From: a virus
Lineage: Duplodnaviria; Caudoviricetes
IMG/VR virus record: IMGVR_UViG_3300030107_005819
Coordinates: 1-55,980 of that record
Length of the DNA: 55,980 nt
Strand: one strand, 5' to 3'
Positions 1-55,980 of this stretch are shown one piece after another; position 1 is the first letter of the stretch; every line of letters begins with the position of its first letter. The translations under genes were made by a program, and so were the position numbers. The notes beneath the pieces are model-generated. The model saw only the letters and a list, made by a program, of their open reading frames with translations. It searched no databases and was not told the origin of the DNA.

Positions 1-802
1 CTTTCTGGGAGGTCTTCACAAAATAGCGGAGAACCTTTTTCCAATCAACCGTTCCCGTGATACGCTCCAGAATCTCTTTACGAATCTCGGATGGGACCGA
101 ACCCCACGAGTTAGTTCGTGAAGCCTCTTCAGCCGCCTTTTTCATCGACTCTTTGAGTCGTTCCTTGGCGATCTCTTTGGTTGTCGAGTCCACGTTGTCC
201 CACTCATCATGGGAGTCAAACTGTCCGTTGTCTCCGAGTTGGCCTCCGCCGCCCTGGGATTGTCCTTCCCCAGAGCCTTCACCCTTTTCATCCCCTTCGG
301 GCTTTTGTTCAAAGCCTTCTGGGGGATCTTTCTTTAGTTTGTCCATATACCACTCGGCGCTCTTGCCCAAGGGGAAGTCTTTAAACATATCCTCTCCAGG
401 GCGTAGGCATCCTTTGGGCAAATCTCTCAAGTGGCTATTGATTGCTAAGTCCGTAGCAAAGTTCCACATCCTCATAGTTTCCTTTTCGGGCTTTCGTTCC
501 GTGAGGTGTTCGAAGATGAGGTGGTATAGCTCATGTTTAATAATGTCCCGACGCTGCCCATCCGTAAGAGTGGCGAAGAACTTCGGGTTGTACTTCATCT
601 CAAAATGCCCGGTGTTCGGGTTAATGAGTACTGCCGCTGTGGGAATGTAATAGGCCGCTTTTTTGTCTACTCGTCGAGACAGAGCCGCAAAGAAGGGCTC
701 ATTCATAAGCAAGCGAGCTACGTGAACATCAAGGTCGAAGTCAACAAGCTCTGGCTTATTCGGCTCATTTTTTTCCTCTTCTACTTTCTTGTCCTCGGAC
801 AT
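1..802 (-). CDS. Putative metallopeptidase-domain protein of the VWA-associated type (partial, runs off left edge)
   Basis: Manual translation from ATG 802: MSEDKKVEEE...LLMNEPFFAALSRRV...IPTAAV...IIKHELYHLIFEH...WNFATDLAINS...FDSHDEW...VDWKKVLRYF. Contains HExxH; SD and promoter upstream; next to MoxR-type ATPase. Not in the ORF track because it is open-ended. Confidence 0.8.
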   Translation of the reverse strand, partial: MSEDKKVEEEKNEPNKPELVDFDLDVHVARLLMNEPFFAALSRRVDKKAAYYIPTAAVLINPNTGHFEMKYNPKFFATLTDGQRRDIIKHELYHLIFEHLTERKPEKETMRMWNFATDLAINSHLRDLPKGCLRPGEDMFKDFPLGKSAEWYMDKLKKDPPEGFEQKPEGDEKGEGSGEGQSQGGGGQLGDNGQFDSHDEWDNVDSTTKEIAKERLKESMKKAAEEASRTNSWGSVPSEIRKEILERITGTVDWKKVLRYFVKTSQK

Positions 803-834
803 ATTTCTCTCCTCTCAATCAACTTGATATATCC

Positions 835-863
835 ACTATACTATATTTTTATTTCTATGTCAA
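835..863 (-). promoter_or_regulatory. sigma70-type early promoter
   Basis: TTGACA-17 nt-TATAGT on minus strand. Confidence 0.8.
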
Positions 864-873
864 GCAAAAAGTT

Positions 874-996
874 TTAACCTTGTCCCCGAGGCTTCTTACC
901 TCGCTTTCGATGGCTCTTACTTCTAGCTGTTTTGTGTTTGGACCAATACGAATGTTTACCATTCCCCTGCCGGGTTTTCTTGGGTTTTTTTCTCAT
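874..996 (-). CDS. Small highly basic peptide (40 aa, ends RGQG)
   Basis: MRKKPKKTRQGNGKHSYWSKHKTARSKSHRKRGKKPRGQG; GGGAGG upstream; alternative GTG start at 1002. Confidence 0.6.
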   Translation of the reverse strand: MRKKPKKTRQGNGKHSYWSKHKTARSKSHRKRGKKPRGQG

Positions 997-1063
997 TGCC
1001 ACGATATTTTCCCTCCCTAATATTACATAGAGAGGAAAAATTTTTCGTGACGGTTTTCTCTCC

Positions 1064-2131
1064 TTACTTGGTGTCGTCTGATTGAAGCATATCAACCATT
1101 CGCTGGGAGACTGGCGTGCCATCGACCTTGGCCTGATGGAGCCGGATTGTGTTTTGGATATCGTTCTCCGATGAGCCGAGCACTGTCCACAACTTCATGG
1201 CAACCTCGGAGGGAAGCTCGAAGAAGTAAGTGGCGAGGTTCTGAACCTGTACATCCGTCAAGGACTCTTTGAACATCTCGGAAGCCTCCAACTTCTCCAC
1301 AAAAGCAGTGTGATCATTGATTCCCCACTCCTTTACAAGCTCGAACTTCCCTTCGTTAATAACATCTGTGATGCTCACTTGTCGGTCATAGTTCTGAACG
1401 AAGTCATTAAAGGCAACAGCGGCCTCGAATCCGAGGAATGCAGAAGCCAAGTTAAAGATTTCTGGGGATGCCCCGCCTTCAAGAAGATTCCCATGGGCTA
1501 CACACTCGTTAAAGCGGTCCCATGAACGACGAGATGGGTATACCTTATTAGGCTCGAACTCATCCTTGTGTTCAAGGTGGCCTCGGTTGTGGTTAATAAA
1601 GTCCCACACCATCTTATCGACGTTATCTTTAGCCCAGTTAAGCCAGTCTTCAACCGATGGCTCAACGTCAAAGACTGTCCAACGGTCAAGCTCGGCAGGG
1701 TCCATCTCTCCAACCTGATACTGCTCCCCGTGTTCTCCACCGTTAATAGCGGCAAAGATGAGGGTTTCAGGGTGAAGCCGATGCCCATTCAGCTTTCGAC
1801 TGTCTGTAAGCTCGAAGATACCCTGACGGACTTCGATTGTGGCACGGTCCACTTCGTCCAAGAAAAGGACAACGGGGCCATCACAAGCGGTCTTAAACCA
1901 ATCAGGAGGACAAAACGATGTAATGTCCCCATCAGTCTTTGGGAGGCCAACAAGGTCGCCTTCGGTCATCTGTGATGCTCGGCGCTCGACCACAGGAAGA
2001 TTAACCTCCTTGGCGAACTGGTATACTACTTCGGACTTCCCAACTCCATGTCGTCCACGGATCAGCACGGGCTTCTTAATAGAAGTAACGTGTGGGACCA
2101 CATGAAGGAATGTTTTAAAATCTACTGCCAT
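1064..2131 (-). CDS. MoxR-like AAA+ ATPase
   Basis: Walker A GRHGVGKS, Walker B VLFLDEVDRA, EGDLVGLP, MDPAELDRW, PSRRSW. Confidence 0.85.
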   Translation of the reverse strand: MAVDFKTFLHVVPHVTSIKKPVLIRGRHGVGKSEVVYQFAKEVNLPVVERRASQMTEGDLVGLPKTDGDITSFCPPDWFKTACDGPVVLFLDEVDRATIEVRQGIFELTDSRKLNGHRLHPETLIFAAINGGEHGEQYQVGEMDPAELDRWTVFDVEPSVEDWLNWAKDNVDKMVWDFINHNRGHLEHKDEFEPNKVYPSRRSWDRFNECVAHGNLLEGGASPEIFNLASAFLGFEAAVAFNDFVQNYDRQVSITDVINEGKFELVKEWGINDHTAFVEKLEASEMFKESLTDVQVQNLATYFFELPSEVAMKLWTVLGSSENDIQNTIRLHQAKVDGTPVSQRMVDMLQSDDTK

Positions 2132-2173
2132 TTTTATCTCTCTCGATTAAATGTTCTTAATAAGTATGCTTAC

Positions 2174-2202
2174 ACTATAACAAATATATATTTATTTGTC
2201 AA
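2174..2202 (-). promoter_or_regulatory. sigma70-type early promoter with extended -10
   Basis: TTGACA-17-TATAGT preceded by TGT. Confidence 0.85.
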
Positions 2203-2966
2203 GCACTTTCTTTAAGTGACTGCTTTTTTTCATCAAGGTTCCAGAAATCCAAACTCCACACACGAGACTCGCTCTCAGCCTGCCACAACTCTCTCTCGGA
2301 GAAATACTCTTTCATCTCTTTGGGGTCAAACTCAAGCCAGTCTTTGGGGGGCTCAACCTTAGAGGGAACTCCACTGACCACCTCACAATCATAGCGATCT
2401 TCAATCCAACGTGAGTCACGGGCGCCCCATTTAGGTCCAGTGGGCCAGCCGTCAGGGTGGCGCTGACTTAACATGTTGTTGCCCATGTTTTGACCCATCC
2501 GAGATAGGTCTGAAGCACAAATCCACGCGGGGATGTGGTCGGAGGCACACCATACGTTTACCGTCTCCCACTTAAGGCCCGTCACGTACATCAGGCACTT
2601 TCTCTTTTTTTGACGAACCAGGGCTCCGACTCCCAGGCCAGAGGCATGTGTCCATTCGAGAAAAGCCTTCTTAAAAGCCACGTTCTGTTCATGAACATGA
2701 GCCATGTGAGCCTTTAAGTGTTCACAACTTCGCCTGTTGTGCCCTGTTTTGCCACAATAAGTACAAGTTCGAGAAACGCTCTTTTTTTCGTGGCGGGCGT
2801 TCCACCGACTAATCGCCACTTCATCATAGTAGCTCCGTTCATCTACAGGCGTTTTCATAGCCTCTTCATAACGCTCTTGCTGGTGGGCTTTAAGTTTCTC
2901 ACAACTTCTCCGGTTATGCCCTTTTCCACCACAAAAGCCACAGTATACTGTTCCGTTCCAGGCCAT
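2199..2966 (-). CDS. Protein with two CCHC zinc knuckles
   Basis: CGFCGGKGHNRRSC and CTYCGKTGHNRRSC (C-x2-C-x4-H-x4-C). Confidence 0.75.
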   Translation of the reverse strand: MAWNGTVYCGFCGGKGHNRRSCEKLKAHQQERYEEAMKTPVDERSYYDEVAISRWNARHEKKSVSRTCTYCGKTGHNRRSCEHLKAHMAHVHEQNVAFKKAFLEWTHASGLGVGALVRQKKRKCLMYVTGLKWETVNVWCASDHIPAWICASDLSRMGQNMGNNMLSQRHPDGWPTGPKWGARDSRWIEDRYDCEVVSGVPSKVEPPKDWLEFDPKEMKEYFSERELWQAESESRVWSLDFWNLDEKKQSLKESA

Positions 2967-2997
2967 TTTTTGTTCTCTCTATTAAGTTTCTATAAAT

Positions 2998-3026
2998 AAT
3001 ATATCAAATATTTCATTAGTTGTCAA
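2998..3026 (-). promoter_or_regulatory. sigma70-type early promoter
   Basis: TTGACA-17-TATATT with TGn extension. Confidence 0.7.
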
Positions 3027-3031
3027 GGGAT

Positions 3032-3118
3032 TTATTTTTTTGTATGATTCTTGACTTCCAAGTAAATGATTGTGGCACTACAAGCTATCCACACCAACGT
3101 AACGACGACCATATCCAT
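3032..3118 (-). CDS. Small membrane peptide (28 aa)
   Basis: MDMVVVTLVWIACSATIIYLEVKNHTKK; GGAGG upstream. Confidence 0.5.
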   Translation of the reverse strand: MDMVVVTLVWIACSATIIYLEVKNHTKK

Positions 3119-3143
3119 AATCTGTTCCTCCCTCCACTATATA

Positions 3144-3320
3144 TTAGGTTCGGTCGGAAATCAAGCCCTGCTCAATTAAGCGGATAGCCATCCGGCCATA
3201 ACTTCCCTGTAAAGTCCAGACGACGCCTGTATCCAAAAGCTGCTGAAATAACTCAACTACTTCAGCCTGTGTGAGTCTTCCCTCTTCATAATCGCTAATT
3301 TGTTCAACGATGCTAAACAC
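3144..3320 (-). CDS. Small hypothetical phage protein
   Basis: Start reassigned to GTG 3320 (GGAGAG SD, downstream of promoter 3343-3371); ...LFQQLLDTGVVWTLQGSYGRMA... Confidence 0.7.
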   Translation of the reverse strand: MFSIVEQISDYEEGRLTQAEVVELFQQLLDTGVVWTLQGSYGRMAIRLIEQGLISDRT

Positions 3321-3342
3321 TTTCTCTCCTTCTTTATTTATT

Positions 3343-3371
3343 ACTATACAATATATATTATTCTTTGTCAA
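3343..3371 (-). promoter_or_regulatory. sigma70-type early promoter (repeat copy)
   Basis: TTGACA-17-TATAGT; near-identical to copies at 4433 and 7817. Confidence 0.85.
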
Positions 3372-3726
3372 GAACTTTTCTTTTGGGCACCCTTATTATG
3401 CCCGCCTCATCACGTCGAGCCCTACGGTGACTCAAGTAGTTGAAAAGATTCATGGCAGAAACTCCATGATATCTTTGATGTTTTGGGGGCACCGAGAGTT
3501 TAACCTGCCATTCTCCGGCATCTTCCCAGTCCCTCACCCAGTGAGTCGCCCAGCACCACCTCTTAAAGCCCAATGTCTCTTCGGGGGATCGGGCTCGTTC
3601 GGCTTCTGTCGTGTTGTCGTACATCCTTCTCCTGGCAGCATCAAACTTTTCAATAAGAACACATACTTCTCCGGTGTCCTCAAAGACAATCATATCGCCT
3701 GGAGAAAAAGTAAGGTCTTCAGCCAT
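3358..3726 (-). CDS. Hypothetical protein with KOW/SH3-like start
   Basis: FSPGDMIVF...GEVCVLIE; 8-nt overlap with upstream ORF. Confidence 0.65.
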   Translation of the reverse strand: MAEDLTFSPGDMIVFEDTGEVCVLIEKFDAARRRMYDNTTEAERARSPEETLGFKRWCWATHWVRDWEDAGEWQVKLSVPPKHQRYHGVSAMNLFNYLSHRRARRDEAGIIRVPKRKVLDKE

Positions 3727-3934
3727 CCTTTTTGTTCACACATTTGCTGATAATCTCCACTCCGTCCGAATACTCAAAGCTCCAGTCGGTGTGGCCAAAC
3801 CAACGGACAAAGATCTGTTTTACCCCATCGCCATTGTCATCTGCAGAGATTTCGGTTACAATCCCCACTCTTTCTTGGCCTCGCCAATGGTCCGTGGTCA
3901 TGGATACGGGTCGAACTAGATCACCGATATTCAT
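3719..3934 (-). CDS. Small KOW/SH3-like paralog
   Basis: MNIGDLVRP...VGIVTEI...IFVRWF...VEIIS. Confidence 0.75.
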   Translation of the reverse strand: MNIGDLVRPVSMTTDHWRGQERVGIVTEISADDNGDGVKQIFVRWFGHTDWSFEYSDGVEIISKCVNKKDG

Positions 3935-4094
3935 TTAGAACCTCCACGAAGGTAGAATATGTAAAGGTGTGGCCAGAGTCATCAAACCAACAAACCGAGA
4001 TGGGGCCGTTGCCATCAGGGTCAGCGTAGACTTCCAGCACGACGCCCACTTTCTTTTCGCCGCCCCAGGGCTTTATTAGATCACCGACTTTCAC
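3921..4094 (-). CDS. Small KOW/SH3-like paralog (57 aa, not in ORF track)
   Basis: GTG start; MKVGDLIKPWGGEKKVGVVLEVYADPDGNGPISVCWFDDSGHTFTYSTFVEVLNEYR. Confidence 0.75.
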   Translation of the reverse strand: MKVGDLIKPWGGEKKVGVVLEVYADPDGNGPISVCWFDDSGHTFTYSTFVEVLNEYR

Positions 4095-4263
4095 TGATCA
4101 CCTCCAGAATGGCAGAGGGAATGTGTGGGTTTCGACGGCCACCAAACGGATCTCTATCAAATCCATAAAGTTTACACCATGATCCATCCACTTCAGTAAC
4201 GAACCAGATGCCTTTGTTGGTGGCGTTCTGGATAATGAACTGTACTAAATCACCGGGCTTCAT
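4081..4263 (-). CDS. Small KOW/SH3-like paralog
   Basis: Start reassigned to ATG 4263: MKPGDLVQF...GIWFVTEV...ILEVISESR. Confidence 0.75.
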   Translation of the reverse strand: MKPGDLVQFIIQNATNKGIWFVTEVDGSWCKLYGFDRDPFGGRRNPHIPSAILEVISESR

Positions 4264-4405
4264 TGACGATCTCCAAACTAAGAGTGTAGTTATTTGCATC
4301 CTCAACAACGCCATCATCGAGCCATCTTATTAAAGTCTCATAAGCATCGCTAACAATGACGATGGCTAGACTCCCACGACATCTTACTAAATCACCGACT
4401 TTCAT
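4250..4405 (-). CDS. Small KOW/SH3-like paralog (51 aa, not in ORF track)
   Basis: MKVGDLVRCRGSLAIVIVSDAYETLIRWLDDGVVEDANNYTLSLEIVNEAR; directly behind promoter 4433-4461. Confidence 0.75.
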   Translation of the reverse strand: MKVGDLVRCRGSLAIVIVSDAYETLIRWLDDGVVEDANNYTLSLEIVNEAR

Positions 4406-4432
4406 TTTCTCTCTCGTTTAAGTTATATTATT

Positions 4433-4461
4433 ACTATAACAAATATATTATTCTTTGTCAA
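4433..4461 (-). promoter_or_regulatory. sigma70-type early promoter (repeat copy)
   Basis: TTGACA-17-TATAGT; 4433-4462 identical over 30 bp to 7817-7846. Confidence 0.9.
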
Positions 4462-4610
4462 GACTTTTTTGATTTTACCAAAGTCATTGATTTTTTTAGT
4501 CTTTCCACGGTTTTGTCTTTAGCCATTGCCGCGAGTCCAATGACAATCATGCCGCCAAAGATGCTCCCATAAGTCATCTGACATATCTTTTCTTGTATTT
4601 TATCTTTCAT
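4458..4610 (-). CDS. Small protein with one hydrophobic segment (50 aa)
   Basis: MKDKIQEKICQMTYGSIFGGMIVIGLAAMAKDK...; fills the gap exactly; stop lies inside the next -35 box. Confidence 0.5.
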   Translation of the reverse strand: MKDKIQEKICQMTYGSIFGGMIVIGLAAMAKDKTVERLKKSMTLVKSKKS

Positions 4611-4839
4611 CTTCTGCCCTGCTTATAATTTTTAAATAGTGTAGGTATGATTTTTTAAGATAGCCGGTTGGAAAGAACAACACTTCTGCTACTTGAGATG
4701 AACTAAATGTTCGGTTAGGGTCTTCCCAATAAACGTTCATAACAACCCCAATGTCGCCCTTGTAAATCTCCCAACGATGTCTCACTCCTTGTTCGGGGTA
4801 AGTGGCCATAGTGTATTGAACCAGATCACCCACCTTCAC
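4600..4839 (-). CDS. Small KOW/SH3-like paralog
   Basis: GTG 4839: MKVGDLVQY...DIGVVMNV...AEVLFF...LKIIS. Confidence 0.75.
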   Translation of the reverse strand: MKVGDLVQYTMATYPEQGVRHRWEIYKGDIGVVMNVYWEDPNRTFSSSQVAEVLFFPTGYLKKSYLHYLKIISRAEDER

Positions 4840-5029
4840 TAATAACCTCCAGTTGGCGAGCGGTGAAGGGGACGGGGCCGACGCGCCAACCTCCAAGCAG
4901 CCTCACCCAGTAACGAATCTTCTTCGTCATTGTTGAGCGATCCACCTTTACAATAAACCCCACATTCCTCCTGTCTCTCGAAAGGTTCTCGCCAACGTGA
5001 GCAACCCTCACCATATCACCAACACCCAT
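4826..5029 (-). CDS. Small KOW/SH3-like paralog
   Basis: ATG 5029: MGVGDMVRV...VGFIVKV...YWVRL...QLEVISEGG. Confidence 0.75.
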   Translation of the reverse strand: MGVGDMVRVAHVGENLSRDRRNVGFIVKVDRSTMTKKIRYWVRLLGGWRVGPVPFTARQLEVISEGG

Positions 5030-5237
5030 CGGTCTTATCCTCTGGATGTCCAAGTTGTAACCTCCAGGCGTCGAAGATTTCCCCTCTCTTGTGAAGAAAA
5101 ATCTTGGCTGTGTCTCCAGATTTGCCATTGTGGGGAGCGTAAGTAAGCGAGATCACTGTCGCCAATCCATCTCTCACCTGGGCGAACCCAGAATCAAACC
5201 CCTGACATTGATAATAAACTAAATCACCGACCTTCAC
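5016..5237 (-). CDS. Small KOW/SH3-like paralog
   Basis: MKVGDLVYY...GLATVISL. Confidence 0.75.
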   Translation of the reverse strand: MKVGDLVYYQCQGFDSGFAQVRDGLATVISLTYAPHNGKSGDTAKIFLHKRGEIFDAWRLQLGHPEDKTDGCW

Positions 5238-5424
5238 TTATGACCTCCAGTTCGCTGATATACTCCCATTCTGTTTCTCCCGTGTTCATAAGCAACTCAA
5301 CTTGATATTGATGTTTCTTTGTCCATGTGATGACAAGGCCAAACAAGCCAAAATCGGGCAGAAGCTCTTTGATATCCCCCCCACTATAGACGGGCTTGTA
5401 TTTCACCAAATCCCCAGGCTTCAT
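5224..5424 (-). CDS. Small KOW/SH3-like paralog
   Basis: MKPGDLVKY...FGLVI...VELL...ELEVISEGR. Confidence 0.75.
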   Translation of the reverse strand: MKPGDLVKYKPVYSGGDIKELLPDFGLFGLVITWTKKHQYQVELLMNTGETEWEYISELEVISEGR

Positions 5425-5432
5425 GGGTGCTC

Positions 5433-5675
5433 TTAGTTTTTAGGAAAACTGAGAAAATCCAGGTCAAAAGCAACTCGGGTTTTAAATTGGTCCTGGGTAT
5501 TCAAATAGTCCAGAACGATTCCCTTATACTCATCCTCGTAGTCGCCGGGATTGTCGCCGGAATAAGGCTTTACAGTGCCCTCTTGTGACTGAAAGACATC
5601 GGTCACATTGAGAAACACCAAGTCTCGCTTTTCGCCTCGGAAAGAGGGATTTGTGTGGTAAACTTGAACTAACAT
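5433..5675 (-). CDS. Hypothetical protein
   Basis: 80-aa ORF, AGGAG SD, first gene after promoter 5701-5729. Confidence 0.7.
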   Translation of the reverse strand: MLVQVYHTNPSFRGEKRDLVFLNVTDVFQSQEGTVKPYSGDNPGDYEDEYKGIVLDYLNTQDQFKTRVAFDLDFLSFPKN

Positions 5676-5700
5676 TTTATCTCCTATTTATTCTTCTCTG

Positions 5701-5729
5701 ACTATAACAAATATTATTTTGTTTGTCAA
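5701..5729 (-). promoter_or_regulatory. sigma70-type early promoter with extended -10
   Basis: TTGACA-17-TATAGT preceded by TGT. Confidence 0.85.
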
Positions 5730-5734
5730 CCATT

Positions 5735-6040
5735 TTAATAATTAAAGGGGGAAATATTTTGAATGTGTTCCCCCGGCACTAAATAAAAGTTCCCATTGAT
5801 AAGGAACCGATAGGCTCTCCATGAACCCTGTTTAAACACATTGGAGGGAACCTGAGAAGGCCCACAATACAATGCTGGCTTTCCTTTTAACCCTTCTTCT
5901 CCTTTGAACTCCTGAGTCCACCTAATCGCTCTACGGCTTTTGATGATCTGCAGAAAGTTATCTTTCCACATGACCACCACCACTCGTGGATCAAGATCGA
6001 TGGCATAAAGTTCGCCTGGATTTAAGTCTTTGACCTTCAT
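5735..6040 (-). CDS. Hypothetical protein (KOW/SH3-like start)
   Basis: MKVKDLNPGELYAI... Confidence 0.65.
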   Translation of the reverse strand: MKVKDLNPGELYAIDLDPRVVVVMWKDNFLQIIKSRRAIRWTQEFKGEEGLKGKPALYCGPSQVPSNVFKQGSWRAYRFLINGNFYLVPGEHIQNISPFNY

Positions 6041-6043
6041 CTT

Positions 6044-6166
6044 TTAATAAAAGGCCCATAGAATAAGTGCCGGGATGGCATATACAGCCAGCAACTGTGC
6101 CAGCATCTTGATCGTTTCTTTAGAATTATTTTTTCGATCAGGGTGAATTGAACTAACATCTCCCAT
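6044..6166 (-). CDS. Small membrane peptide (40 aa)
   Basis: MGDVSSIHPDRKNNSKETIKMLAQLLAVYAIPALILWAFY; GAGGT SD. Confidence 0.55.
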   Translation of the reverse strand: MGDVSSIHPDRKNNSKETIKMLAQLLAVYAIPALILWAFY

Positions 6167-6180
6167 TTTTTACCTCTTTT

Positions 6181-6405
6181 TTACTTTGTTATGCCTTCTT
6201 CTGAAGGGCTTCGTGAAAAGACGGCCACGTTCCGTGTATTACACCACTGAAAGTAGCCCGACTTCATACTCTTTATTCCCACATAGACGGCCCTGCCATT
6301 CTTGGCATAGAATGGACCTTCTGTGACCAACCAGAGAACATGAGACTCTGGATCATATTCTCTTCCAAGGTCTACATAAAAAACTAAATCACCGACGTTC
6401 AGCAT
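6181..6405 (-). CDS. Small KOW/SH3-like paralog
   Basis: MLNVGDLVFY...; start context GAGGTCAG ATG CTG AAC GTC GGT GAT TTA GT. Confidence 0.7.
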   Translation of the reverse strand: MLNVGDLVFYVDLGREYDPESHVLWLVTEGPFYAKNGRAVYVGIKSMKSGYFQWCNTRNVAVFSRSPSEEGITK

Positions 6406-6455
6406 CTGACCTCAACTGTAAACAAATATAAACGAGGCATGTAACCACAATTACC

Positions 6456-6605
6456 TCAAACATCTGCCTTGCTCCACTTATAAGTTCGGCAAGCTCGCTT
6501 AGAGGCTCGTTTCTTCTTATCCCCGTGGTTTCCTGCTCCACTTCGAGTGAAGGCATGGACCGCCAGCCAATTACGGCGAGAAATCTTTTTCTTCTTTTTC
6601 TTCAT
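6456..6605 (-). CDS. Small highly basic peptide (49 aa, not in ORF track)
   Basis: MKKKKKKISRRNWLAVHAFTRSGAGNHGDKKKRASKRACRTYKWSKADV; immediately behind its own promoter. Confidence 0.6.
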   Translation of the reverse strand: MKKKKKKISRRNWLAVHAFTRSGAGNHGDKKKRASKRACRTYKWSKADV

Positions 6606-6614
6606 GATTTTCTA

Positions 6615-6643
6615 ACGATATCACATATATCATAATTTGTCAA
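6615..6643 (-). promoter_or_regulatory. sigma70-type promoter
   Basis: TTGACA-17-TATCGT with TGn extension. Confidence 0.65.
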
Positions 6644-6649
6644 GGGCTT

Positions 6650-6880
6650 TTATTCAAAAGTTCCCCTATATGTCCCTTGATACTTGGGACGGGGGACCGG
6701 CGAGTGTTGAGCCTGGGAGTTGTCCACTTTTTTTATTTTCTTTCCCAGGTCATCACGAAACTTCCGAAGCTCATCGTGAATGGATTCTGGACACACTAAC
6801 GAAACCCTTGAGAGGGTTTCGATATCTTCGTGGATTTCTTTTAAAAGACTTAGAGCATCCTGATAAGGCGAGTTAGACAT
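6650..6880 (-). CDS. Hypothetical protein
   Basis: 76-aa helical ORF coupled to upstream gene. Confidence 0.6.
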   Translation of the reverse strand: MSNSPYQDALSLLKEIHEDIETLSRVSLVCPESIHDELRKFRDDLGKKIKKVDNSQAQHSPVPRPKYQGTYRGTFE

Positions 6881-7124
6881 TTTTTCCTCTTTGTTTAAAA
6901 TCTACCTTAATAACATTGCTATCTTTTTCGACGACTCGAAGGGATAACTTCTTCGACTTTTGTCTTGAAATCTCTGCAGCTATAGCTAAACTCTGATAGA
7001 TCCCTTCGGCGTCTTTGTGTAGATCGGTGATGTCCATGAAGTTAATCAGCATCTCCAAATCCTCGGCCAGCACCTTGTAACAAATGCTTAATCCTTCTGT
7101 GGTGTCAATAGGTGGTCTTTCCAT
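6873..7124 (-). CDS. Hypothetical protein
   Basis: 83 aa; C-terminal NVIKVDF. Confidence 0.6.
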   Translation of the reverse strand: MERPPIDTTEGLSICYKVLAEDLEMLINFMDITDLHKDAEGIYQSLAIAAEISRQKSKKLSLRVVEKDSNVIKVDFKQRGKNV

Positions 7125-7163
7125 AATACTATAAATATACTCTACTTTTCTTATTTTTTAAAG

Positions 7164-7280
7164 TTATTTTTTTTCGCTCAGTTCTCGACGTAACTTAATG
7201 ACTGCTGGGATGCCACAGAGAAGAAGACACGACCATAACAGCAGCAGTGCAGCCCCGATTGTAAACTCCCAGCCCGACAT
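7164..7280 (-). CDS. Small membrane peptide (38 aa)
   Basis: MSGWEFTIGAALLLLWSCLLLCGIPAVIKLRRELSEKK; TGATG overlap, GGAGG SD. Confidence 0.55.
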   Translation of the reverse strand: MSGWEFTIGAALLLLWSCLLLCGIPAVIKLRRELSEKK

Positions 7281-7786
7281 CAAGCAGCCTCCGCTGGGAG
7301 GCTGGCTATAATGTTGTCTTGTCTCCACCGGATGGTTCCCGGTTTCACCTTGGTTGTCTGGTATTTGCCATCCACAAAGATGGTCATTTCATTTCGGCCA
7401 ACCGATACAACAAGACAGTGGCGCTTATTAAGAGTCACTAGGCTCCCGACCGGAGGCATCTCGGAGTCAACCTCGAAAGGAACTTCTAGTTTATGATAAA
7501 CCTTCTTCTGCCCCTCCACAGCATAACATCCCTGCTTAGTCTTTTTGAAGACCTGAGTTACCTTCTTCGGCTTTGCCGTCATTGAGGCAAATTGCTCCGC
7601 CTCAACCTCAAAGGTGTTTTTTCCTTTCTTCTTACAAGACAACACCCTCAGAACAATCGAGCGATACCTGGGGAAGCTGACTCCTACGTGAGCGCCGCCG
7701 TCACCTGACATCTGTACATGACTCTCTAGTTTCTTGTAGGAAACTCCGAAGCACCATTTCTTAAGAAGTATATCACCTTTTTTCAT
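7280..7786 (-). CDS. Hypothetical protein, possibly two SH3-like modules
   Basis: MKKGDILL... and PPVGSLVTL...CLVVSV; behind promoter 7817-7845. Confidence 0.7.
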   Translation of the reverse strand: MKKGDILLKKWCFGVSYKKLESHVQMSGDGGAHVGVSFPRYRSIVLRVLSCKKKGKNTFEVEAEQFASMTAKPKKVTQVFKKTKQGCYAVEGQKKVYHKLEVPFEVDSEMPPVGSLVTLNKRHCLVVSVGRNEMTIFVDGKYQTTKVKPGTIRWRQDNIIASLPAEAA

Positions 7787-7816
7787 TTTTATGTCTCTCT
7801 ATTAAGTTATGTTTAT

Positions 7817-7845
7817 ACTATAACAAATATATTATTCTTTGTCAA
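7817..7845 (-). promoter_or_regulatory. sigma70-type early promoter (repeat copy)
   Basis: Identical to 4433-4461. Confidence 0.9.
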
Positions 7846-7978
7846 GTATTTTTCTGGTGCTCTCAACAAAGTCTTCCATGCTGGCCTCTAGTCGTCCGAA
7901 GGTGTGCCCCAGTCGATATATAACGACCGTGTAAACAGCCAGTATCCCCATTGTGAGAGGGAGTATTAAGTATTCCAT
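7832..7978 (-). CDS. Small membrane peptide (48 aa)
   Basis: MEYLILPLTMGILAVYTVVIYRLG...ILDKE; AGGAG SD. Confidence 0.55.
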   Translation of the reverse strand: MEYLILPLTMGILAVYTVVIYRLGHTFGRLEASMEDFVESTRKILDKE

Positions 7979-7987
7979 TGTATTCTC

Positions 7988-9064
7988 CTATAATGCTAAT
8001 GCTTGTTGAATCAGTTTGAACCTTTCATTTTCGCTCACCACGGCTTCGACCTCGGATGGTTTAACAATGAGAAGCTCCTTCTTGGCAAAACGCTTGGTTC
8101 CTGACATCTGATATGTCATGTCAATATATTTGAAATCTGTAAAATCTTTATAAAGTTTCTTAATCGACGGGTTGTTATCATAAGACATGACGAACCCTCC
8201 CTTGTGTTCTCTAAGGACTTCGACCAGCTTGTCATGATCGAATCCCTTGTGGTGTTCCCCGTTCTCTCCATAGTAATAACTCACCGTGTCTTTGTAAGGT
8301 GGATCTAGGTATAAAAAATCGTTCTGGTGCTTAGGTATGATATCAAAACAGTCTCCCCATTCCATCGAAAGATTGGGGTTATAATAGTCCCGAACCTTTT
8401 CGAGGCCCACTGTCCTGTATTCTGCTCGGGATAAGTACGTTGAGCAGCCAATCTTCCCGCTGTAAGAACCCTTGATACACACATAGAATGCCCACGCTCG
8501 GGTAAACTTATCCGGGGAGTTCAAGAGGGGCAAATAAGATTTATAATTATCACTGTTTACTGTTGCCGCGGCATGGCAAATATCTAAATCGAGCAACTCC
8601 GATGGGTCTTTGGCTTTTTTCTTTGTCTTTGCCTTGTCCAAGACTTTTATTTTCTTTTTCTTTTTTTCTCCGTCCGGAGTTTCTATTTCAACCTCCTCAG
8701 TGAGCCAATAGACGCCTGTATGGAGAATCGGTTCCCCGTTAGGATCGAGCTTTATAACCCGTTCGTCTTCAACATTCAACGGATAATGTTTCATAAGCTC
8801 GGAATACAATCGTTGAGGGCCATAGGGCTCCTGAAGGATCTCCCAAAAGTCAGCCAGCGGTTTATAAAAATCATAGCCTTTAACTTCAACGCCCATCGAG
8901 GCCAAAAGCATCTCAGTCGAGCCGCCTCCGAAGAAGGGGCTCACTAACTTGGTCATGCTGGGGTTGACCTCAAAGATATGTTTTATTATTTCTTTCTTGA
9001 CCCTGTTCTTCCCGCCAGCATAACGATACAGCGAGTGGTCAGTAAGTTTTACAGTTTCAGTCAA
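7988..9064 (-). CDS. dam: DNA adenine methyltransferase, Dam/D12 class
   Basis: YRYAGGK, SPFFGGGS, LYLDPPY, FVMSY, KELLI; target specificity unknown. Confidence 0.85.
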   Translation of the reverse strand: MTETVKLTDHSLYRYAGGKNRVKKEIIKHIFEVNPSMTKLVSPFFGGGSTEMLLASMGVEVKGYDFYKPLADFWEILQEPYGPQRLYSELMKHYPLNVEDERVIKLDPNGEPILHTGVYWLTEEVEIETPDGEKKKKKIKVLDKAKTKKKAKDPSELLDLDICHAAATVNSDNYKSYLPLLNSPDKFTRAWAFYVCIKGSYSGKIGCSTYLSRAEYRTVGLEKVRDYYNPNLSMEWGDCFDIIPKHQNDFLYLDPPYKDTVSYYYGENGEHHKGFDHDKLVEVLREHKGGFVMSYDNNPSIKKLYKDFTDFKYIDMTYQMSGTKRFAKKELLIVKPSEVEAVVSENERFKLIQQALAL

Positions 9065-9086
9065 TATATTCTCCTAATATATTGTT

Positions 9087-9115
9087 AGTGTAACATAGTT
9101 GGACTAGTTTGTCAA
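9087..9115 (-). promoter_or_regulatory. sigma70-type promoter for the methyltransferase
   Basis: TTGACA-17-TACACT with TGT extension. Confidence 0.7.
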
Positions 9116-9117
9116 CT

Positions 9118-9153
9118 AAAAAAAGGGACAGTTTTAAGACGTGTCCCAGGTCA
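9118..9153 (-). other. Candidate H-type pseudoknot/terminator element, copy 1
   Basis: RNA UGACCUGGGACACGUCUUAAAACUGUCCC followed by U7; stems GAC/GUC and GGGACA/UGUCCC. Confidence 0.55.
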
Positions 9154-9161
9154 TCGAATCC

Positions 9162-10250
9162 CTAATACTCAGATATGGGAATCAGTTTCACGGCCTGTAA
9201 ATTATGACCAGCCGCCTTTTGAGGAACAGCCCCAATAATCCTCCAGGGTCGGCCCGCTCCAACAGATGGGGGCTTAATTTCAATAAGATCACCCACGATA
9301 TTGTTCGCCAGCATGATGGCTGCCTTATAATAAGTTTCAAGTTGTTGCTCAAAATCTACGATTGCCTGGGTGGCAACCGCCGGGTCATATGCGTTGGTAT
9401 AAAGAATAATCTCTACCGGATCTGTTGCCGTGTTGAGGGCCGGTACGATGTGGTTACACCACGCTCGGGCCGAATAAGTCTCACTATCAACACACATTAG
9501 AATCCTTCCTTTGCTCAGTGAATATTCGTCTTTTTGACCACACCATTTTTCCCAGTCTTTTCGGGACCGACGAAGCAATACACTAGCGGGGGAGCCCTGT
9601 GAAGCAACTTGAAAAATCTTATTAGCAATCTGAGTAACTTTTCGAGGAGTAAACCAGTCTTCTATCTCAATGTCGGCGTAGAGCCAGTCTTTTATAGCCG
9701 CTTTGCTTACTTCTAGTTCTCCTACCGAACACAGGTGTATTCCCGCCTCCATAAAATCCCCCATTTTAGCAGGGTTGGCTGGGGGATGCCAGTTGCTTTT
9801 CAGTCCATTTGTGACTGTATTCCGGGTTGAATCATCCTCATAGTCATACACGGCGACGGGACAATATCGCTCACCTTTAGCAATCAGTGTAAGGATTCGG
9901 GTGCGGCCATCCCTCTCTTTGCCATCAGTCCCGATACATGGGGGAGTATACGAAGTGTCCCACCCTTCTTTCTCCAAAGCCATTCCCATGGACTCTTGGC
10001 TCTCTTCCATTTTTTCGTGGTCCGAGCGAATACCCAGATTCCAGAACTCGGGATCGTTCACGTTGATGGTGCTTAAATCGAGCCACTCAAAGTATCGAAA
10101 AGTAGCGTCTTTTTGGTCACGAGGAGTCATGTATTCATAATCCTCTAAATTCACCATCTTACCGAACATCTCTCGTTGTTTGGGACCCTTAATCTTTTTC
10201 TTCTTTTTTAGCTTCCCTGGATGGGGAACGATAGTACTTTGTTTTTTCAT
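9162..10250 (-). CDS. Hypothetical protein with ParB/Sulfiredoxin-like N-terminal motif
   Basis: GW...PPCI...DGRTRILTL resembles the ParB/Srx DGxxR motif. Confidence 0.55.
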   Translation of the reverse strand: MKKQSTIVPHPGKLKKKKKIKGPKQREMFGKMVNLEDYEYMTPRDQKDATFRYFEWLDLSTINVNDPEFWNLGIRSDHEKMEESQESMGMALEKEGWDTSYTPPCIGTDGKERDGRTRILTLIAKGERYCPVAVYDYEDDSTRNTVTNGLKSNWHPPANPAKMGDFMEAGIHLCSVGELEVSKAAIKDWLYADIEIEDWFTPRKVTQIANKIFQVASQGSPASVLLRRSRKDWEKWCGQKDEYSLSKGRILMCVDSETYSARAWCNHIVPALNTATDPVEIILYTNAYDPAVATQAIVDFEQQLETYYKAAIMLANNIVGDLIEIKPPSVGAGRPWRIIGAVPQKAAGHNLQAVKLIPISEY

Positions 10251-10279
10251 GATAATCTCCTGTTGTAAAAAACGATTGG

Positions 10280-10314
10280 GAGCATCTCGGTTGCTAATAG
10301 CGGGTGAGATGCTC
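10280..10314. repeat. Perfect 9-bp inverted repeat with 17-nt spacer
   Basis: GAGCATCTC (10280-10288) and GAGATGCTC (10306-10314), intergenic between clpX and the ParB-like gene. Confidence 0.7.
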
Positions 10315-10361
10315 GTTATCTTCTTATAATATACTACACCACATTTTATTTGTTAAGTGTT

Positions 10362-11783
10362 TTATTCTTTTTTTTCTTCAGCGTCAGAATAAATAAAAAC
10401 TGGAGACTTCTTGTTTTCAATTGTGTCGGCTGAAATAACCACTTCACTCAAGTTGTCCTGAGAAGGGGCCTCATACATTGCTTCGAGCATGACCTCTTCC
10501 AGAATGGCTCTCAAAGCTCGGGCACCTGTCTTTCGTTTGAAGGCTTCTTCAGCAATGGCCCCGTAAGCATCGTCTGTAAACGTGAGATCGACCCCATCCA
10601 TCTTGAGAAGGTGGGTGTATTGCTTGACGATGGCGTCCTTTGGCTCCGTAAGAATCTTTTGGATTGCATCTTTTGTCAGAGCCGCTAACGATGCCACCAC
10701 GGGAACTCGACCAATAAACTCAGGAATGATTCCGAATTTAACCAAGTCTTGTGGAAGGGCATCAGCAAAGATGTTGTTGTAATCAATCTGCTGGGCCTCA
10801 ATTTTGGCACCAAAGCCAATGTTTTTACTTCCCACTCGCTGACCAATAATCTCTTCGAGTCCAGTAAACGCTCCTCCGCAAATGAAGAGGATATTCTTGG
10901 TGTCAATTTTCATGGTTTCTTGGTTGGGGTGTTTTCGCCCGCCCTTTGGGGGCACGTTTGCCACGGTGCCCTCGATCAATTTAAGGAGAGCCTGTTGTAC
11001 TCCCTCTCCCGAAACATCTCGGGTAGTGGAGGCATTTTCTCCTTTCTTGGTAATTTTATCAATCTCGTCAATATAAATAATTCCTTGCTCGGTGAGATCA
11101 ATATCTTCGCCTGACTCTTGATAAAGTCTAAGGAGGATGTTTTCCACGTCTTCACCGACGTAACCGGCTTCGGTCAACGAAGTGGCGTCAGCTACTGCCA
11201 GGGGGACGTTTAGGGCTTTAGCAAGGGTTCGGGCCAACAAAGTCTTTCCACAGCCTGTGGGGCCAAGCAGAAGGACATTGGACTTGGAAATCTCCACCGC
11301 TTCATCGTCGGCATCTTTTTTCCTTCGGCGACCTTTCTTATCGTTTCTTTCAAGCTCGGTCTGTAATCTTTTATAATGATTATAAACTGCCACAGAGAGA
11401 ATCTTTTTAGCCTCTTCTTGTCCCACCACATATTGATTAAGGTGTTCGTGAAGTTCTTTAGGTGTCTTCAGTTCAATGTCTTCTCGCTTCCGAGAAGCGG
11501 GACCATCGTCTTCGATAATCTCTTGACACAAGTCAACACATTCGTCACAAATATAGGAGGATGGACCGGCAATCAGCTTAGTGACTTCGTAGCGTGATTT
11601 ACCACAAAAAGAACATTGAAGTTCCCTTTCTTCCTTATCTGACATCAAAAGCACCTTGTCATCGGTGCTGAGACCCAGGACGACACAGAGAGCATGAGCA
11701 AGCTCCTCTCTCCCTTTTTCACTTTGAAGAGAAGTCTGCTCGGCGGCGAACTTTTCTAATACTTTTAAAATTTCTTGTTTCAT
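10362..11783 (-). CDS. clpX: ATP-dependent Clp protease ATPase subunit ClpX
   Basis: CSFC...CDEC zinc domain, [49 protein letters not shown] loop, GARALR. Confidence 0.97.
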
Positions 11784-11800
11784 TTTTTACCCGTGTTAAT

Positions 11801-11834
11801 AAAAGTGGGCAGTTTGTTGACATACCCAGGTCAA
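11801..11834 (-). other. Candidate H-type pseudoknot element, copy 2
   Basis: RNA UUGACCUGGGUAUGUCAACAAACUGCCCACUUUU; stems UUGAC/GUCAA and UGGGUA/UGCCCA. Confidence 0.6.
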
Positions 11835-11853
11835 ATAGAGAACGGAGTTGTGC

Positions 11854-12048
11854 CTAAGACTGCTCCACAGGTTGTAACCTGGGCATCAAGCCTCGTTCAC
11901 TCAGATACTTCTTGTATTCTTCAATTTGTTCGGCAGTTGCTTGTTCAAGCTCATTGGCCTTTTCTTCAGAACCACAAGGGATAACTTCTCCGTTGGACAT
12001 TTCTATATACCATTTACCCTCTAAGATATCATAATATGAAACCGCCAT
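11854..12048 (-). CDS. Hypothetical protein
   Basis: 64 aa, AGGAGG SD. Confidence 0.65.
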   Translation of the reverse strand: MAVSYYDILEGKWYIEMSNGEVIPCGSEEKANELEQATAEQIEEYKKYLSERGLMPRLQPVEQS

Positions 12049-12070
12049 TGGATTATCCTCCTATTAGTAA

Positions 12071-12208
12071 CTATCGTTCGGCTTTGCTTTTAGACATAAA
12101 ATATAGTGTCCCGATCAATCCAGTGGCGAAACCCAGAACAAAGCACGAGCCTGCCACTAGACCCCAGAAGAGGTCGGGATTACTGAATACTAATTCTTGA
12201 ATAAACAT
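12071..12208 (-). CDS. Small membrane protein (45 aa)
   Basis: MFIQELVFSNPDLFWGLVAGSCFVLGFATGLIGTLYFMSKSKAER. Confidence 0.55.
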   Translation of the reverse strand: MFIQELVFSNPDLFWGLVAGSCFVLGFATGLIGTLYFMSKSKAER

Positions 12209-12214
12209 ATCTCC

Positions 12215-12243
12215 ATCCTATCAAATTATTTATCATTTGTCAA
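12215..12243 (-). promoter_or_regulatory. sigma70-type promoter
   Basis: TTGACA-17-TAGGAT with TGn extension. Confidence 0.65.
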
Positions 12244-12495
12244 GTCTACTTCTGAAACTATTTCTAAACATGCCTCGGGAGAACTATAGGCGGCCACTTT
12301 GGGATACTGTTCATGAAACCATTTAACAAAGACTCGATTCACAGTTTCACTTCCTCCCCCATTTAGAGGATAGGTCACTTCGTCAAGGGCACACACTATC
12401 CCCACAATTTTCCTCTGGGGTCGTCGCCACTCGGGCATCCCGAGAGTAACCAGTGTGCCGGGCTGCCAGCGACTCCTAAAGTACTCACTTGCCAA
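12226..12495 (-). CDS. Small KOW/SH3-like paralog
   Basis: WQPGTLVTL...VGIV...VFVKWF...LEIVSE. Confidence 0.7.
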   Translation of the reverse strand: MASEYFRSRWQPGTLVTLGMPEWRRPQRKIVGIVCALDEVTYPLNGGGSETVNRVFVKWFHEQYPKVAAYSSPEACLEIVSEVDLTNDK

Positions 12496-12763
12496 TAATT
12501 TCTCTCCCTCCCCGAATATGGGGATTCATGGGTTCCTGTTGCCAGCATCGTAACACGTCTTCCATGAGGGCCTCATTGATCTCTTCGAGGCGATCATTCT
12601 CTTCCTGAAGCCAGACGGCGTGTTCATAAAGGGGCTTACACCCCTTCTTCAGATTTTCAATGCACCCAGCAATGTCCTTTGCTCCAAGATTGTATCCCAC
12701 GACTAAACTGAGTGGGCCAACCATGATAGTAATAACCATTACAAATAAAAGTCTTTTAACCAT
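12485..12763 (-). CDS. Membrane-anchored coiled-coil protein
   Basis: Start reassigned to ATG 12763; N-terminal hydrophobic helix followed by heptads. Confidence 0.6.
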   Translation of the reverse strand: MVKRLLFVMVITIMVGPLSLVVGYNLGAKDIAGCIENLKKGCKPLYEHAVWLQEENDRLEEINEALMEDVLRCWQQEPMNPHIRGGREIIGK

Positions 12764-13301
12764 TGTTTTCTCCTTTCCAATGTTTTCTACATCTGGCCTC
12801 ATAGTGGTTGTGTTCGCCAACCAAAACTTGTCCGTCAATATTAGATTTTCTAAAGGTGTGAGTGGCATCCGACCCACAAACCTCACAAACGGCGGTCAGC
12901 TTCGTAACTTGCTCTGCCATCGCCATAATATCTCCCATAGGCCCAAAAGGAATACCATCCGAGTCCATATCCAGCCCAGCCACCAGTACTCGTTTACCGG
13001 CCCCAACGAGCTTTACCACCACAGCAAGCAGTTGGTCACTAAAAAACTGAGCTTCGTCGATTGCAACGATGGAGGTTTCTTCCCCCACTAAATTAAAGAT
13101 AGCGTTACACGTTTGGATGGGCTCACATTTCATCTTTCTGCCCACATGACTCACAACCTCGTCTTCGGAATACCTGTTGTCTGTGGCTGGTTTAAAAAGC
13201 TGAAAATAGGTTTTAGCGATCTCTGCTCGCTTCAGCCTTCTCATTAGTTCTTCGGATTTTCCCGAAAACATTGGACCACAAATTACTTCAATTCTTCCCA
13301 T
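12756..13301 (-). CDS. tdk: Thymidine kinase (type II)
   Basis: GPMFSGKSEEL, IDEAQFF, AGLDMD..G.PF, CEVC...RCRKH zinc lasso. Confidence 0.97.
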   Translation of the reverse strand: MGRIEVICGPMFSGKSEELMRRLKRAEIAKTYFQLFKPATDNRYSEDEVVSHVGRKMKCEPIQTCNAIFNLVGEETSIVAIDEAQFFSDQLLAVVVKLVGAGKRVLVAGLDMDSDGIPFGPMGDIMAMAEQVTKLTAVCEVCGSDATHTFRKSNIDGQVLVGEHNHYEARCRKHWKGENNG

Positions 13302-13302
13302 T

Positions 13303-13911
13303 TTATCTCCTGTATGTTTTTAATACTCTTTCTTCAACCAAAATAGTCTCTTCGGTTCCCACTAAGAGAAGTTTATATAGTTTAGCTCCTTTTGCCGCTG
13401 TTTTAACGGATCCAGCATGAGTTTCCAAAACCAAGGCGGCTTTGGGACTGCCATGTGAATGAAGAACTCGGTAAGGGATTTTCCCTGATCGGAACTTTAC
13501 AAACTCTCCCACTTTATATTTAGGCTCTGAACGGGTCTCTTCGATTACTCGCTTGGCATACTTGTTCGTACACATAGCCCTGTATTGTTTTTCAGTGGGG
13601 ATGAAGTCTTCCGAATTCACGACACTAGAAGCTAACTCCAGAAAGTACCCAGTGCTGTAGCGGCCCGAAGCCTCCAAATAATAAGTGGCACAGATTTTAG
13701 CAATCTCCCTCTTCTCAGAATCATAAGACTCTTCCCACTCTCGCTTACGAACTTGGGCTTCCTCACAATAATCCTCATAAATACTACTCCAGTACTTCTC
13801 TTGATTGGATGTTAGATATCCCTTTTCTTTGTGAAACGCTTTTATACTTTCAACGAACTCTCTCTTCCGAGAGGGAAGGTCTGTGTTGGCTAAAACTTCA
13901 TCAAACTTCAT
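13303..13911 (-). CDS. Hypothetical protein with C-terminal KOW/SH3-like domain
   Basis: LTSNQ/PTEKQ helical repeats, then PKYKVGEFVKF. Confidence 0.7.
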   Translation of the reverse strand: MKFDEVLANTDLPSRKREFVESIKAFHKEKGYLTSNQEKYWSSIYEDYCEEAQVRKREWEESYDSEKREIAKICATYYLEASGRYSTGYFLELASSVVNSEDFIPTEKQYRAMCTNKYAKRVIEETRSEPKYKVGEFVKFRSGKIPYRVLHSHGSPKAALVLETHAGSVKTAAKGAKLYKLLLVGTEETILVEERVLKTYRR

Positions 13912-14146
13912 CTTCGTCCTTAACTTCTTTACGAACCTTCATCAGTTCAATTTTACTTGTGTCCACCAGCAATCTCCTGGTGTCTTCAAATATATAAATA
14001 TCATACCAAACTTCGTCGTCGTTGTCAAGGGTAATATACTCTTCCACTATGACAGCGGCCTTTCGGATCAGATCCGGACTGCCGGTCATATACGGACTGG
14101 TGTAACCTTTCCACCAACAAAACCAAACTAAGTCTCCAGCCCTCAT
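13901..14146 (-). CDS. Small KOW/SH3-like paralog
   Basis: MRAGDLVWF...AAVIVE...YDIY...IELM. Confidence 0.7.
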   Translation of the reverse strand: MRAGDLVWFCWWKGYTSPYMTGSPDLIRKAAVIVEEYITLDNDDEVWYDIYIFEDTRRLLVDTSKIELMKVRKEVKDEDEV

Positions 14147-14430
14147 ATACTAAATACAACATCACGTATATAATCTCTAGGGCGTCCTGAGTGGTCAACG
14201 GCTCTCATAGACCAATCCCCGCCATGACTCATGTAAAAGAAGTAACGATTCGACGGCGCAATTATCGGAAATGGCTTAGCTTTCTCAATCAGAAGCATCC
14301 TCTTTGATCTTCCCACAAGGTCAGCAAATTTTTTTATTTCTTTTTTGCTGTACTCCTGATATATTCTATACTCGACTCCCGAAATCTTTACTCGGGAGTA
14401 GTCATCCTCAAATATGGGGGTGGCCGTCAT
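14143..14430 (-). CDS. Hypothetical protein
   Basis: Likely start MTATP at 14430; ATGA overlap with next gene. Confidence 0.6.
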   Translation of the reverse strand: MTATPIFEDDYSRVKISGVEYRIYQEYSKKEIKKFADLVGRSKRMLLIEKAKPFPIIAPSNRYFFYMSHGGDWSMRAVDHSGRPRDYIRDVVFSI

Positions 14431-14671
14431 CAATAAGCTCCAGCACATGCTTTTTAATTTCTTTAGCTGTGGCAAAAGTGTGATGGGAGAGGGAAAGAGG
14501 CTCGGGATTGTCTGAGCCCCATGTCCAAAGACGATATCGCCATTTACTTTTTTGCTTCACGACCTCGGCATGGACCTCTAGTTCTTTCCACACATAATAA
14601 GCGTGTAGCTCATAATGGCCGGGGCCTTTTCGTTTCCACTTAGCGTTATCTTTTACTTTCCAATTATTCAT
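14408..14671 (-). CDS. Hypothetical Trp-rich protein, probably leaderless
   Basis: ATG 7 nt downstream of the -10 box. Confidence 0.65.
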   Translation of the reverse strand: MNNWKVKDNAKWKRKGPGHYELHAYYVWKELEVHAEVVKQKSKWRYRLWTWGSDNPEPLSLSHHTFATAKEIKKHVLELIDDGHPHI

Positions 14672-14677
14672 AGCCCT

Positions 14678-14706
14678 ATCATAACAAATGTTTTAGTCTT
14701 TGTCAA
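14678..14706 (-). promoter_or_regulatory. sigma70-type promoter
   Basis: TTGACA-17-TATGAT with TGT extension. Confidence 0.8.
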
Positions 14707-15007
14707 GATCTTTTTCATCGGGGACGAGGCGTAATTTATTTTTCTGAAGTGCTCTTTTTTTCTTTTCGTGTTGATCGTCGAGATCTTGGTGAAAACTCAT
14801 ATACTCTCTGATAAAATCTTCCACAACGTCCTTATTATCCTGGCACCATCGAAAAAACTCCAGCATTAACGTCACATCTTCAGAGCCCGAGAGGTGCTGA
14901 GGGGTGGGGTAGATATAGACTGGCTTACATCCTCGGCGTAAAACGATTGCTCCGTCCTTAATCGTGCTTACAATTTTTCGTGTCTCGTCGTCGTCATCAT
15001 CAAACAT
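14693..15007 (-). CDS. Hypothetical protein
   Basis: 104-aa ORF in coupled operon. Confidence 0.65.
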   Translation of the reverse strand: MFDDDDDETRKIVSTIKDGAIVLRRGCKPVYIYPTPQHLSGSEDVTLMLEFFRWCQDNKDVVEDFIREYMSFHQDLDDQHEKKKRALQKNKLRLVPDEKDLDKD

Positions 15008-15239
15008 CTTTTTTTGAAACCACCTTTAACTTTCCTATTTGTTCTAAAATGCCAGCAGCTATCCATTCCTCATCTCCCCTCGCCGTGGGGAGAATATTTA
15101 CTACATACCAGTGGACTTGAATATAAAAGTCTTCCTTGACGTCGGTTACGAAACCCAAGCTCGAAGAAACGGGGTGAGTGATCCCAGGACCGGGCACGTA
15201 TTCCACCACATCCCCTATATTGAACTTTGAAAGCGCCAT
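15000..15239 (-). CDS. Small KOW/SH3-like paralog
   Basis: KFNIGDVVEY...LGFVTDV...IQVHWY...LKVVS. Confidence 0.7.
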   Translation of the reverse strand: MALSKFNIGDVVEYVPGPGITHPVSSSLGFVTDVKEDFYIQVHWYVVNILPTARGDEEWIAAGILEQIGKLKVVSKKDV

Positions 15240-15261
15240 TCATAAGAAACCTTTTAATACT

Positions 15262-15882
15262 CTAAATAGACTGCTCCGGCTTATAATACGAATATTCAAC
15301 AAGGTAAGTGAGATCCGTCAAGCATTCTTCCAGCAGACCTGGCCTTCCTCGTTTTTTATAATTCTCCATTAAAAACACGACCTTCTTTATGGCTCGCTCC
15401 GTATTTATAAAATATTCACACGCCTGTAAGAAGCCTCCCAACAACGAAGCGAGCACCGATGAAGACTGGTGTCGAAAAGCGATTCTTTTTCTCGAACCCA
15501 CTCTCACCAAAATAGTCACTGCCACCTTGTCTTGAGAAATTGCTCCTCTAGTTTTAGGATGAATCGTATCCACCCGAAGCTCTTCCATTTCCAAGTCTTC
15601 CGCGAAGCTATAGCGATTTTCTAACCGTGTCTTAATCCCGTTATGAAAAGCGTGAAGAACGCCAATCCCCTCTCCCCTTAAAGGAATAATCTTTTTATGG
15701 TCTTCATAATGGCCAACCAACGTCCCTTCAATGATCGATTTCTCGGAGCCCACATTCTCGTCAACCCTCAAAGGTCCGGACAAAGAAAGGGTGACGTATT
15801 CGTTGAGGACATATTTCTTAATTAACTCCATCATTTTCTCTCGATGGATATCTTCTGGAAGTTTCTTAAGGGTGGGGGTCAT
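15262..15882 (-). CDS. Stand-alone LeuA (isopropylmalate synthase) regulatory-domain-like protein
   Basis: LRGEGIGVLHAFHNGI resembles the GxGxGPVDA strand-helix; SSSVLASLL resembles the terminal helix. Confidence 0.5.
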   Translation of the reverse strand: MTPTLKKLPEDIHREKMMELIKKYVLNEYVTLSLSGPLRVDENVGSEKSIIEGTLVGHYEDHKKIIPLRGEGIGVLHAFHNGIKTRLENRYSFAEDLEMEELRVDTIHPKTRGAISQDKVAVTILVRVGSRKRIAFRHQSSSVLASLLGGFLQACEYFINTERAIKKVVFLMENYKKRGRPGLLEECLTDLTYLVEYSYYKPEQSI

Positions 15883-16619
15883 TAGTCGTTCTGTGAGCTT
15901 ACGTTAAACTGCTTATGAACATCATATTGATTTACAGCAGTGTCTATAATAACTAGGTCCTGCCGAGCGGCAACTCTTGTTCCACTATTCAAAAAGAGTG
16001 TCTCTCCATACTCCACTTTCATGGGATGGTGAGAGTGTCCAGTAACCACAATGTTACAACCCATGGAGGCTCCCAATTCTGCCGCGGCCCTCTCGAACAT
16101 GTCGGGGTGCCAGCGATTGGTAAGGCTCTTAGCCTTGCTCACTAGGTTTAACCTGTGTGTGATATCAAACCCCATTCGCTCCATCCAGCCTCCCAGCCAC
16201 ACAAACACTCTTTCAAAATGATATTCAAAAGGATTGACCACCAAAGGATCTAGCTGGTGGCCGTGGAAAAAAGCAATTGAGTTGGTCCCATCTTTAATCT
16301 TTATCATCTCTCTGGCGTTTAATAGACTGGTGGTCACAGGGTCGTGGTTTCCAGCGATGAGTTCATACTTTTCATTATCCATTATTTTAGAAGTGATCCC
16401 TGGGTATTGCTTCAGGATTTTAACTAGGGTTTTTTCTTTGGAGTAACTCTTCCCCCGAAGTGTCTCGAAGATGTCTCCCAACAAAACTATTTTGTCAACG
16501 TGGTTTTCTAAATATGTTAAAAGTTCGTGAAGTCGTTCGTGTGCCCCATCATTTCTATGAAATTGATCTAGCTTGTTCCTTTCACCTAAATGAATATCGC
16601 TTAAGACAGCGATTTGCAT
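15882..16619 (-). CDS. Calcineurin-like metallophosphoesterase (LpxH-like)
   Basis: SDIHLG, LLGDIFE, GNHD, HGH, GHSH, NSG motifs. Confidence 0.9.
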   Translation of the reverse strand: MQIAVLSDIHLGERNKLDQFHRNDGAHERLHELLTYLENHVDKIVLLGDIFETLRGKSYSKEKTLVKILKQYPGITSKIMDNEKYELIAGNHDPVTTSLLNAREMIKIKDGTNSIAFFHGHQLDPLVVNPFEYHFERVFVWLGGWMERMGFDITHRLNLVSKAKSLTNRWHPDMFERAAAELGASMGCNIVVTGHSHHPMKVEYGETLFLNSGTRVAARQDLVIIDTAVNQYDVHKQFNVSSQND

Positions 16620-16705
16620 CGTCCAATAACTCCTTACACTGGTGCGTACTTTTTAACGCGCCTTAATATAAGTATATGAAAAAGCTATAAATTTGTAAAA
16701 TAAAA

Positions 16706-17461
16706 TTATTTTTCTAGTGACATCTTGGTGTCATAAGAATCGTTGATAATGTTTATTAGCCTTTCGATGTCACCGGCTCGTCGAAGAAGTTTGAAGGCGA
16801 GGTTCTCCGTGGAATAAACCCCCTTCTCTTCGAGGCCCGCTTTTCTCATTCTCTTAATCTTATCTTTAATTTTTCTGGCGGCTTTGATGGCGTCGTCAAA
16901 TTTCTCTTTTTTCATGAGGCGCTCGGCATCATCAACTTGTCTTACCAAGTCTTCTGCTTTTTTGACAGCGTTCTCCTTATCCATCCTTTCGTCGCCACGA
17001 TCTGGCTTCTTGATCCAGCGATCATACTTTAAAGAATAGATCCCTGGAGATTCATGGGGGTCGCCTCGGTTCTCGAAATAAAGTTCCACTTCGTAATCCC
17101 CCAAATAGATTTGATGAGTCCGATTCCACACGGATTTCTTAGCATTGAGAAAGTCTCGAACTAAGTCAACGTTTTCATCAACCTGGGAGAAATCTAAAAT
17201 GATGTGCAGATCGTAGTCTGAATACTTCGACCAGTTATAGTTGGCGAGGGAGCCAGTGAGAACAATATCCTGAATAACAAACTTATCTAGTCCCAATTCC
17301 TTGATAAAGTCATTGGCGATCTTGAGAAGTCTCTCGGTGATCTCTGGTTTGATTCTGTCGTCCTCGTCCCACACATTTCGATCTAAGTCGTCGTGAAGTG
17401 TTAGGGAGTCGGGGTCCAGAAGTTCTTTAATATTTATAGTGTGAAACATATTCATTCTCAA
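16706..17461 (-). CDS. DNA polymerase beta-superfamily nucleotidyltransferase
   Basis: TGSLANYNWSKYSDYDLHI (GS...DxD) plus VELY. Confidence 0.8.
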   Translation of the reverse strand: MRMNMFHTINIKELLDPDSLTLHDDLDRNVWDEDDRIKPEITERLLKIANDFIKELGLDKFVIQDIVLTGSLANYNWSKYSDYDLHIILDFSQVDENVDLVRDFLNAKKSVWNRTHQIYLGDYEVELYFENRGDPHESPGIYSLKYDRWIKKPDRGDERMDKENAVKKAEDLVRQVDDAERLMKKEKFDDAIKAARKIKDKIKRMRKAGLEEKGVYSTENLAFKLLRRAGDIERLINIINDSYDTKMSLEK

Positions 17462-18090
17462 TCTTGAAAGTCCTCTTCCTCTAACAAAGTATAAGTAAAG
17501 GAGTTACCATAAATATCCGCCGACTCATTACATATGTCTAAAAAATGTAAAAAATCTTTACTATTCTTAAAAACCTGACATCCAGCGGAGGAACCTCGGA
17601 CATATTCTTTCTCTCCCGCTCTTGAATGGCGATGAATGTTGATGCCAAACATTCCCTTCTGAATATTGTCCTCATCCATCTCTAGCTTGGAGTCTTTATC
17701 ATCGTCTCGATAGACTCGGACTGGGCCTCCTCGCTGTATAAGGGCCGTGTGACGGAGTGACCCGCCATGAGTCCCGATCTTATAAACTCCCCGGTATTGG
17801 TCAGGAACCAAGATGGCTGTCCCATCGGGATTGATTGGCTTTCTGAGAATAGAGGGGCCAGGATCCGTCGTGATCTCGTATGACTCCACTGTCCATTCTT
17901 TGTTTTTGTCTCGATAAACCAGAAGTAAGGTGTCATCAAACTTGGTGGAATCATGTGCCGCGGAACGGATGCCTATAATGTTGACGTTGAGGGGTTTGTT
18001 CCCGTCAAAAAACCTATACCCCTTCTCCTCAAGAATGTCCTTGATGAGTTCGGCATTGATGCTGGCATATAGTCCTTTAATGGTTGTCAT
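17458..18090 (-). CDS. YkuD/L,D-transpeptidase-like cell-wall enzyme (candidate endolysin)
   Basis: GINIH...SSAGCQV (His...SxGC), TTDPG. Confidence 0.6.
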   Translation of the reverse strand: MTTIKGLYASINAELIKDILEEKGYRFFDGNKPLNVNIIGIRSAAHDSTKFDDTLLLVYRDKNKEWTVESYEITTDPGPSILRKPINPDGTAILVPDQYRGVYKIGTHGGSLRHTALIQRGGPVRVYRDDDKDSKLEMDEDNIQKGMFGINIHRHSRAGEKEYVRGSSAGCQVFKNSKDFLHFLDICNESADIYGNSFTYTLLEEEDFQD

Positions 18091-18111
18091 AACGTAATTC
18101 CGTCTATAATA

Positions 18112-18119
18112 TAAATAGT
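18112..18119 (-). promoter_or_regulatory. Putative late promoter motif ACTATTTA
   Basis: Intergenic, recurrent, no -35 box. Confidence 0.55.
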
Positions 18120-18129
18120 TGTTATGACT

Positions 18130-18321
18130 CTATTTTTCGTCTTCTGGTTCGAATGAGTGGGTGTGCTTGTTGCCAAATTTATCATATAAAATTAGGTCGC
18201 CTGAAGATATCTCATGTCTCTTCTCAGGAGTCTTTTGCTTCTTTGGTGGTTGCCCACACCACTTAAGGTGATGAGCGGGTATTGAGGTTACAGGTTGTAC
18301 GGGGGAGATTTTATTTATCAT
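18130..18321 (-). CDS. Hypothetical protein
   Basis: 63 aa; ISPVQPV...LYDKFG. Confidence 0.55.
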   Translation of the reverse strand: MINKISPVQPVTSIPAHHLKWCGQPPKKQKTPEKRHEISSGDLILYDKFGNKHTHSFEPEDEK

Positions 18322-18736
18322 TTATTAACTCTTTTGCTTTCTCGACTGCTTTTTTATATTTGTTAGATAAATTATACTCTTTTGGTTCCGAAAGTTTAAC
18401 TCTTTTATACCCAGAGTGCTCATCACTAAGTTTTATTTCCTGATCAGGAAGTTCTAAAACATAAAAAGTGGTTGAATCTAAAGTTCCCACCTTCTGGGCT
18501 TTAGACGAATCAATGTCCAGTCCTGTTTCTTCTTTTACTTCCCGCTCTAATGCCGTGAGTTTCTCCTCTCCCTCCTGGACGTGGCCTCCGGGGAGGTCAA
18601 AGGTGTCGAAACTATTTTCCAGCCCAAGGAATGTGCCGTCCTTGTGGAGAATTATTTTTACCACTTCATCACTATCTTCTATTTTTTCTTGTGTTTCGCT
18701 CATAAACTTCCACCAATTTTCAAGGAGTTGTTTCAT
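18311..18736 (-). CDS. Nudix hydrolase with MKQLLENW leader
   Basis: Nudix box PGGHVQEGEEKLTALEREVKEETGL; LSDEHSGY. Confidence 0.92.
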   Translation of the reverse strand: MKQLLENWWKFMSETQEKIEDSDEVVKIILHKDGTFLGLENSFDTFDLPGGHVQEGEEKLTALEREVKEETGLDIDSSKAQKVGTLDSTTFYVLELPDQEIKLSDEHSGYKRVKLSEPKEYNLSNKYKKAVEKAKELINDK

Positions 18737-18960
18737 TTTTTAAGCGACTCCTCCGTGGCATTAATAAGGGCCTCCATTATGTCTATCACATCGATTGGGA
18801 TTTCAGACGTATTACCATAAAATTCTCTCAGCAATTCTCCAATTCTACCTTCTAAGGCAATAACTCTCTGAAGATCTTCTTCTGAAATTTTAGGTTGATG
18901 AGGGAAGTCAAGAACCTCTCCTTCTAATAATTTACGCCAATTTTCAAGTAGTTGTTTCAC
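18733..18960 (-). CDS. Small protein with MKQLLENW leader
   Basis: GTG start; first 8 aa identical to the neighbouring Nudix protein. Confidence 0.75.
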   Translation of the reverse strand: MKQLLENWRKLLEGEVLDFPHQPKISEEDLQRVIALEGRIGELLREFYGNTSEIPIDVIDIMEALINATEESLKK

Positions 18961-19342
18961 TTTGATGTTTCTCCTTGATATAATTAGCTATTGGAACAGC
19001 TTCTCCGTCACCATCAATACGAACAAATTTCATCTGTGTTCGACAAACTACCTTCTCCGAGTTATTATATGTGCTATGTCGCCGAGCTTCAATGTTTAAA
19101 AGACAAGAGGATCGACCAAAGTTTTCTAAGTTTCCATAAATTTTTATGATTTGACCTGGGCGAACTGGTTTCAAAAACTGAACCTTGTCCATAGAAACGG
19201 TGACCATTCGTGGTGTCTCACAAATCTGACAAGCGTACGCCACCGCGGCCTCGTCCAGCCAAGCAAGCATAAGGCCGCCAAAGAGATTTCCATGATAACC
19301 ACAATCATTCTCTTTACACATGTGTGTAGATATTAGTTCCAT
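18944..19342 (-). CDS. Acyl-CoA thioesterase, hotdog fold (YciA-like)
   Basis: DCGYHGNLFGGLMLAWLDEAA, VTVSMDKVQFLKPV.PG, FGRSS, FVRID. Confidence 0.9.
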   Translation of the reverse strand: MELISTHMCKENDCGYHGNLFGGLMLAWLDEAAVAYACQICETPRMVTVSMDKVQFLKPVRPGQIIKIYGNLENFGRSSCLLNIEARRHSTYNNSEKVVCRTQMKFVRIDGDGEAVPIANYIKEKHQSETTT

Positions 19343-19963
19343 TTACAACTCCTGAGATAATTGTGTGGCCCGAGCAATAGTGGCCTGGATATCGTCTTCC
19401 TGAATCACATGGTCGGCAAGAGACTGGACTTTCTCATCCTTGGCCACTTCCTTTTCCAACTCTTTCATTCTCGCTGCTAGTTGCTCTGGCGATTCATATT
19501 CTCCCGTTTCTTTTCTCTTTAGTTGACGTGAGACAAGCTCATCGGGGCTTGCTGTCACGTAAATAGCGTGAACTGTCTTTCCCAGATCTCGAAGCTCCTT
19601 CTTCAGTTTCATGACGCTGGTCTTGTCTGTAATCATAACTGCCTTGTCAGCCGCTCGAATCGCCTCCTTGTCGTTGCCATAAGAGTTGCCAGCATAAGCC
19701 AGGTTCACATTGAGGAGTCGATCTTGGTCGTATAAATCTTGAAAATTTTCCGGCGAAATAAATTCGTACTCTCGGTTTTCAGCTTCGGCTGATCCTGGGC
19801 GGGGAGGGCGTGTGGTGAAAGAGACAATCTTGTCCCACCCATTATCCACAAACACATCTCGTGCCACGGACTTACCCGATGCACTGGGGCCAAAGATAGC
19901 GACCACTGTTCCTGTTCCCTGATTCTCCTTAAGATAAGTTCCCCATCCCTTATGAAATGTCAT
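19343..19963 (-). CDS. gmk: Guanylate kinase-like protein
   Basis: GPSASGKS, SFTTRPPRPG, EYEFIS, GNSYG. Confidence 0.85.
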   Translation of the reverse strand: MTFHKGWGTYLKENQGTGTVVAIFGPSASGKSVARDVFVDNGWDKIVSFTTRPPRPGSAEAENREYEFISPENFQDLYDQDRLLNVNLAYAGNSYGNDKEAIRAADKAVMITDKTSVMKLKKELRDLGKTVHAIYVTASPDELVSRQLKRKETGEYESPEQLAARMKELEKEVAKDEKVQSLADHVIQEDDIQATIARATQLSQEL

Positions 19964-20382
19964 CGCTCCACCTGTGTAACTTTGAGAAGTTTAATACGGG
20001 TGACTCCATCAACTTTCAGAACGGTCTGAAGAAGAAGGTCAATGTATGCCTGGAGGGCAATCTTTTCTTTAACAACCTTAATGTCGATGAAACTTCGAAT
20101 CATGTTGCCTCCCAGAGGGGTGGGCTGTCCCTTGGTGGCACAGCGAGTTACTCCCTGAATAGCTCGGATACTGTTCAGGACATCGGTGGTGCTTTGAGAT
20201 TTGTCGTGAGTAAGGGCCGCGTTCAGCACATAGAGATCCAATGTAATCTCTGCCTCGGCAAGATGGCGGCCCACTTCCTCAAGGATATACGTGGCCGGAT
20301 CATTTTCAATTTTCTCTGCCACTTCAAGTGCTTGAGTTTCTTCTACTATTAGTTCTCTTAATCTCTTTTTGTTTATCTTCAT
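19960..20382 (-). CDS. Hypothetical protein with MKINKKRLRELIVEE leader
   Basis: 140 aa; IRAIQGVT / LKVDGVT suggests a ferredoxin-like alpha/beta domain. Confidence 0.7.
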   Translation of the reverse strand: MKINKKRLRELIVEETQALEVAEKIENDPATYILEEVGRHLAEAEITLDLYVLNAALTHDKSQSTTDVLNSIRAIQGVTRCATKGQPTPLGGNMIRSFIDIKVVKEKIALQAYIDLLLQTVLKVDGVTRIKLLKVTQVER

Positions 20383-20402
20383 TAGGTGGCCCCGGTTTAT
20401 AT

Positions 20403-20410
20403 TAAATAGT
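20403..20410 (-). promoter_or_regulatory. Putative late promoter motif ACTATTTA
   Basis: Heads the tightly coupled 20382-18130 gene run. Confidence 0.55.
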
Positions 20411-20416
20411 CCAATG

Positions 20417-20785
20417 TTAATGGATAGTTAAATTAATTCCCCACTTAGTAATGAGGTCATAGTCGTTAAACATAACTAACTGAGCGTGAGACTTCAGGGT
20501 GTCGACCTGAGCCTTTGTCAACAGATACTGTTCCTCTTGAGCTTCTTCGTTAAACTCCAGCTTTGATTCTTCTAGTTCTTCCATGATCTCTCGAAAAAGT
20601 CGAGCGTTTGTTATGTACTCACAAAGAAGATCAGTTAGCTCTTGGTTGGAGCTTTCCGATTTTACCTCTGTCTCCAATAGGTGGGACAAGAGTGACAAGC
20701 ATTGAAGAATTTCTTCATGTTGCTTCTTCCTGACACCTGGGTCAAACCAATACTTTCTGGGCTTAGGCGAGGGGAACTTGGGCAT
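20417..20785 (-). CDS. Hypothetical protein
   Basis: 122-aa helical ORF. Confidence 0.65.
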   Translation of the reverse strand: MPKFPSPKPRKYWFDPGVRKKQHEEILQCLSLLSHLLETEVKSESSNQELTDLLCEYITNARLFREIMEELEESKLEFNEEAQEEQYLLTKAQVDTLKSHAQLVMFNDYDLITKWGINLTIH

Positions 20786-20790
20786 TGGAT

Positions 20791-21093
20791 CTAATCTCTC
20801 AAAAGACTTTTGGTGTTTTTAAATATCTGCTTCTGTACTTGGCCTGGAGTTCCGATGACAACAACATCGATTCCTGTCTGGCCCCGATTCATATAAATTC
20901 TGGTAAAGGACTGGTTTTCGTCCAGGCCAGGGGGTAATTTACTTTCTTGTAAAAGGCCCTTAAAGTGAGGATCCTCTCGTAAGCACACTACTTGTTCCGG
21001 ATTGATAAAAACTTCACGTAATCCATAACTCCTTTGGCGTTCGTTCGAATGAACTCGGGTACTTTCATAAACTTCAACTAGCGATATTATCAT
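20791..21093 (-). CDS. Hypothetical protein
   Basis: 100 aa; VFINPEQVVCLRED. Confidence 0.7.
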   Translation of the reverse strand: MIISLVEVYESTRVHSNERQRSYGLREVFINPEQVVCLREDPHFKGLLQESKLPPGLDENQSFTRIYMNRGQTGIDVVVIGTPGQVQKQIFKNTKSLLRD

Positions 21094-21325
21094 ATTCTTT
21101 CCTCATTGATTTAACGTAATGCTTAGGAACACTCCAACATTGCCCATCATAAAATATCTTATGATATGTTTCGGTGTCGTCCTTAACAACCAACAACACA
21201 CAAGATGGCTCAGTGGTTTTACGGAAGCCCGAAGGGTGCCAACCATCTTTAGTAAACTTAAGGAGTGTTAAGTCTGCCGGGATGTAGACTAGATCACCTG
21301 CTTGTACAGACTCGGGGGTGCTCAC
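21074..21325 (-). CDS. Small KOW/SH3-like protein
   Basis: VQAGDLVYIP...YHKIFYDGQCWSV. Confidence 0.7.
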   Translation of the reverse strand: MSTPESVQAGDLVYIPADLTLLKFTKDGWHPSGFRKTTEPSCVLLVVKDDTETYHKIFYDGQCWSVPKHYVKSMRKEYDNIAS

Positions 21326-21744
21326 TGCTCTCCTCCCTCTTCTGTCTCTGTAAGCTCCTGAAGCTTTTCGTGTTGTTTCTGAAGTTCGGCCACCTTTTCA
21401 GCCAGTCCCGGATGAATGTCGGGAGAGGGAGAGGGAGCGGGGGTTGGAGCAACCACCTGGGGTGTCTCTAGTTGAGAGAGCACGTTTTGATATCCGGCCA
21501 TAAAATTAGAGAGGTCTTCGAAGTTGTCGATAATATCCTGTAGGCCGACTCTTACTGATTCCAAGTCACTCAAATGTCTTGTAGTTGCCTCCAGATTGCC
21601 TCGGTTTTTATCCACCTGATTACATAAGTGTTTTAAGGCGATAAATACCTCGTCCTGTAGTGAGTCGAGAATCTCCTCGGCTTTCTCCAGGATCTGTTCG
21701 GGAATTTCTTCCACTTCTATTCGTTTTTGTATTGTAACTTTCAT
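21322..21744 (-). CDS. Coiled-coil hypothetical protein
   Basis: Heptad-rich with Pro-rich linker. Confidence 0.7.
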   Translation of the reverse strand: MKVTIQKRIEVEEIPEQILEKAEEILDSLQDEVFIALKHLCNQVDKNRGNLEATTRHLSDLESVRVGLQDIIDNFEDLSNFMAGYQNVLSQLETPQVVAPTPAPSPSPDIHPGLAEKVAELQKQHEKLQELTETEEGGEQ

Positions 21745-21754
21745 ATTTTGTCCT

Positions 21755-22021
21755 TTATCCTAAGTGTTGATACCAACTAGCCACTGACATGGCGACCAGG
21801 GATGTGACCGCAAGCCACATAAGTTTAGTGGTGGTCTTCTTAACCCCCTCCAAGTCACGAACTCGGGCATAGAGGCCCTTGTCAGGGTCATAGAGAGCAT
21901 GATGGACCTGAGAAACATGTTCAGACATGTCTTCCTGTCTCTCTTTGATTACTTCAATCGAGTCCATAATTCGCTGGACTTTAATGTCCAATTCTCTTAA
22001 TGCTTCTTGGGGGCTTAACAT
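21755..22021 (-). CDS. Coiled-coil protein with C-terminal membrane helix (holin-like, tentative)
   Basis: LYDPDKGLYARVRDLE followed by LMWLAVTSLVAMSVASW. Confidence 0.6.
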   Translation of the reverse strand: MLSPQEALRELDIKVQRIMDSIEVIKERQEDMSEHVSQVHHALYDPDKGLYARVRDLEGVKKTTTKLMWLAVTSLVAMSVASWYQHLG

Positions 22022-22054
22022 AGCGGGATCACCTTTATTATATATGTTTCATAC

Positions 22055-22062
22055 TAATTAGT
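22055..22062 (-). promoter_or_regulatory. Putative late promoter motif ACTAATTA
   Basis: Intergenic variant of ACTATTTA. Confidence 0.45.
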
Positions 22063-22076
22063 CAACTAAAAACTGA

Positions 22077-23645
22077 TTATTTTTCGATAATTGCAAAATT
22101 TGTAGTAATCAAGGTCGACGCCACAGACACGGCATTCTGAAGGGCTGTAGTGGTTACCTTGGCGGGGTCGATAACTCCGGCCTCAAACAGGTCTGTTACC
22201 TCCCCGTCATAAAAATTGACGCCTCGATTCCCTTCTTCATTTAAAACAGTGTGGAGAGTGACATCGGGGGACACACCGGCATTAGAAGCCATCTGCCTAA
22301 TGGGGGCTTTCACTGCCTCTAAGACGATCTGAACTCCGAGGGATTGTTCTTCGTTATCGGTTTCCACCTCGACTCCGTGAGCGGCACGAACCAAGGTTAC
22401 TCCTCCTCCAGCCACGACCCCCTCTTGTTGAGCAGATCTAACAGCTTCAAGAGCATCTTCAATTCGGTGTTTCTTTTCAATCATCTCTACTTCAGACAAG
22501 CCACCGGCTCTAATAATTGCCACTCCACTGGCCAGTCTGGTTATTCGATCCTGAACTCTTTCCGCTTCATGGAGGTTCTCAGTCTGGCCTAATTCCACCT
22601 TAAGAACCTCAATTCTGTCTTCGACCTGATCGATGTCGCCCTGGCCTCCCACGAAGGTGGTCGTAGTTTTGTTAATGTCCACAGTGCTCACCACTCCCAA
22701 GTCTGCCAATTGGACTTCTTTTAATTTTTTTGAGGAAGATCGAGTGAAAAAGGTCGACCCAATAGAGAGGGCCAAGTCGCTTAAAATGTTCCTTCTCTCT
22801 TCCCCATAGCGAGGAGCCTTAACAGCCACCACCCTCATGGTGCCCCGAATAGCGTTCATAATAAGAGCGGCCAGGGCCTGACCTTCCACGTTCTCAGCGA
22901 CAATGAGCAGCGGTCGGTTTTCTCGGGCCACCAATTCCAATGTGGGCAAAATTTGCTCAACAGATTCGATAGACTCGTCCGTGATGAGAACATAACAATC
23001 TTCGTATTTAACGGCTCCCCTTCTCTCATCAGTAATAAATTGAGGAGAGAGATATCCGGATTCAATTCTAAATCCCTCCACGAAATCAAGACTGGTTTCG
23101 ATAGAGCGAGCTTCCTCCACTGTAATGGACCCATCTTTTCCCACTCGGTCGACGGCTGTCGCGACGAGCTTTCCAATCGTCTTATCATTATTAGCTGAAA
23201 TTGTAGCCACATGGGCAATATCGGCTTCGCTGGCGATTGGGCGAGCCATGGCCTTGACATTCGCCACAATGCTTTGTGTCGCTTTGTCCATCCCTCGCTT
23301 AAGTTCCACAGGGGAAACGCCCGCTTTAAGAAATTTCTGAGATTGATTAAGGATTGCTCGGGCTAAAACTGTCGCCGTGGTCGTTCCGTCTCCGGCATCG
23401 CTGTTAGTTTCTTCGGAAGCCTGCTTAATAATTTGGGCTCCCACATTTTCAAACTCATCTTCTAGGTCCACAAACTTGGCGATAGTCACACCGTCCTTCG
23501 TGATGATGGGGCGCTTTCCCTTTTGTTGAAGGATCACGTTCCGTCCTTTGGGGCCAAGAGTGGATGCCACGTTGTCAGCCAGTTTATTAACTCCGGTCAA
23601 CACCTTCTCGTGTAAAGCAGAATCATTACAATACTTTTTAGTCAT
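22077..23645 (-). CDS. groEL: Group I chaperonin GroEL
   Basis: [59 protein letters not shown]; lacks GGM tail. Confidence 0.97.
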
Positions 23646-23668
23646 TTTAACCTCGTGTGTGTCTGTAT

Positions 23669-23696
23669 ATTATAACAAGTTTTGTGAAAAAGTAAA
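23669..23696 (-). promoter_or_regulatory. Extended -10 promoter for groEL
   Basis: TGTTATAAT with weak TTTACT -35 (16-nt spacer). Confidence 0.55.
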
Positions 23697-23699
23697 GGG

Positions 23700-24731
23700 T
23701 TATTTTATATAATCGTTAACATTTTGAGCAAGTTCCCTGCTCTGAGCCACGGCGTTGGTCGCCGCTAATTTATTTTCATTAACGAAGTAGTCAGTAAGCT
23801 CCTCAGATAAAACAGACATGTTGTCGTATATTAAAGTAACTCCCTGATTCAACCGACTCAACGAATCCCGAGCAATGTCGATGATTTCATCTTCAGTGGG
23901 AAGGGCCATGCCGATCTTAGATTCTATAGCGGCTTTATTAATAGACCATGACTTGCCATTGGAACCAATATTAACCGCCACATCAAAGTTTTCAGGAGTA
24001 ATCTCAACAAAATAAAAGTTCACACCATTTTGTCTTTTCTCCCCAATCACATATTCGACTGAACCGTAGTTTTCAATGCCCACTTTAAGTAATTCAACAT
24101 TCGTCCCTCCGGCAGAGGAGCCGGGTCTTACAAACTTTAAACTAAAAGCCTTCTGAGTGAGGCACGTTTCTTCGTCTGCCATCTCTTCTTCCGTCGACAT
24201 ACACATCACAACATCTTCAATCGGAAGTGATGAGCCTGTAGTATCTGTCTCCTGGGTTCCCCCAATGATTGCGGCCACGAAACTTTCAAACATCCAGCCG
24301 GCAGCTTGAGCTTCAAACTTGTAACGAATAGCACTGAACGCGTCCAGTAATGTAATGAAAGAGAGGATCTCTGGGATAGTATGATATCGACACGTCTCCT
24401 CGGAACAACTGTTAACAAAGTTGGCCAACGAAGCCACTCGCCCCTGGATAGTATTCTCGGTGGCATCAGCTTGAATCCGATTCACGAACATGTCCACCAT
24501 CTCTCGCTCTTGAGTTCCTGGCTTACCCCAGTCGTTAGTTATCCTTAACTGGGGGTAAGGGATGGCCCGACGATGCTCTTTAGTTGAGGGCTTGGCTTCC
24601 GTCTGTAAGGTGCTCGTGCTTTTTTTAAACTTGCTGAACTGTTCCTCAATTAAGGAAAACAAGTCCTGGGCGCTTATGGGATCTTCTTTGCTTCCCTCAA
24701 AGTGATTGTTTATAATGTCGTCGATGCTCAT
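23700..24731 (-). CDS. Hypothetical protein, PD-(D/E)XK nuclease-like
   Basis: AAGWMFESFVAAII...IEDV...FSLKF fits the E-helix...D...(D/E/S)xK pattern. Confidence 0.45.
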   Translation of the reverse strand: MSIDDIINNHFEGSKEDPISAQDLFSLIEEQFSKFKKSTSTLQTEAKPSTKEHRRAIPYPQLRITNDWGKPGTQEREMVDMFVNRIQADATENTIQGRVASLANFVNSCSEETCRYHTIPEILSFITLLDAFSAIRYKFEAQAAGWMFESFVAAIIGGTQETDTTGSSLPIEDVVMCMSTEEEMADEETCLTQKAFSLKFVRPGSSAGGTNVELLKVGIENYGSVEYVIGEKRQNGVNFYFVEITPENFDVAVNIGSNGKSWSINKAAIESKIGMALPTEDEIIDIARDSLSRLNQGVTLIYDNMSVLSEELTDYFVNENKLAATNAVAQSRELAQNVNDYIK

Positions 24732-24735
24732 GATT

Positions 24736-24743
24736 TAAATAGT
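24736..24743 (-). promoter_or_regulatory. Putative late promoter motif ACTATTTA
   Basis: Ends 4 nt before ATG 24731. Confidence 0.55.
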
Positions 24744-24761
24744 TAATATTGCTGGTTAATT

Positions 24762-25460
24762 CTAAATAATCTCATCAGCAATTCCCAGGTCTACTGCTTC
24801 CTCGGCGGTGAGATATACATTAACTTTCTTGTCCATAAGCTTCTTAAGATAACGCTTGGTCATATCAGTCTCTTCGGCCAAGCACTCAATGTGCCGCTCC
24901 TGCAGATATCTAATCTCATCCATTTCTGCCTCCAGGCTATGGATAGAACCATGACTGGCAGCGATGACACTGTGGATCATAACACGACAATTTTTGGCGA
25001 TCTTACGGTGCCCTTTGGTGCCAGAAGCTAAAAGCAGTACTCCGGCAGACATCACCTTTCCGATCCCAATCGTACAAACATCGGTCTGCTTTCTGGTGAG
25101 GCGGATCATATCATAGATGGCGAACATTTCCGGTGCTGAACCTCCGTGGGTGGAAATTAATAGCTCCAGGGGGTCGTTAACGGTGATCAACTCTGAGTCA
25201 ATGTCTTCCGGGTCGGCCAACTCTTGCCTCTCTGTCAACTTAAGTTGGTTAATGATGTGAAGAGAGTATACTATCTCTGAGGCTATTTCTTCTGTCACCT
25301 CTCCATAAAGAGCGATGGTCCGAATTTTGGGGCCTTCATCCTCTTCAGCGGCGGACCCAAACAAGGCTTCGAGATCGAGCCGGGGTGACACCTCTTCCTC
25401 CCCGGAGTTATCGACCACTTCTTCCTCGGCTTCTTTAATATATTTTCTTTTTCTTCCCAT
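24762..25460 (-). CDS. clpP: ClpP-family protease subunit
   Basis: RTIALYGEV, ISTHGGS, GKVMSAGVLLLASGTKG, RVMIHS, YLTAEEAVDLGIADEII. Confidence 0.92.
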   Translation of the reverse strand: MGRKRKYIKEAEEEVVDNSGEEEVSPRLDLEALFGSAAEEDEGPKIRTIALYGEVTEEIASEIVYSLHIINQLKLTERQELADPEDIDSELITVNDPLELLISTHGGSAPEMFAIYDMIRLTRKQTDVCTIGIGKVMSAGVLLLASGTKGHRKIAKNCRVMIHSVIAASHGSIHSLEAEMDEIRYLQERHIECLAEETDMTKRYLKKLMDKKVNVYLTAEEAVDLGIADEII

Positions 25461-25469
25461 AATTTCCTT

Positions 25470-25868
25470 TTAGGCTCGTCGCCTTTTAATGTCTTTTTTG
25501 TAAACACGGTCTAGCTCTTTCATGGCCCCATCCCAGTCCTCATATTTAATAACAAATCTATAGTTTTTAGGGAAATGCATTAGAAAATTTCCAATAACAG
25601 AAGCTTTCCAATTGGCAAACACTCTCTCATCTAGCTCCTGAAGCTCGGCCAGATCCGATTCACTGACACTAGACTTGTGAAGGTGTTTATACTTCATTTC
25701 TCTGGCAAGGCTTAGATCGGCGGCGGCAATCCCCAAGACTGTTAAGCATTGGTGATTAATCTTCTCCACAAAATTGGCCAAGTGGCCGTAAACCAGTACC
25801 GCCGTCAGCGCCCTATACGTGAAGACGCCAATTACAAACCAAATTAGCTCCTTATGTTGTTCATACAT
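25470..25868 (-). CDS. Hypothetical protein with N-terminal hydrophobic segment
   Basis: LIWFVIGVFTYRALTAVLVY. Confidence 0.7.
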   Translation of the reverse strand: MYEQHKELIWFVIGVFTYRALTAVLVYGHLANFVEKINHQCLTVLGIAAADLSLAREMKYKHLHKSSVSESDLAELQELDERVFANWKASVIGNFLMHFPKNYRFVIKYEDWDGAMKELDRVYKKDIKRRRA

Positions 25869-25893
25869 TCGTTCTCCATTATATACAAAGTAT

Positions 25894-25922
25894 ACTATAT
25901 CAAATTTGGGAACAGTTGTAAA
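25894..25922 (-). promoter_or_regulatory. sigma70-type promoter
   Basis: TTTACA-17-TATAGT with TGn extension. Confidence 0.7.
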
Positions 25923-25924
25923 GC

Positions 25925-26545
25925 TTATTCTTCAGAATCGGTGGCTTTTTTAGTGAGTCGCTGAAAAATCTTTTCTGTAAGCTGCTCAGCCAATTGATCA
26001 TGTTTTAAATTATCAATCTTGCTTTGAACTTTCTGGAGGAGAGTTTCAAAAAAGACATTTGTTTCATCGCCTTCCTCATAAACGTCTCTCATCGCTGGCT
26101 CTTCTTCAACATCCAGGGCTGCTTCAAACTCGTCGCCGTCGTCTTCAATATCAAGATCGGCCTCAAGATCCTCATCGCCCTCGTCGTCCAGATCGAGAAC
26201 TTCTTCGTCCTCCATATCACTGGCTACGTTTACTTCTACATCGAAGTGCTCTTCGGCGGAGGCGGCGATGTCCTCGATGAAACCGGTAAGTGCGTCTTCG
26301 ATGTCTACAGGAGCTTCAACTTCAACTTCGGCATCAACCTCTACCTCATCCTCAATCTCAAGATCTTCGTCATCCATGCCCATATCGGGGTCGTCAATAA
26401 CCTCTTCTTCGTCTTCGATCTCAAGCTCATCCTGCTCATTAACCTCTTCTTCCTCTGGAAGAAAGGTCTCGGAGAGAGGCCCAAGAGATGCCAGCTTCAT
26501 AAAGCGGCGAATGGTTGCTTCGTTAAGAAGTGTCTTCTTGCTCAT
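25925..26545 (-). CDS. Extremely acidic protein, prohead core/scaffold-like
   Basis: MSKKTLLNEATIRRFMKLA leader, long D/E tracts, C-terminal amphipathic helix. Confidence 0.6.
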   Translation of the reverse strand: MSKKTLLNEATIRRFMKLASLGPLSETFLPEEEEVNEQDELEIEDEEEVIDDPDMGMDDEDLEIEDEVEVDAEVEVEAPVDIEDALTGFIEDIAASAEEHFDVEVNVASDMEDEEVLDLDDEGDEDLEADLDIEDDGDEFEAALDVEEEPAMRDVYEEGDETNVFFETLLQKVQSKIDNLKHDQLAEQLTEKIFQRLTKKATDSEE

Positions 26546-26575
26546 AGTATTGCTCCTTGAAAAAAATACTCAAAT

Positions 26576-26583
26576 TAAATAGT
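26576..26583 (-). promoter_or_regulatory. Putative late promoter motif ACTATTTA
   Basis: Intergenic, upstream of the acidic protein. Confidence 0.55.
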
Positions 26584-26624
26584 AAGTTACACCACAAAGT
26601 GCTCAAAATAATGACTTTTTGCTC

Positions 26625-26861
26625 TTAACTCCTATTTTTTATTCTCTTATTTAATTTTTGCTGGGCCTTAGTTTCAATTTGTTTCACCCTAACAAAGCTC
26701 ACTCCGAGCCTTTCGGCCACCTCTCGGAGGGTCATTTGGCCATGTTTTTCCACTGCTATTAAAGTACAGTTATAATCGTCTTCATACTCAATCCAATGGC
26801 GGCATTCTTTGACGGGGCACACAAAGCCCTTTTCTTTACACACATCCGTACAATCGTTCAT
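26625..26861 (-). CDS. Stand-alone sigma70 region-4 HTH protein with Cys-rich N-terminus
   Basis: MTLREVAERLGVSFVRVKQIETKAQQKL; five Cys in the first 32 aa. Confidence 0.8.
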   Translation of the reverse strand: MNDCTDVCKEKGFVCPVKECRHWIEYEDDYNCTLIAVEKHGQMTLREVAERLGVSFVRVKQIETKAQQKLNKRIKNRS

Positions 26862-27172
26862 AGATCTTCATTCTCCTCCGCGATGAGATCGAATATGTTT
26901 TCGACCTCCTCTTGGGAGAGTAAAAAATCGCTCTTTGTTTTCTTTGCCTTATCATAAGTTTTTTTCAATACTGTTCTCCTTGTTTTTGGTTGGCTTTTGT
27001 ATTTGTCAATAAACTTTAGAAGATCTTCATCTTGTTCGATATACCCAGTTATGATCGCTCGAAAGAATTCACCCTGACGTAACTCATCAACATGAAGTCT
27101 AATCCGGAAATCGGCATATCTTTTATCTGTGTCTTCAAAACAGAACTTTTTTGTTTCATTTCCATAACTCAT
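26858..27172 (-). CDS. Hypothetical protein (possible ribbon-helix-helix)
   Basis: KKFCFEDTDKRYADFRIRL...QGEFFRAII; coupled to the sigma4 gene. Confidence 0.65.
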   Translation of the reverse strand: MSYGNETKKFCFEDTDKRYADFRIRLHVDELRQGEFFRAIITGYIEQDEDLLKFIDKYKSQPKTRRTVLKKTYDKAKKTKSDFLLSQEEVENIFDLIAEENEDL

Positions 27173-28254
27173 CGTCTTAAAATATGTGTTGAACTCTCTA
27201 CTTGGCCGGCTGACGTTTGGCGAATAAAGCTTGCTTTGTTTCCAAGTTCCGTGAGATTCTTTGCTCCGGTGTATGAAAGACCGCTCCTTATTCCTCGTTC
27301 TAGTTCGCCCAAGATAAAATAAACCCCTCCCTTATATGGGATGGTGGTGGCGACACCTTCAAGAGAACTTGTGCTCCCCCTCCAGTCCATCTGAGCTTCT
27401 TTGCTCGCCATGCCTCGATAAGCCTTGTACTTTTCTCCGTTAATATTCTCAAATATATCTCCGGGGGCCTCATTGGTTCCGGCCAACAGCGACCCAAGCA
27501 TCACGAAGTCTGCTCCAGCAGCGAGAGCTTTAACAATATCGCCCGAAGTCTTAAACCCCCCATCGGCAACCAAGAGGGCGTCTCTATCACTTTTAGCACA
27601 GTCCATGACAGACTGAAGAGTGGGCACCCCATGTCCGGTCTGGATTCGGGTGGAACATATTGAACCACCTCCCACTCCGACTCGAACACTATCGGCCCCC
27701 CAGTCTGCCAAATCATTGAACCCCTCAAGAGTTGCCACATTGCCAGCCATGATATGGACCGACTGGCTTCCAAACTGTTTCTTCAATGTCTTTAGGGCTT
27801 TTTTGACCAACACATGGTGGCCGTGAGCCACGTCAACACAAAGGACCTTTGCTCCGGAAGCCACACAGGCTCGGGCTCTCTCTAAATAATCGCCCGAAAC
27901 GCCGATGGCCGCTCCGATAAGGGGCTCGAATTCATCAACGTCGCCCACAAACTCATTAGCCATCAACTCCCAAGCTGCCTCAATCTGTATCTGTTGCTCA
28001 TCAATCGTATTGTATCTATGAATTACTCCGAGGCCGCCACATAAAAACATCGCCGATGCCATATCGCTCCCGGTAACAGTGTCCATAGGGCTGGAAATTA
28101 AAGGCAACTCCAGGGTAAAGTCTCCCATCTGATTGGCAAGGCTCACCTCGGATCGACTTTTGATCTCTGAGTACCCTGGCTGAAGCAGTACGTCGTCAAA
28201 GCACACTGTATCGGGGATGGTCCCCTGTACTTCGCCTTTGGAATTAATTATCAT
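27169..28254 (-). CDS. IMP dehydrogenase/GMP reductase family protein (no CBS domains)
   Basis: [37 protein letters not shown] (catalytic Cys), [18 protein letters not shown]. Confidence 0.92.
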
Positions 28255-28531
28255 TTTTAATCCCCCTCTTCTTTATATCTTCAATGAGTTGGTGTGCCGT
28301 GTTCCAGCAAGAAGGGCAATAAAGTCTGACCACTTTTTCCTGTTCTTTGACCACTACATTCCAAGAACTCACCATGTCTTTATCAGTTTTGTCAAAGGAT
28401 TTTTCACAAGCACTACATTCTTCCGCAAGGTCAAAGAAAAGAGAGGTCTTTTCGTTCATATCTTTTTGAGCCTCCCTTCTGTTTTTAGCTATGTTTTTCC
28501 TTTTTATTTTTCTCCACAATTTATTTCCCAT
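28244..28531 (-). CDS. Small zinc-finger protein
   Basis: Start reassigned to ATG 28531 (AGGAG SD); CSAC...CPSC. Confidence 0.7.
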   Translation of the reverse strand: MGNKLWRKIKRKNIAKNRREAQKDMNEKTSLFFDLAEECSACEKSFDKTDKDMVSSWNVVVKEQEKVVRLYCPSCWNTAHQLIEDIKKRGIKNDN

Positions 28532-28532
28532 T

Positions 28533-29009
28533 TTAAAAATCTCCTGTTGATCCAAAGCCACCCGAACCACGAGACGTGTTATCCACCGCCGGGTCAGTCA
28601 CTGTTTCTACTATTTGAGGGGTCACAATGGGGACCACCACGGCCTGTGCAATCTTCTGAGAGGGCTCGATCATCTGGTTTTGGCGTCCGATGTTCTGAAG
28701 GTTGACATATATCTCGCCTGTATAACCAGCATCGACCACACAGGCGCCGACAATTAGTCTTTTGTTGGTGGCTACCCCGGACTTGTTTTTGATCTCTAGC
28801 ATATAGCCCTTCGGCAAGTCCACCTTGAGTCCCGTGGGAATGAGGCAACTTTCTCCAGCGGCAATCAGAATAGATTCTCCCTCCCACTGACATTTATTAC
28901 TAAGTTCTGGATCTGGACAATAAAACAAATCTGCTCCGGCGTCTTTTGGGTGAGCCCTCTCTGGTATTTTAGCACATTCTCTGATTTTGTAAAAGTATAT
29001 TTTTTCCAA
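28533..29009 (-). CDS. dut: Trimeric dUTPase
   Basis: AGADL, KSG, VVDAGYTGEI, KIAQAV, RGSGGFGSTG. Confidence 0.95.
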   Translation of the reverse strand: MEKIYFYKIRECAKIPERAHPKDAGADLFYCPDPELSNKCQWEGESILIAAGESCLIPTGLKVDLPKGYMLEIKNKSGVATNKRLIVGACVVDAGYTGEIYVNLQNIGRQNQMIEPSQKIAQAVVVPIVTPQIVETVTDPAVDNTSRGSGGFGSTGDF

Positions 29010-29013
29010 TTCT

Positions 29014-32000
29014 TTATCCTAATAGTCTCAAGTTGTGACGAATGGAACGGGTCGAAAAGCCCCACTGTTCATCATAACTAAGCTTTGCCATATAAGGTCG
29101 ATTAATGTACACCTTATCATCATCTCGGACTCCCCAACATTTGATGCTGGTGGTGATGTTATTAGAATCCACCACGTTGAGAATCCAATATGTCTTCCCA
29201 TTTTTAGTCTTTCTCTTGATGATCTCTCGTGGAATAAACCACACCACCTGTAAGTCGGGGTCATAATCCGAAATGGCTGGGATGTAATTCTCCTCCAGCT
29301 TTCGTCGAACGGCACCCTTTAGCACCAAGTCCATGGGAAAGATCCCAGTAAGTTCGGATAAGTAGATAATCTTTTCATCCACTGAGAAATCTTTTTCGTC
29401 TCGATAAGATTCTATATTGGCTGCCAACTTCTTCGGATTCTTGGGCCGGTCAGCGATGGCTGCAGCCCACATGTGTTTCATTCCGCTGAAGCGGTCATCC
29501 CTAATCGTGTCCAAGGCACCGGCTCTACACATGACGTCCAGGGCCTTCTTGTTTAACTTGCTGTGGATGATTCCTTCTCGGAAGAGCAGGTCATCAATGG
29601 TTTCAAAGGGTCGATGAGTCAAGATTTGTTCAATCGCTGTCTCTCCGAGGCCCTTGATCGAGGTTAGTGGCTGGATCAATGTCTTGCCATCTTCTGAGAT
29701 CTCCCACACCCTTCCCGATGTATTGACGTTTAGTTTCTCAAGATTAAATCCAAAGGACTTGGCGATGTTGATTGCTTTTTCTTTTCGCTTTTCGGGCTCT
29801 TTGTCCAGAAACGCTGCCATCCACTCAGAGGGATAGTAATTAAGAAGATAGGCACACTGATAGCTAAGAATACTGTAGCTGACAGCGTGGGACTTATTAA
29901 AGCCATACCCTGAGAAGTACTCGAACGTTTGCCAGAGTCCTTCGGCGTCTCCTTGTGATAGTCCCTTAGAGACACAACCTTTGACGAATTTATTATAGAT
30001 CTTGAGTTTTTTCTTTTCATGATCTCCGGTTCCTTTCTTGGTTAATAGTTTACGAAGAGTGTTTCCTTCATCGAGGGAAATATCGTCTCCTAACTGGTGG
30101 GCGAGGAGAGCAATCTGCTCCTGAAAGATCAGGAATCCATATGTTTCCTTGGTTACATCCCTCACCATATCATGGAGATATTCCACGTCGCTGGGTCGCT
30201 TCTTGGCCTCCACATAGTTTTGGTCTACTTTGGCACTCAGCGGCCCTGGTCGGTAAATTGAGGTAATAGCGGAGATATCAATAATACTCCGAGGCTGGGC
30301 TCGTTTACAGAAGTCCTGAGCGCCTTTCTCCGTGAACTGGAATACGCCAGCCCACTTCCCCTCATGGAAAATGTTCTTATAAACATCTTGATCGTTCAAG
30401 TTGATCTTGTCGGGGTGGAGATGTTCATCATAGTAATCCTTCACCTGATCAAACGTGGGGTTTTCCACTCCGTGATGTCGACGTAGAATATGTCGAACAG
30501 CATCCTCGATCATTCTTAAGGACGCCAGTCCAAGAATATCAAACTTAATAAAGCCCAGTGGCTCCAGGTGTCGAACGTTCTGACCTTCGCTCCATGGGGT
30601 CTGTCTCACCCCTCCACTATTAACTAGAGGCATCCACTGGTCTAGATTCTCTCCGATCACGACGCCTCCAGCATGACGAGACACCGAGCGTACTTGGCCC
30701 AAGAGGGCCACGATATGAGTTTTCACATAAGGATATTTATCCAAGAACTTTTTAAGACTGTCTGAATATTCCATCACCTCTTCGAAGTTCGGGACGTAAA
30801 CGCCTGCTTTGATGCCATGAACCTTTTTGGCAATCGGTGTTGCCTCCTGCATCATCCTCCCTGTAACCAGGTTTACCTCCGAAAAAGGAATGTCATAAAA
30901 CTTAGACACGTCCTTGATAAGAGAACGAAGCTGCAGAGTGTTATAGTTAGAAATGGGAACAACGGTCGAGTCGCCCCACTCTTCAATAAGAATCTCCTTA
31001 AGGTCCATCGGGTTTGACACGTCGTAGTCAATATCTGGATAGTCCACAGCATCTCGCCTCAAGAAGCGAGAGAACAAAAGCCCATATTTAATCGGGTCGA
31101 TCTGAGTAATGTTTAGCACATAGGCTACTAGTGACCCTGCTGCTGATCCTCGCCCTGGTCCCGTTAACTGAACGGAAGTGGCCTTGTCGGCAATAGCCTT
31201 CATGGTGAGGAAATACTTGGCAAAGCCTCGATCCTTAATCGTCGTAAGTTCTTCCTTGAGTCTCTCAACATACTCTTCTTTCTCATCAAGCCCTCGTTCG
31301 GCTAGACCGGCCAAGCAATCTTCGGTTAGGGCCTGGATGTCTGTCTTTCCGGCGGGAACAACAAATTTGGGAAGTCGAACCTCGTTATCCGGTAAGAAGT
31401 CTTCAATGAGATCATGGGCAATATGATGAGTTCTCTCGATGGAGTCTCTCACTAGCGAGTCATCATAATTCGTGTCTAACAGTTCTGAGTATTTTTGATA
31501 AGACTCCCACATCTGTTCCCCGTTCTTGGGGTAAAGCTCGTAGCCGATCTCTTCTACTCCTCCAGGGAGTTCGGGGTCCATATAAGAGGGGAGACCGCCT
31601 TTTCCGAGCCACCCAATTCGTTTATAGAGTTCTCGGTCTTTCCAGGCATCAGGGTTTGGGTAATGGCTATCAGCAGTAGAGATAAGATCAACATCAAACT
31701 CACGACATACTTTAACAATATACTTGTTAAGCTCATGCTGTGCCGGGATATTGTTCCACTGTAATTCTCCAAACCATCGGTCTCCAAATATCTGTTTCAT
31801 TCGACGAGTGGTGTCTCTCATCGCCTCCAGAACAGCTTCATCGCCCTCTTCTTTATTGTCCCAATAGTTTCCAGCATATACTCCACCAAGACAAGCACTG
31901 GCAGCAACAACGCCATCACTATATTGAGACAAGAGATTATAATCCATTCTAGGATATCTATAAAAATTTCCATCTTTGTAACTCTCCGAAACTAGCTTAA

Positions 32001-32421
32001 ATATGTTGTTCAAGCCCATTTGGTTCTGGGCAAGCAAGATAAGGTGGTTCCTTTTCTTTAAGATATTGGTCACTTTCTGCTTAGAAGCGCTTTCATCTTC
32101 AATACTTAGAGAAATATCACGATCCACCTTCTTTTTTTCATTTTTTGCTCTCTCGTATTCTTCTCTCCACTCTTCAAGGGAAGGCAAGAAATAAGCCTCG
32201 ACCCCAAAGATGGGCTTAAAATTATCCCCATTCGCCTTAAGTCTCTTAGCGTGTAGAACCTGATAAGGAAGACCGTTCATGTGCCCGTGGTCGGTTAGCG
32301 CCAAAGCATCGGAACCGTTGTGAAGGGCGAAGTCAATATGGTCTTGAGGATAACCAAGACCGTCGTTCAGGCTCAAGCCACTGTGGGCGTGTAACCCAAC
32401 AAAGGGTATTTTTTTAGACAA
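29014..32421 (-). CDS. dnaE: DNA polymerase III alpha subunit (family C)
   Basis: PHP domain HAHS/TDHG/DSHY, GRGSAAGSLV, PDIDYD, RHAGGVV, KFDILGL, YGFNKSH; no intein. Confidence 0.97.
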   Translation of the reverse strand: MSKKIPFVGLHAHSGLSLNDGLGYPQDHIDFALHNGSDALALTDHGHMNGLPYQVLHAKRLKANGDNFKPIFGVEAYFLPSLEEWREEYERAKNEKKKVDRDISLSIEDESASKQKVTNILKKRNHLILLAQNQMGLNNIFKLVSESYKDGNFYRYPRMDYNLLSQYSDGVVAASACLGGVYAGNYWDNKEEGDEAVLEAMRDTTRRMKQIFGDRWFGELQWNNIPAQHELNKYIVKVCREFDVDLISTADSHYPNPDAWKDRELYKRIGWLGKGGLPSYMDPELPGGVEEIGYELYPKNGEQMWESYQKYSELLDTNYDDSLVRDSIERTHHIAHDLIEDFLPDNEVRLPKFVVPAGKTDIQALTEDCLAGLAERGLDEKEEYVERLKEELTTIKDRGFAKYFLTMKAIADKATSVQLTGPGRGSAAGSLVAYVLNITQIDPIKYGLLFSRFLRRDAVDYPDIDYDVSNPMDLKEILIEEWGDSTVVPISNYNTLQLRSLIKDVSKFYDIPFSEVNLVTGRMMQEATPIAKKVHGIKAGVYVPNFEEVMEYSDSLKKFLDKYPYVKTHIVALLGQVRSVSRHAGGVVIGENLDQWMPLVNSGGVRQTPWSEGQNVRHLEPLGFIKFDILGLASLRMIEDAVRHILRRHHGVENPTFDQVKDYYDEHLHPDKINLNDQDVYKNIFHEGKWAGVFQFTEKGAQDFCKRAQPRSIIDISAITSIYRPGPLSAKVDQNYVEAKKRPSDVEYLHDMVRDVTKETYGFLIFQEQIALLAHQLGDDISLDEGNTLRKLLTKKGTGDHEKKKLKIYNKFVKGCVSKGLSQGDAEGLWQTFEYFSGYGFNKSHAVSYSILSYQCAYLLNYYPSEWMAAFLDKEPEKRKEKAINIAKSFGFNLEKLNVNTSGRVWEISEDGKTLIQPLTSIKGLGETAIEQILTHRPFETIDDLLFREGIIHSKLNKKALDVMCRAGALDTIRDDRFSGMKHMWAAAIADRPKNPKKLAANIESYRDEKDFSVDEKIIYLSELTGIFPMDLVLKGAVRRKLEENYIPAISDYDPDLQVVWFIPREIIKRKTKNGKTYWILNVVDSNNITTSIKCWGVRDDDKVYINRPYMAKLSYDEQWGFSTRSIRHNLRLLG

Positions 32422-32449
32422 TATGTTTCTCCAATTATTTTACAGTCTT

Positions 32450-32478
32450 AGACTAACATAGTATTAATAGAATGTCAA
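32450..32478 (-). promoter_or_regulatory. sigma70-type promoter for dnaE
   Basis: TTGACA-17-TAGTCT with TGT extension. Confidence 0.7.
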
Positions 32479-32518
32479 GTATTTTCTTCAAACTATTTTC
32501 AATGAAGCTTCTAAGCTG

Positions 32519-33781
32519 TTATGCCGGATCTAAATATATAAAATATTCCGTGCCATTAATCCAGACCGAAATTCGATGGGACATGTTAGGGACGCTCATA
32601 GAGGAGGCTTCTGGGCCACCTTCCAAAAACAGTTCCACTGTTGCTCCATTCGAAGAAAGTCCAGTTGAGTCTTTGCTGCCGATATAAATCTGATTGGATG
32701 TAACGGCAGAAGGGGAGGTTCCGTTTTTAATAGTTAAGACTCCGACAGCATTGCTATTAATGGTCGTTGTTCCAATGCCCACGTTACCGTTCTGGTCGAT
32801 TGCCATTCTGGTAGTGGTGTTAGTTTTAAATGTCAGATTGTCGGTAGTATAATCGTTAAAAACGATCCATTTTCTCGTGCCGTTCTCGTACAACTCAAGA
32901 CCGGGATGGCTGTCGGTGTCTCCGTCGATTTTGATCCTCGGGTCATCTCCAACAACTTTAAGATTGCCGTCGACATGTAGCGACTCGTCTGGAGTGCCCA
33001 CGCCGTTGATACCCAACCTATTAGTACTAGCATCAAACTTCAAGCCCGGATTTCCTTCACCAGAGCCGTTACCTTTGACAACAAAGTCGATATTGTTGCT
33101 TCCATCGTTAAGCGTAATTTCGTGAGGAGCAGAGCCTTTTTCCTCCACGGTAATCATTGCTTTACCACCCGCCTTGAGGATTATTTTATCATCAGCAAAA
33201 TTGATGAGTGTGTTGCCATCTCCATTGTGATAGATGTATTGATCTACTCCAATGTCGCCTGCTACATCAAGTGTGTAGTCGGGAGCATCCGTTCCGATGC
33301 CGACCTTGCCGTCCGAAGTAATTCTCATTCTCTCTATGCTGGTCGTATCATCGTCTTGATCGTCAGGGGCTGTTCCGAAAACTAAATAACCTCCCTTGTC
33401 CGTTGTCGAATGGTGCTCGGAGGCATATCCGGCCACGTATACTGATGCTTCAGTTGTTCGGCTGGGTCTATTCCCATCTGCTGAATCGAACCCGATCCCT
33501 CCCAGAATATTGTCTGGATATACGGCACCATCGTAACGGATAATCATAATTCCCTCGTCTCCGTCTGCTCCTTCATGCTGAATCTCTATATTGTGATTGG
33601 GCGTTGTGAAACAACCCAGACCAACTCTGTCATTAGCGGCATCAACATAGAACGCATAAGGTCTGTTATCGGATTCAATTCTGAAGTCTACGTCCTCACT
33701 CTCTTCGTTAAAAGTTGCCGATCCTGACACGGCCAGGGAGCCTGATATCTGTGCTCCGTCTCCATATTTTGATCCTGCCAT
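32519..33781 (-). CDS. Tail-fibre-like beta-repeat structural protein
   Basis: Repeats DRVGLG, ERMRITSDGKVGIGT, NRLGING, RMAIDQNGNVGIGT. Confidence 0.7.
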   Translation of the reverse strand: MAGSKYGDGAQISGSLAVSGSATFNEESEDVDFRIESDNRPYAFYVDAANDRVGLGCFTTPNHNIEIQHEGADGDEGIMIIRYDGAVYPDNILGGIGFDSADGNRPSRTTEASVYVAGYASEHHSTTDKGGYLVFGTAPDDQDDDTTSIERMRITSDGKVGIGTDAPDYTLDVAGDIGVDQYIYHNGDGNTLINFADDKIILKAGGKAMITVEEKGSAPHEITLNDGSNNIDFVVKGNGSGEGNPGLKFDASTNRLGINGVGTPDESLHVDGNLKVVGDDPRIKIDGDTDSHPGLELYENGTRKWIVFNDYTTDNLTFKTNTTTRMAIDQNGNVGIGTTTINSNAVGVLTIKNGTSPSAVTSNQIYIGSKDSTGLSSNGATVELFLEGGPEASSMSVPNMSHRISVWINGTEYFIYLDPA

Positions 33782-34626
33782 TAGTTTTCCTCCGTTGCCA
33801 TTTTATTCAATTCCTTTCTCTTTAAAATAAAAGAGGAAATAGGGGAAAGACTTTTGGCGTCCGTCGATCCAATATAATTAGAGTAATCTTCCCAATTGTC
33901 AATGGAATGATACCAGGGACAAAGTATTTTTTGATAGTGATCTAGGTTTAAAAAACAAAATAGCTCGTTTAATTTTATTTTTTGGACCCCCTTTCCAGTA
34001 ATTTTATATTTTTCTTTAAAAGTGTCACGGAGCATGAAGAAGTCTTCGGCATCAAAAGTGAAACCCATGAAGTGTCCATGAGTAATGTTCTCTCCTCCAA
34101 ACGATAAGAATACCTTATCATCACTAGAGATTGTTCTTCGATGTTCTCTAAGGATATCAGGAGGATACACTCCCCACGGAAAAGATACATAATACTTATC
34201 GGGGACAACCCAGCGGCTAACTTTCTTACTCACAAAATAAGCTGAATTAGCTCCGTGAAGAACACTCCAGGCAATCGAATCTCTTTTGAAGCGGTCTTTG
34301 GGGTGAATAGAAACATAAAATATGGGAATTTGTTTCTGAAACTCTTTTGGGTGTTTTTTATAGTCGCTGGTGGCAAAGACGGGATCTAAGATATAGTCCC
34401 CCACTCTGCTCTTAACGAGGGGTTGGGTGTCTTCGTTACAGATAACCCAGATGGTTTCACACCCGGCATAGGCACACTCTAAGATACTCCTCTCCACGGC
34501 CAAATAATCTTTTCCGATAGGCATAAGGCAGTCGTTCCACGGAAAACTAAAGTCCATTGGCTGACCGGCAATTGGAACTATCCCCGCCAAGTGAAAAGAG
34601 TTTTTATTATTCTCCCCCAGTTCCAT
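33781..34626 (-). CDS. Degenerate sugar-phosphate nucleotidyltransferase-like protein
   Basis: GIVPIAG...CLMPIG...AVERSILECAYAGCETIWVI matches the NTP_transferase N-terminus but lacks GxGxR and PK. Confidence 0.55.
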   Translation of the reverse strand: MELGENNKNSFHLAGIVPIAGQPMDFSFPWNDCLMPIGKDYLAVERSILECAYAGCETIWVICNEDTQPLVKSRVGDYILDPVFATSDYKKHPKEFQKQIPIFYVSIHPKDRFKRDSIAWSVLHGANSAYFVSKKVSRWVVPDKYYVSFPWGVYPPDILREHRRTISSDDKVFLSFGGENITHGHFMGFTFDAEDFFMLRDTFKEKYKITGKGVQKIKLNELFCFLNLDHYQKILCPWYHSIDNWEDYSNYIGSTDAKSLSPISSFILKRKELNKMATEEN

Positions 34627-35491
34627 TAATCATCTTATAAAGTTTATATTGATAGGACTCTTTGTCCAGCTTGCTATTCATAATAACTCCCAATGCATCA
34701 GTGTTATAAAATTCCACTCCATCCACGGGCGGGTATAGGTGCATATCTCTTCTCCACATCTTTCGATAGGCAGATTCTAGTTTAATAGGTCCATAGCGGT
34801 GCTCTCCGGGGTTCGAGGGATCTTCTCCGTTTTTTGGCCCTTTAATCCCCTCTTTCTTCATCATTTCTTGTATTTTAAACTTGGCCATAGTATCTGAAAA
34901 ATCAAAAGACATCATCTGAGATAACGTAAGATAAGAAATGGCAGCCAGTGAGTTTGGCCTGCTGGTGGCTGAAAATTCCACAAAGTGAATTTCATTTATA
35001 AACTTGTCGGTTCCCTTGATGTAAGATACCGAGTGTGGGCCACACGATCTCACACGAAACCAGTCTATAACTTGAAATTCATCAAGGCGTTGAATAGGCG
35101 CCGGGAGTCCCTGGACATCTTCATCCTCGAAAATAATCAATTTATCATAAGTAAAGGTTACAAGGCCCGCCTTATATGTTACCACTTTAATTTCTTTGTT
35201 GGTGGTGTCTACACGAAGACTCAATGTATATTCATTGCTCGTGATAAGGCCCGCTCCCTGCAGAGCGAATATTATTTTCGTCCATACCTCCTGTTGAGTT
35301 TTAGTAAAATCAAAGAGGTCCTCTAGTTTTTTAGTATATTTTAATTTATAGCGAGAATCAAATGTCTCGAACACTTCCGGCTTTCGGGTTTTCTTAAAAA
35401 TCAGTGGAGTAGAGTTGAAGAAGGAATACATTACAGCGGGGAGTCCCGAGCCAATCACTATCTCTTTATAGTGTGTGACCTTCTTACTCAT
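34607..35491 (-). CDS. Hypothetical protein with Rossmann-like N-terminus
   Basis: EIVIGSGLPA...TFTYDKLII; likely start MSKK at 35491. Confidence 0.55.
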   Translation of the reverse strand: MSKKVTHYKEIVIGSGLPAVMYSFFNSTPLIFKKTRKPEVFETFDSRYKLKYTKKLEDLFDFTKTQQEVWTKIIFALQGAGLITSNEYTLSLRVDTTNKEIKVVTYKAGLVTFTYDKLIIFEDEDVQGLPAPIQRLDEFQVIDWFRVRSCGPHSVSYIKGTDKFINEIHFVEFSATSRPNSLAAISYLTLSQMMSFDFSDTMAKFKIQEMMKKEGIKGPKNGEDPSNPGEHRYGPIKLESAYRKMWRRDMHLYPPVDGVEFYNTDALGVIMNSKLDKESYQYKLYKMINGTGGE

Positions 35492-36008
35492 AGCATCCCG
35501 GAACATATTCTTGGTTCCGGGCCTCTTCTTCGACCTTTCTAAGTTCTCGTTTTAAGCGGCGACTTAATTTTAAAACCTTAGTGGCATAGCGGTGACCTTT
35601 GTGGCGAGGCTTTACACGGCGGCAACGGCCAGGTCCAGCGTTATAAGAGCAAAGGCTTCGCTTATAGCTCCTCCGATATTTTTGTAAATAATATCCCATT
35701 ATGGCGGTCCCTCTTCGAATACTGGTCTCTGGATCAAACAATTGTTTACACGTTAGTTTTTTTCCAAATCTTCCTCTCCAGCCTCCCGAATACTTAGGGA
35801 GAACTTGGGTTAAGCCACAGGCATTAGACCGACTTTTAGCTGTGGGGGTCCACCTGCTTTCAACGTGGATGAGGGCGGTTAATACGAGGGGATCTACGTT
35901 TTCCTGTTCGGCAACATCCACTAAAAGCTCCATGTGTTCACAAGCAATGTCGGCGTTCGGCATCGTAAGCGACACGACGGCGGCACATATAAGTTCAGGG
36001 AAAGTCAT
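35484..36008 (-). CDS. Lytic transglycosylase (SLT domain)
   Basis: ALIHVESRW (catalytic Glu), ACGLTQV, LFDPETSI, SYNAGPG. Confidence 0.9.
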   Translation of the reverse strand: MTFPELICAAVVSLTMPNADIACEHMELLVDVAEQENVDPLVLTALIHVESRWTPTAKSRSNACGLTQVLPKYSGGWRGRFGKKLTCKQLFDPETSIRRGTAIMGYYLQKYRRSYKRSLCSYNAGPGRCRRVKPRHKGHRYATKVLKLSRRLKRELRKVEEEARNQEYVPGCYE

Positions 36009-36009
36009 C

Positions 36010-36294
36010 TTAGCGCCTCGTTAGAATCCCCAACACATAATTTTCTAAAATCAAAAAGCTCGTCTCTTCTTGAAGTTCAACTTTATTAAGCATGTGTGTT
36101 TCCACCAAGGCCATGTCTCCTCGTGAAATATTGACCGTGCAGTCAGGAGAAATATCTTTGATTCTCACATAAGAGTGTTCTTCCACGGCTGGCTTATAGT
36201 CATCTGGCAGTAAAATTGAAGGCTTGTTTTCCTCTTGTGGTTTGTCTATTTTTTCAACCAACAAGTGTCGGTTTCTTGGACTAAATTTCATCAT
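36010..36294 (-). CDS. groES: Co-chaperonin GroES-like
   Basis: MMKFSPRNRHLLVE...SILLPD...GDMALV...LILENYVLGI; start reassigned to 36294 (GGAG SD). Confidence 0.75.
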   Translation of the reverse strand: MMKFSPRNRHLLVEKIDKPQEENKPSILLPDDYKPAVEEHSYVRIKDISPDCTVNISRGDMALVETHMLNKVELQEETSFLILENYVLGILTRR

Positions 36295-36316
36295 AACTCC
36301 TTTGTTTTGTTTAGTT

Positions 36317-36345
36317 ATATTAGTTCTTTTTTCTTCTTCTGTCAA
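36317..36345 (-). promoter_or_regulatory. sigma70-type promoter
   Basis: TTGACA-17-TAATAT. Confidence 0.65.
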
Positions 36346-36350
36346 GCTTT

Positions 36351-38783
36351 TTATCCACACTTCGAATAACCACACTTAGTACAGGTCACACAACCGTCTT
36401 GATAAATGAGGCCATGGTCGGCGCCACAACTTGGACAAGCCTTGTCGGAGTGGGCTCGTTCTCCGTTCTTGATATAGTTCTTAAGGATCCTGCCGACACA
36501 ACGAGCAAAGCTAAACATATCACTATCTTTGTCTTTTTGAAGTTGCTCCACCAAAAAGGATGGCTTCGCTCCGTGACGGAGACCGAGCGATATCATTCGA
36601 GTAAACGCGGAGTTGTTGGGGTTGTCGAAAACTTTAACGACATCTTTCACCACAACCTCGTCGCCGTTCTCTCCGAACGTGAGGTCGTAACGATTCTCTT
36701 TTGTCTTATAAGATTGCTTGGCGAGCTTCCCACCCGTATATCTCTTGGGGATTTCAATCAAATTGGAGAGTCCCCCCATAACCTCATATGGCTTATCTTG
36801 GAAAAGTCCCACGAGAATAGTCCACCTTTCCCCTTTAATGGTTGTGTGGTGGATGTCACAATCTAAATCGTCAGGACGTCGTGGGGCAATGTTTTGAGGA
36901 AATTTTTCGGTCGGGGCTTTAGTGTCATTAGACACCAATACTCCGGAGCGAGACCCGTCCACATAAACGGTAATCCCTTTAAGGCCCTTCTTCCACCCCA
37001 AGCGGTAAAGATCTGAAACCACCGATGACGGAGTTCCTTTAGGCAAATTAATCGTCGAACTAATGGAGTGGTCAATGTTCTGTTGGATCGCCGCTTGAAT
37101 AGCAACCCTTCGAGTCCAGTCAATTTGATCGCTGGTCACAAAAAAATCTGGAACAGTGGCTGCTCCCAAGTGGGTGTTTTTCCATTCCTGGACGTTATGG
37201 TGGAAAACATCGTACTCCAACCATTTGTCACCCATATCATCAACGAAATCTGGCTCAACACCTGTCTCGTTGTGAGAAAGCTTTCTTCTTCTCTTATAAC
37301 TGTTCCTGAACACCGGCTCCAGTCCCGAACTGGTCTGAGATAAAATAGAGACACTTCCGGTGGGAGCGTTTGTAAGAATGGAAATATTTCTCCTTCCGTG
37401 GTGCTTGATTAGTTTTTTAATTGCTGTTGGCAATCTTTTAATAAAGGCGTTATCCTTTTCTTTCTCCCAGTCAAAGGCCAAGAAAGCTCCCCGCTCTTTG
37501 GCCAAGTTAACACTTTCTGTATATGCTGAGTTTCTGAGAGTGGAATAAACTTTATCGACAATCTGCTCGGCCTCTTCGCTGTCGTACTTTACCCCGAGGC
37601 AAGCGAGGGCATCGGCTAGTCCATGGGTCCCAAGGCCAGTTCGCCGGCCATTACGACACGCGTTTAAAAGATTTGTCCACATTTCTTTCTCGTCTGGTGT
37701 GTCACAAATGCTTATAATGTTTTCTAACTTTTCGACCTCAAGCTCAACGAGATCGTCCGAAAGCCTCATCGCCACACTGGCAATGTTAGTGAAGTGTTCA
37801 AAGTCAAACTCGGCATTTTGAGTAAACTTATTCTTCACGAAGTTCTTTAAATTAATAGAAATAAGGCGGCAACTATCATAAGCTGATAAGGGAATTTCCC
37901 CACACGGATTGGTTGTAATTGTTTTAAATCCCACGTCGGAATAACTGTGGGCTGGGAGATTGTTAATGATGTTATCCCACATCATCAGACCCGGTTCCGC
38001 TGTCTCTGTGGCAGACTCCACAATCTGATCCCACAGGGCCTCAGCATCGATTTCTTCGGTGTAAGTTGGGGAATCCGAGTCAACCGGAAATTGAAGGGTA
38101 AATTTCTCCTTCGCTTCAACAGCCTCCATAAAACTATCGCTGATTTTTACCGACACATTGGCTCCGGTCACCTTCGTCAGATCATGCTTCATTGTTACAA
38201 ACTTCTGAATATCTGGGTGTCGAACATCCATGGTGATCATAAGGGCTCCTCGGCGTCCGTTTTGCCCGATCATTCGGCACACATAAGAATAGAAATCAGC
38301 AAAGGACCAAGCGCCTGTTGTAGTTCCGGCGGAGTTATTAACATAAGTTCCCTCTGGTCGTAACTCCGAAATATCTAAGCCAACGCCACAGCGGCGCTTG
38401 AAGAGGTTAGCAAGCTCTTTCCCGCTGTCCACGATTGAAGAAATGTTATCACCGGGAGAGTCAACGACCACACAGTTAGATAAGGAAAGGTTCACCTCGT
38501 TATTGCCAATACCCATCATGGGGGAGCCCTGGGGGACAATATACTTAAACCCCTTTAGAACCTCGTAAATTGATTCTTCAGACAATGCTCGTGGTCCATC
38601 GAACTTTTGCTCTATTCGGGCAAATTCAGAGGCCAGTCGTCGATGCATGTCGTCTGGAGTTGTCTCCAGCAACTTTCCCTTCTTACTCTTAAGAGCGTAT
38701 TTTGTAATCCATACGTTGGCGGCAAGCTCATCTCCGCCAAAATAATCTAATGTTTTCTTCTCAACTTTTTTGCTGTCAACCAT
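36351..38783 (-). CDS. nrdJ: Adenosylcobalamin-dependent (class II) ribonucleotide reductase
   Basis: LSNCVV, TTNPCGEIPL...SCRL, NAPTGS, KGITVYVDGSR (no YY dyad), C-terminal CPSC...CTKCGYSKCG; no nrdB nearby. Confidence 0.92.
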   Translation of the reverse strand: MVDSKKVEKKTLDYFGGDELAANVWITKYALKSKKGKLLETTPDDMHRRLASEFARIEQKFDGPRALSEESIYEVLKGFKYIVPQGSPMMGIGNNEVNLSLSNCVVVDSPGDNISSIVDSGKELANLFKRRCGVGLDISELRPEGTYVNNSAGTTTGAWSFADFYSYVCRMIGQNGRRGALMITMDVRHPDIQKFVTMKHDLTKVTGANVSVKISDSFMEAVEAKEKFTLQFPVDSDSPTYTEEIDAEALWDQIVESATETAEPGLMMWDNIINNLPAHSYSDVGFKTITTNPCGEIPLSAYDSCRLISINLKNFVKNKFTQNAEFDFEHFTNIASVAMRLSDDLVELEVEKLENIISICDTPDEKEMWTNLLNACRNGRRTGLGTHGLADALACLGVKYDSEEAEQIVDKVYSTLRNSAYTESVNLAKERGAFLAFDWEKEKDNAFIKRLPTAIKKLIKHHGRRNISILTNAPTGSVSILSQTSSGLEPVFRNSYKRRRKLSHNETGVEPDFVDDMGDKWLEYDVFHHNVQEWKNTHLGAATVPDFFVTSDQIDWTRRVAIQAAIQQNIDHSISSTINLPKGTPSSVVSDLYRLGWKKGLKGITVYVDGSRSGVLVSNDTKAPTEKFPQNIAPRRPDDLDCDIHHTTIKGERWTILVGLFQDKPYEVMGGLSNLIEIPKRYTGGKLAKQSYKTKENRYDLTFGENGDEVVVKDVVKVFDNPNNSAFTRMISLGLRHGAKPSFLVEQLQKDKDSDMFSFARCVGRILKNYIKNGERAHSDKACPSCGADHGLIYQDGCVTCTKCGYSKCG

Positions 38784-40155
38784 TGCTTGCTCCTTTCTTT
38801 GTATATTTCTTGTATTTTTCAGCTAATTCTTGCTTATAGTCCTTTGCCGACATTGGAACGCCGGCCTCCGGCATCTCATCTAAATGACGATGAACATCAA
38901 TGTGAACATTGCTCGTCCTCATGGTCATCGGATAGACTATTCCATCCGGGCCATTTCGATTCTTGGCCACAAAAATTCTTCCCGAATCTGTTCGTTTGTC
39001 TTCGATGGTTCTGGAGATTGTGAAAATAAAATCTGCCACAAAACATTTATTAAATGCTTCGGAAATCGACTCCATTGTTACCACTTCAGCGTTCAATCCA
39101 GACCTATTAGTTTGTGATGCTGTCCACACCGGACACACATACTCCTGAGCGATTGCTCGGAGATCCTCATAAATAGTCTCTAGGTCATGTCGTTTCTCTT
39201 TGGTGGCAACAGAAGGTTTAAGTAAATCTCCGTAATCCACTATAATCATTGAGGGTTTTATGTTTCTTTGATATAATTTTTCTAAATGAGTCCGAATAGT
39301 ATTGGGGCTGGCTGATTTTGTGGGGTATTCTTTGATGATCAATTTTCCCTCAATGTCTCGGATGTTTTCATAGATATCCTCTTTAAACTTAGTAATCTCG
39401 GAAAGGGGGATCTTGGTGATACAACTGTCATAACGTGTGGCTATGGTTGTGCTCGCCAACTCCAAAGTATAGTGTACCACAGTACGACCTTCTAGTAAAG
39501 CCTGAACTCCCAAATGGACAAGTGCCATTGATTTCCCTGAGCCCGTGGGGGCGATAACAACACCCAACTCACTATTGCCCAGACCTCCCCGACAAATCTC
39601 ATCAATATATTCCCACCCAGTAGTGATTGGGTTTCTTGTTTTTAATTTAAATCTTTCCTCGAAGTCTTCGATGTAATCATAACCGAAGTTGTTGTCCGAC
39701 CCCAACTTCAAAGCATCGTTAACGATCTTCGAAATTTCATCAAAGGACGCGTTCTGGATCAGCTTGGCGCTCTTGATCATTGCTTCTTTAAGTTTTTGTT
39801 TTCGGCAGAAGTCCAGGGCGGTGTGCTTAATATAGTCTTCATCATCGGGATTCTCGTCGGAACTCATTACACGAACAAAGAAGTCTCTGGTCGTCTTCTG
39901 GGTTGCTCCGTCTTCGTCGTCGAGTTCGGCTCGGAGAATGGAGATCATGGCATCACTGGAGGGGTGAATTTTATATTGAGCCTTATATTCGAGAATCTTT
40001 TTAACAAACACTCTCAGGTGCCTGAGTTCGAGGAAATTAATATCCAGAACTTCCATAATCTGATCACAAAAGGCTCGATCCTTAAGAATCAACTCACATA
40101 ATTTTTCTTGGAAGTTCTTTCCAAACTTTGCAAAACTAGCGTTAGTCGGGTCCAT
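38776..40155 (-). CDS. Replicative SF4 helicase (DnaB/T4 gp41-like)
   Basis: IAPTGSGKS, YTLEL, IKEYPT, IIVDYGDLL, WTASQTNR, KNRNG. Confidence 0.93.
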   Translation of the reverse strand: MDPTNASFAKFGKNFQEKLCELILKDRAFCDQIMEVLDINFLELRHLRVFVKKILEYKAQYKIHPSSDAMISILRAELDDEDGATQKTTRDFFVRVMSSDENPDDEDYIKHTALDFCRKQKLKEAMIKSAKLIQNASFDEISKIVNDALKLGSDNNFGYDYIEDFEERFKLKTRNPITTGWEYIDEICRGGLGNSELGVVIAPTGSGKSMALVHLGVQALLEGRTVVHYTLELASTTIATRYDSCITKIPLSEITKFKEDIYENIRDIEGKLIIKEYPTKSASPNTIRTHLEKLYQRNIKPSMIIVDYGDLLKPSVATKEKRHDLETIYEDLRAIAQEYVCPVWTASQTNRSGLNAEVVTMESISEAFNKCFVADFIFTISRTIEDKRTDSGRIFVAKNRNGPDGIVYPMTMRTSNVHIDVHRHLDEMPEAGVPMSAKDYKQELAEKYKKYTKKGASNG

Positions 40156-40158
40156 GAA

Positions 40159-40437
40159 TCACCAACACTGAATGTCGATGTTTTCCCACCAACAACCGTA
40201 AGGATCCTCATAACGACACCATGTTTCTTCACACAGCCAGCCGGAATAGTCCATATATTCCCACACACAACAGGTATCCGGGTAACAATAGGTTGGGTTT
40301 CCCTTTGCCCAATAAAGGTCTTCTTCGTATTCACAAAGGGGTTCTATTAAATAAGGTCCGGTGGGACCCGGAAGGCTTGTATCTATTAAACAACCCCCCA
40401 ATAAAAATACTGAAATTACCAGTAATGCTCGTCTCAT
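40159..40437 (-). CDS. Cys/Trp-rich putative lipoprotein
   Basis: MRRALLVISVFLLGGC lipobox. Confidence 0.7.
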   Translation of the reverse strand: MRRALLVISVFLLGGCLIDTSLPGPTGPYLIEPLCEYEEDLYWAKGNPTYCYPDTCCVWEYMDYSGWLCEETWCRYEDPYGCWWENIDIQCW

Positions 40438-40453
40438 TTATACTCCTTTAAAG

Positions 40454-40526
40454 TACGCCCTCTGGGAGTCGAACCCAGGTCTACTCGCTTATAAGACGAG
40501 CGCTCTTACCACTGAGCTAAAGGCGT
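40454..40526 (-). tRNA. tRNA-Ile, anticodon UAU, CCA not encoded
   Basis: ACGCCTT-TA-GCTC AGTGGTAA GAGC-G-CTCGT CT TAT AA GCGAG-TAGAC-CTGGG TTCGACT CCCAG-AGGGCGT-A; complete cloverleaf. Confidence 0.92.
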
Positions 40527-40535
40527 ATTGTGTTT

Positions 40536-40564
40536 ATACTAACAAAAAAATTAAGATTTGTCAA
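40536..40564 (-). promoter_or_regulatory. sigma70-type promoter for the tRNA
   Basis: TTGACA-17-TAGTAT with TGT extension. Confidence 0.8.
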
Positions 40565-41231
40565 GGTCTGATTTACTTTTTCTGACAAATACAAAATTCT
40601 TGCCTTTATACTCGTTGGCTTTACAAAGTGCTTCAATAAAGGAGTTCGGTGCTTCGACCTCCAAAATATCTTTTTGACCCTCTTCTTTAAAGACGAAGGT
40701 TGTCCCCCTGACTCTCGACCAGAAATCAGAGTCGTTGGGAATTTTCTCCAGGGTTGACCATGGGCCGCCGTACTCTACAGCATTTCCACTGCTGTCGTAA
40801 GCATTGATGTGCATTCGATTGGTCTTGGCTCCTGGCTCTCCAAAAATAAAAGCGTCCTGTTCATAGAGTTCGGAAAGGTCCTTTCCTAATTCAAACAGTT
40901 CTTTTCTCTCATCCCCTTCAGAGTCTCCTCGGGGTTCATCATAAACGATCACCGACTTTTCTATTACTCTAACCGGCTCGCCGTCCTCACCCTTCTCAAC
41001 CCAAGACCCCTCCAGATCAGCGAAAGGATATCCACTGGTCTTGATGGCCTGTTTGAGATTTTTGTTTCTCTTGTTGTTTTGGTTTCTGGAGTGTTCGTGT
41101 CTATCGCCAGAGATCACAACAAAGGGAACCTTCATATCCTCAATTTTTTTAAGGATTCTACTGTAGGTGGTTTCGTTAATTGTTTCGATAGTCTTTCTCC
41201 ACTTGTTCATTATGTCTTTCATGTCGCTCAT
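40551..41231 (-). CDS. Phage protein (DUF3293-like, from memory) with MKDIMNKWRK leader
   Basis: VVISGDR...NNKRNKNLK...LEGSWVE...EKSVIV...LSELYEQDAFIF. Confidence 0.6.
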   Translation of the reverse strand: MSDMKDIMNKWRKTIETINETTYSRILKKIEDMKVPFVVISGDRHEHSRNQNNKRNKNLKQAIKTSGYPFADLEGSWVEKGEDGEPVRVIEKSVIVYDEPRGDSEGDERKELFELGKDLSELYEQDAFIFGEPGAKTNRMHINAYDSSGNAVEYGGPWSTLEKIPNDSDFWSRVRGTTFVFKEEGQKDILEVEAPNSFIEALCKANEYKGKNFVFVRKSKSDLDKS

Positions 41232-41236
41232 GTCCT

Positions 41237-41244
41237 TAATTAGT
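41237..41244 (-). promoter_or_regulatory. Putative late promoter motif ACTAATTA
   Basis: Intergenic variant just upstream of the start codon. Confidence 0.5.
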
Positions 41245-41251
41245 TAATTTC

Positions 41252-42223
41252 TTAGCAATTCTCAAATATTAAATGCTGAGATATTTGCCATAGAGACGTC
41301 CAGTCAAAGGCGCCGAAGCCATCCTCATTCATCATCTTGATGACCTCGGTCTTGTTTAAAGAGCAATCAAACTGGTAAATGCTTTCTCGAACGGTCTTCT
41401 TGCCATCTATAGGAATGCTGGGGGAGTACAACTGCATTATTTTATAGTTGTCTCGAATCACATTAACATTTTCTAAGATACTGTTGTACATTTTTAATTT
41501 AGAATCTAAGTTGTCTTTACAAAAATCCACGATGTCGTCCACTGTCACCCCTTCGTCGGTGGCCAAGAAGTCCATCTTTTTAGCCAGACTTTTAAGCCCA
41601 ACACCGGGAACTCCCGGCAGGTTGTCACTCTTATCGCCAGCAATGGCACGAGCCAAGGCGAAGTTGGTGGGGTGAATATCATAACGCTCCAAGATTTTGT
41701 TTTTATTAAGCACTTCTTTTTGGACCGGCCTAAACAAGACTGTAGATTCGTCACACAATTGAATATAGTCTTTATCACTGGAGACGATGATCTTTTGGTG
41801 CTCCTTCATATTGGGTAATCCCACAATATAAGCGATGACGTCATCTGCTTCGATGCCGGGGAGCATAACTTGAGCAATCGGAAGATGATTCAAATATTCC
41901 ACCAGCCTTGTCTGCTGCCAAATTTTATTTTCAAGTTCTTCGTTTTCGTCCAGCATCCCCTGGATGCCCCTATTGAGGCGAAGAGGCTTTCTGCCGTCTT
42001 TGTATCCCTTGTTGACGATTTTCTTTCTCTGAGAGCCTCCTGGGCCGTCCCAAACCACTACAACGGCGTCTGGTCTGGTTTCTCTCATTAGCTTCTGTAA
42101 AATCTTGAGGAAGCCCTTGGTTCCTCCGATGGGTTGACCATTGCTGGACAAGGAGGGGTCTACGATGTAAGCCCTAAAATACATGTTGAGGGCGTCAACA
42201 ATCAAATATCTTTTCGTTTTCAT
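41252..42223 (-). CDS. 5'-3' exonuclease / flap endonuclease (PolI 5'-nuclease, T4 RNase H-like)
   Basis: LIVDALNMYFRAY, VVWDG, YKDGR, EADDVIAY, SSDKDYIQL, GDKSDNLPGVPGVGLK; start reassigned to 42223. Confidence 0.93.
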   Translation of the reverse strand: MKTKRYLIVDALNMYFRAYIVDPSLSSNGQPIGGTKGFLKILQKLMRETRPDAVVVVWDGPGGSQRKKIVNKGYKDGRKPLRLNRGIQGMLDENEELENKIWQQTRLVEYLNHLPIAQVMLPGIEADDVIAYIVGLPNMKEHQKIIVSSDKDYIQLCDESTVLFRPVQKEVLNKNKILERYDIHPTNFALARAIAGDKSDNLPGVPGVGLKSLAKKMDFLATDEGVTVDDIVDFCKDNLDSKLKMYNSILENVNVIRDNYKIMQLYSPSIPIDGKKTVRESIYQFDCSLNKTEVIKMMNEDGFGAFDWTSLWQISQHLIFENC

Positions 42224-42654
42224 TTTTCTCTTGTGTTTAAAATATGATCCCACATGGGAAATAAGATGCACCAATTAGCGTCTTGATTTTTTCCCATGTG
42301 ATGATCCCAGTGCCATCTCAGATGTTTCTTCCCCCACTCTGGGTGAGTGTGGGCATATCGATGGATAGTATAGTATAATATAGCATAGGCTACTACGGTT
42401 GTCAAGAAAATAATATCTACATAAAGAAGAGGTAAGTGTAGTATCACCAATAGCGATAAAGCAAGTAACTCTTTTTTATAAACTGTGGTGTCGTGATTGT
42501 TATTCTTTCGGCACTGGCTGTGATGGTCACTCCAATGAAACTTCCAGAAACTATTTTTACGCTTTCCCACCATGTGAAGGATGTATTTGTGAATTATCCA
42601 CTCATATAAATTGGCGACAACCAGCCCCACGACTATTTTAAAGACTATGATCAC
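42220..42654 (-). CDS. Fatty-acid hydroxylase/sterol desaturase superfamily membrane protein
   Basis: His boxes EWIIHKYILH, FHWSDHH, IHRYAH, WHWDHH; NW...P.WDHILNT; likely GTG start 42654. Confidence 0.8.
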   Translation of the reverse strand: MIIVFKIVVGLVVANLYEWIIHKYILHMVGKRKNSFWKFHWSDHHSQCRKNNNHDTTVYKKELLALSLLVILHLPLLYVDIIFLTTVVAYAILYYTIHRYAHTHPEWGKKHLRWHWDHHMGKNQDANWCILFPMWDHILNTREK

Positions 42655-43163
42655 TTCAGGAACATATGCCAATCAGGATGTCGTTCACTAGAAGGGGTTA
42701 ATCCATAGTATATATCATAACAAGGCTTGGTTGGCCTTGTCTTCAGTCTCATTCCAATTTGGGAAAGTAGCCTGTCATTCTTCTTATTATTACATTTATA
42801 ACAGGCTGTCACACAGTTCTCGTATGAAGACTGCCCCCCTTTAGATACAGGAATGACATGATCAATAGTGGTGTGGGTTCTTGAAGGACGAACACCACAG
42901 TATTGGCAGGTGTAGTTATCTCTTTTCTTTACCATGGCTTTCGAAAAAATTATCTTTTTACGAAAAAATCTAACCTGGCTTCGGAGGCGAAGAGTTGCTG
43001 GTAATTGTATCGCTCCGGATACTGACCGTATTGCTTTACCTTCCCACTCCGAAACCACGTCGACCTTCTCTTTCAGAAGAAGTTTAAGGGCTCGGTTCCA
43101 TGTTACAAAATTAAGGGGGCGATAATCAGAATTTAAAAGAAGTATTTTCTGATTCTCAATCAT
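42651..43163 (-). CDS. HNH endonuclease (McrA-like)
   Basis: LLLNSDYRPL, RDNYTCQYCG, TIDHVIPVSKGG, NCVTACYKCNNKK; start reassigned to 43163. Confidence 0.92.
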   Translation of the reverse strand: MIENQKILLLNSDYRPLNFVTWNRALKLLLKEKVDVVSEWEGKAIRSVSGAIQLPATLRLRSQVRFFRKKIIFSKAMVKKRDNYTCQYCGVRPSRTHTTIDHVIPVSKGGQSSYENCVTACYKCNNKKNDRLLSQIGMRLKTRPTKPCYDIYYGLTPSSERHPDWHMFLK

Positions 43164-43179
43164 ACTATAATAAATATGA

Positions 43180-44286
43180 TTACACCTCTTCAATGTCATA
43201 AAATTCCGATGCATCCCCTTCCCGCTTATCAAATTTGAGGATAACTTCCTCATCCATAATTTTCAAGACTCGGCTTTTAAAAGTTTCATCGGCCATCTTT
43301 TCTTTCCATTTAGAAGGCTGAAACTTAACCTCGGTGCCGTCACCCATATCCATGGAATACCATGCTCCGGAAGATTTCAGATACTTCGAAGACTTGACTG
43401 CCTCGAACCAGCTTTCCTCATCCTGAATTCCAATGTCATCTCCCCAGAGGATCTTAAATGTACATTGGCGACCTTGGGTGCCGAAGCGGCTCTTTTTTAA
43501 AGTTGCCTTTACCTCTGAACCAACACGGAAACCGTGGTCGTCGGTAATAAAAGACGCCTTGGCTTTTCGGCCAGTAAGCCAAATACGAAGAGAGTAAGCA
43601 TAAATGAGCGCTTTGCCCCCTGGTGTCATATAAGGCTCAACAAGAGCCTGAGATGGACTCCGAGTAATATTGGTTTTCAACTGGTTAAGAACCAAGAACG
43701 TGGACTGACTGTTGGCGATGGGAACAGTCAATTTGCTCATGCCCTTAGCGAGAATTCGAGCCTTAACGGCCATTGATGAGAGGGGGTCAAAGTCCCCCTG
43801 AACGTCACTGATAGCTGGGGTCAAAGCCAAGCTATCCCAAATAAACAACATTTGACTATCGTTACTTCCTAGAAGATCCTCAATAGTCTCAAGGACAAAT
43901 TCCACAGATTGAGCCTGGACATATAAGAGTCGATCAACGTCACAACCTGCTCGCTCAAGAAATGTCGGGTCAATGGCTGATTCCGAATCAAAATACACCA
44001 CATCAATGCCCATTTGCTGGGCGTTGGCGGCGACCTGGGCTGCCATATAGCTTTTACCCGAGGATTCAAGTCCAGCAATTTCAACGACTTTTCCCACTGG
44101 AATGCCAGCTAACTGGCCGCGGCAGACAATAGAGTCGAGCCATCGAGATCCTGTGGGAATCCACTCTTTAACTTGAGTGGGGTTGTCTTCTTTTAGATTG
44201 TGAGCAACTGAAGCTCCGGCCTTTTTATTGATCATCCCTCTCATATCTGCAATCGAGAGACGACCTGCCTTTTGTTTTTTCGCCAT
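43180..44286 (-). CDS. recA: RecA/UvsX recombinase
   Basis: IPTGS..LD, GLESSGKS, FDSESA, IWDSLA, LNQLK, PGGKAL, KSRFG, SGAWY. Confidence 0.95.
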   Translation of the reverse strand: MAKKQKAGRLSIADMRGMINKKAGASVAHNLKEDNPTQVKEWIPTGSRWLDSIVCRGQLAGIPVGKVVEIAGLESSGKSYMAAQVAANAQQMGIDVVYFDSESAIDPTFLERAGCDVDRLLYVQAQSVEFVLETIEDLLGSNDSQMLFIWDSLALTPAISDVQGDFDPLSSMAVKARILAKGMSKLTVPIANSQSTFLVLNQLKTNITRSPSQALVEPYMTPGGKALIYAYSLRIWLTGRKAKASFITDDHGFRVGSEVKATLKKSRFGTQGRQCTFKILWGDDIGIQDEESWFEAVKSSKYLKSSGAWYSMDMGDGTEVKFQPSKWKEKMADETFKSRVLKIMDEEVILKFDKREGDASEFYDIEEV

Positions 44287-44294
44287 GTTATCCT

Positions 44295-44747
44295 CTACTC
44301 AGTATCGGTGGTTAGTGGTTGAATCTCCACCAACTCAACTTCAAAATTCAAATCTTTGCCTGAAAGAGGGTGGTTGTGATCCAGCAGCACTGTTTCATCT
44401 TCAACTTCGGCGATTGTCGCTCGGACCATCTCACCTGTGGGGGAAGTTCCCTGTACTTCGGTTCCTACCTCAAACTCAAAGTCTTCGGGGAAGGCGGCCT
44501 TGGGAACAGGAACGACCGCTTCGGCTACAGGATCTCCGTATGCTTCAGTAGAGGACAAGACAAACGTTTTCGTTTCTCCCACTTCCATTCCGACAATGTT
44601 GTCTTGAAATGCAGGGAGCATATTCTCAGTTCCCAATTCAAAGTCTAATGTTTCTCCTCTGTCGTGAGAACTATCAAAGATTGTTCCGTCTTCGAGAGTA
44701 CCCTTATAGTGAACCCTCACCGTATTTCCGTTTTCTGCTTTACTCAT
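44295..44747 (-). CDS. FKBP-type peptidyl-prolyl isomerase with insert-in-flap domain (SlyD/SlpA-like)
   Basis: VRVHYKGTLEDGTIFDSS, EAYGD, LDHNHPLSGKDLNFEVEL; no His-rich tail. Confidence 0.93.
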   Translation of the reverse strand: MSKAENGNTVRVHYKGTLEDGTIFDSSHDRGETLDFELGTENMLPAFQDNIVGMEVGETKTFVLSSTEAYGDPVAEAVVPVPKAAFPEDFEFEVGTEVQGTSPTGEMVRATIAEVEDETVLLDHNHPLSGKDLNFEVELVEIQPLTTDTE

Positions 44748-44777
44748 ATTGTTTCTCCATTGTTAGTAAGTAAATTT

Positions 44778-44812
44778 GAGGCACCTGATAACCCTGTGCC
44801 TCCCTGTGGGTT
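44778..44812 (-). other. Candidate H-type pseudoknot 3' of the SSB gene
   Basis: AACCC-ACAGG-GAGGCAC-A-GGGUU-AUCAG-GUGCCUC; perfect 5-bp and 7-bp interleaved stems. Confidence 0.65.
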
Positions 44813-44819
44813 GAATGGA

Positions 44820-45584
44820 CTAGTTGTCCATTAGGTCCCGGAAGGCGGATTCAACATCCGTTGTCCCACCCTTATCAGTATCGCCTGAGCCATACTTCTG
44901 AGTTTCGTTGGAACGGCTTTCCGCCGATTGGTTCCCCGAAAGGAACTCATCAAGAATCTGGGCGACTTGCTCTGGTGTCTTTCGCTCAAAAAGAGTAGAG
45001 ACATCCGGAACACTTTCGAGCAGTTCTCGACATCGGTCGGGACCATCCTCACACAGGGGTGAGGAACGTCGACGAGGTGTAATGGTTGTTTGAGGGAATT
45101 GAGCACCCGCTGGTTTACCATACTTAATTACAAGATCGGTTCCAGTCTCGGCATCCGTGATATCTCCATATTCTGGATTTAGCACGAGATTAAGCAATTC
45201 TTCATAGGCCATTTTGCCATAGCCCCACATACGAACTCCGAGATGCTCTTCACCTCGAACCAGTACTGGTGAGAAGAATCGTTGGCGAGGAAGTAGGCTC
45301 TTGGCCATCTTTACGCTTTCCTCAGTTCCTTCGTCAAAAAGTTCACGAATGAAATCCTGAAGGGCGTCATCTTCTCCAAAGTTCTTCTTTGGGCTCAAAA
45401 ACGGGGGAGTGTTCCCCACATTATAATGAAACCAAAAATCCCGGAACGGGTCGCCATCTTCAGTAGGAACAATTCGAATAACTGTTTCTCCATCCTTTGG
45501 CTTCCAGAACACTTGGGAGTTTTTGTTTCCCTTATTTTGCAAGTCCGTTAAACGTTGCTTAATTCTGTCGATATTAATACTCAT
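44820..45584 (-). CDS. Single-stranded DNA-binding protein (T4 gp32-like)
   Basis: FWKPKDGETVIRIVP, FWFHY, PRQRFFSPVLVRGEE, YGDITD..TGTDL, acidic C-terminus; located beside recA. Confidence 0.8.
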   Translation of the reverse strand: MSINIDRIKQRLTDLQNKGNKNSQVFWKPKDGETVIRIVPTEDGDPFRDFWFHYNVGNTPPFLSPKKNFGEDDALQDFIRELFDEGTEESVKMAKSLLPRQRFFSPVLVRGEEHLGVRMWGYGKMAYEELLNLVLNPEYGDITDAETGTDLVIKYGKPAGAQFPQTTITPRRRSSPLCEDGPDRCRELLESVPDVSTLFERKTPEQVAQILDEFLSGNQSAESRSNETQKYGSGDTDKGGTTDVESAFRDLMDN

Positions 45585-45609
45585 GTAATTCTCCTTTTTT
45601 AGTTATAGT

Positions 45610-45638
45610 CAGGACGATTCCTATTCGCCCTGCTGAAT
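45610..45638 (-). promoter_or_regulatory. Structured 5' leader of the SSB gene
   Basis: CAGGGCGA/UCGUCCUG 8-bp stem, loop AUAGGAA, then an A-rich tract to the SD. Confidence 0.5.
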
Positions 45639-45651
45639 GAATATATAATGT

Positions 45652-45680
45652 ACTTTATCAAATATTATTTCTTTTGTCAA
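45652..45680 (-). promoter_or_regulatory. sigma70-type promoter for SSB
   Basis: TTGACA-17-TAAAGT with TGn extension. Confidence 0.75.
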
Positions 45681-46549
45681 GAACTTTCTTCAGGAACTGA
45701 ATCATTTGTTTTATGACGTTGAATAACTGGTGTTGAACACATCACATAGACATAATCGTCTTCGTAATGTGTTGAAAATACGCCATAACTTGTCTTGGTT
45801 TCCTCAGTCAATGAAGTTTTTACCTGTTCTTTAATGTGTGAAAAAAGTGTGCCGTCGCTTTCCAGACGGTCTTTATTAATAGCATAATAATACCTTATAT
45901 CCGTGGTTTTGTAAAGAGGAAAAAACAATTTATAACTTGAGCCCCCCATGTCACTTATGCCAAGAGTGGAGATTCGATGAGTCATGTAAGGGTCTGAAAA
46001 CGTATCCGTCACCGACTCAATGTGGTTATACACGGTCAGCATATGGAAAGTGGACACAATAAGGTCATTAAGTTTCTGGTGGTATCCAATGAGGGGAACG
46101 TTCCCGATTATCTTCTCGACGCTGGTGTTGTCCACGAGCCACAGTCTCTTAAACATCGCTGAACGAGCATACTCTTGAAAAATATTAAAGACTGCCCACT
46201 CTTGTCGCCGCTTTTGTTCGGGCAACAAGTTTACATCGGGCCGAACATACATCACGTTAATTTCTCGGCCCTTCAGGTGCTGTAAGATCGCCAAAGAAGC
46301 TCCGGATATATCTCCACTGCCCCCAACCACAAACAAGACCTCTCGGGGGCAATTCTTAAAGAAATTCGTCATGTTAGGGCATTCGGCCTCATAGCTCTCG
46401 GGGCTATCCTGGCGTGGCATATCATAAATTCCATTTTTCTTGAGGCCCTTAAGCCCCGTATCGATCTTATAAATCTTATACTGCTCATGTTGGCTAAACT
46501 TGTCGGCGATATTACAGCCCGCCTTTCCCAGGCCAATGATGGCATCCAT
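45677..46549 (-). CDS. Divergent tubulin/FtsZ-family protein (PhuZ/TubZ-like)
   Basis: IIGLGKAGCNIA, YKIDT, VVGGSGDISGAS (degenerate signature), LWLVDN, KLNDLIV. Confidence 0.7.
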   Translation of the reverse strand: MDAIIGLGKAGCNIADKFSQHEQYKIYKIDTGLKGLKKNGIYDMPRQDSPESYEAECPNMTNFFKNCPREVLFVVGGSGDISGASLAILQHLKGREINVMYVRPDVNLLPEQKRRQEWAVFNIFQEYARSAMFKRLWLVDNTSVEKIIGNVPLIGYHQKLNDLIVSTFHMLTVYNHIESVTDTFSDPYMTHRISTLGISDMGGSSYKLFFPLYKTTDIRYYYAINKDRLESDGTLFSHIKEQVKTSLTEETKTSYGVFSTHYEDDYVYVMCSTPVIQRHKTNDSVPEESS

Positions 46550-46585
46550 TTTATTTATCCACCGCTACTAACTTATTATATACTT

Positions 46586-47773
46586 TCATATTTTTAACTC
46601 CTGAAGTTGCCCATAGTTCTTTCCTGCCGAGAGGTTGGTTTTAAAAACTCCCAAATCCGTCTCTGAGAATGTCTTCTTAATTTGAGGAACAAGATGTTTG
46701 TCCTCTTCGTGTAAGTCGATTACCAAGCTATCATGAACACAAAAAGCGATGTGAGATTTGCTGCTCTCCAATATTTTATTTACTTCAATCATTCTTCTCA
46801 AAAATAAATCACTTGTAGTGCTCTGAATTATATAATTGAGAGCGTGGTGTTCATCAGAAGGTATTATTTTACCATAAAATGTCTCCACTTGTTCACCATT
46901 CCAGTACTTTTTTAGCAACTTTTTCTTGTCGTAAAAATTATCGGCGGCGCTTTTAGCAGTTGGGTTATAGAGCCAAGCAAAGATCGCTGTTTTAGCCTCG
47001 TTTCGTGTAGTTCCAGCCCCAAAAACGTTCTCCACATTCCAGTCATGGATGTCTTCCTCTGGCTGCTCTAAATCGGAAAGAGCAAGCAGGGTCCGGATCT
47101 CGGCAGAATTAAAGTCCAGTTCTAAAAACCAATCATTAGTGGGTTCAACAATCTGACGATACTCTTTCGGCATAGTTAAAATAGGAAAGCTGAACTTCTT
47201 TGTCGTCAGTCTCCCTGTCTTGGTTCCAAAGATATTATAGTCAATATAAGGTCGCCCGCTTCGTAACTTCTCGTGCCAGTTCTTGTGCTGAAGCTGGAAG
47301 ACTCTATTACGAAAATTAGAAAAGTTCAACTGAAGTGACCTTACTTTGATATCTGAAATGATCTCCTGAAGGTTCATCAAGAAATCGTAATTGGCGGGCC
47401 TCTCATAAGTTTCAAAAACGTGGGTGGTTATCTTATCCTTAATCTCACAAAAATCCTTTATAAAGTTTTCTGGAACAAGGTCGTAGAAACAGTTCTCGTT
47501 AAGATCAATTCGAGCCTCCGTAAGGGCTCGATAAAAGGCTTTCAATTTATTAAGTGCTGGCTCCCACTCATCTCTCAGAGGGTCGGGACACACTTCTTCG
47601 AGAGTCTTTCCGCCACAATAGAGGCTGGCATACTCGATATCCAGGTCCCTCAGAAAATTAGCATAACCCCACGTCCGGTGGAGGCCGTCTAAGCAAAGCT
47701 TGTCATACCGAAGATCACCGCCGACGTATACACCGACACACTGGTCCTTAATGTCTAAAACTTGAAACTGCAA
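46586..47773 (-). CDS. Compact family A DNA polymerase-like protein
   Basis: GTKTGRL, motif A LDFNSAEIR, DIH, motif B RNEAKTAIFAWLY, ALNYIIQST, motif C VHDS. Confidence 0.85.
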   Translation of the reverse strand: MQFQVLDIKDQCVGVYVGGDLRYDKLCLDGLHRTWGYANFLRDLDIEYASLYCGGKTLEEVCPDPLRDEWEPALNKLKAFYRALTEARIDLNENCFYDLVPENFIKDFCEIKDKITTHVFETYERPANYDFLMNLQEIISDIKVRSLQLNFSNFRNRVFQLQHKNWHEKLRSGRPYIDYNIFGTKTGRLTTKKFSFPILTMPKEYRQIVEPTNDWFLELDFNSAEIRTLLALSDLEQPEEDIHDWNVENVFGAGTTRNEAKTAIFAWLYNPTAKSAADNFYDKKKLLKKYWNGEQVETFYGKIIPSDEHHALNYIIQSTTSDLFLRRMIEVNKILESSKSHIAFCVHDSLVIDLHEEDKHLVPQIKKTFSETDLGVFKTNLSAGKNYGQLQELKI

Positions 47774-47782
47774 CTCGAACCT

Positions 47783-49360
47783 TTAGTAACTCGCGCCTGA
47801 GTCTCCACCGCCGGATGGGCCTGGGGCTGTAGTTGTTGTATTTTGAATAACGGTGACATTGGATGGAAAGAGGTTATGGGCGGCTATTTTTTGCTGTTCT
47901 GTCTCACAAAACGTATAAGTCTGACAGTCTTTAGAGTTCGCCGTTGCTCCTTTAATTTTTTTAAAGTAGCTGTTAATGAATTCCAGGGTTTTTGAATAAC
48001 CCTTAACATCATAATACTTATCCACGGTATTGTCAAGTCTTTTTTGGCGGCGGGGCGAAATATTTGTATTATTTTCATAATAAAGAAAGTCTTTATATAA
48101 TTTAATCCACTCCTTTTCTATCGTGGCTTCTTTAAAATAATCCAGAGCCATGTCCCGGTTTAGGTGAGGAACTTGTATATCGGTGGTCGGAGATGTGGGG
48201 GGCAAAAAACTAGGAGACTCTGTTCCTATGAATTGTCGGTTATGAAAGATTTTTTTATAAATGGCGGAGGCTGGGCATCGGACTTCCTCGATAGCAGCTG
48301 GCTCGTTATATACCAACAAATTCCACATCTTAGCGATGCTCAACTTTAGTGTTTCAATATCGGTTAGGTAACTTTTTTCATAATAGGGAGCGGCTCTTCT
48401 CCATATTTGAGTGAAAACCGGGCCTTCTTTCCAACGATTGTGTTGTTCTTGGGAGTCAAATATCTTCGATATCTTTCCTTCCCTCCAAGCTGTCCAGTCG
48501 GGGTCCACTACTTGGGTTGGGACCTCATTTCTCTTCCCAAACAGATTGGTGGCGGTCCCCGGCGAGTAGTTAAGGCCATAATTGGGAACTCCCAAGGGAT
48601 GGCCTGTATCGCTAAAGAACTGAGCCTCTGGGCTCATAAAGTATCGTTGCATGGCAATCGAAGATATGTTAGCGACAATTCGCCATGGCATATGCTTAAC
48701 CACATAAAACCCATGTTTACGAGCCGCCGATTGAAAGAAAGGAAAGGTGCTGTCCTCCACACAGGCCCTTCTCTTAGCCTCATTATTGGCGTCAACCGTA
48801 TACAAATCAATCATAAGTCCTGTGGAAAGAGGGTTGAAAAAGCGAGATTTAATATACATCGTTCGGGTGAGTGGCAAATCAGCGGCATAGTCCCTTATAA
48901 ACAGTTTAAGCTCCCCTATAAAATCATGAATAGTTTTAATTTTATTGGTCTTTTTAAGGGTGTCCAAATATTCTTTAAAAATGTTGAAATACTGATCCAG
49001 GTGACTATCAAAATTTGTTTCCATGCTGGTGTAAGCAGCTTGAGGATTCAACGTAGAATAAAGCCCTGTAGGGGATAAATGTCCTGTGGCATTTGCTTTT
49101 TGAATGTGATTTCTTAAAGCTGTAAAGGCATCTGAAACAAAATTTATGCAATATAAGCTCGCTTTGTCGTCGATATCTAATTTTTTAAGTTTTTGCCCTA
49201 TGTTAGAATTGGTTATAAAAACACTATCTTGATTCTGGTCGACTCGGCCATAAAGGGACCGATCATGCCACATGTCCAGTGCCGATGTGCCAACCTGTTG
49301 AAAGGAGGAATTAAAGGCAGCCTTGGCATAAAACATGGCGTATGGGTCAGAAGGGCTCAT
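47783..49360 (-). CDS. Hypothetical protein, probably virion/baseplate associated
   Basis: 525 aa, last gene of the tail cluster; call is positional only. Confidence 0.55.
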   Translation of the reverse strand: MSPSDPYAMFYAKAAFNSSFQQVGTSALDMWHDRSLYGRVDQNQDSVFITNSNIGQKLKKLDIDDKASLYCINFVSDAFTALRNHIQKANATGHLSPTGLYSTLNPQAAYTSMETNFDSHLDQYFNIFKEYLDTLKKTNKIKTIHDFIGELKLFIRDYAADLPLTRTMYIKSRFFNPLSTGLMIDLYTVDANNEAKRRACVEDSTFPFFQSAARKHGFYVVKHMPWRIVANISSIAMQRYFMSPEAQFFSDTGHPLGVPNYGLNYSPGTATNLFGKRNEVPTQVVDPDWTAWREGKISKIFDSQEQHNRWKEGPVFTQIWRRAAPYYEKSYLTDIETLKLSIAKMWNLLVYNEPAAIEEVRCPASAIYKKIFHNRQFIGTESPSFLPPTSPTTDIQVPHLNRDMALDYFKEATIEKEWIKLYKDFLYYENNTNISPRRQKRLDNTVDKYYDVKGYSKTLEFINSYFKKIKGATANSKDCQTYTFCETEQQKIAAHNLFPSNVTVIQNTTTTAPGPSGGGDSGASY

Positions 49361-49402
49361 CTTATCTAAATATCTTCATATATTATTTTTAATGTTTCGT
49401 TT

Positions 49403-52400
49403 TTAAGGAGATGGTGGAATGGAAGAGCCGCCGGTCTCGACAATGGCCTTGATCCCAGCTGCAGCGCCGGTTCCGGAGGCCGCTCGGCGTTGTTGTAGTT
49501 GTTCCAAACTAGTGCCAAAACTGTTCCAAAAGCATGTGGCCGAGGTTTTCCATCTTAATCGAGCACCTTCAGCCGACAAAGAATGGCGAGCTTTGGTGAC
49601 CAAATAGTATCCCCCAAAGCCCAACAAGACACTGGCGTGTTCTGGGCTGTATACTAGTTCGCCTAGATCAGAAGCCCCGTTAGCATACTGAAAAAAATTA
49701 TTAACATCTCCAAAATGGGGATCGGAGATGTATATAAACTTTCCTGGTTTTATCATCATATTCCCCACGGTGGTAAAATCACAATTGTATACCTCACTAA
49801 GCTGAGTGGCTCGGTTTAATAACCCCTTCTCCGCTCTCGCTTCCATCAAATAAGGCTGGTCCGACCGATTAAAAGAAATGTTTAATACAGGGCTTCCCTC
49901 TTCTTTTAAGTTTAAGTATTGAATTCCTTTTTTTATGTCCTTGGCTCGGTTATTAGAGAAGAGGGAGGTTTGGTCGTTTTTTTGGAGTCCCAAAAACAAA
50001 ACGTCTTGATGACCATAAGATGTAACCTTATTGCCGGTGGCCCCAGCCATATAGGCCTGATCCATCGAATCAGTGATTTGTCGAATCTCATCCCTCGGAC
50101 TCAAGCTATTATTAATATGATACCCCACTTGTACTTTTGCTCGGGATGTTTTAGAAAGAGAAACAACTTCATAATGAGGGGAATAAGTTTCTGGTTTACC
50201 AATGGTGGCATCTCGGGGGGTGGCGTTTAAGGGGTTCAACACCAGTTGAACGTAAGCGTCTCGAATGAAGGACCGAAGGAAATATTGGTCTCGCTGAGGT
50301 GCTACAACATTCTTATTCCAAAAAGTTATAATACTTCGAAGGGGAATGGGGAAACGAGCCAGATTAAACAGTCGTTCTTTGCCTGATGTGTCCGTGTATC
50401 GATAATTCCCCATCACAACAATACACTTATCTGTGGAATCAGTTTTGTCTTTGCGGGACCACAAGTTTAGTCTCATTTCACTATTAAGCTTAAGGTGGGC
50501 ATTTTTCGTAATATCTATAGCCGTATCCACAAGGTCTCCAAAATAGACCCATCTCAAATCGACTAGTCCACCGGGGTCGCTATCATTTACTTTAGGGTTC
50601 GCTTGGGCGAAGCCGGGTAGTTTGGAGCGATCTTGAGTCTGAGATTGTCGAATTTGGTCCTGGAGGTGTGTGTAATACTTATCTAATTCTGAATTTAGAC
50701 TGCCCTCAAGGGAACCGGCCCGTGTAAACTGGGTGCCTGAAGCTAGGTCGTCCAAGAAACTTTTTAAAATGTTAACTCGGGGTCGTGTATAAGAGTCAGC
50801 CACATCTTGAGGATTTTCCCCTTCGGTGGCGCGTTTTCGTATTTGTCTGGACTCTTCGGGAGTGGGACTTATATCGCCCACCTTCTTGTTAAATTGCCTC
50901 AACACAGAACGAGATACTGATGTTCGATAAACCTTAATAGGGGCTGATTTATGAAGGGCGGTGTCATACAGTCTAGCTGGGCTCAAGAGATCCCTGATGA
51001 GTCGACTGTATGCCCTCTCTCGTATTTGGTGGTCTGCCATCCCATTTCTTATTTTATATCCAGCTACTCCGGCTCGATACACGTAATACTCGTAAACCAC
51101 CCTTATGTTGTCATCAGTAAAACCAGGGTTGTGTCGGTTCTGTCCACTCGCCAAATTTGCCCATTGAACGGGCTGTGCCATCATCAGGTTTTGTATCTTA
51201 ACTTTGCTGTCGGGAGTGTCGCCATAAAAGCCAAGACTTCCCAATCGAACTGGGTCCATCAGTGCGATATAATTTTCGTTTCTGGGCTTTGGGGCTTTTT
51301 GTAATATGGCTTTCCATGTGGGGGCTCCGGTTGCCATATCTCTCACATGGAGACGGTAGAACCATAAATCACCTTGTCCAAATGTGGTATCAAAAAGCTC
51401 CCAAAAGTCTACCGTATCTAAGAGGTCTGCCAACTTGGGGTTATTATATTGATCATTAAGGTTTTTCCGAGCAAGATTAAACAGGGTGGTTTCATCTGAT
51501 TTTTCCAAAGCTTTTGTTTGAGCGGCGGTGTTGCCAGCCAGAAGTATGTCAGCTCCGGAAGAGTCCAAAGAGTTTTCTACAGCAGCGTTGAACGTTAATT
51601 CCATGTCAAAGCCTCCCGAGGGCACATCCAATGCTGGAGTTACCACATGTCTCTGTAAAGTGAGATAAAATGAAACTTTGGCTTTGTCAATCTCGTCCGC
51701 CAATGAGTTTTTATACGCTGTGGCCCGTGCTGAGGGAAGTGCTCCGGCCTTTACCATCCCTTGCACAGCCTGAGTTAAAGTCTCATCGTCGGGCGTCAAA
51801 TACCCGACATCGGCTCGAATCCGAAAATACCCAGGATTAAAAACGCGAGCGATCTGGTCCGGGCCACCTTTTAAATATTCTTTAGGGCGCTTTATTAAAT
51901 CTAAAAAAGAATATTTATGTTTTTTAGATTCGTTGCCAACTTTATATTTGGTAGTATATTGATGAAAGAGGGCTTTAACGCTGGAAAAATAGAGTTTTAA
52001 TTTACAATCAATAAATGTCTCAACTTCTCCAGGGTGGTTCCCCAAATAATCAAAATCAAAGCTCTTGAGGCCCACCGCTAGTTCTCCGGGGGCATAACCC
52101 TGGTGCTGGCTAGTGTCCCACCTGGATGATTTGAAATTATTAAACGGCATCTGAGCTAAAAATTCAGTGGCGGGCCTCTTGTCTGTCTCGTCATCATTGT
52201 AAAACACTTTATAAATTCGAACATAGGGATTCAGAGAAGTTAAAACTTCTTTTGGCAATCTTTCCATTAAACTAAATCTTTTAAAGTGGTTTCCTTTTTT
52301 ATAACTCTGTAAATCGGCTAAAAAAGTAATATTTTCCTGTACTTTAGGTACTCCTCCTCCTACTCCAGTGTATGGACTTAACATGGTCACGCTCTCGTAG

Positions 52401-52510
52401 CCCTCATACAAATACTTGCCCTTCAGTCCTTGAAAGTAGGGGAGTAATCTTATCATGAAATCTTGTTCGTCAAACGAATCTAACTCATTTCTTTTCCTTA
52501 GTTTACTCAT
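49403..52510 (-). CDS. Large tail/baseplate hub-like protein
   Basis: 1035 aa; C-terminal YNCDFTTVGNMMIKPG.FIYI...GGYYLVTKARHSL resembles hub (gp27/GpD-like) C-termini. Confidence 0.55.
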   Translation of the reverse strand: MSKLRKRNELDSFDEQDFMIRLLPYFQGLKGKYLYEGYESVTMLSPYTGVGGGVPKVQENITFLADLQSYKKGNHFKRFSLMERLPKEVLTSLNPYVRIYKVFYNDDETDKRPATEFLAQMPFNNFKSSRWDTSQHQGYAPGELAVGLKSFDFDYLGNHPGEVETFIDCKLKLYFSSVKALFHQYTTKYKVGNESKKHKYSFLDLIKRPKEYLKGGPDQIARVFNPGYFRIRADVGYLTPDDETLTQAVQGMVKAGALPSARATAYKNSLADEIDKAKVSFYLTLQRHVVTPALDVPSGGFDMELTFNAAVENSLDSSGADILLAGNTAAQTKALEKSDETTLFNLARKNLNDQYNNPKLADLLDTVDFWELFDTTFGQGDLWFYRLHVRDMATGAPTWKAILQKAPKPRNENYIALMDPVRLGSLGFYGDTPDSKVKIQNLMMAQPVQWANLASGQNRHNPGFTDDNIRVVYEYYVYRAGVAGYKIRNGMADHQIRERAYSRLIRDLLSPARLYDTALHKSAPIKVYRTSVSRSVLRQFNKKVGDISPTPEESRQIRKRATEGENPQDVADSYTRPRVNILKSFLDDLASGTQFTRAGSLEGSLNSELDKYYTHLQDQIRQSQTQDRSKLPGFAQANPKVNDSDPGGLVDLRWVYFGDLVDTAIDITKNAHLKLNSEMRLNLWSRKDKTDSTDKCIVVMGNYRYTDTSGKERLFNLARFPIPLRSIITFWNKNVVAPQRDQYFLRSFIRDAYVQLVLNPLNATPRDATIGKPETYSPHYEVVSLSKTSRAKVQVGYHINNSLSPRDEIRQITDSMDQAYMAGATGNKVTSYGHQDVLFLGLQKNDQTSLFSNNRAKDIKKGIQYLNLKEEGSPVLNISFNRSDQPYLMEARAEKGLLNRATQLSEVYNCDFTTVGNMMIKPGKFIYISDPHFGDVNNFFQYANGASDLGELVYSPEHASVLLGFGGYYLVTKARHSLSAEGARLRWKTSATCFWNSFGTSLEQLQQRRAASGTGAAAGIKAIVETGGSSIPPSP

Positions 52511-52514
52511 GTGG

Positions 52515-52844
52515 TTATGTTAGGGCCAACACTTCTTCGATGGGAAGGGGGATATACACTATATCTCCGTAATTGTAATCCGACTCAAGGGGTTTTTGGT
52601 TGAACCAGGGGATGACCCACCAATTACTCATATTTCCATAATGTGTCAGCGCTAATTTATAAAACCGGTCTCCGGTGGTCCAGACGTGCTTAATTAAAGT
52701 TAAATCTGCTATATCTTCCGAGGTGGGATAGTTGAGTGTTGGGGATTCATATTGTTTAATAAACTTTACATTTCTCTCCCTAAAGTATTCACTATATAAA
52801 TTTTTGTTATTGTTGAATGTTCCGCTTTTGTTTCTAATGCTCAT
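52515..52844 (-). CDS. LysM-like baseplate protein (gp53/tail X-like)
   Basis: HVWTTGDRFYKLALTHYGNMSNWWVIPWFN...GDIVYIP. Confidence 0.8.
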   Translation of the reverse strand: MSIRNKSGTFNNNKNLYSEYFRERNVKFIKQYESPTLNYPTSEDIADLTLIKHVWTTGDRFYKLALTHYGNMSNWWVIPWFNQKPLESDYNYGDIVYIPLPIEEVLALT

Positions 52845-52865
52845 TTGAAATTTCCTCTTCCTATT

Positions 52866-53765
52866 TTATTCGATGATATTCTGACCTAAAAGGGTTTCCC
52901 CTTGACTCCCTATAATGGGAGCCGGCGTATCTTCCAGGCCCGACGCCCCTGCTGAGTCTACGGAGACGGGAGTTCCCAACGGCCCACTATGAGTAGCCAG
53001 CTGTCCTTGTAAGTCGGGCTGTACAGCGGCGGGGATATTTTTATGATCAAACCCGTTATTTGTCCACGAAGGAGAGACTTCGTGAAGGGGATAAAAATTA
53101 AAGCTTAAGGTTATTAGTTTTGGATAAGTAAACCCATTTGGAAGAACATAGAAGCCCGGTGTTGGATCAAACTGATAACTTAAATTATCTATATACCCTT
53201 TCTGTCCCAAAGTCGTGATGGGGTGAGAGTTAACTGAAGCGCCTTCTTCCATCACAGCCTCAGAATCCACTATTAAATTAGCGAACTTTACCCTGAAAAG
53301 GGGGTCTCCTCCCGAAATCACATGCTTCTGGTGAATTGAGCCCGCCTTTCTCGTGGACGTTCTGGGGTATAAAAGTTGTACAAAGCTTTTGACTTCCTGT
53401 AAATTCTGCATGGAGTCCTCTAAGCTGAAGGAGGGGATCTCAAGCCCCACCTGAACAGTTCTCTCTACGCCGGTTACTTTTCTGAGTGGTTCATAGTGTC
53501 CTACAAGTTCTTCGGATTTTAATTTAGTGGTGTAGTTTTCCGAGAAAGAATTTAGAAAAGCTCTGAATTTAACCAAGTTGGTCTGTCCTGGCCCCACTTT
53601 CGAATCAGGAATATGGATCCCCTTCACATAAACATATAGGCCAAACTTGTTAGCGATGCCTGTGGCATAGTCTGTATACCACGATGGTGTCACCTCCCCC
53701 TCGATTGCTGCAGTCGTCTCTCTCACGAGAGAACGAGGACTATATTGTTTTTCGTTGGCCATCAA
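52866..53765 (-). CDS. Tail tube initiator/baseplate-like protein
   Basis: VKFRAFLNSFSENY, RTVQVGLEI, LLYP, PLFRVKF, PKLITLSFNF; lies between tape measure and LysM genes. Confidence 0.6.
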   Translation of the reverse strand: MMANEKQYSPRSLVRETTAAIEGEVTPSWYTDYATGIANKFGLYVYVKGIHIPDSKVGPGQTNLVKFRAFLNSFSENYTTKLKSEELVGHYEPLRKVTGVERTVQVGLEIPSFSLEDSMQNLQEVKSFVQLLYPRTSTRKAGSIHQKHVISGGDPLFRVKFANLIVDSEAVMEEGASVNSHPITTLGQKGYIDNLSYQFDPTPGFYVLPNGFTYPKLITLSFNFYPLHEVSPSWTNNGFDHKNIPAAVQPDLQGQLATHSGPLGTPVSVDSAGASGLEDTPAPIIGSQGETLLGQNIIE

Positions 53766-53826
53766 AGCTATCCTTCATCAGTATACTAATAATTATCGAA
53801 CCATTCAAAAAAACAAGGATTCTATT

Positions 53827-55968
53827 TTAGCTCATGTTAACTGGGGAGAAAGATCCAGGTAAAAGCTCTTTCTTTCCCCACCTGACCAGAACATCGGAGT
53901 CGATCATGGCCACTCGGTCACCATTGCTCGCCACCATTTTGTTCACACCTTGATCAAACGTGGCAATAAGCTTTTCTATATCTTCCTTTTGAGCTAAATT
54001 GGCGGTGGCATTGGAGGTTACAACAGCGGCTCGCTGGCCATGAGTGGCAACTCTACCTGGGCGCTGGACCTTGCTGACGGCGCCGTCTCGAAGCAAAAGT
54101 TCATTTTGGTGTACATTTATAATTTTCGACGGCAGAGTGTCTGTGGGCCTTAAGCCGCCTTGGAAAGAAGGAACTTCTTCTTCTGAATCTCCACCGGGCA
54201 TAAGATAGCCCATTCCCATGGCACCAAGGACGCCCGCACCGAGTCTAAACATCAAGCCCAAGGGTGACATACCAAAGGTGAGGTTCATTATTTTAAGTGC
54301 TGCCGTCAACTTGGTGATAGCAAACACAATTCCTAAAATCTTGGCGACTGCTCCGTCCCCAGCGCCTAAAATTTTCACAAGGAAGCCAATGAAGGAAGCG
54401 AAACCCTTAATCGCCGGCTGGAGATCGATCATCATTTGCTGGAACATCAGTGTCAGTTCCTCCATGACCGGCATTGCCGCCTTGGCCATCTTCTGCATAT
54501 CTTCTTGTCGGGCAGCTTGTTCTTCAAGTTGCTTAGAGTTCATACTCAGGCTACTATTAAAGAAGTTGGCTGCTTCCGCGACCGAACTAAAGCCTCCGGC
54601 AGTCGCCAAGGCTTGTTTCTCGAAACGGCCCATGGAATTAAAATTTTTGCCGCTCAAAGCAAGCGTCTTCTGGAGCATAATCAATCTTTCGCTCTCGGTG
54701 GCATAGACCATCTCGACGGAATTCAGATACCCTCCTCCCAAAATAGCATTTAGTTTGGCTGTTGAGGACGCTGCTTTTTCAAAAGTATCGAAACCCTTAG
54801 CAACGTTAAAGAGGTTTTGCATGCTGATTGAGGTTTCTCTGCTTGCTACCGCCATCCCCTTGAAAACTTCTTCGGCCTTTTCTCCGTGAGCGAGGAGCGT
54901 GGGCATAAGGGCGTTGGCATCAGCCAACACTGTATTCACATTCATATTCATTGCTCGTCCAAACTGAATGATTCGCTCAGTGGCAGCTTGGGAGGCCTCT
55001 GTGCTCATCCCCAGGCTCTTGTTAAAGGATTGAAACACTTTGGTGGCCGCTGACATATCTACTCCGGCTTTGCCCAGCACAGCTGTCCACTTAATCAGGC
55101 TCTTTTGACTCTCTTCGGTTCCGGTCTGAAACGCCGTGATCCCGTCCATCAAAACTACTGAAGCTTCATATGCCTGGGAGAGCCCGAGGCCCATCCTCCT
55201 CAAGCTCTGGGCGGCGGAATCAGTCGTATCCCTCATTTGTGCCGTGGCGCCGGTTTGTTTGGCAAAGGCTGCAGCGAGACTATCCGCTTCGAAGGCTAGT
55301 TTAACCCAGCTTGTAATTTGTTTTTCAAAGGAAAGAGCGAGAAAGCCGGCCATGGCTTCTTTGCTGAAGACCTTCTTGAAAGCTTTGCCCAAGTTATCGC
55401 CACCCTTTGTCATAGCAACAAGGGCACCCGTCATTGTGTCTTTGAACTCTACACCGACATTGAGCATGGCGCCGAGCTTTTTGACTCCGGAGAGAGTGGC
55501 CTCGTTTTGTTCGAGCCTTTCATTTTTTATTCTTTGTGCTAGTTTAAGTTCGTCGATCAGCTGTTGTTTCTCGACTCCCCCAAGCTTAATCAGTTGTTCG
55601 AGAGTGTCAATCCGGTCTTGTTCGGAATCATAGATGGCCTTCTGAGTGTCTAGTGTGATGGTTCCGTCGTCCCTCATTCGTTGAATAAGTTTTTCACGAG
55701 CTATTTCGATCTCAGCTATTTCTCTTTTAAGCTTGGCCTCACTTTTGAGAGCGTCTTGAAGGATCTCTTGATTACGGCCCACTTCCAGCTGTATTTTCGC
55801 CTGATTCTTGGTCCACTCATCGATTTTTTCATTGCTGTCGACAACATTTTGTGCCTTTTCAGCTATTTTTGCCCAGTGGTCAGCAACTTTTTGAAGCTGT
55901 GTTTCTGTGGCCGCTAAAGCTGGGCCGGCTCCCTGTAACGCTTTGATGATCTCATCAATAGTTGCCAT
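53827..55968 (-). CDS. Tail tape measure protein
   Basis: 713-aa Ala/Leu-rich helical ORF with late hydrophobic stretch; heads the baseplate gene series. Confidence 0.8.
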   Translation of the reverse strand: MATIDEIIKALQGAGPALAATETQLQKVADHWAKIAEKAQNVVDSNEKIDEWTKNQAKIQLEVGRNQEILQDALKSEAKLKREIAEIEIAREKLIQRMRDDGTITLDTQKAIYDSEQDRIDTLEQLIKLGGVEKQQLIDELKLAQRIKNERLEQNEATLSGVKKLGAMLNVGVEFKDTMTGALVAMTKGGDNLGKAFKKVFSKEAMAGFLALSFEKQITSWVKLAFEADSLAAAFAKQTGATAQMRDTTDSAAQSLRRMGLGLSQAYEASVVLMDGITAFQTGTEESQKSLIKWTAVLGKAGVDMSAATKVFQSFNKSLGMSTEASQAATERIIQFGRAMNMNVNTVLADANALMPTLLAHGEKAEEVFKGMAVASRETSISMQNLFNVAKGFDTFEKAASSTAKLNAILGGGYLNSVEMVYATESERLIMLQKTLALSGKNFNSMGRFEKQALATAGGFSSVAEAANFFNSSLSMNSKQLEEQAARQEDMQKMAKAAMPVMEELTLMFQQMMIDLQPAIKGFASFIGFLVKILGAGDGAVAKILGIVFAITKLTAALKIMNLTFGMSPLGLMFRLGAGVLGAMGMGYLMPGGDSEEEVPSFQGGLRPTDTLPSKIINVHQNELLLRDGAVSKVQRPGRVATHGQRAAVVTSNATANLAQKEDIEKLIATFDQGVNKMVASNGDRVAMIDSDVLVRWGKKELLPGSFSPVNMS

Positions 55969-55980
55969 TTAAAGACCTCC

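Follow-up and report, generated by a model that had tools for sequence, protein, structure and literature searches.

Portable N-terminal leaders on enzymes of uncultured marine phages as a candidate capsid-targeting tag

Five genes of the window (the whole 55,980-nt stretch of viral DNA analysed here) carry a portable N-terminal leader. Four have a type A leader with the consensus MKLLLENWRKFLNE: a Nudix hydrolase, a 75-aa ORF and a SAM-lyase-like protein bear it, and a guanylate kinase (Gmk) bears a divergent form. One 140-aa ORF has a type B leader with the consensus MKITKxQLKQIIKEE (Table 1). Sequence comparison across IMG/VR shows the leader to be a modular tag with a fixed position and conserved junction chemistry, present in phages that encode an S77 protease and associated with a promoter-like motif. 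We hold with moderate confidence that the leaders are a capsid-targeting tag analogous to that of T4, which would be clipped off after a glutamate.

Leader-bearing genes of the window

The Nudix domain (PF00293; 40.6 bits against a cut-off of 21.1) begins at about residue 21. An AF2 model of this protein (mean pLDDT 85) has the predicted fold of a Nudix hydrolase, preceded by a separate helix at residues 2–14 and a linker at residues 14–20 (pLDDT <50). The tryptophan-containing leader is present on the five nearest Nudix homologues and missing from five remoter ones. In Gmk (PF00625 Guanylate_kin; 62 bits against 25.2) the domain starts at residue 20 and the P-loop GPSASGKS is conserved; W7 and E13 of the leader are invariant in 13/13 aligned orthologues, at identities down to 53%, and the remaining leader residues and the length of the leader vary around them. 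Two homologues of the 75-aa ORF (L070 and L077) have an identical leader and the same EGEV.DFP continuation. The leader of the 140-aa ORF shows L8, L11, I12 and E14, matching the type B logo. The SAM-lyase-like protein (PF23780 S-AdoMet_lyase; 37.5 bits against 28) has a modelled fold that matches SAM lyases of T3, Svi3-3 and other phages in Foldseek (7OCK, E 1.5e-4; 6ZM9, 9e-4; 8BB1, 4e-3; target-normalised TM 0.42–0.58), and in this model the leader helix is continuous with the first helix of the domain (H2-29).

Table 1 Features of the window, with leader segments and promoter-like motifs
Feature	Position	Strand	Sequence or basis
Nudix hydrolase, type A leader	18311..18736; leader residues 1-14 = nt 18695-18736	(-)	MKQLLENWWKFMSE
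75-aa ORF, GTG start, type A leader	18733..18960; leader nt 18919-18960	(-)	KQLLENWRKLLE
Guanylate kinase (Gmk), divergent type A leader	19343..19963; leader nt 19925-19963	(-)	MTFHKGWGTYLKE
140-aa ORF, type B leader, first gene of operon	19960..20382; leader nt 20338-20382	(-)	MKINKKRLRELIVEE
SAM-lyase-like gene, type A leader	40551..41231; leader from Met4 (41222), nt 41172-41222	(-)	MKDIMNKWRKTIETINE
121-aa ORF, first 13 residues type A-like	36010..36375	(-)	regex match; probable ORF-extension artefact
Nucleotidyltransferase-like protein, no appended leader	16706..17461	(-)	phrog_36119, residues 19-249 vs profile 18-247
343-aa ORF behind ACTATTTA	23700..24731	(-)	no leader found
Conserved acidic protein, no portable leader	25925..26545	(-)	MSKKTLLNE, then ATIRRFMKLA and an acidic tail; orthologue in G035
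ACTATTTA motif heading operon 20382-18311	20403..20410	(-)	motif scan
ACTATTTA motif before 210-aa ORF (17458-18090) and nucleotidyltransferase	18112..18119	(-)	motif scan
ACTAATTA motif, 5 nt before first ATG of SAM-lyase-like gene	41237..41244	(-)	motif scan

An earlier note on this DNA had listed eight leader-bearing proteins. The leaders of the five proteins described above were borne out, and those of three others were not. The N-terminus of the acidic protein is common to one orthologous family, in which TIRRFMKLA and the acidic tail occur together (80 matches examined); that of the nucleotidyltransferase, read as a leader containing NIKE, lies within the phrog_36119 profile; and Pfam and profile searches found nothing for the 343-aa ORF. 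The same note had described a tag like the T4 capsid-targeting sequence (CTS) ending in hydrophobic-x-E. Its portability and the conservation of the junction motif stand, but hydrophobic-x-E near the N-terminus is by itself at chance level (19/73 proteins against 265/1,237 internal windows). In a six-frame scan of the window, generic type A and type B patterns matched only at 18736, 18960, 36375 and 20382, all of them ORF starts. The match at 36375 probably reflects artefactual extension of the 121-aa ORF over the end of the RNR gene; the homologue in a collinear 184-kb record (G035) aligns from residue 33 only and has no leader.

Conservation and cargo of the leaders across IMG/VR

A strict, back-translated type A pattern (MKQLLENWxK) retrieved 18 IMG/VR loci, where a rough estimate puts the chance expectation far below 1. 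A looser type A pattern retrieved at least 136 loci and the type B pattern, confined to LKQIIKEE, at least 137. By these searches, neither motif is a product of chance. From the 80 of the at least 136 type A loci that were retrieved, we obtained 67 ORFs of at least 60 aa that start MKxx[LIFMV]ENWRK. Positions 11–14 lie outside the search pattern; among the matches listed they hold an aromatic residue in 54/63, L/I/V/M in 58/63 (position 12) and E in 50/63 (position 14), Glu14 being absent from 13/63. The tag also keeps its distance from the start codon: when ENWRK was matched without requiring an ATG, a Met lay exactly five residues upstream in 8/8 cases, and for type B a Met lay exactly seven residues upstream in 76/104 of the matches listed, with positions 1–7 conserved.

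Arg9 of type A is encoded among the matches listed by CGA (32), AGA (13), CGG (9), CGT (7) and CGC (5). Synonymous codons vary while the residues stay fixed, a sign that selection acts on the leader peptide. The same observation bears on a reading in which the leaders are kept only through recombination at a shared 5' cassette of promoter and first codons, the peptide having no targeting role. T-even internal-protein loci have been described as recombination-prone, the leader genes occupy hypervariable tandem arrays, and 12 of the 18 strict-pattern loci have a near-identical 30-nt upstream element in common. Nevertheless, a cassette of this kind is very improbable, given the free variation of codons over fixed residues, the differing upstream sequences of most loci, the invariance of W and E in Gmk orthologues despite changing leader residues and lengths, and the presence of two unrelated leader types at the same junction.

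With the leader removed, BLASTP clustering of the matches listed divided 67 type A ORFs into 48 clusters and 69 type B ORFs into 65 clusters, which identifies the leader, at the level of these alignments, as a portable module placed before unrelated cargo. The two types also swap on a single cargo family: SAM-lyase-like orthologues bear either type A (for example, P0038-57 and P0070) or type B (P0058-69 and P0071-76), with hydrophobic-x-Glu kept at the junction and the Glu directly before the domain at least 90% conserved (n = 25 sequences). Cargo proteins are mostly acidic (median pI 4.6–5.0). Type A cargo with Pfam matches over cut-offs includes M23 peptidase, RNase T, GNAT, zeta-toxin-like kinase and PGDYG; HAD/nucleotidase-like, kinase and exonuclease cargo was also seen outside the window. 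Most cargo has no known family, and the idea that the cargo is specifically nucleotide-acting was not upheld.

Phage lineage, promoter motif and capsid-protein likeness

The window is a fragment collinear with G035 (amino-acid identities of 66% for DnaE, 70% for RNR and 70% for RecA). G035 encodes a T4-type head module with terminase, portal, S77 (gp21-type) prohead protease, a scaffold-like gene and a gp23-type capsid protein, and it has 10 type A genes in a single 10-kb island as well as four type B leaders. A Pfam search of the 56-kb window found no Peptidase_S77 and no head genes. S77 occurs in 4/4 of the near-complete records that have a true leader; across all records, most of which are fragments, the figure is 16/45. 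In two records (G002 and G005), leader-like genes lie on both sides of the protease gene. By terminase and capsid protein, the nearest isolates are Flavobacterium phage immuto and Microcystis phage Mel-JY01, at ~45% identity; a search of these two for both leader patterns found neither pattern in either. On these comparisons, the leader-bearing phages form a marine clade, uncultured and distantly related to T4, in the group around immuto. The divergent PolA-like gene (46586-47773) and the PolIII-alpha (DnaE) polymerase of the window match an immuto-related group that is described, in part of PMC11348598, as having divPolA1 and swapped replicative polymerases. That part of the description concerns polymerases and does not mention leaders.

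By Pfam, the window further encodes ClpX with a zinc finger (10362-11783) and a ClpP-family protein (24762-25460), the latter kept in G035 at 49% identity. ClpX reads some N-terminal motifs, and the leaders might be N-terminal degrons read by these two proteins, timing the destruction of accessory enzymes. We consider this the least probable of the readings. A search of G035 at E < 1e-5 found no ClpX homologue, despite its 10 type A and four type B leaders; PHROGs class the ClpP-like protein with head maturation proteases; and degradation would account for neither the junction Glu nor the propeptide likeness described below.

The motif ACTAWTTA occurs at nine sites in the window against 3.8 ± 2.0 expected, a count reached in 1/100 shuffles. 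Eight of the nine sites are on the gene strand, and seven of these eight sit 4–33 nt before an ORF start. The earlier note had placed the leader genes in runs headed by this motif; the motif does head operon 20382-18311, whose genes abut or overlap, and precede the SAM-lyase-like gene. ACTATTTA is also found at 26576-26583, by the acidic-protein gene, and at 24736-24743, ahead of the 343-aa ORF. A further claim, that no sigma-70 promoter lies directly before the leader genes, holds for region 16500–27000, where none of the sigma-70-like sites directly precedes a leader gene. The association of leader and motif that the note had asked about is seen beyond the window: CTAWTTA lies within 60 nt upstream of 16/67 leader genes among the matches listed, against 53/2,029 control windows. 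Of the 20 ACTATTTA sites in G035, 19 are on the gene strand, and the motif stands ahead of the genes for the tail sheath and a baseplate wedge subunit and of an adaptor-like gene. From this we infer that ACTAWTTA is a late-type promoter and that the leader genes would be expressed late. SAM lyase is an anti-restriction enzyme in T3, and directly behind a late-type promoter it would be of use mostly if it travelled to the next host cell. For Gmk and Nudix, action in the cell that makes them is just as conceivable.

Type A leaders resemble the propeptide of the major capsid protein, and the likeness is uneven. In G035, the best non-leader match to the type A PSSM among 58,183 positions falls within the capsid-protein propeptide; hhalign paired MKLLLENWRKLL with MALLLENQAKEL of the capsid protein at a probability of only 1.35%. 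The 13-mer QLLENWRKLLEGE of the 75-aa ORF, picked post hoc with gp23 already seen, places T4 gp23 residues 8–20 at the top of 51,275 positions (score 46 against 30 for the next). In 10-mer scans, the gp23 site ranked 2, 15, 1, 713 and 302 for the five window leaders and had a median rank of 32.5 of 52,181 for 42 IMG/VR leaders, and a leader PSSM scanned over T4 did not pick gp23. For type B, the scaffold N-terminus ranked only 10th of 57,918. Two T4 ORFs start with MKTYQEFIAE in the T4 record; when the type A and type B PSSMs were run over 302 T4 ORFs, these two were not among the top matches. The system is therefore classed as an analogue of the T4 CTS, to which homology cannot be demonstrated.

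The leaders could alternatively be docking or oligomerisation helices, unrelated to the capsid, that bring enzymes to an assembly in the cytoplasm of the infected cell (a replication or nucleotide-synthesis complex, a membrane or one another). T4 nucleotide enzymes form a complex, and several observations would suit such a role: the Nudix model shows the leader as an amphipathic helix, the leader genes of the window sit amid replication and nucleotide-metabolism genes, and the cargo is nucleotide-related in the window (Nudix, Gmk and SAM lyase) and includes HAD/nucleotidase-like, kinase and exonuclease proteins elsewhere. We find docking unlikely, since it leaves unexplained the conserved junction Glu, the propeptide likeness, the promoter motif common to tail genes and the leader genes flanking the protease, and since M23 peptidase, GNAT and dozens of small cargo proteins without known function misfit a nucleotide complex.

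A head-loading model and its known counterparts

Capsid targeting fits the comparative tests, namely modularity, leader swapping, restriction to S77-encoding phages, propeptide likeness and a promoter motif common to tail genes. Several observations tell against it: the unevenness of the propeptide likeness, the 13/63 type A leaders that lack Glu14, the acidity of most cargo, the helix running from leader into domain in the SAM-lyase model, the lack of head genes in the window, and the absence of both leader patterns from immuto and Mel-JY01. In the model that we propose, leader-bearing proteins would be made from the late-type promoter ACTAWTTA. The amphipathic leader helix of 14–16 residues would mimic the capsid-protein propeptide in type A, and perhaps the scaffold N-terminus in type B, and through this mimicry would let the protein assemble into the prohead along with the scaffolding core. 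The S77 (gp21-type) protease would then cut after hydrophobic-x-Glu at the end of the leader, freeing the enzyme in the head, and cargo such as Nudix, Gmk and SAM lyase would accompany the DNA into the next host. Of this model, late timing, core binding, cleavage, virion presence and injection are inferred.

More tentatively, and less probably than the reading above, this abundant uncultured marine clade may use two interchangeable head-loading tags, one copying a helix of the capsid propeptide and the other possibly copying a scaffold N-terminus. With them it would pack a large, fast-turnover enzyme arsenal (SAM lyase, Nudix, guanylate and other kinases, HAD-type phosphatases, 2H phosphoesterase, exonuclease, acetyltransferases, M23 peptidase and dozens of proteins without known function), which on entering with the DNA would neutralise restriction and nucleotide-signal defences ahead of any phage gene expression. 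If the leaders do target the capsid, the T4 internal-protein strategy would extend to ocean phages as a general, modular means of delivery, enzymes such as SAM lyase and Nudix hydrolase arriving with the DNA would act before host restriction and signalling defences respond, and the leaders would provide both a sequence rule predicting injected proteins among metagenomic phage genes and a new short tag by which to load phage heads with foreign proteins. Part of a 2023 T4 review (PMC9958956) terms the localisation of proteins to the core 'mysterious'. The likeness of type A to the propeptide, if true, would give a way to test how the scaffolding core is recognised by cargo and shell, and such mimicry would point to the part of gp23 that contacts this core.

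The closest counterpart is the T4 CTS, which, according to passages of PMC9026906 and PMC3012670, is removed by the gp21 prohead protease from the internal proteins IPII and IPIII, and also from IPI and Alt; the cleavage rule given in PMC9026906 is L/I-x-E. Like the present leaders, the T4 CTS is a short N-terminal peptide common to otherwise unrelated, fast-evolving proteins, ends in hydrophobic-x-Glu as gp21 sites do, and belongs to genes in hypervariable islands; T4 and the present lineage also share a gp20-type portal, a gp23-type capsid protein and an S77 protease. The T4 CTS has 10 residues, however, whereas the present leaders have 14–16 and fall into two interchangeable classes, neither detectably similar to it. 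By our reading of the sequences, the T4 CTS resembles the N-terminus of gp22 (..QLIAEA against ..EFIAEA), whereas type A resembles the gp23 propeptide, and the present cargo is mostly acidic and includes recognisable enzymes. In the giant phages phiKZ, 201phi2-1 and SPN3US, and for the Dar proteins of P1, many head or ejection proteins are processed after Glu by a gp21-related protease, with enzymes and anti-restriction proteins packaged, in the accounts excerpted from PMC9026906, PMC5694885 and PMC9024508. As described there, the propeptides of phiKZ, 201phi2-1 and SPN3US are long and have no single shared short leader; in contrast, a 14-residue consensus is reused on dozens of families in the phages described here.

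Two families of N-terminal leader peptides

The earlier note had assigned leaders to the Nudix protein, the 75-aa ORF and the SAM-lyase-like protein. All three do begin with a near-identical peptide, here called type A, which recurs in IMG/VR. A back-translated pattern of its first ten residues matched 18 IMG/VR loci, and a looser pattern matched at least 136. Eighty loci of the looser set were fetched, giving 84 matches, 75 distinct translations and 67 ORFs, each 60 aa or longer, starting with MKxx[LIFMV]ENWRK. Positions 11–14 lie outside the search pattern and are still strongly conserved: an aromatic residue stands at position 11 in 54/63 sequences, L, I, V or M at position 12 in 58/63, and Glu at position 14 in 50/63. 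A search of five records for ENWRK, with no start codon specified, gave 8 matches, all with Met exactly five residues upstream. Synonymous codons vary freely across the loci, so the conserved entity is the peptide and not the DNA; on this ground a DNA-level or translation-enhancer signal was rejected as the explanation of the leaders.

The leader proposed for Gmk also stands, in a form that we class as a diverged type A member: across 13 orthologues, the most distant at 53% identity, W7 and E13 never change, and the other leader residues and the leader length vary. The 140-aa ORF carries a leader too, as had been claimed, but of another family, type B (MKITKxQLKQIIKEE). A pattern restricted to LKQIIKEE matched at least 137 loci, with Met exactly seven residues upstream in 76 of 104 matches and with positions 1–7 conserved though unsearched. 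Type B proteins are small (median 109 aa) and frequently occur in tandem arrays. Both types share an architecture in which positions 3/4, 8, 11 and 12 are hydrophobic and position 14 is Glu.

Window features, with leader class or annotation and amino-acid identity in the collinear relative G035
Feature	Coordinates	Leader or annotation	G035
ClpX	10362-11783	with zinc finger	no homologue at E <1e-5
Nudix protein	18311-18736	type A, MKQLLENWWKFMSE	
75-aa ORF	18733-18960	type A, GTG start, KQLLENWRKLLE	
Gmk	19343-19963	diverged type A	
140-aa ORF	19960-20382	type B	
GroEL	22077-23645		59%
ClpP-family protein	24762-25460	filed with head maturation proteases by PHROGs	49%
Acidic protein	25925-26545		
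78-aa protein	26625-26861	Cys-rich N-terminus, Sigma70 region 4 match	63%
DNA polymerase III alpha (DnaE)	29014-32421		66%
GroES-like ORF	36010-36375		
tRNA-Ile (anticodon TAT)	40453-40526, minus strand	just downstream of SAM-lyase-like gene	
SAM-lyase-like protein	40551-41231	type A, begins at fourth codon, MKDIMNKWRKTIETINE	
HNH endonuclease ORF	42651-43253	between fatty-acid-hydroxylase-like gene and recA	no counterpart at E <1e-5
FKBP	44295-44747		
290-aa ORF	45677-46549	no match in Pfam or PHROG	44%
Divergent PolA-like protein	46586-47773		

Other leader claims fell away. Hydrophobic-x-Glu occurs near the N-terminus of 19 of 73 proteins versus 21% of internal windows, which is chance level. 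The N-terminus of the nucleotidyltransferase falls within its family profile, and the 343-aa ORF (24731) found no support in Pfam, PHROGs or an Atlas look-up, the last of which returned only viral hypothetical proteins and a weak Eco47II lead at 0.83. The N-terminus of the acidic protein is conserved without being a portable tag, because all 80 TIRRFMKLA matches come from a single family of orthologues that have an acidic tail. This family (loci L330-L409) is very widespread, with lengths of 160–230 aa and a D+E content of 26–41%. All members start MS.K.LL.E-TIRRFMKLA, with a conserved L-x-E directly before TIRRF, and the family could represent a core/scaffold-type protein or a DNA mimic. Separately, the leader-like start of the GroES-like ORF is probably an ORF extension across the end of the ribonucleotide reductase (RNR) gene, since its G035 homologue lacks such a start.

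Cargo proteins and modularity

With the leader removed, BLASTP clustering placed the 67 type A ORFs in 48 clusters and 69 type B ORFs in 65. A Pfam family match at E <= 0.001 was obtained for 16/67 type A cargo proteins. PGDYG, RNase T, two GNAT acetyltransferases, an M23 peptidase, DUF3293, a zeta-toxin-like kinase and DUF6356 scored above the curated Pfam cut-off, a 2H phosphoesterase marginally so, and the HAD and 5'-nucleotidase matches lay below it. The W-leader is present on the five nearest Nudix homologues and absent from five more distant ones. A Nudix protein identical to that of the window, P0027, is encoded on a contig of 183,008 bp. In an AF2 model of the Nudix protein, residues 2–14 form a leader helix, the linker at 14–20 has a pLDDT <50, and residue 21 is the first of the Nudix fold.

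The SAM-lyase-like family provides the clearest case of modularity. Its predicted fold matches those of T3 and other phage SAM lyases, and the leader found at one and the same junction is of type A in some orthologues and of type B in others. In 25 sequences, the Glu immediately preceding the domain (..LNE|TTF.., ..VIAE|SSF.., ..ILSE|ATF..) shows at least 90% conservation. In the structural model, however, the helix of the leader is continuous with the first helix of the domain. A tblastn search against 50,697 phage records returned no match for the SAM-lyase-like protein, the 75-aa ORF or a HAD-like cargo (L069), and among phage isolate records the window Nudix protein found distant Nudix genes only, with no close relatives. 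A pair of portable N-terminal leaders is real and widespread in this clade. It is apparently undescribed: a full-text literature search for the leader motif strings found no phage paper.

Genomic setting and a promoter-like motif

CheckV puts the completeness of the 55,980-bp record at an estimated 32%, and nearly all of its genes lie on the minus strand. Pfam and PHROGs identify replication genes (DNA polymerase III alpha, divergent PolA-like, DnaB-like helicase, RecA, gp32-like), nucleotide metabolism genes (RNR, thymidine kinase, a GMP reductase/IMPDH-type enzyme), tail-fibre and baseplate proteins, and genes for GroEL, ClpX, a ClpP-family protein and FKBP. Together with the GroES-like ORF, the last group equips the phage with a protein-folding and proteolysis kit. 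Local tblastn aligned the window collinearly with positions 20–61 kb of the IMG/VR record G035 (184,187 bp, CheckV 100%), with identities of 70% for both RNR and RecA; among 16 S77- or leader-bearing records, the RNR of the window is common only to G035. The T4-type head module of G035 comprises a large terminase, a gp20-type portal, a Peptidase_S77 (gp21-type) protease, a scaffold-like gene and a gp23-type major capsid protein; a ClpP-like gene is encoded in addition to the S77 protease, whose gene lies at 1388-1984 of locus L175 on the minus strand. Judged by terminase and capsid protein, Flavobacterium phage immuto and Microcystis phage Mel-JY01 come closest among the isolates (~45% identity), and neither leader pattern is present in these two. 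Excerpts of PMC11348598 describe the immuto-related group as known for divergent PolA and swapped polymerases (divPolA1 plus a swapped regular polymerase), and the window pairs its divergent PolA-like and DnaE genes in the manner described there.

Two further ORFs may be mentioned. The HNH ORF is probably a mobile homing endonuclease. The 290-aa ORF has a glycine-rich N-terminus (..IIGLGKAGCNIADKF..) that, by eye, recalls FtsZ/tubulin-type GTPases; in G035 it lies behind ACTAATTA, between gp32-like and PolA-like genes.

ACTAWTTA occurs at 9 sites in the window versus 3.8 +/- 2.0 expected. Eight are on the gene strand, seven of them 4–33 nt upstream of an ORF start. One site stands at the head of the operon whose genes abut between 20382 and 18311, four of them with leaders, and another lies 5 nt upstream of the SAM-lyase-like gene at 41231. 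Within 60 nt upstream, CTAWTTA is found at 16/67 IMG/VR leader genes versus 53/2029 control windows, with motif start-to-ATG distances clustering at 11–12 nt. In G035, ACTATTTA is on the gene strand at 19/20 sites, and ACTAWTTA is counted as a putative late-type motif because G035 sites precede genes for the tail sheath, a baseplate wedge subunit and an adaptor-like protein. The acidic protein gene follows ACTATTTA in the window and in G035 alike. ACTAWTTA often ends just 4–6 nt before the ATG (41231-41244, 24731-24743; loci L017, L073, L112); if it is a -10-type element, the downstream mRNAs would have almost no 5' leader or none at all. One candidate for a phage-encoded transcription factor acting at these promoters is the 78-aa protein. 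At 12/18 strict-pattern loci (L002-L006, L008-L013, L018), a near-identical 30-nt element ending ..gaatggattagcaac lies upstream of the leader gene, possibly as a promoter or 5' cassette that members of a sub-lineage have in common.

Possible relation of the leaders to the T4-type head

Peptidase_S77 was found in 4/5 and 12/40 of the leader-bearing records, the majority of them fragments. Seven records with a leader pattern are at least 90% complete: the four with a genuine leader all encode S77, and the three without S77 contain spurious pattern matches only (an internal site, a 10-aa ORF and a non-matching peptide). Type-A-like leader genes lie on both sides of the protease gene in two other leader-bearing records (G002, G005). 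G035 holds 10 type A genes in a single island at 9.9–19.5 kb and 4 type B genes, one adjoining the terminase. The main rival to a capsid tag is that the leaders act as a docking helix in the cytoplasm. A complex prediction combining the G035 scaffold-like protein, capsid-protein residues 1–100 and a leader N-terminus (1–40) scored 0.00 and is uninformative either way.

The leaders were also compared with the capsid-protein propeptide. An ungapped comparison of the window 13-mer QLLENWRKLLEGE, picked after gp23 had been seen, with all 51,275 13-mers of 302 T4 ORFs gave gp23 residues 8–20 (ELLNKWKPLLEGE) as the best match, scoring 46 versus 30 for the next. These residues belong to the stretch of gp23 that is cut off by gp21. 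The T4 record annotates gp23 as cleaved; the cut falls after residue 65, consistent with L-T-E|A in its sequence. With 10-mers of five window leaders, the gp23 site ranked 2, 15, 1, 713 and 302; with those of 42 IMG/VR leaders, it was in the top 50 of 52,181 for 29/42 and first for 0/42. A PSSM built from pattern-selected leaders did not pick the gp23 site in a T4 scan. In G035, the PSSM scan of 58,183 positions gave capsid-protein residue 47 (LLLENQAKELLR) as the best non-leader match, by a small margin (12.1 versus 11.7), and hhalign of the leader profile with this segment gave 58% identity over 12 columns (E 0.038, probability 1.35%). In the first segment of the capsid protein, K-W and E-G are conserved without exception between T4 and this clade. 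The scaffold-like N-terminus shows a weak likeness to type B (rank 10 of 57,918).

In T4, gp21 cleaves after L/I-x-E and the first ten IPIII residues are enough for packaging, according to excerpts of PMC9026906 and PMC3012670. Two ORFs of the T4 record begin with MKTYQEFIAE. We lean slightly towards the reading that the leaders of this clade are a capsid-targeting tag analogous to that of T4.
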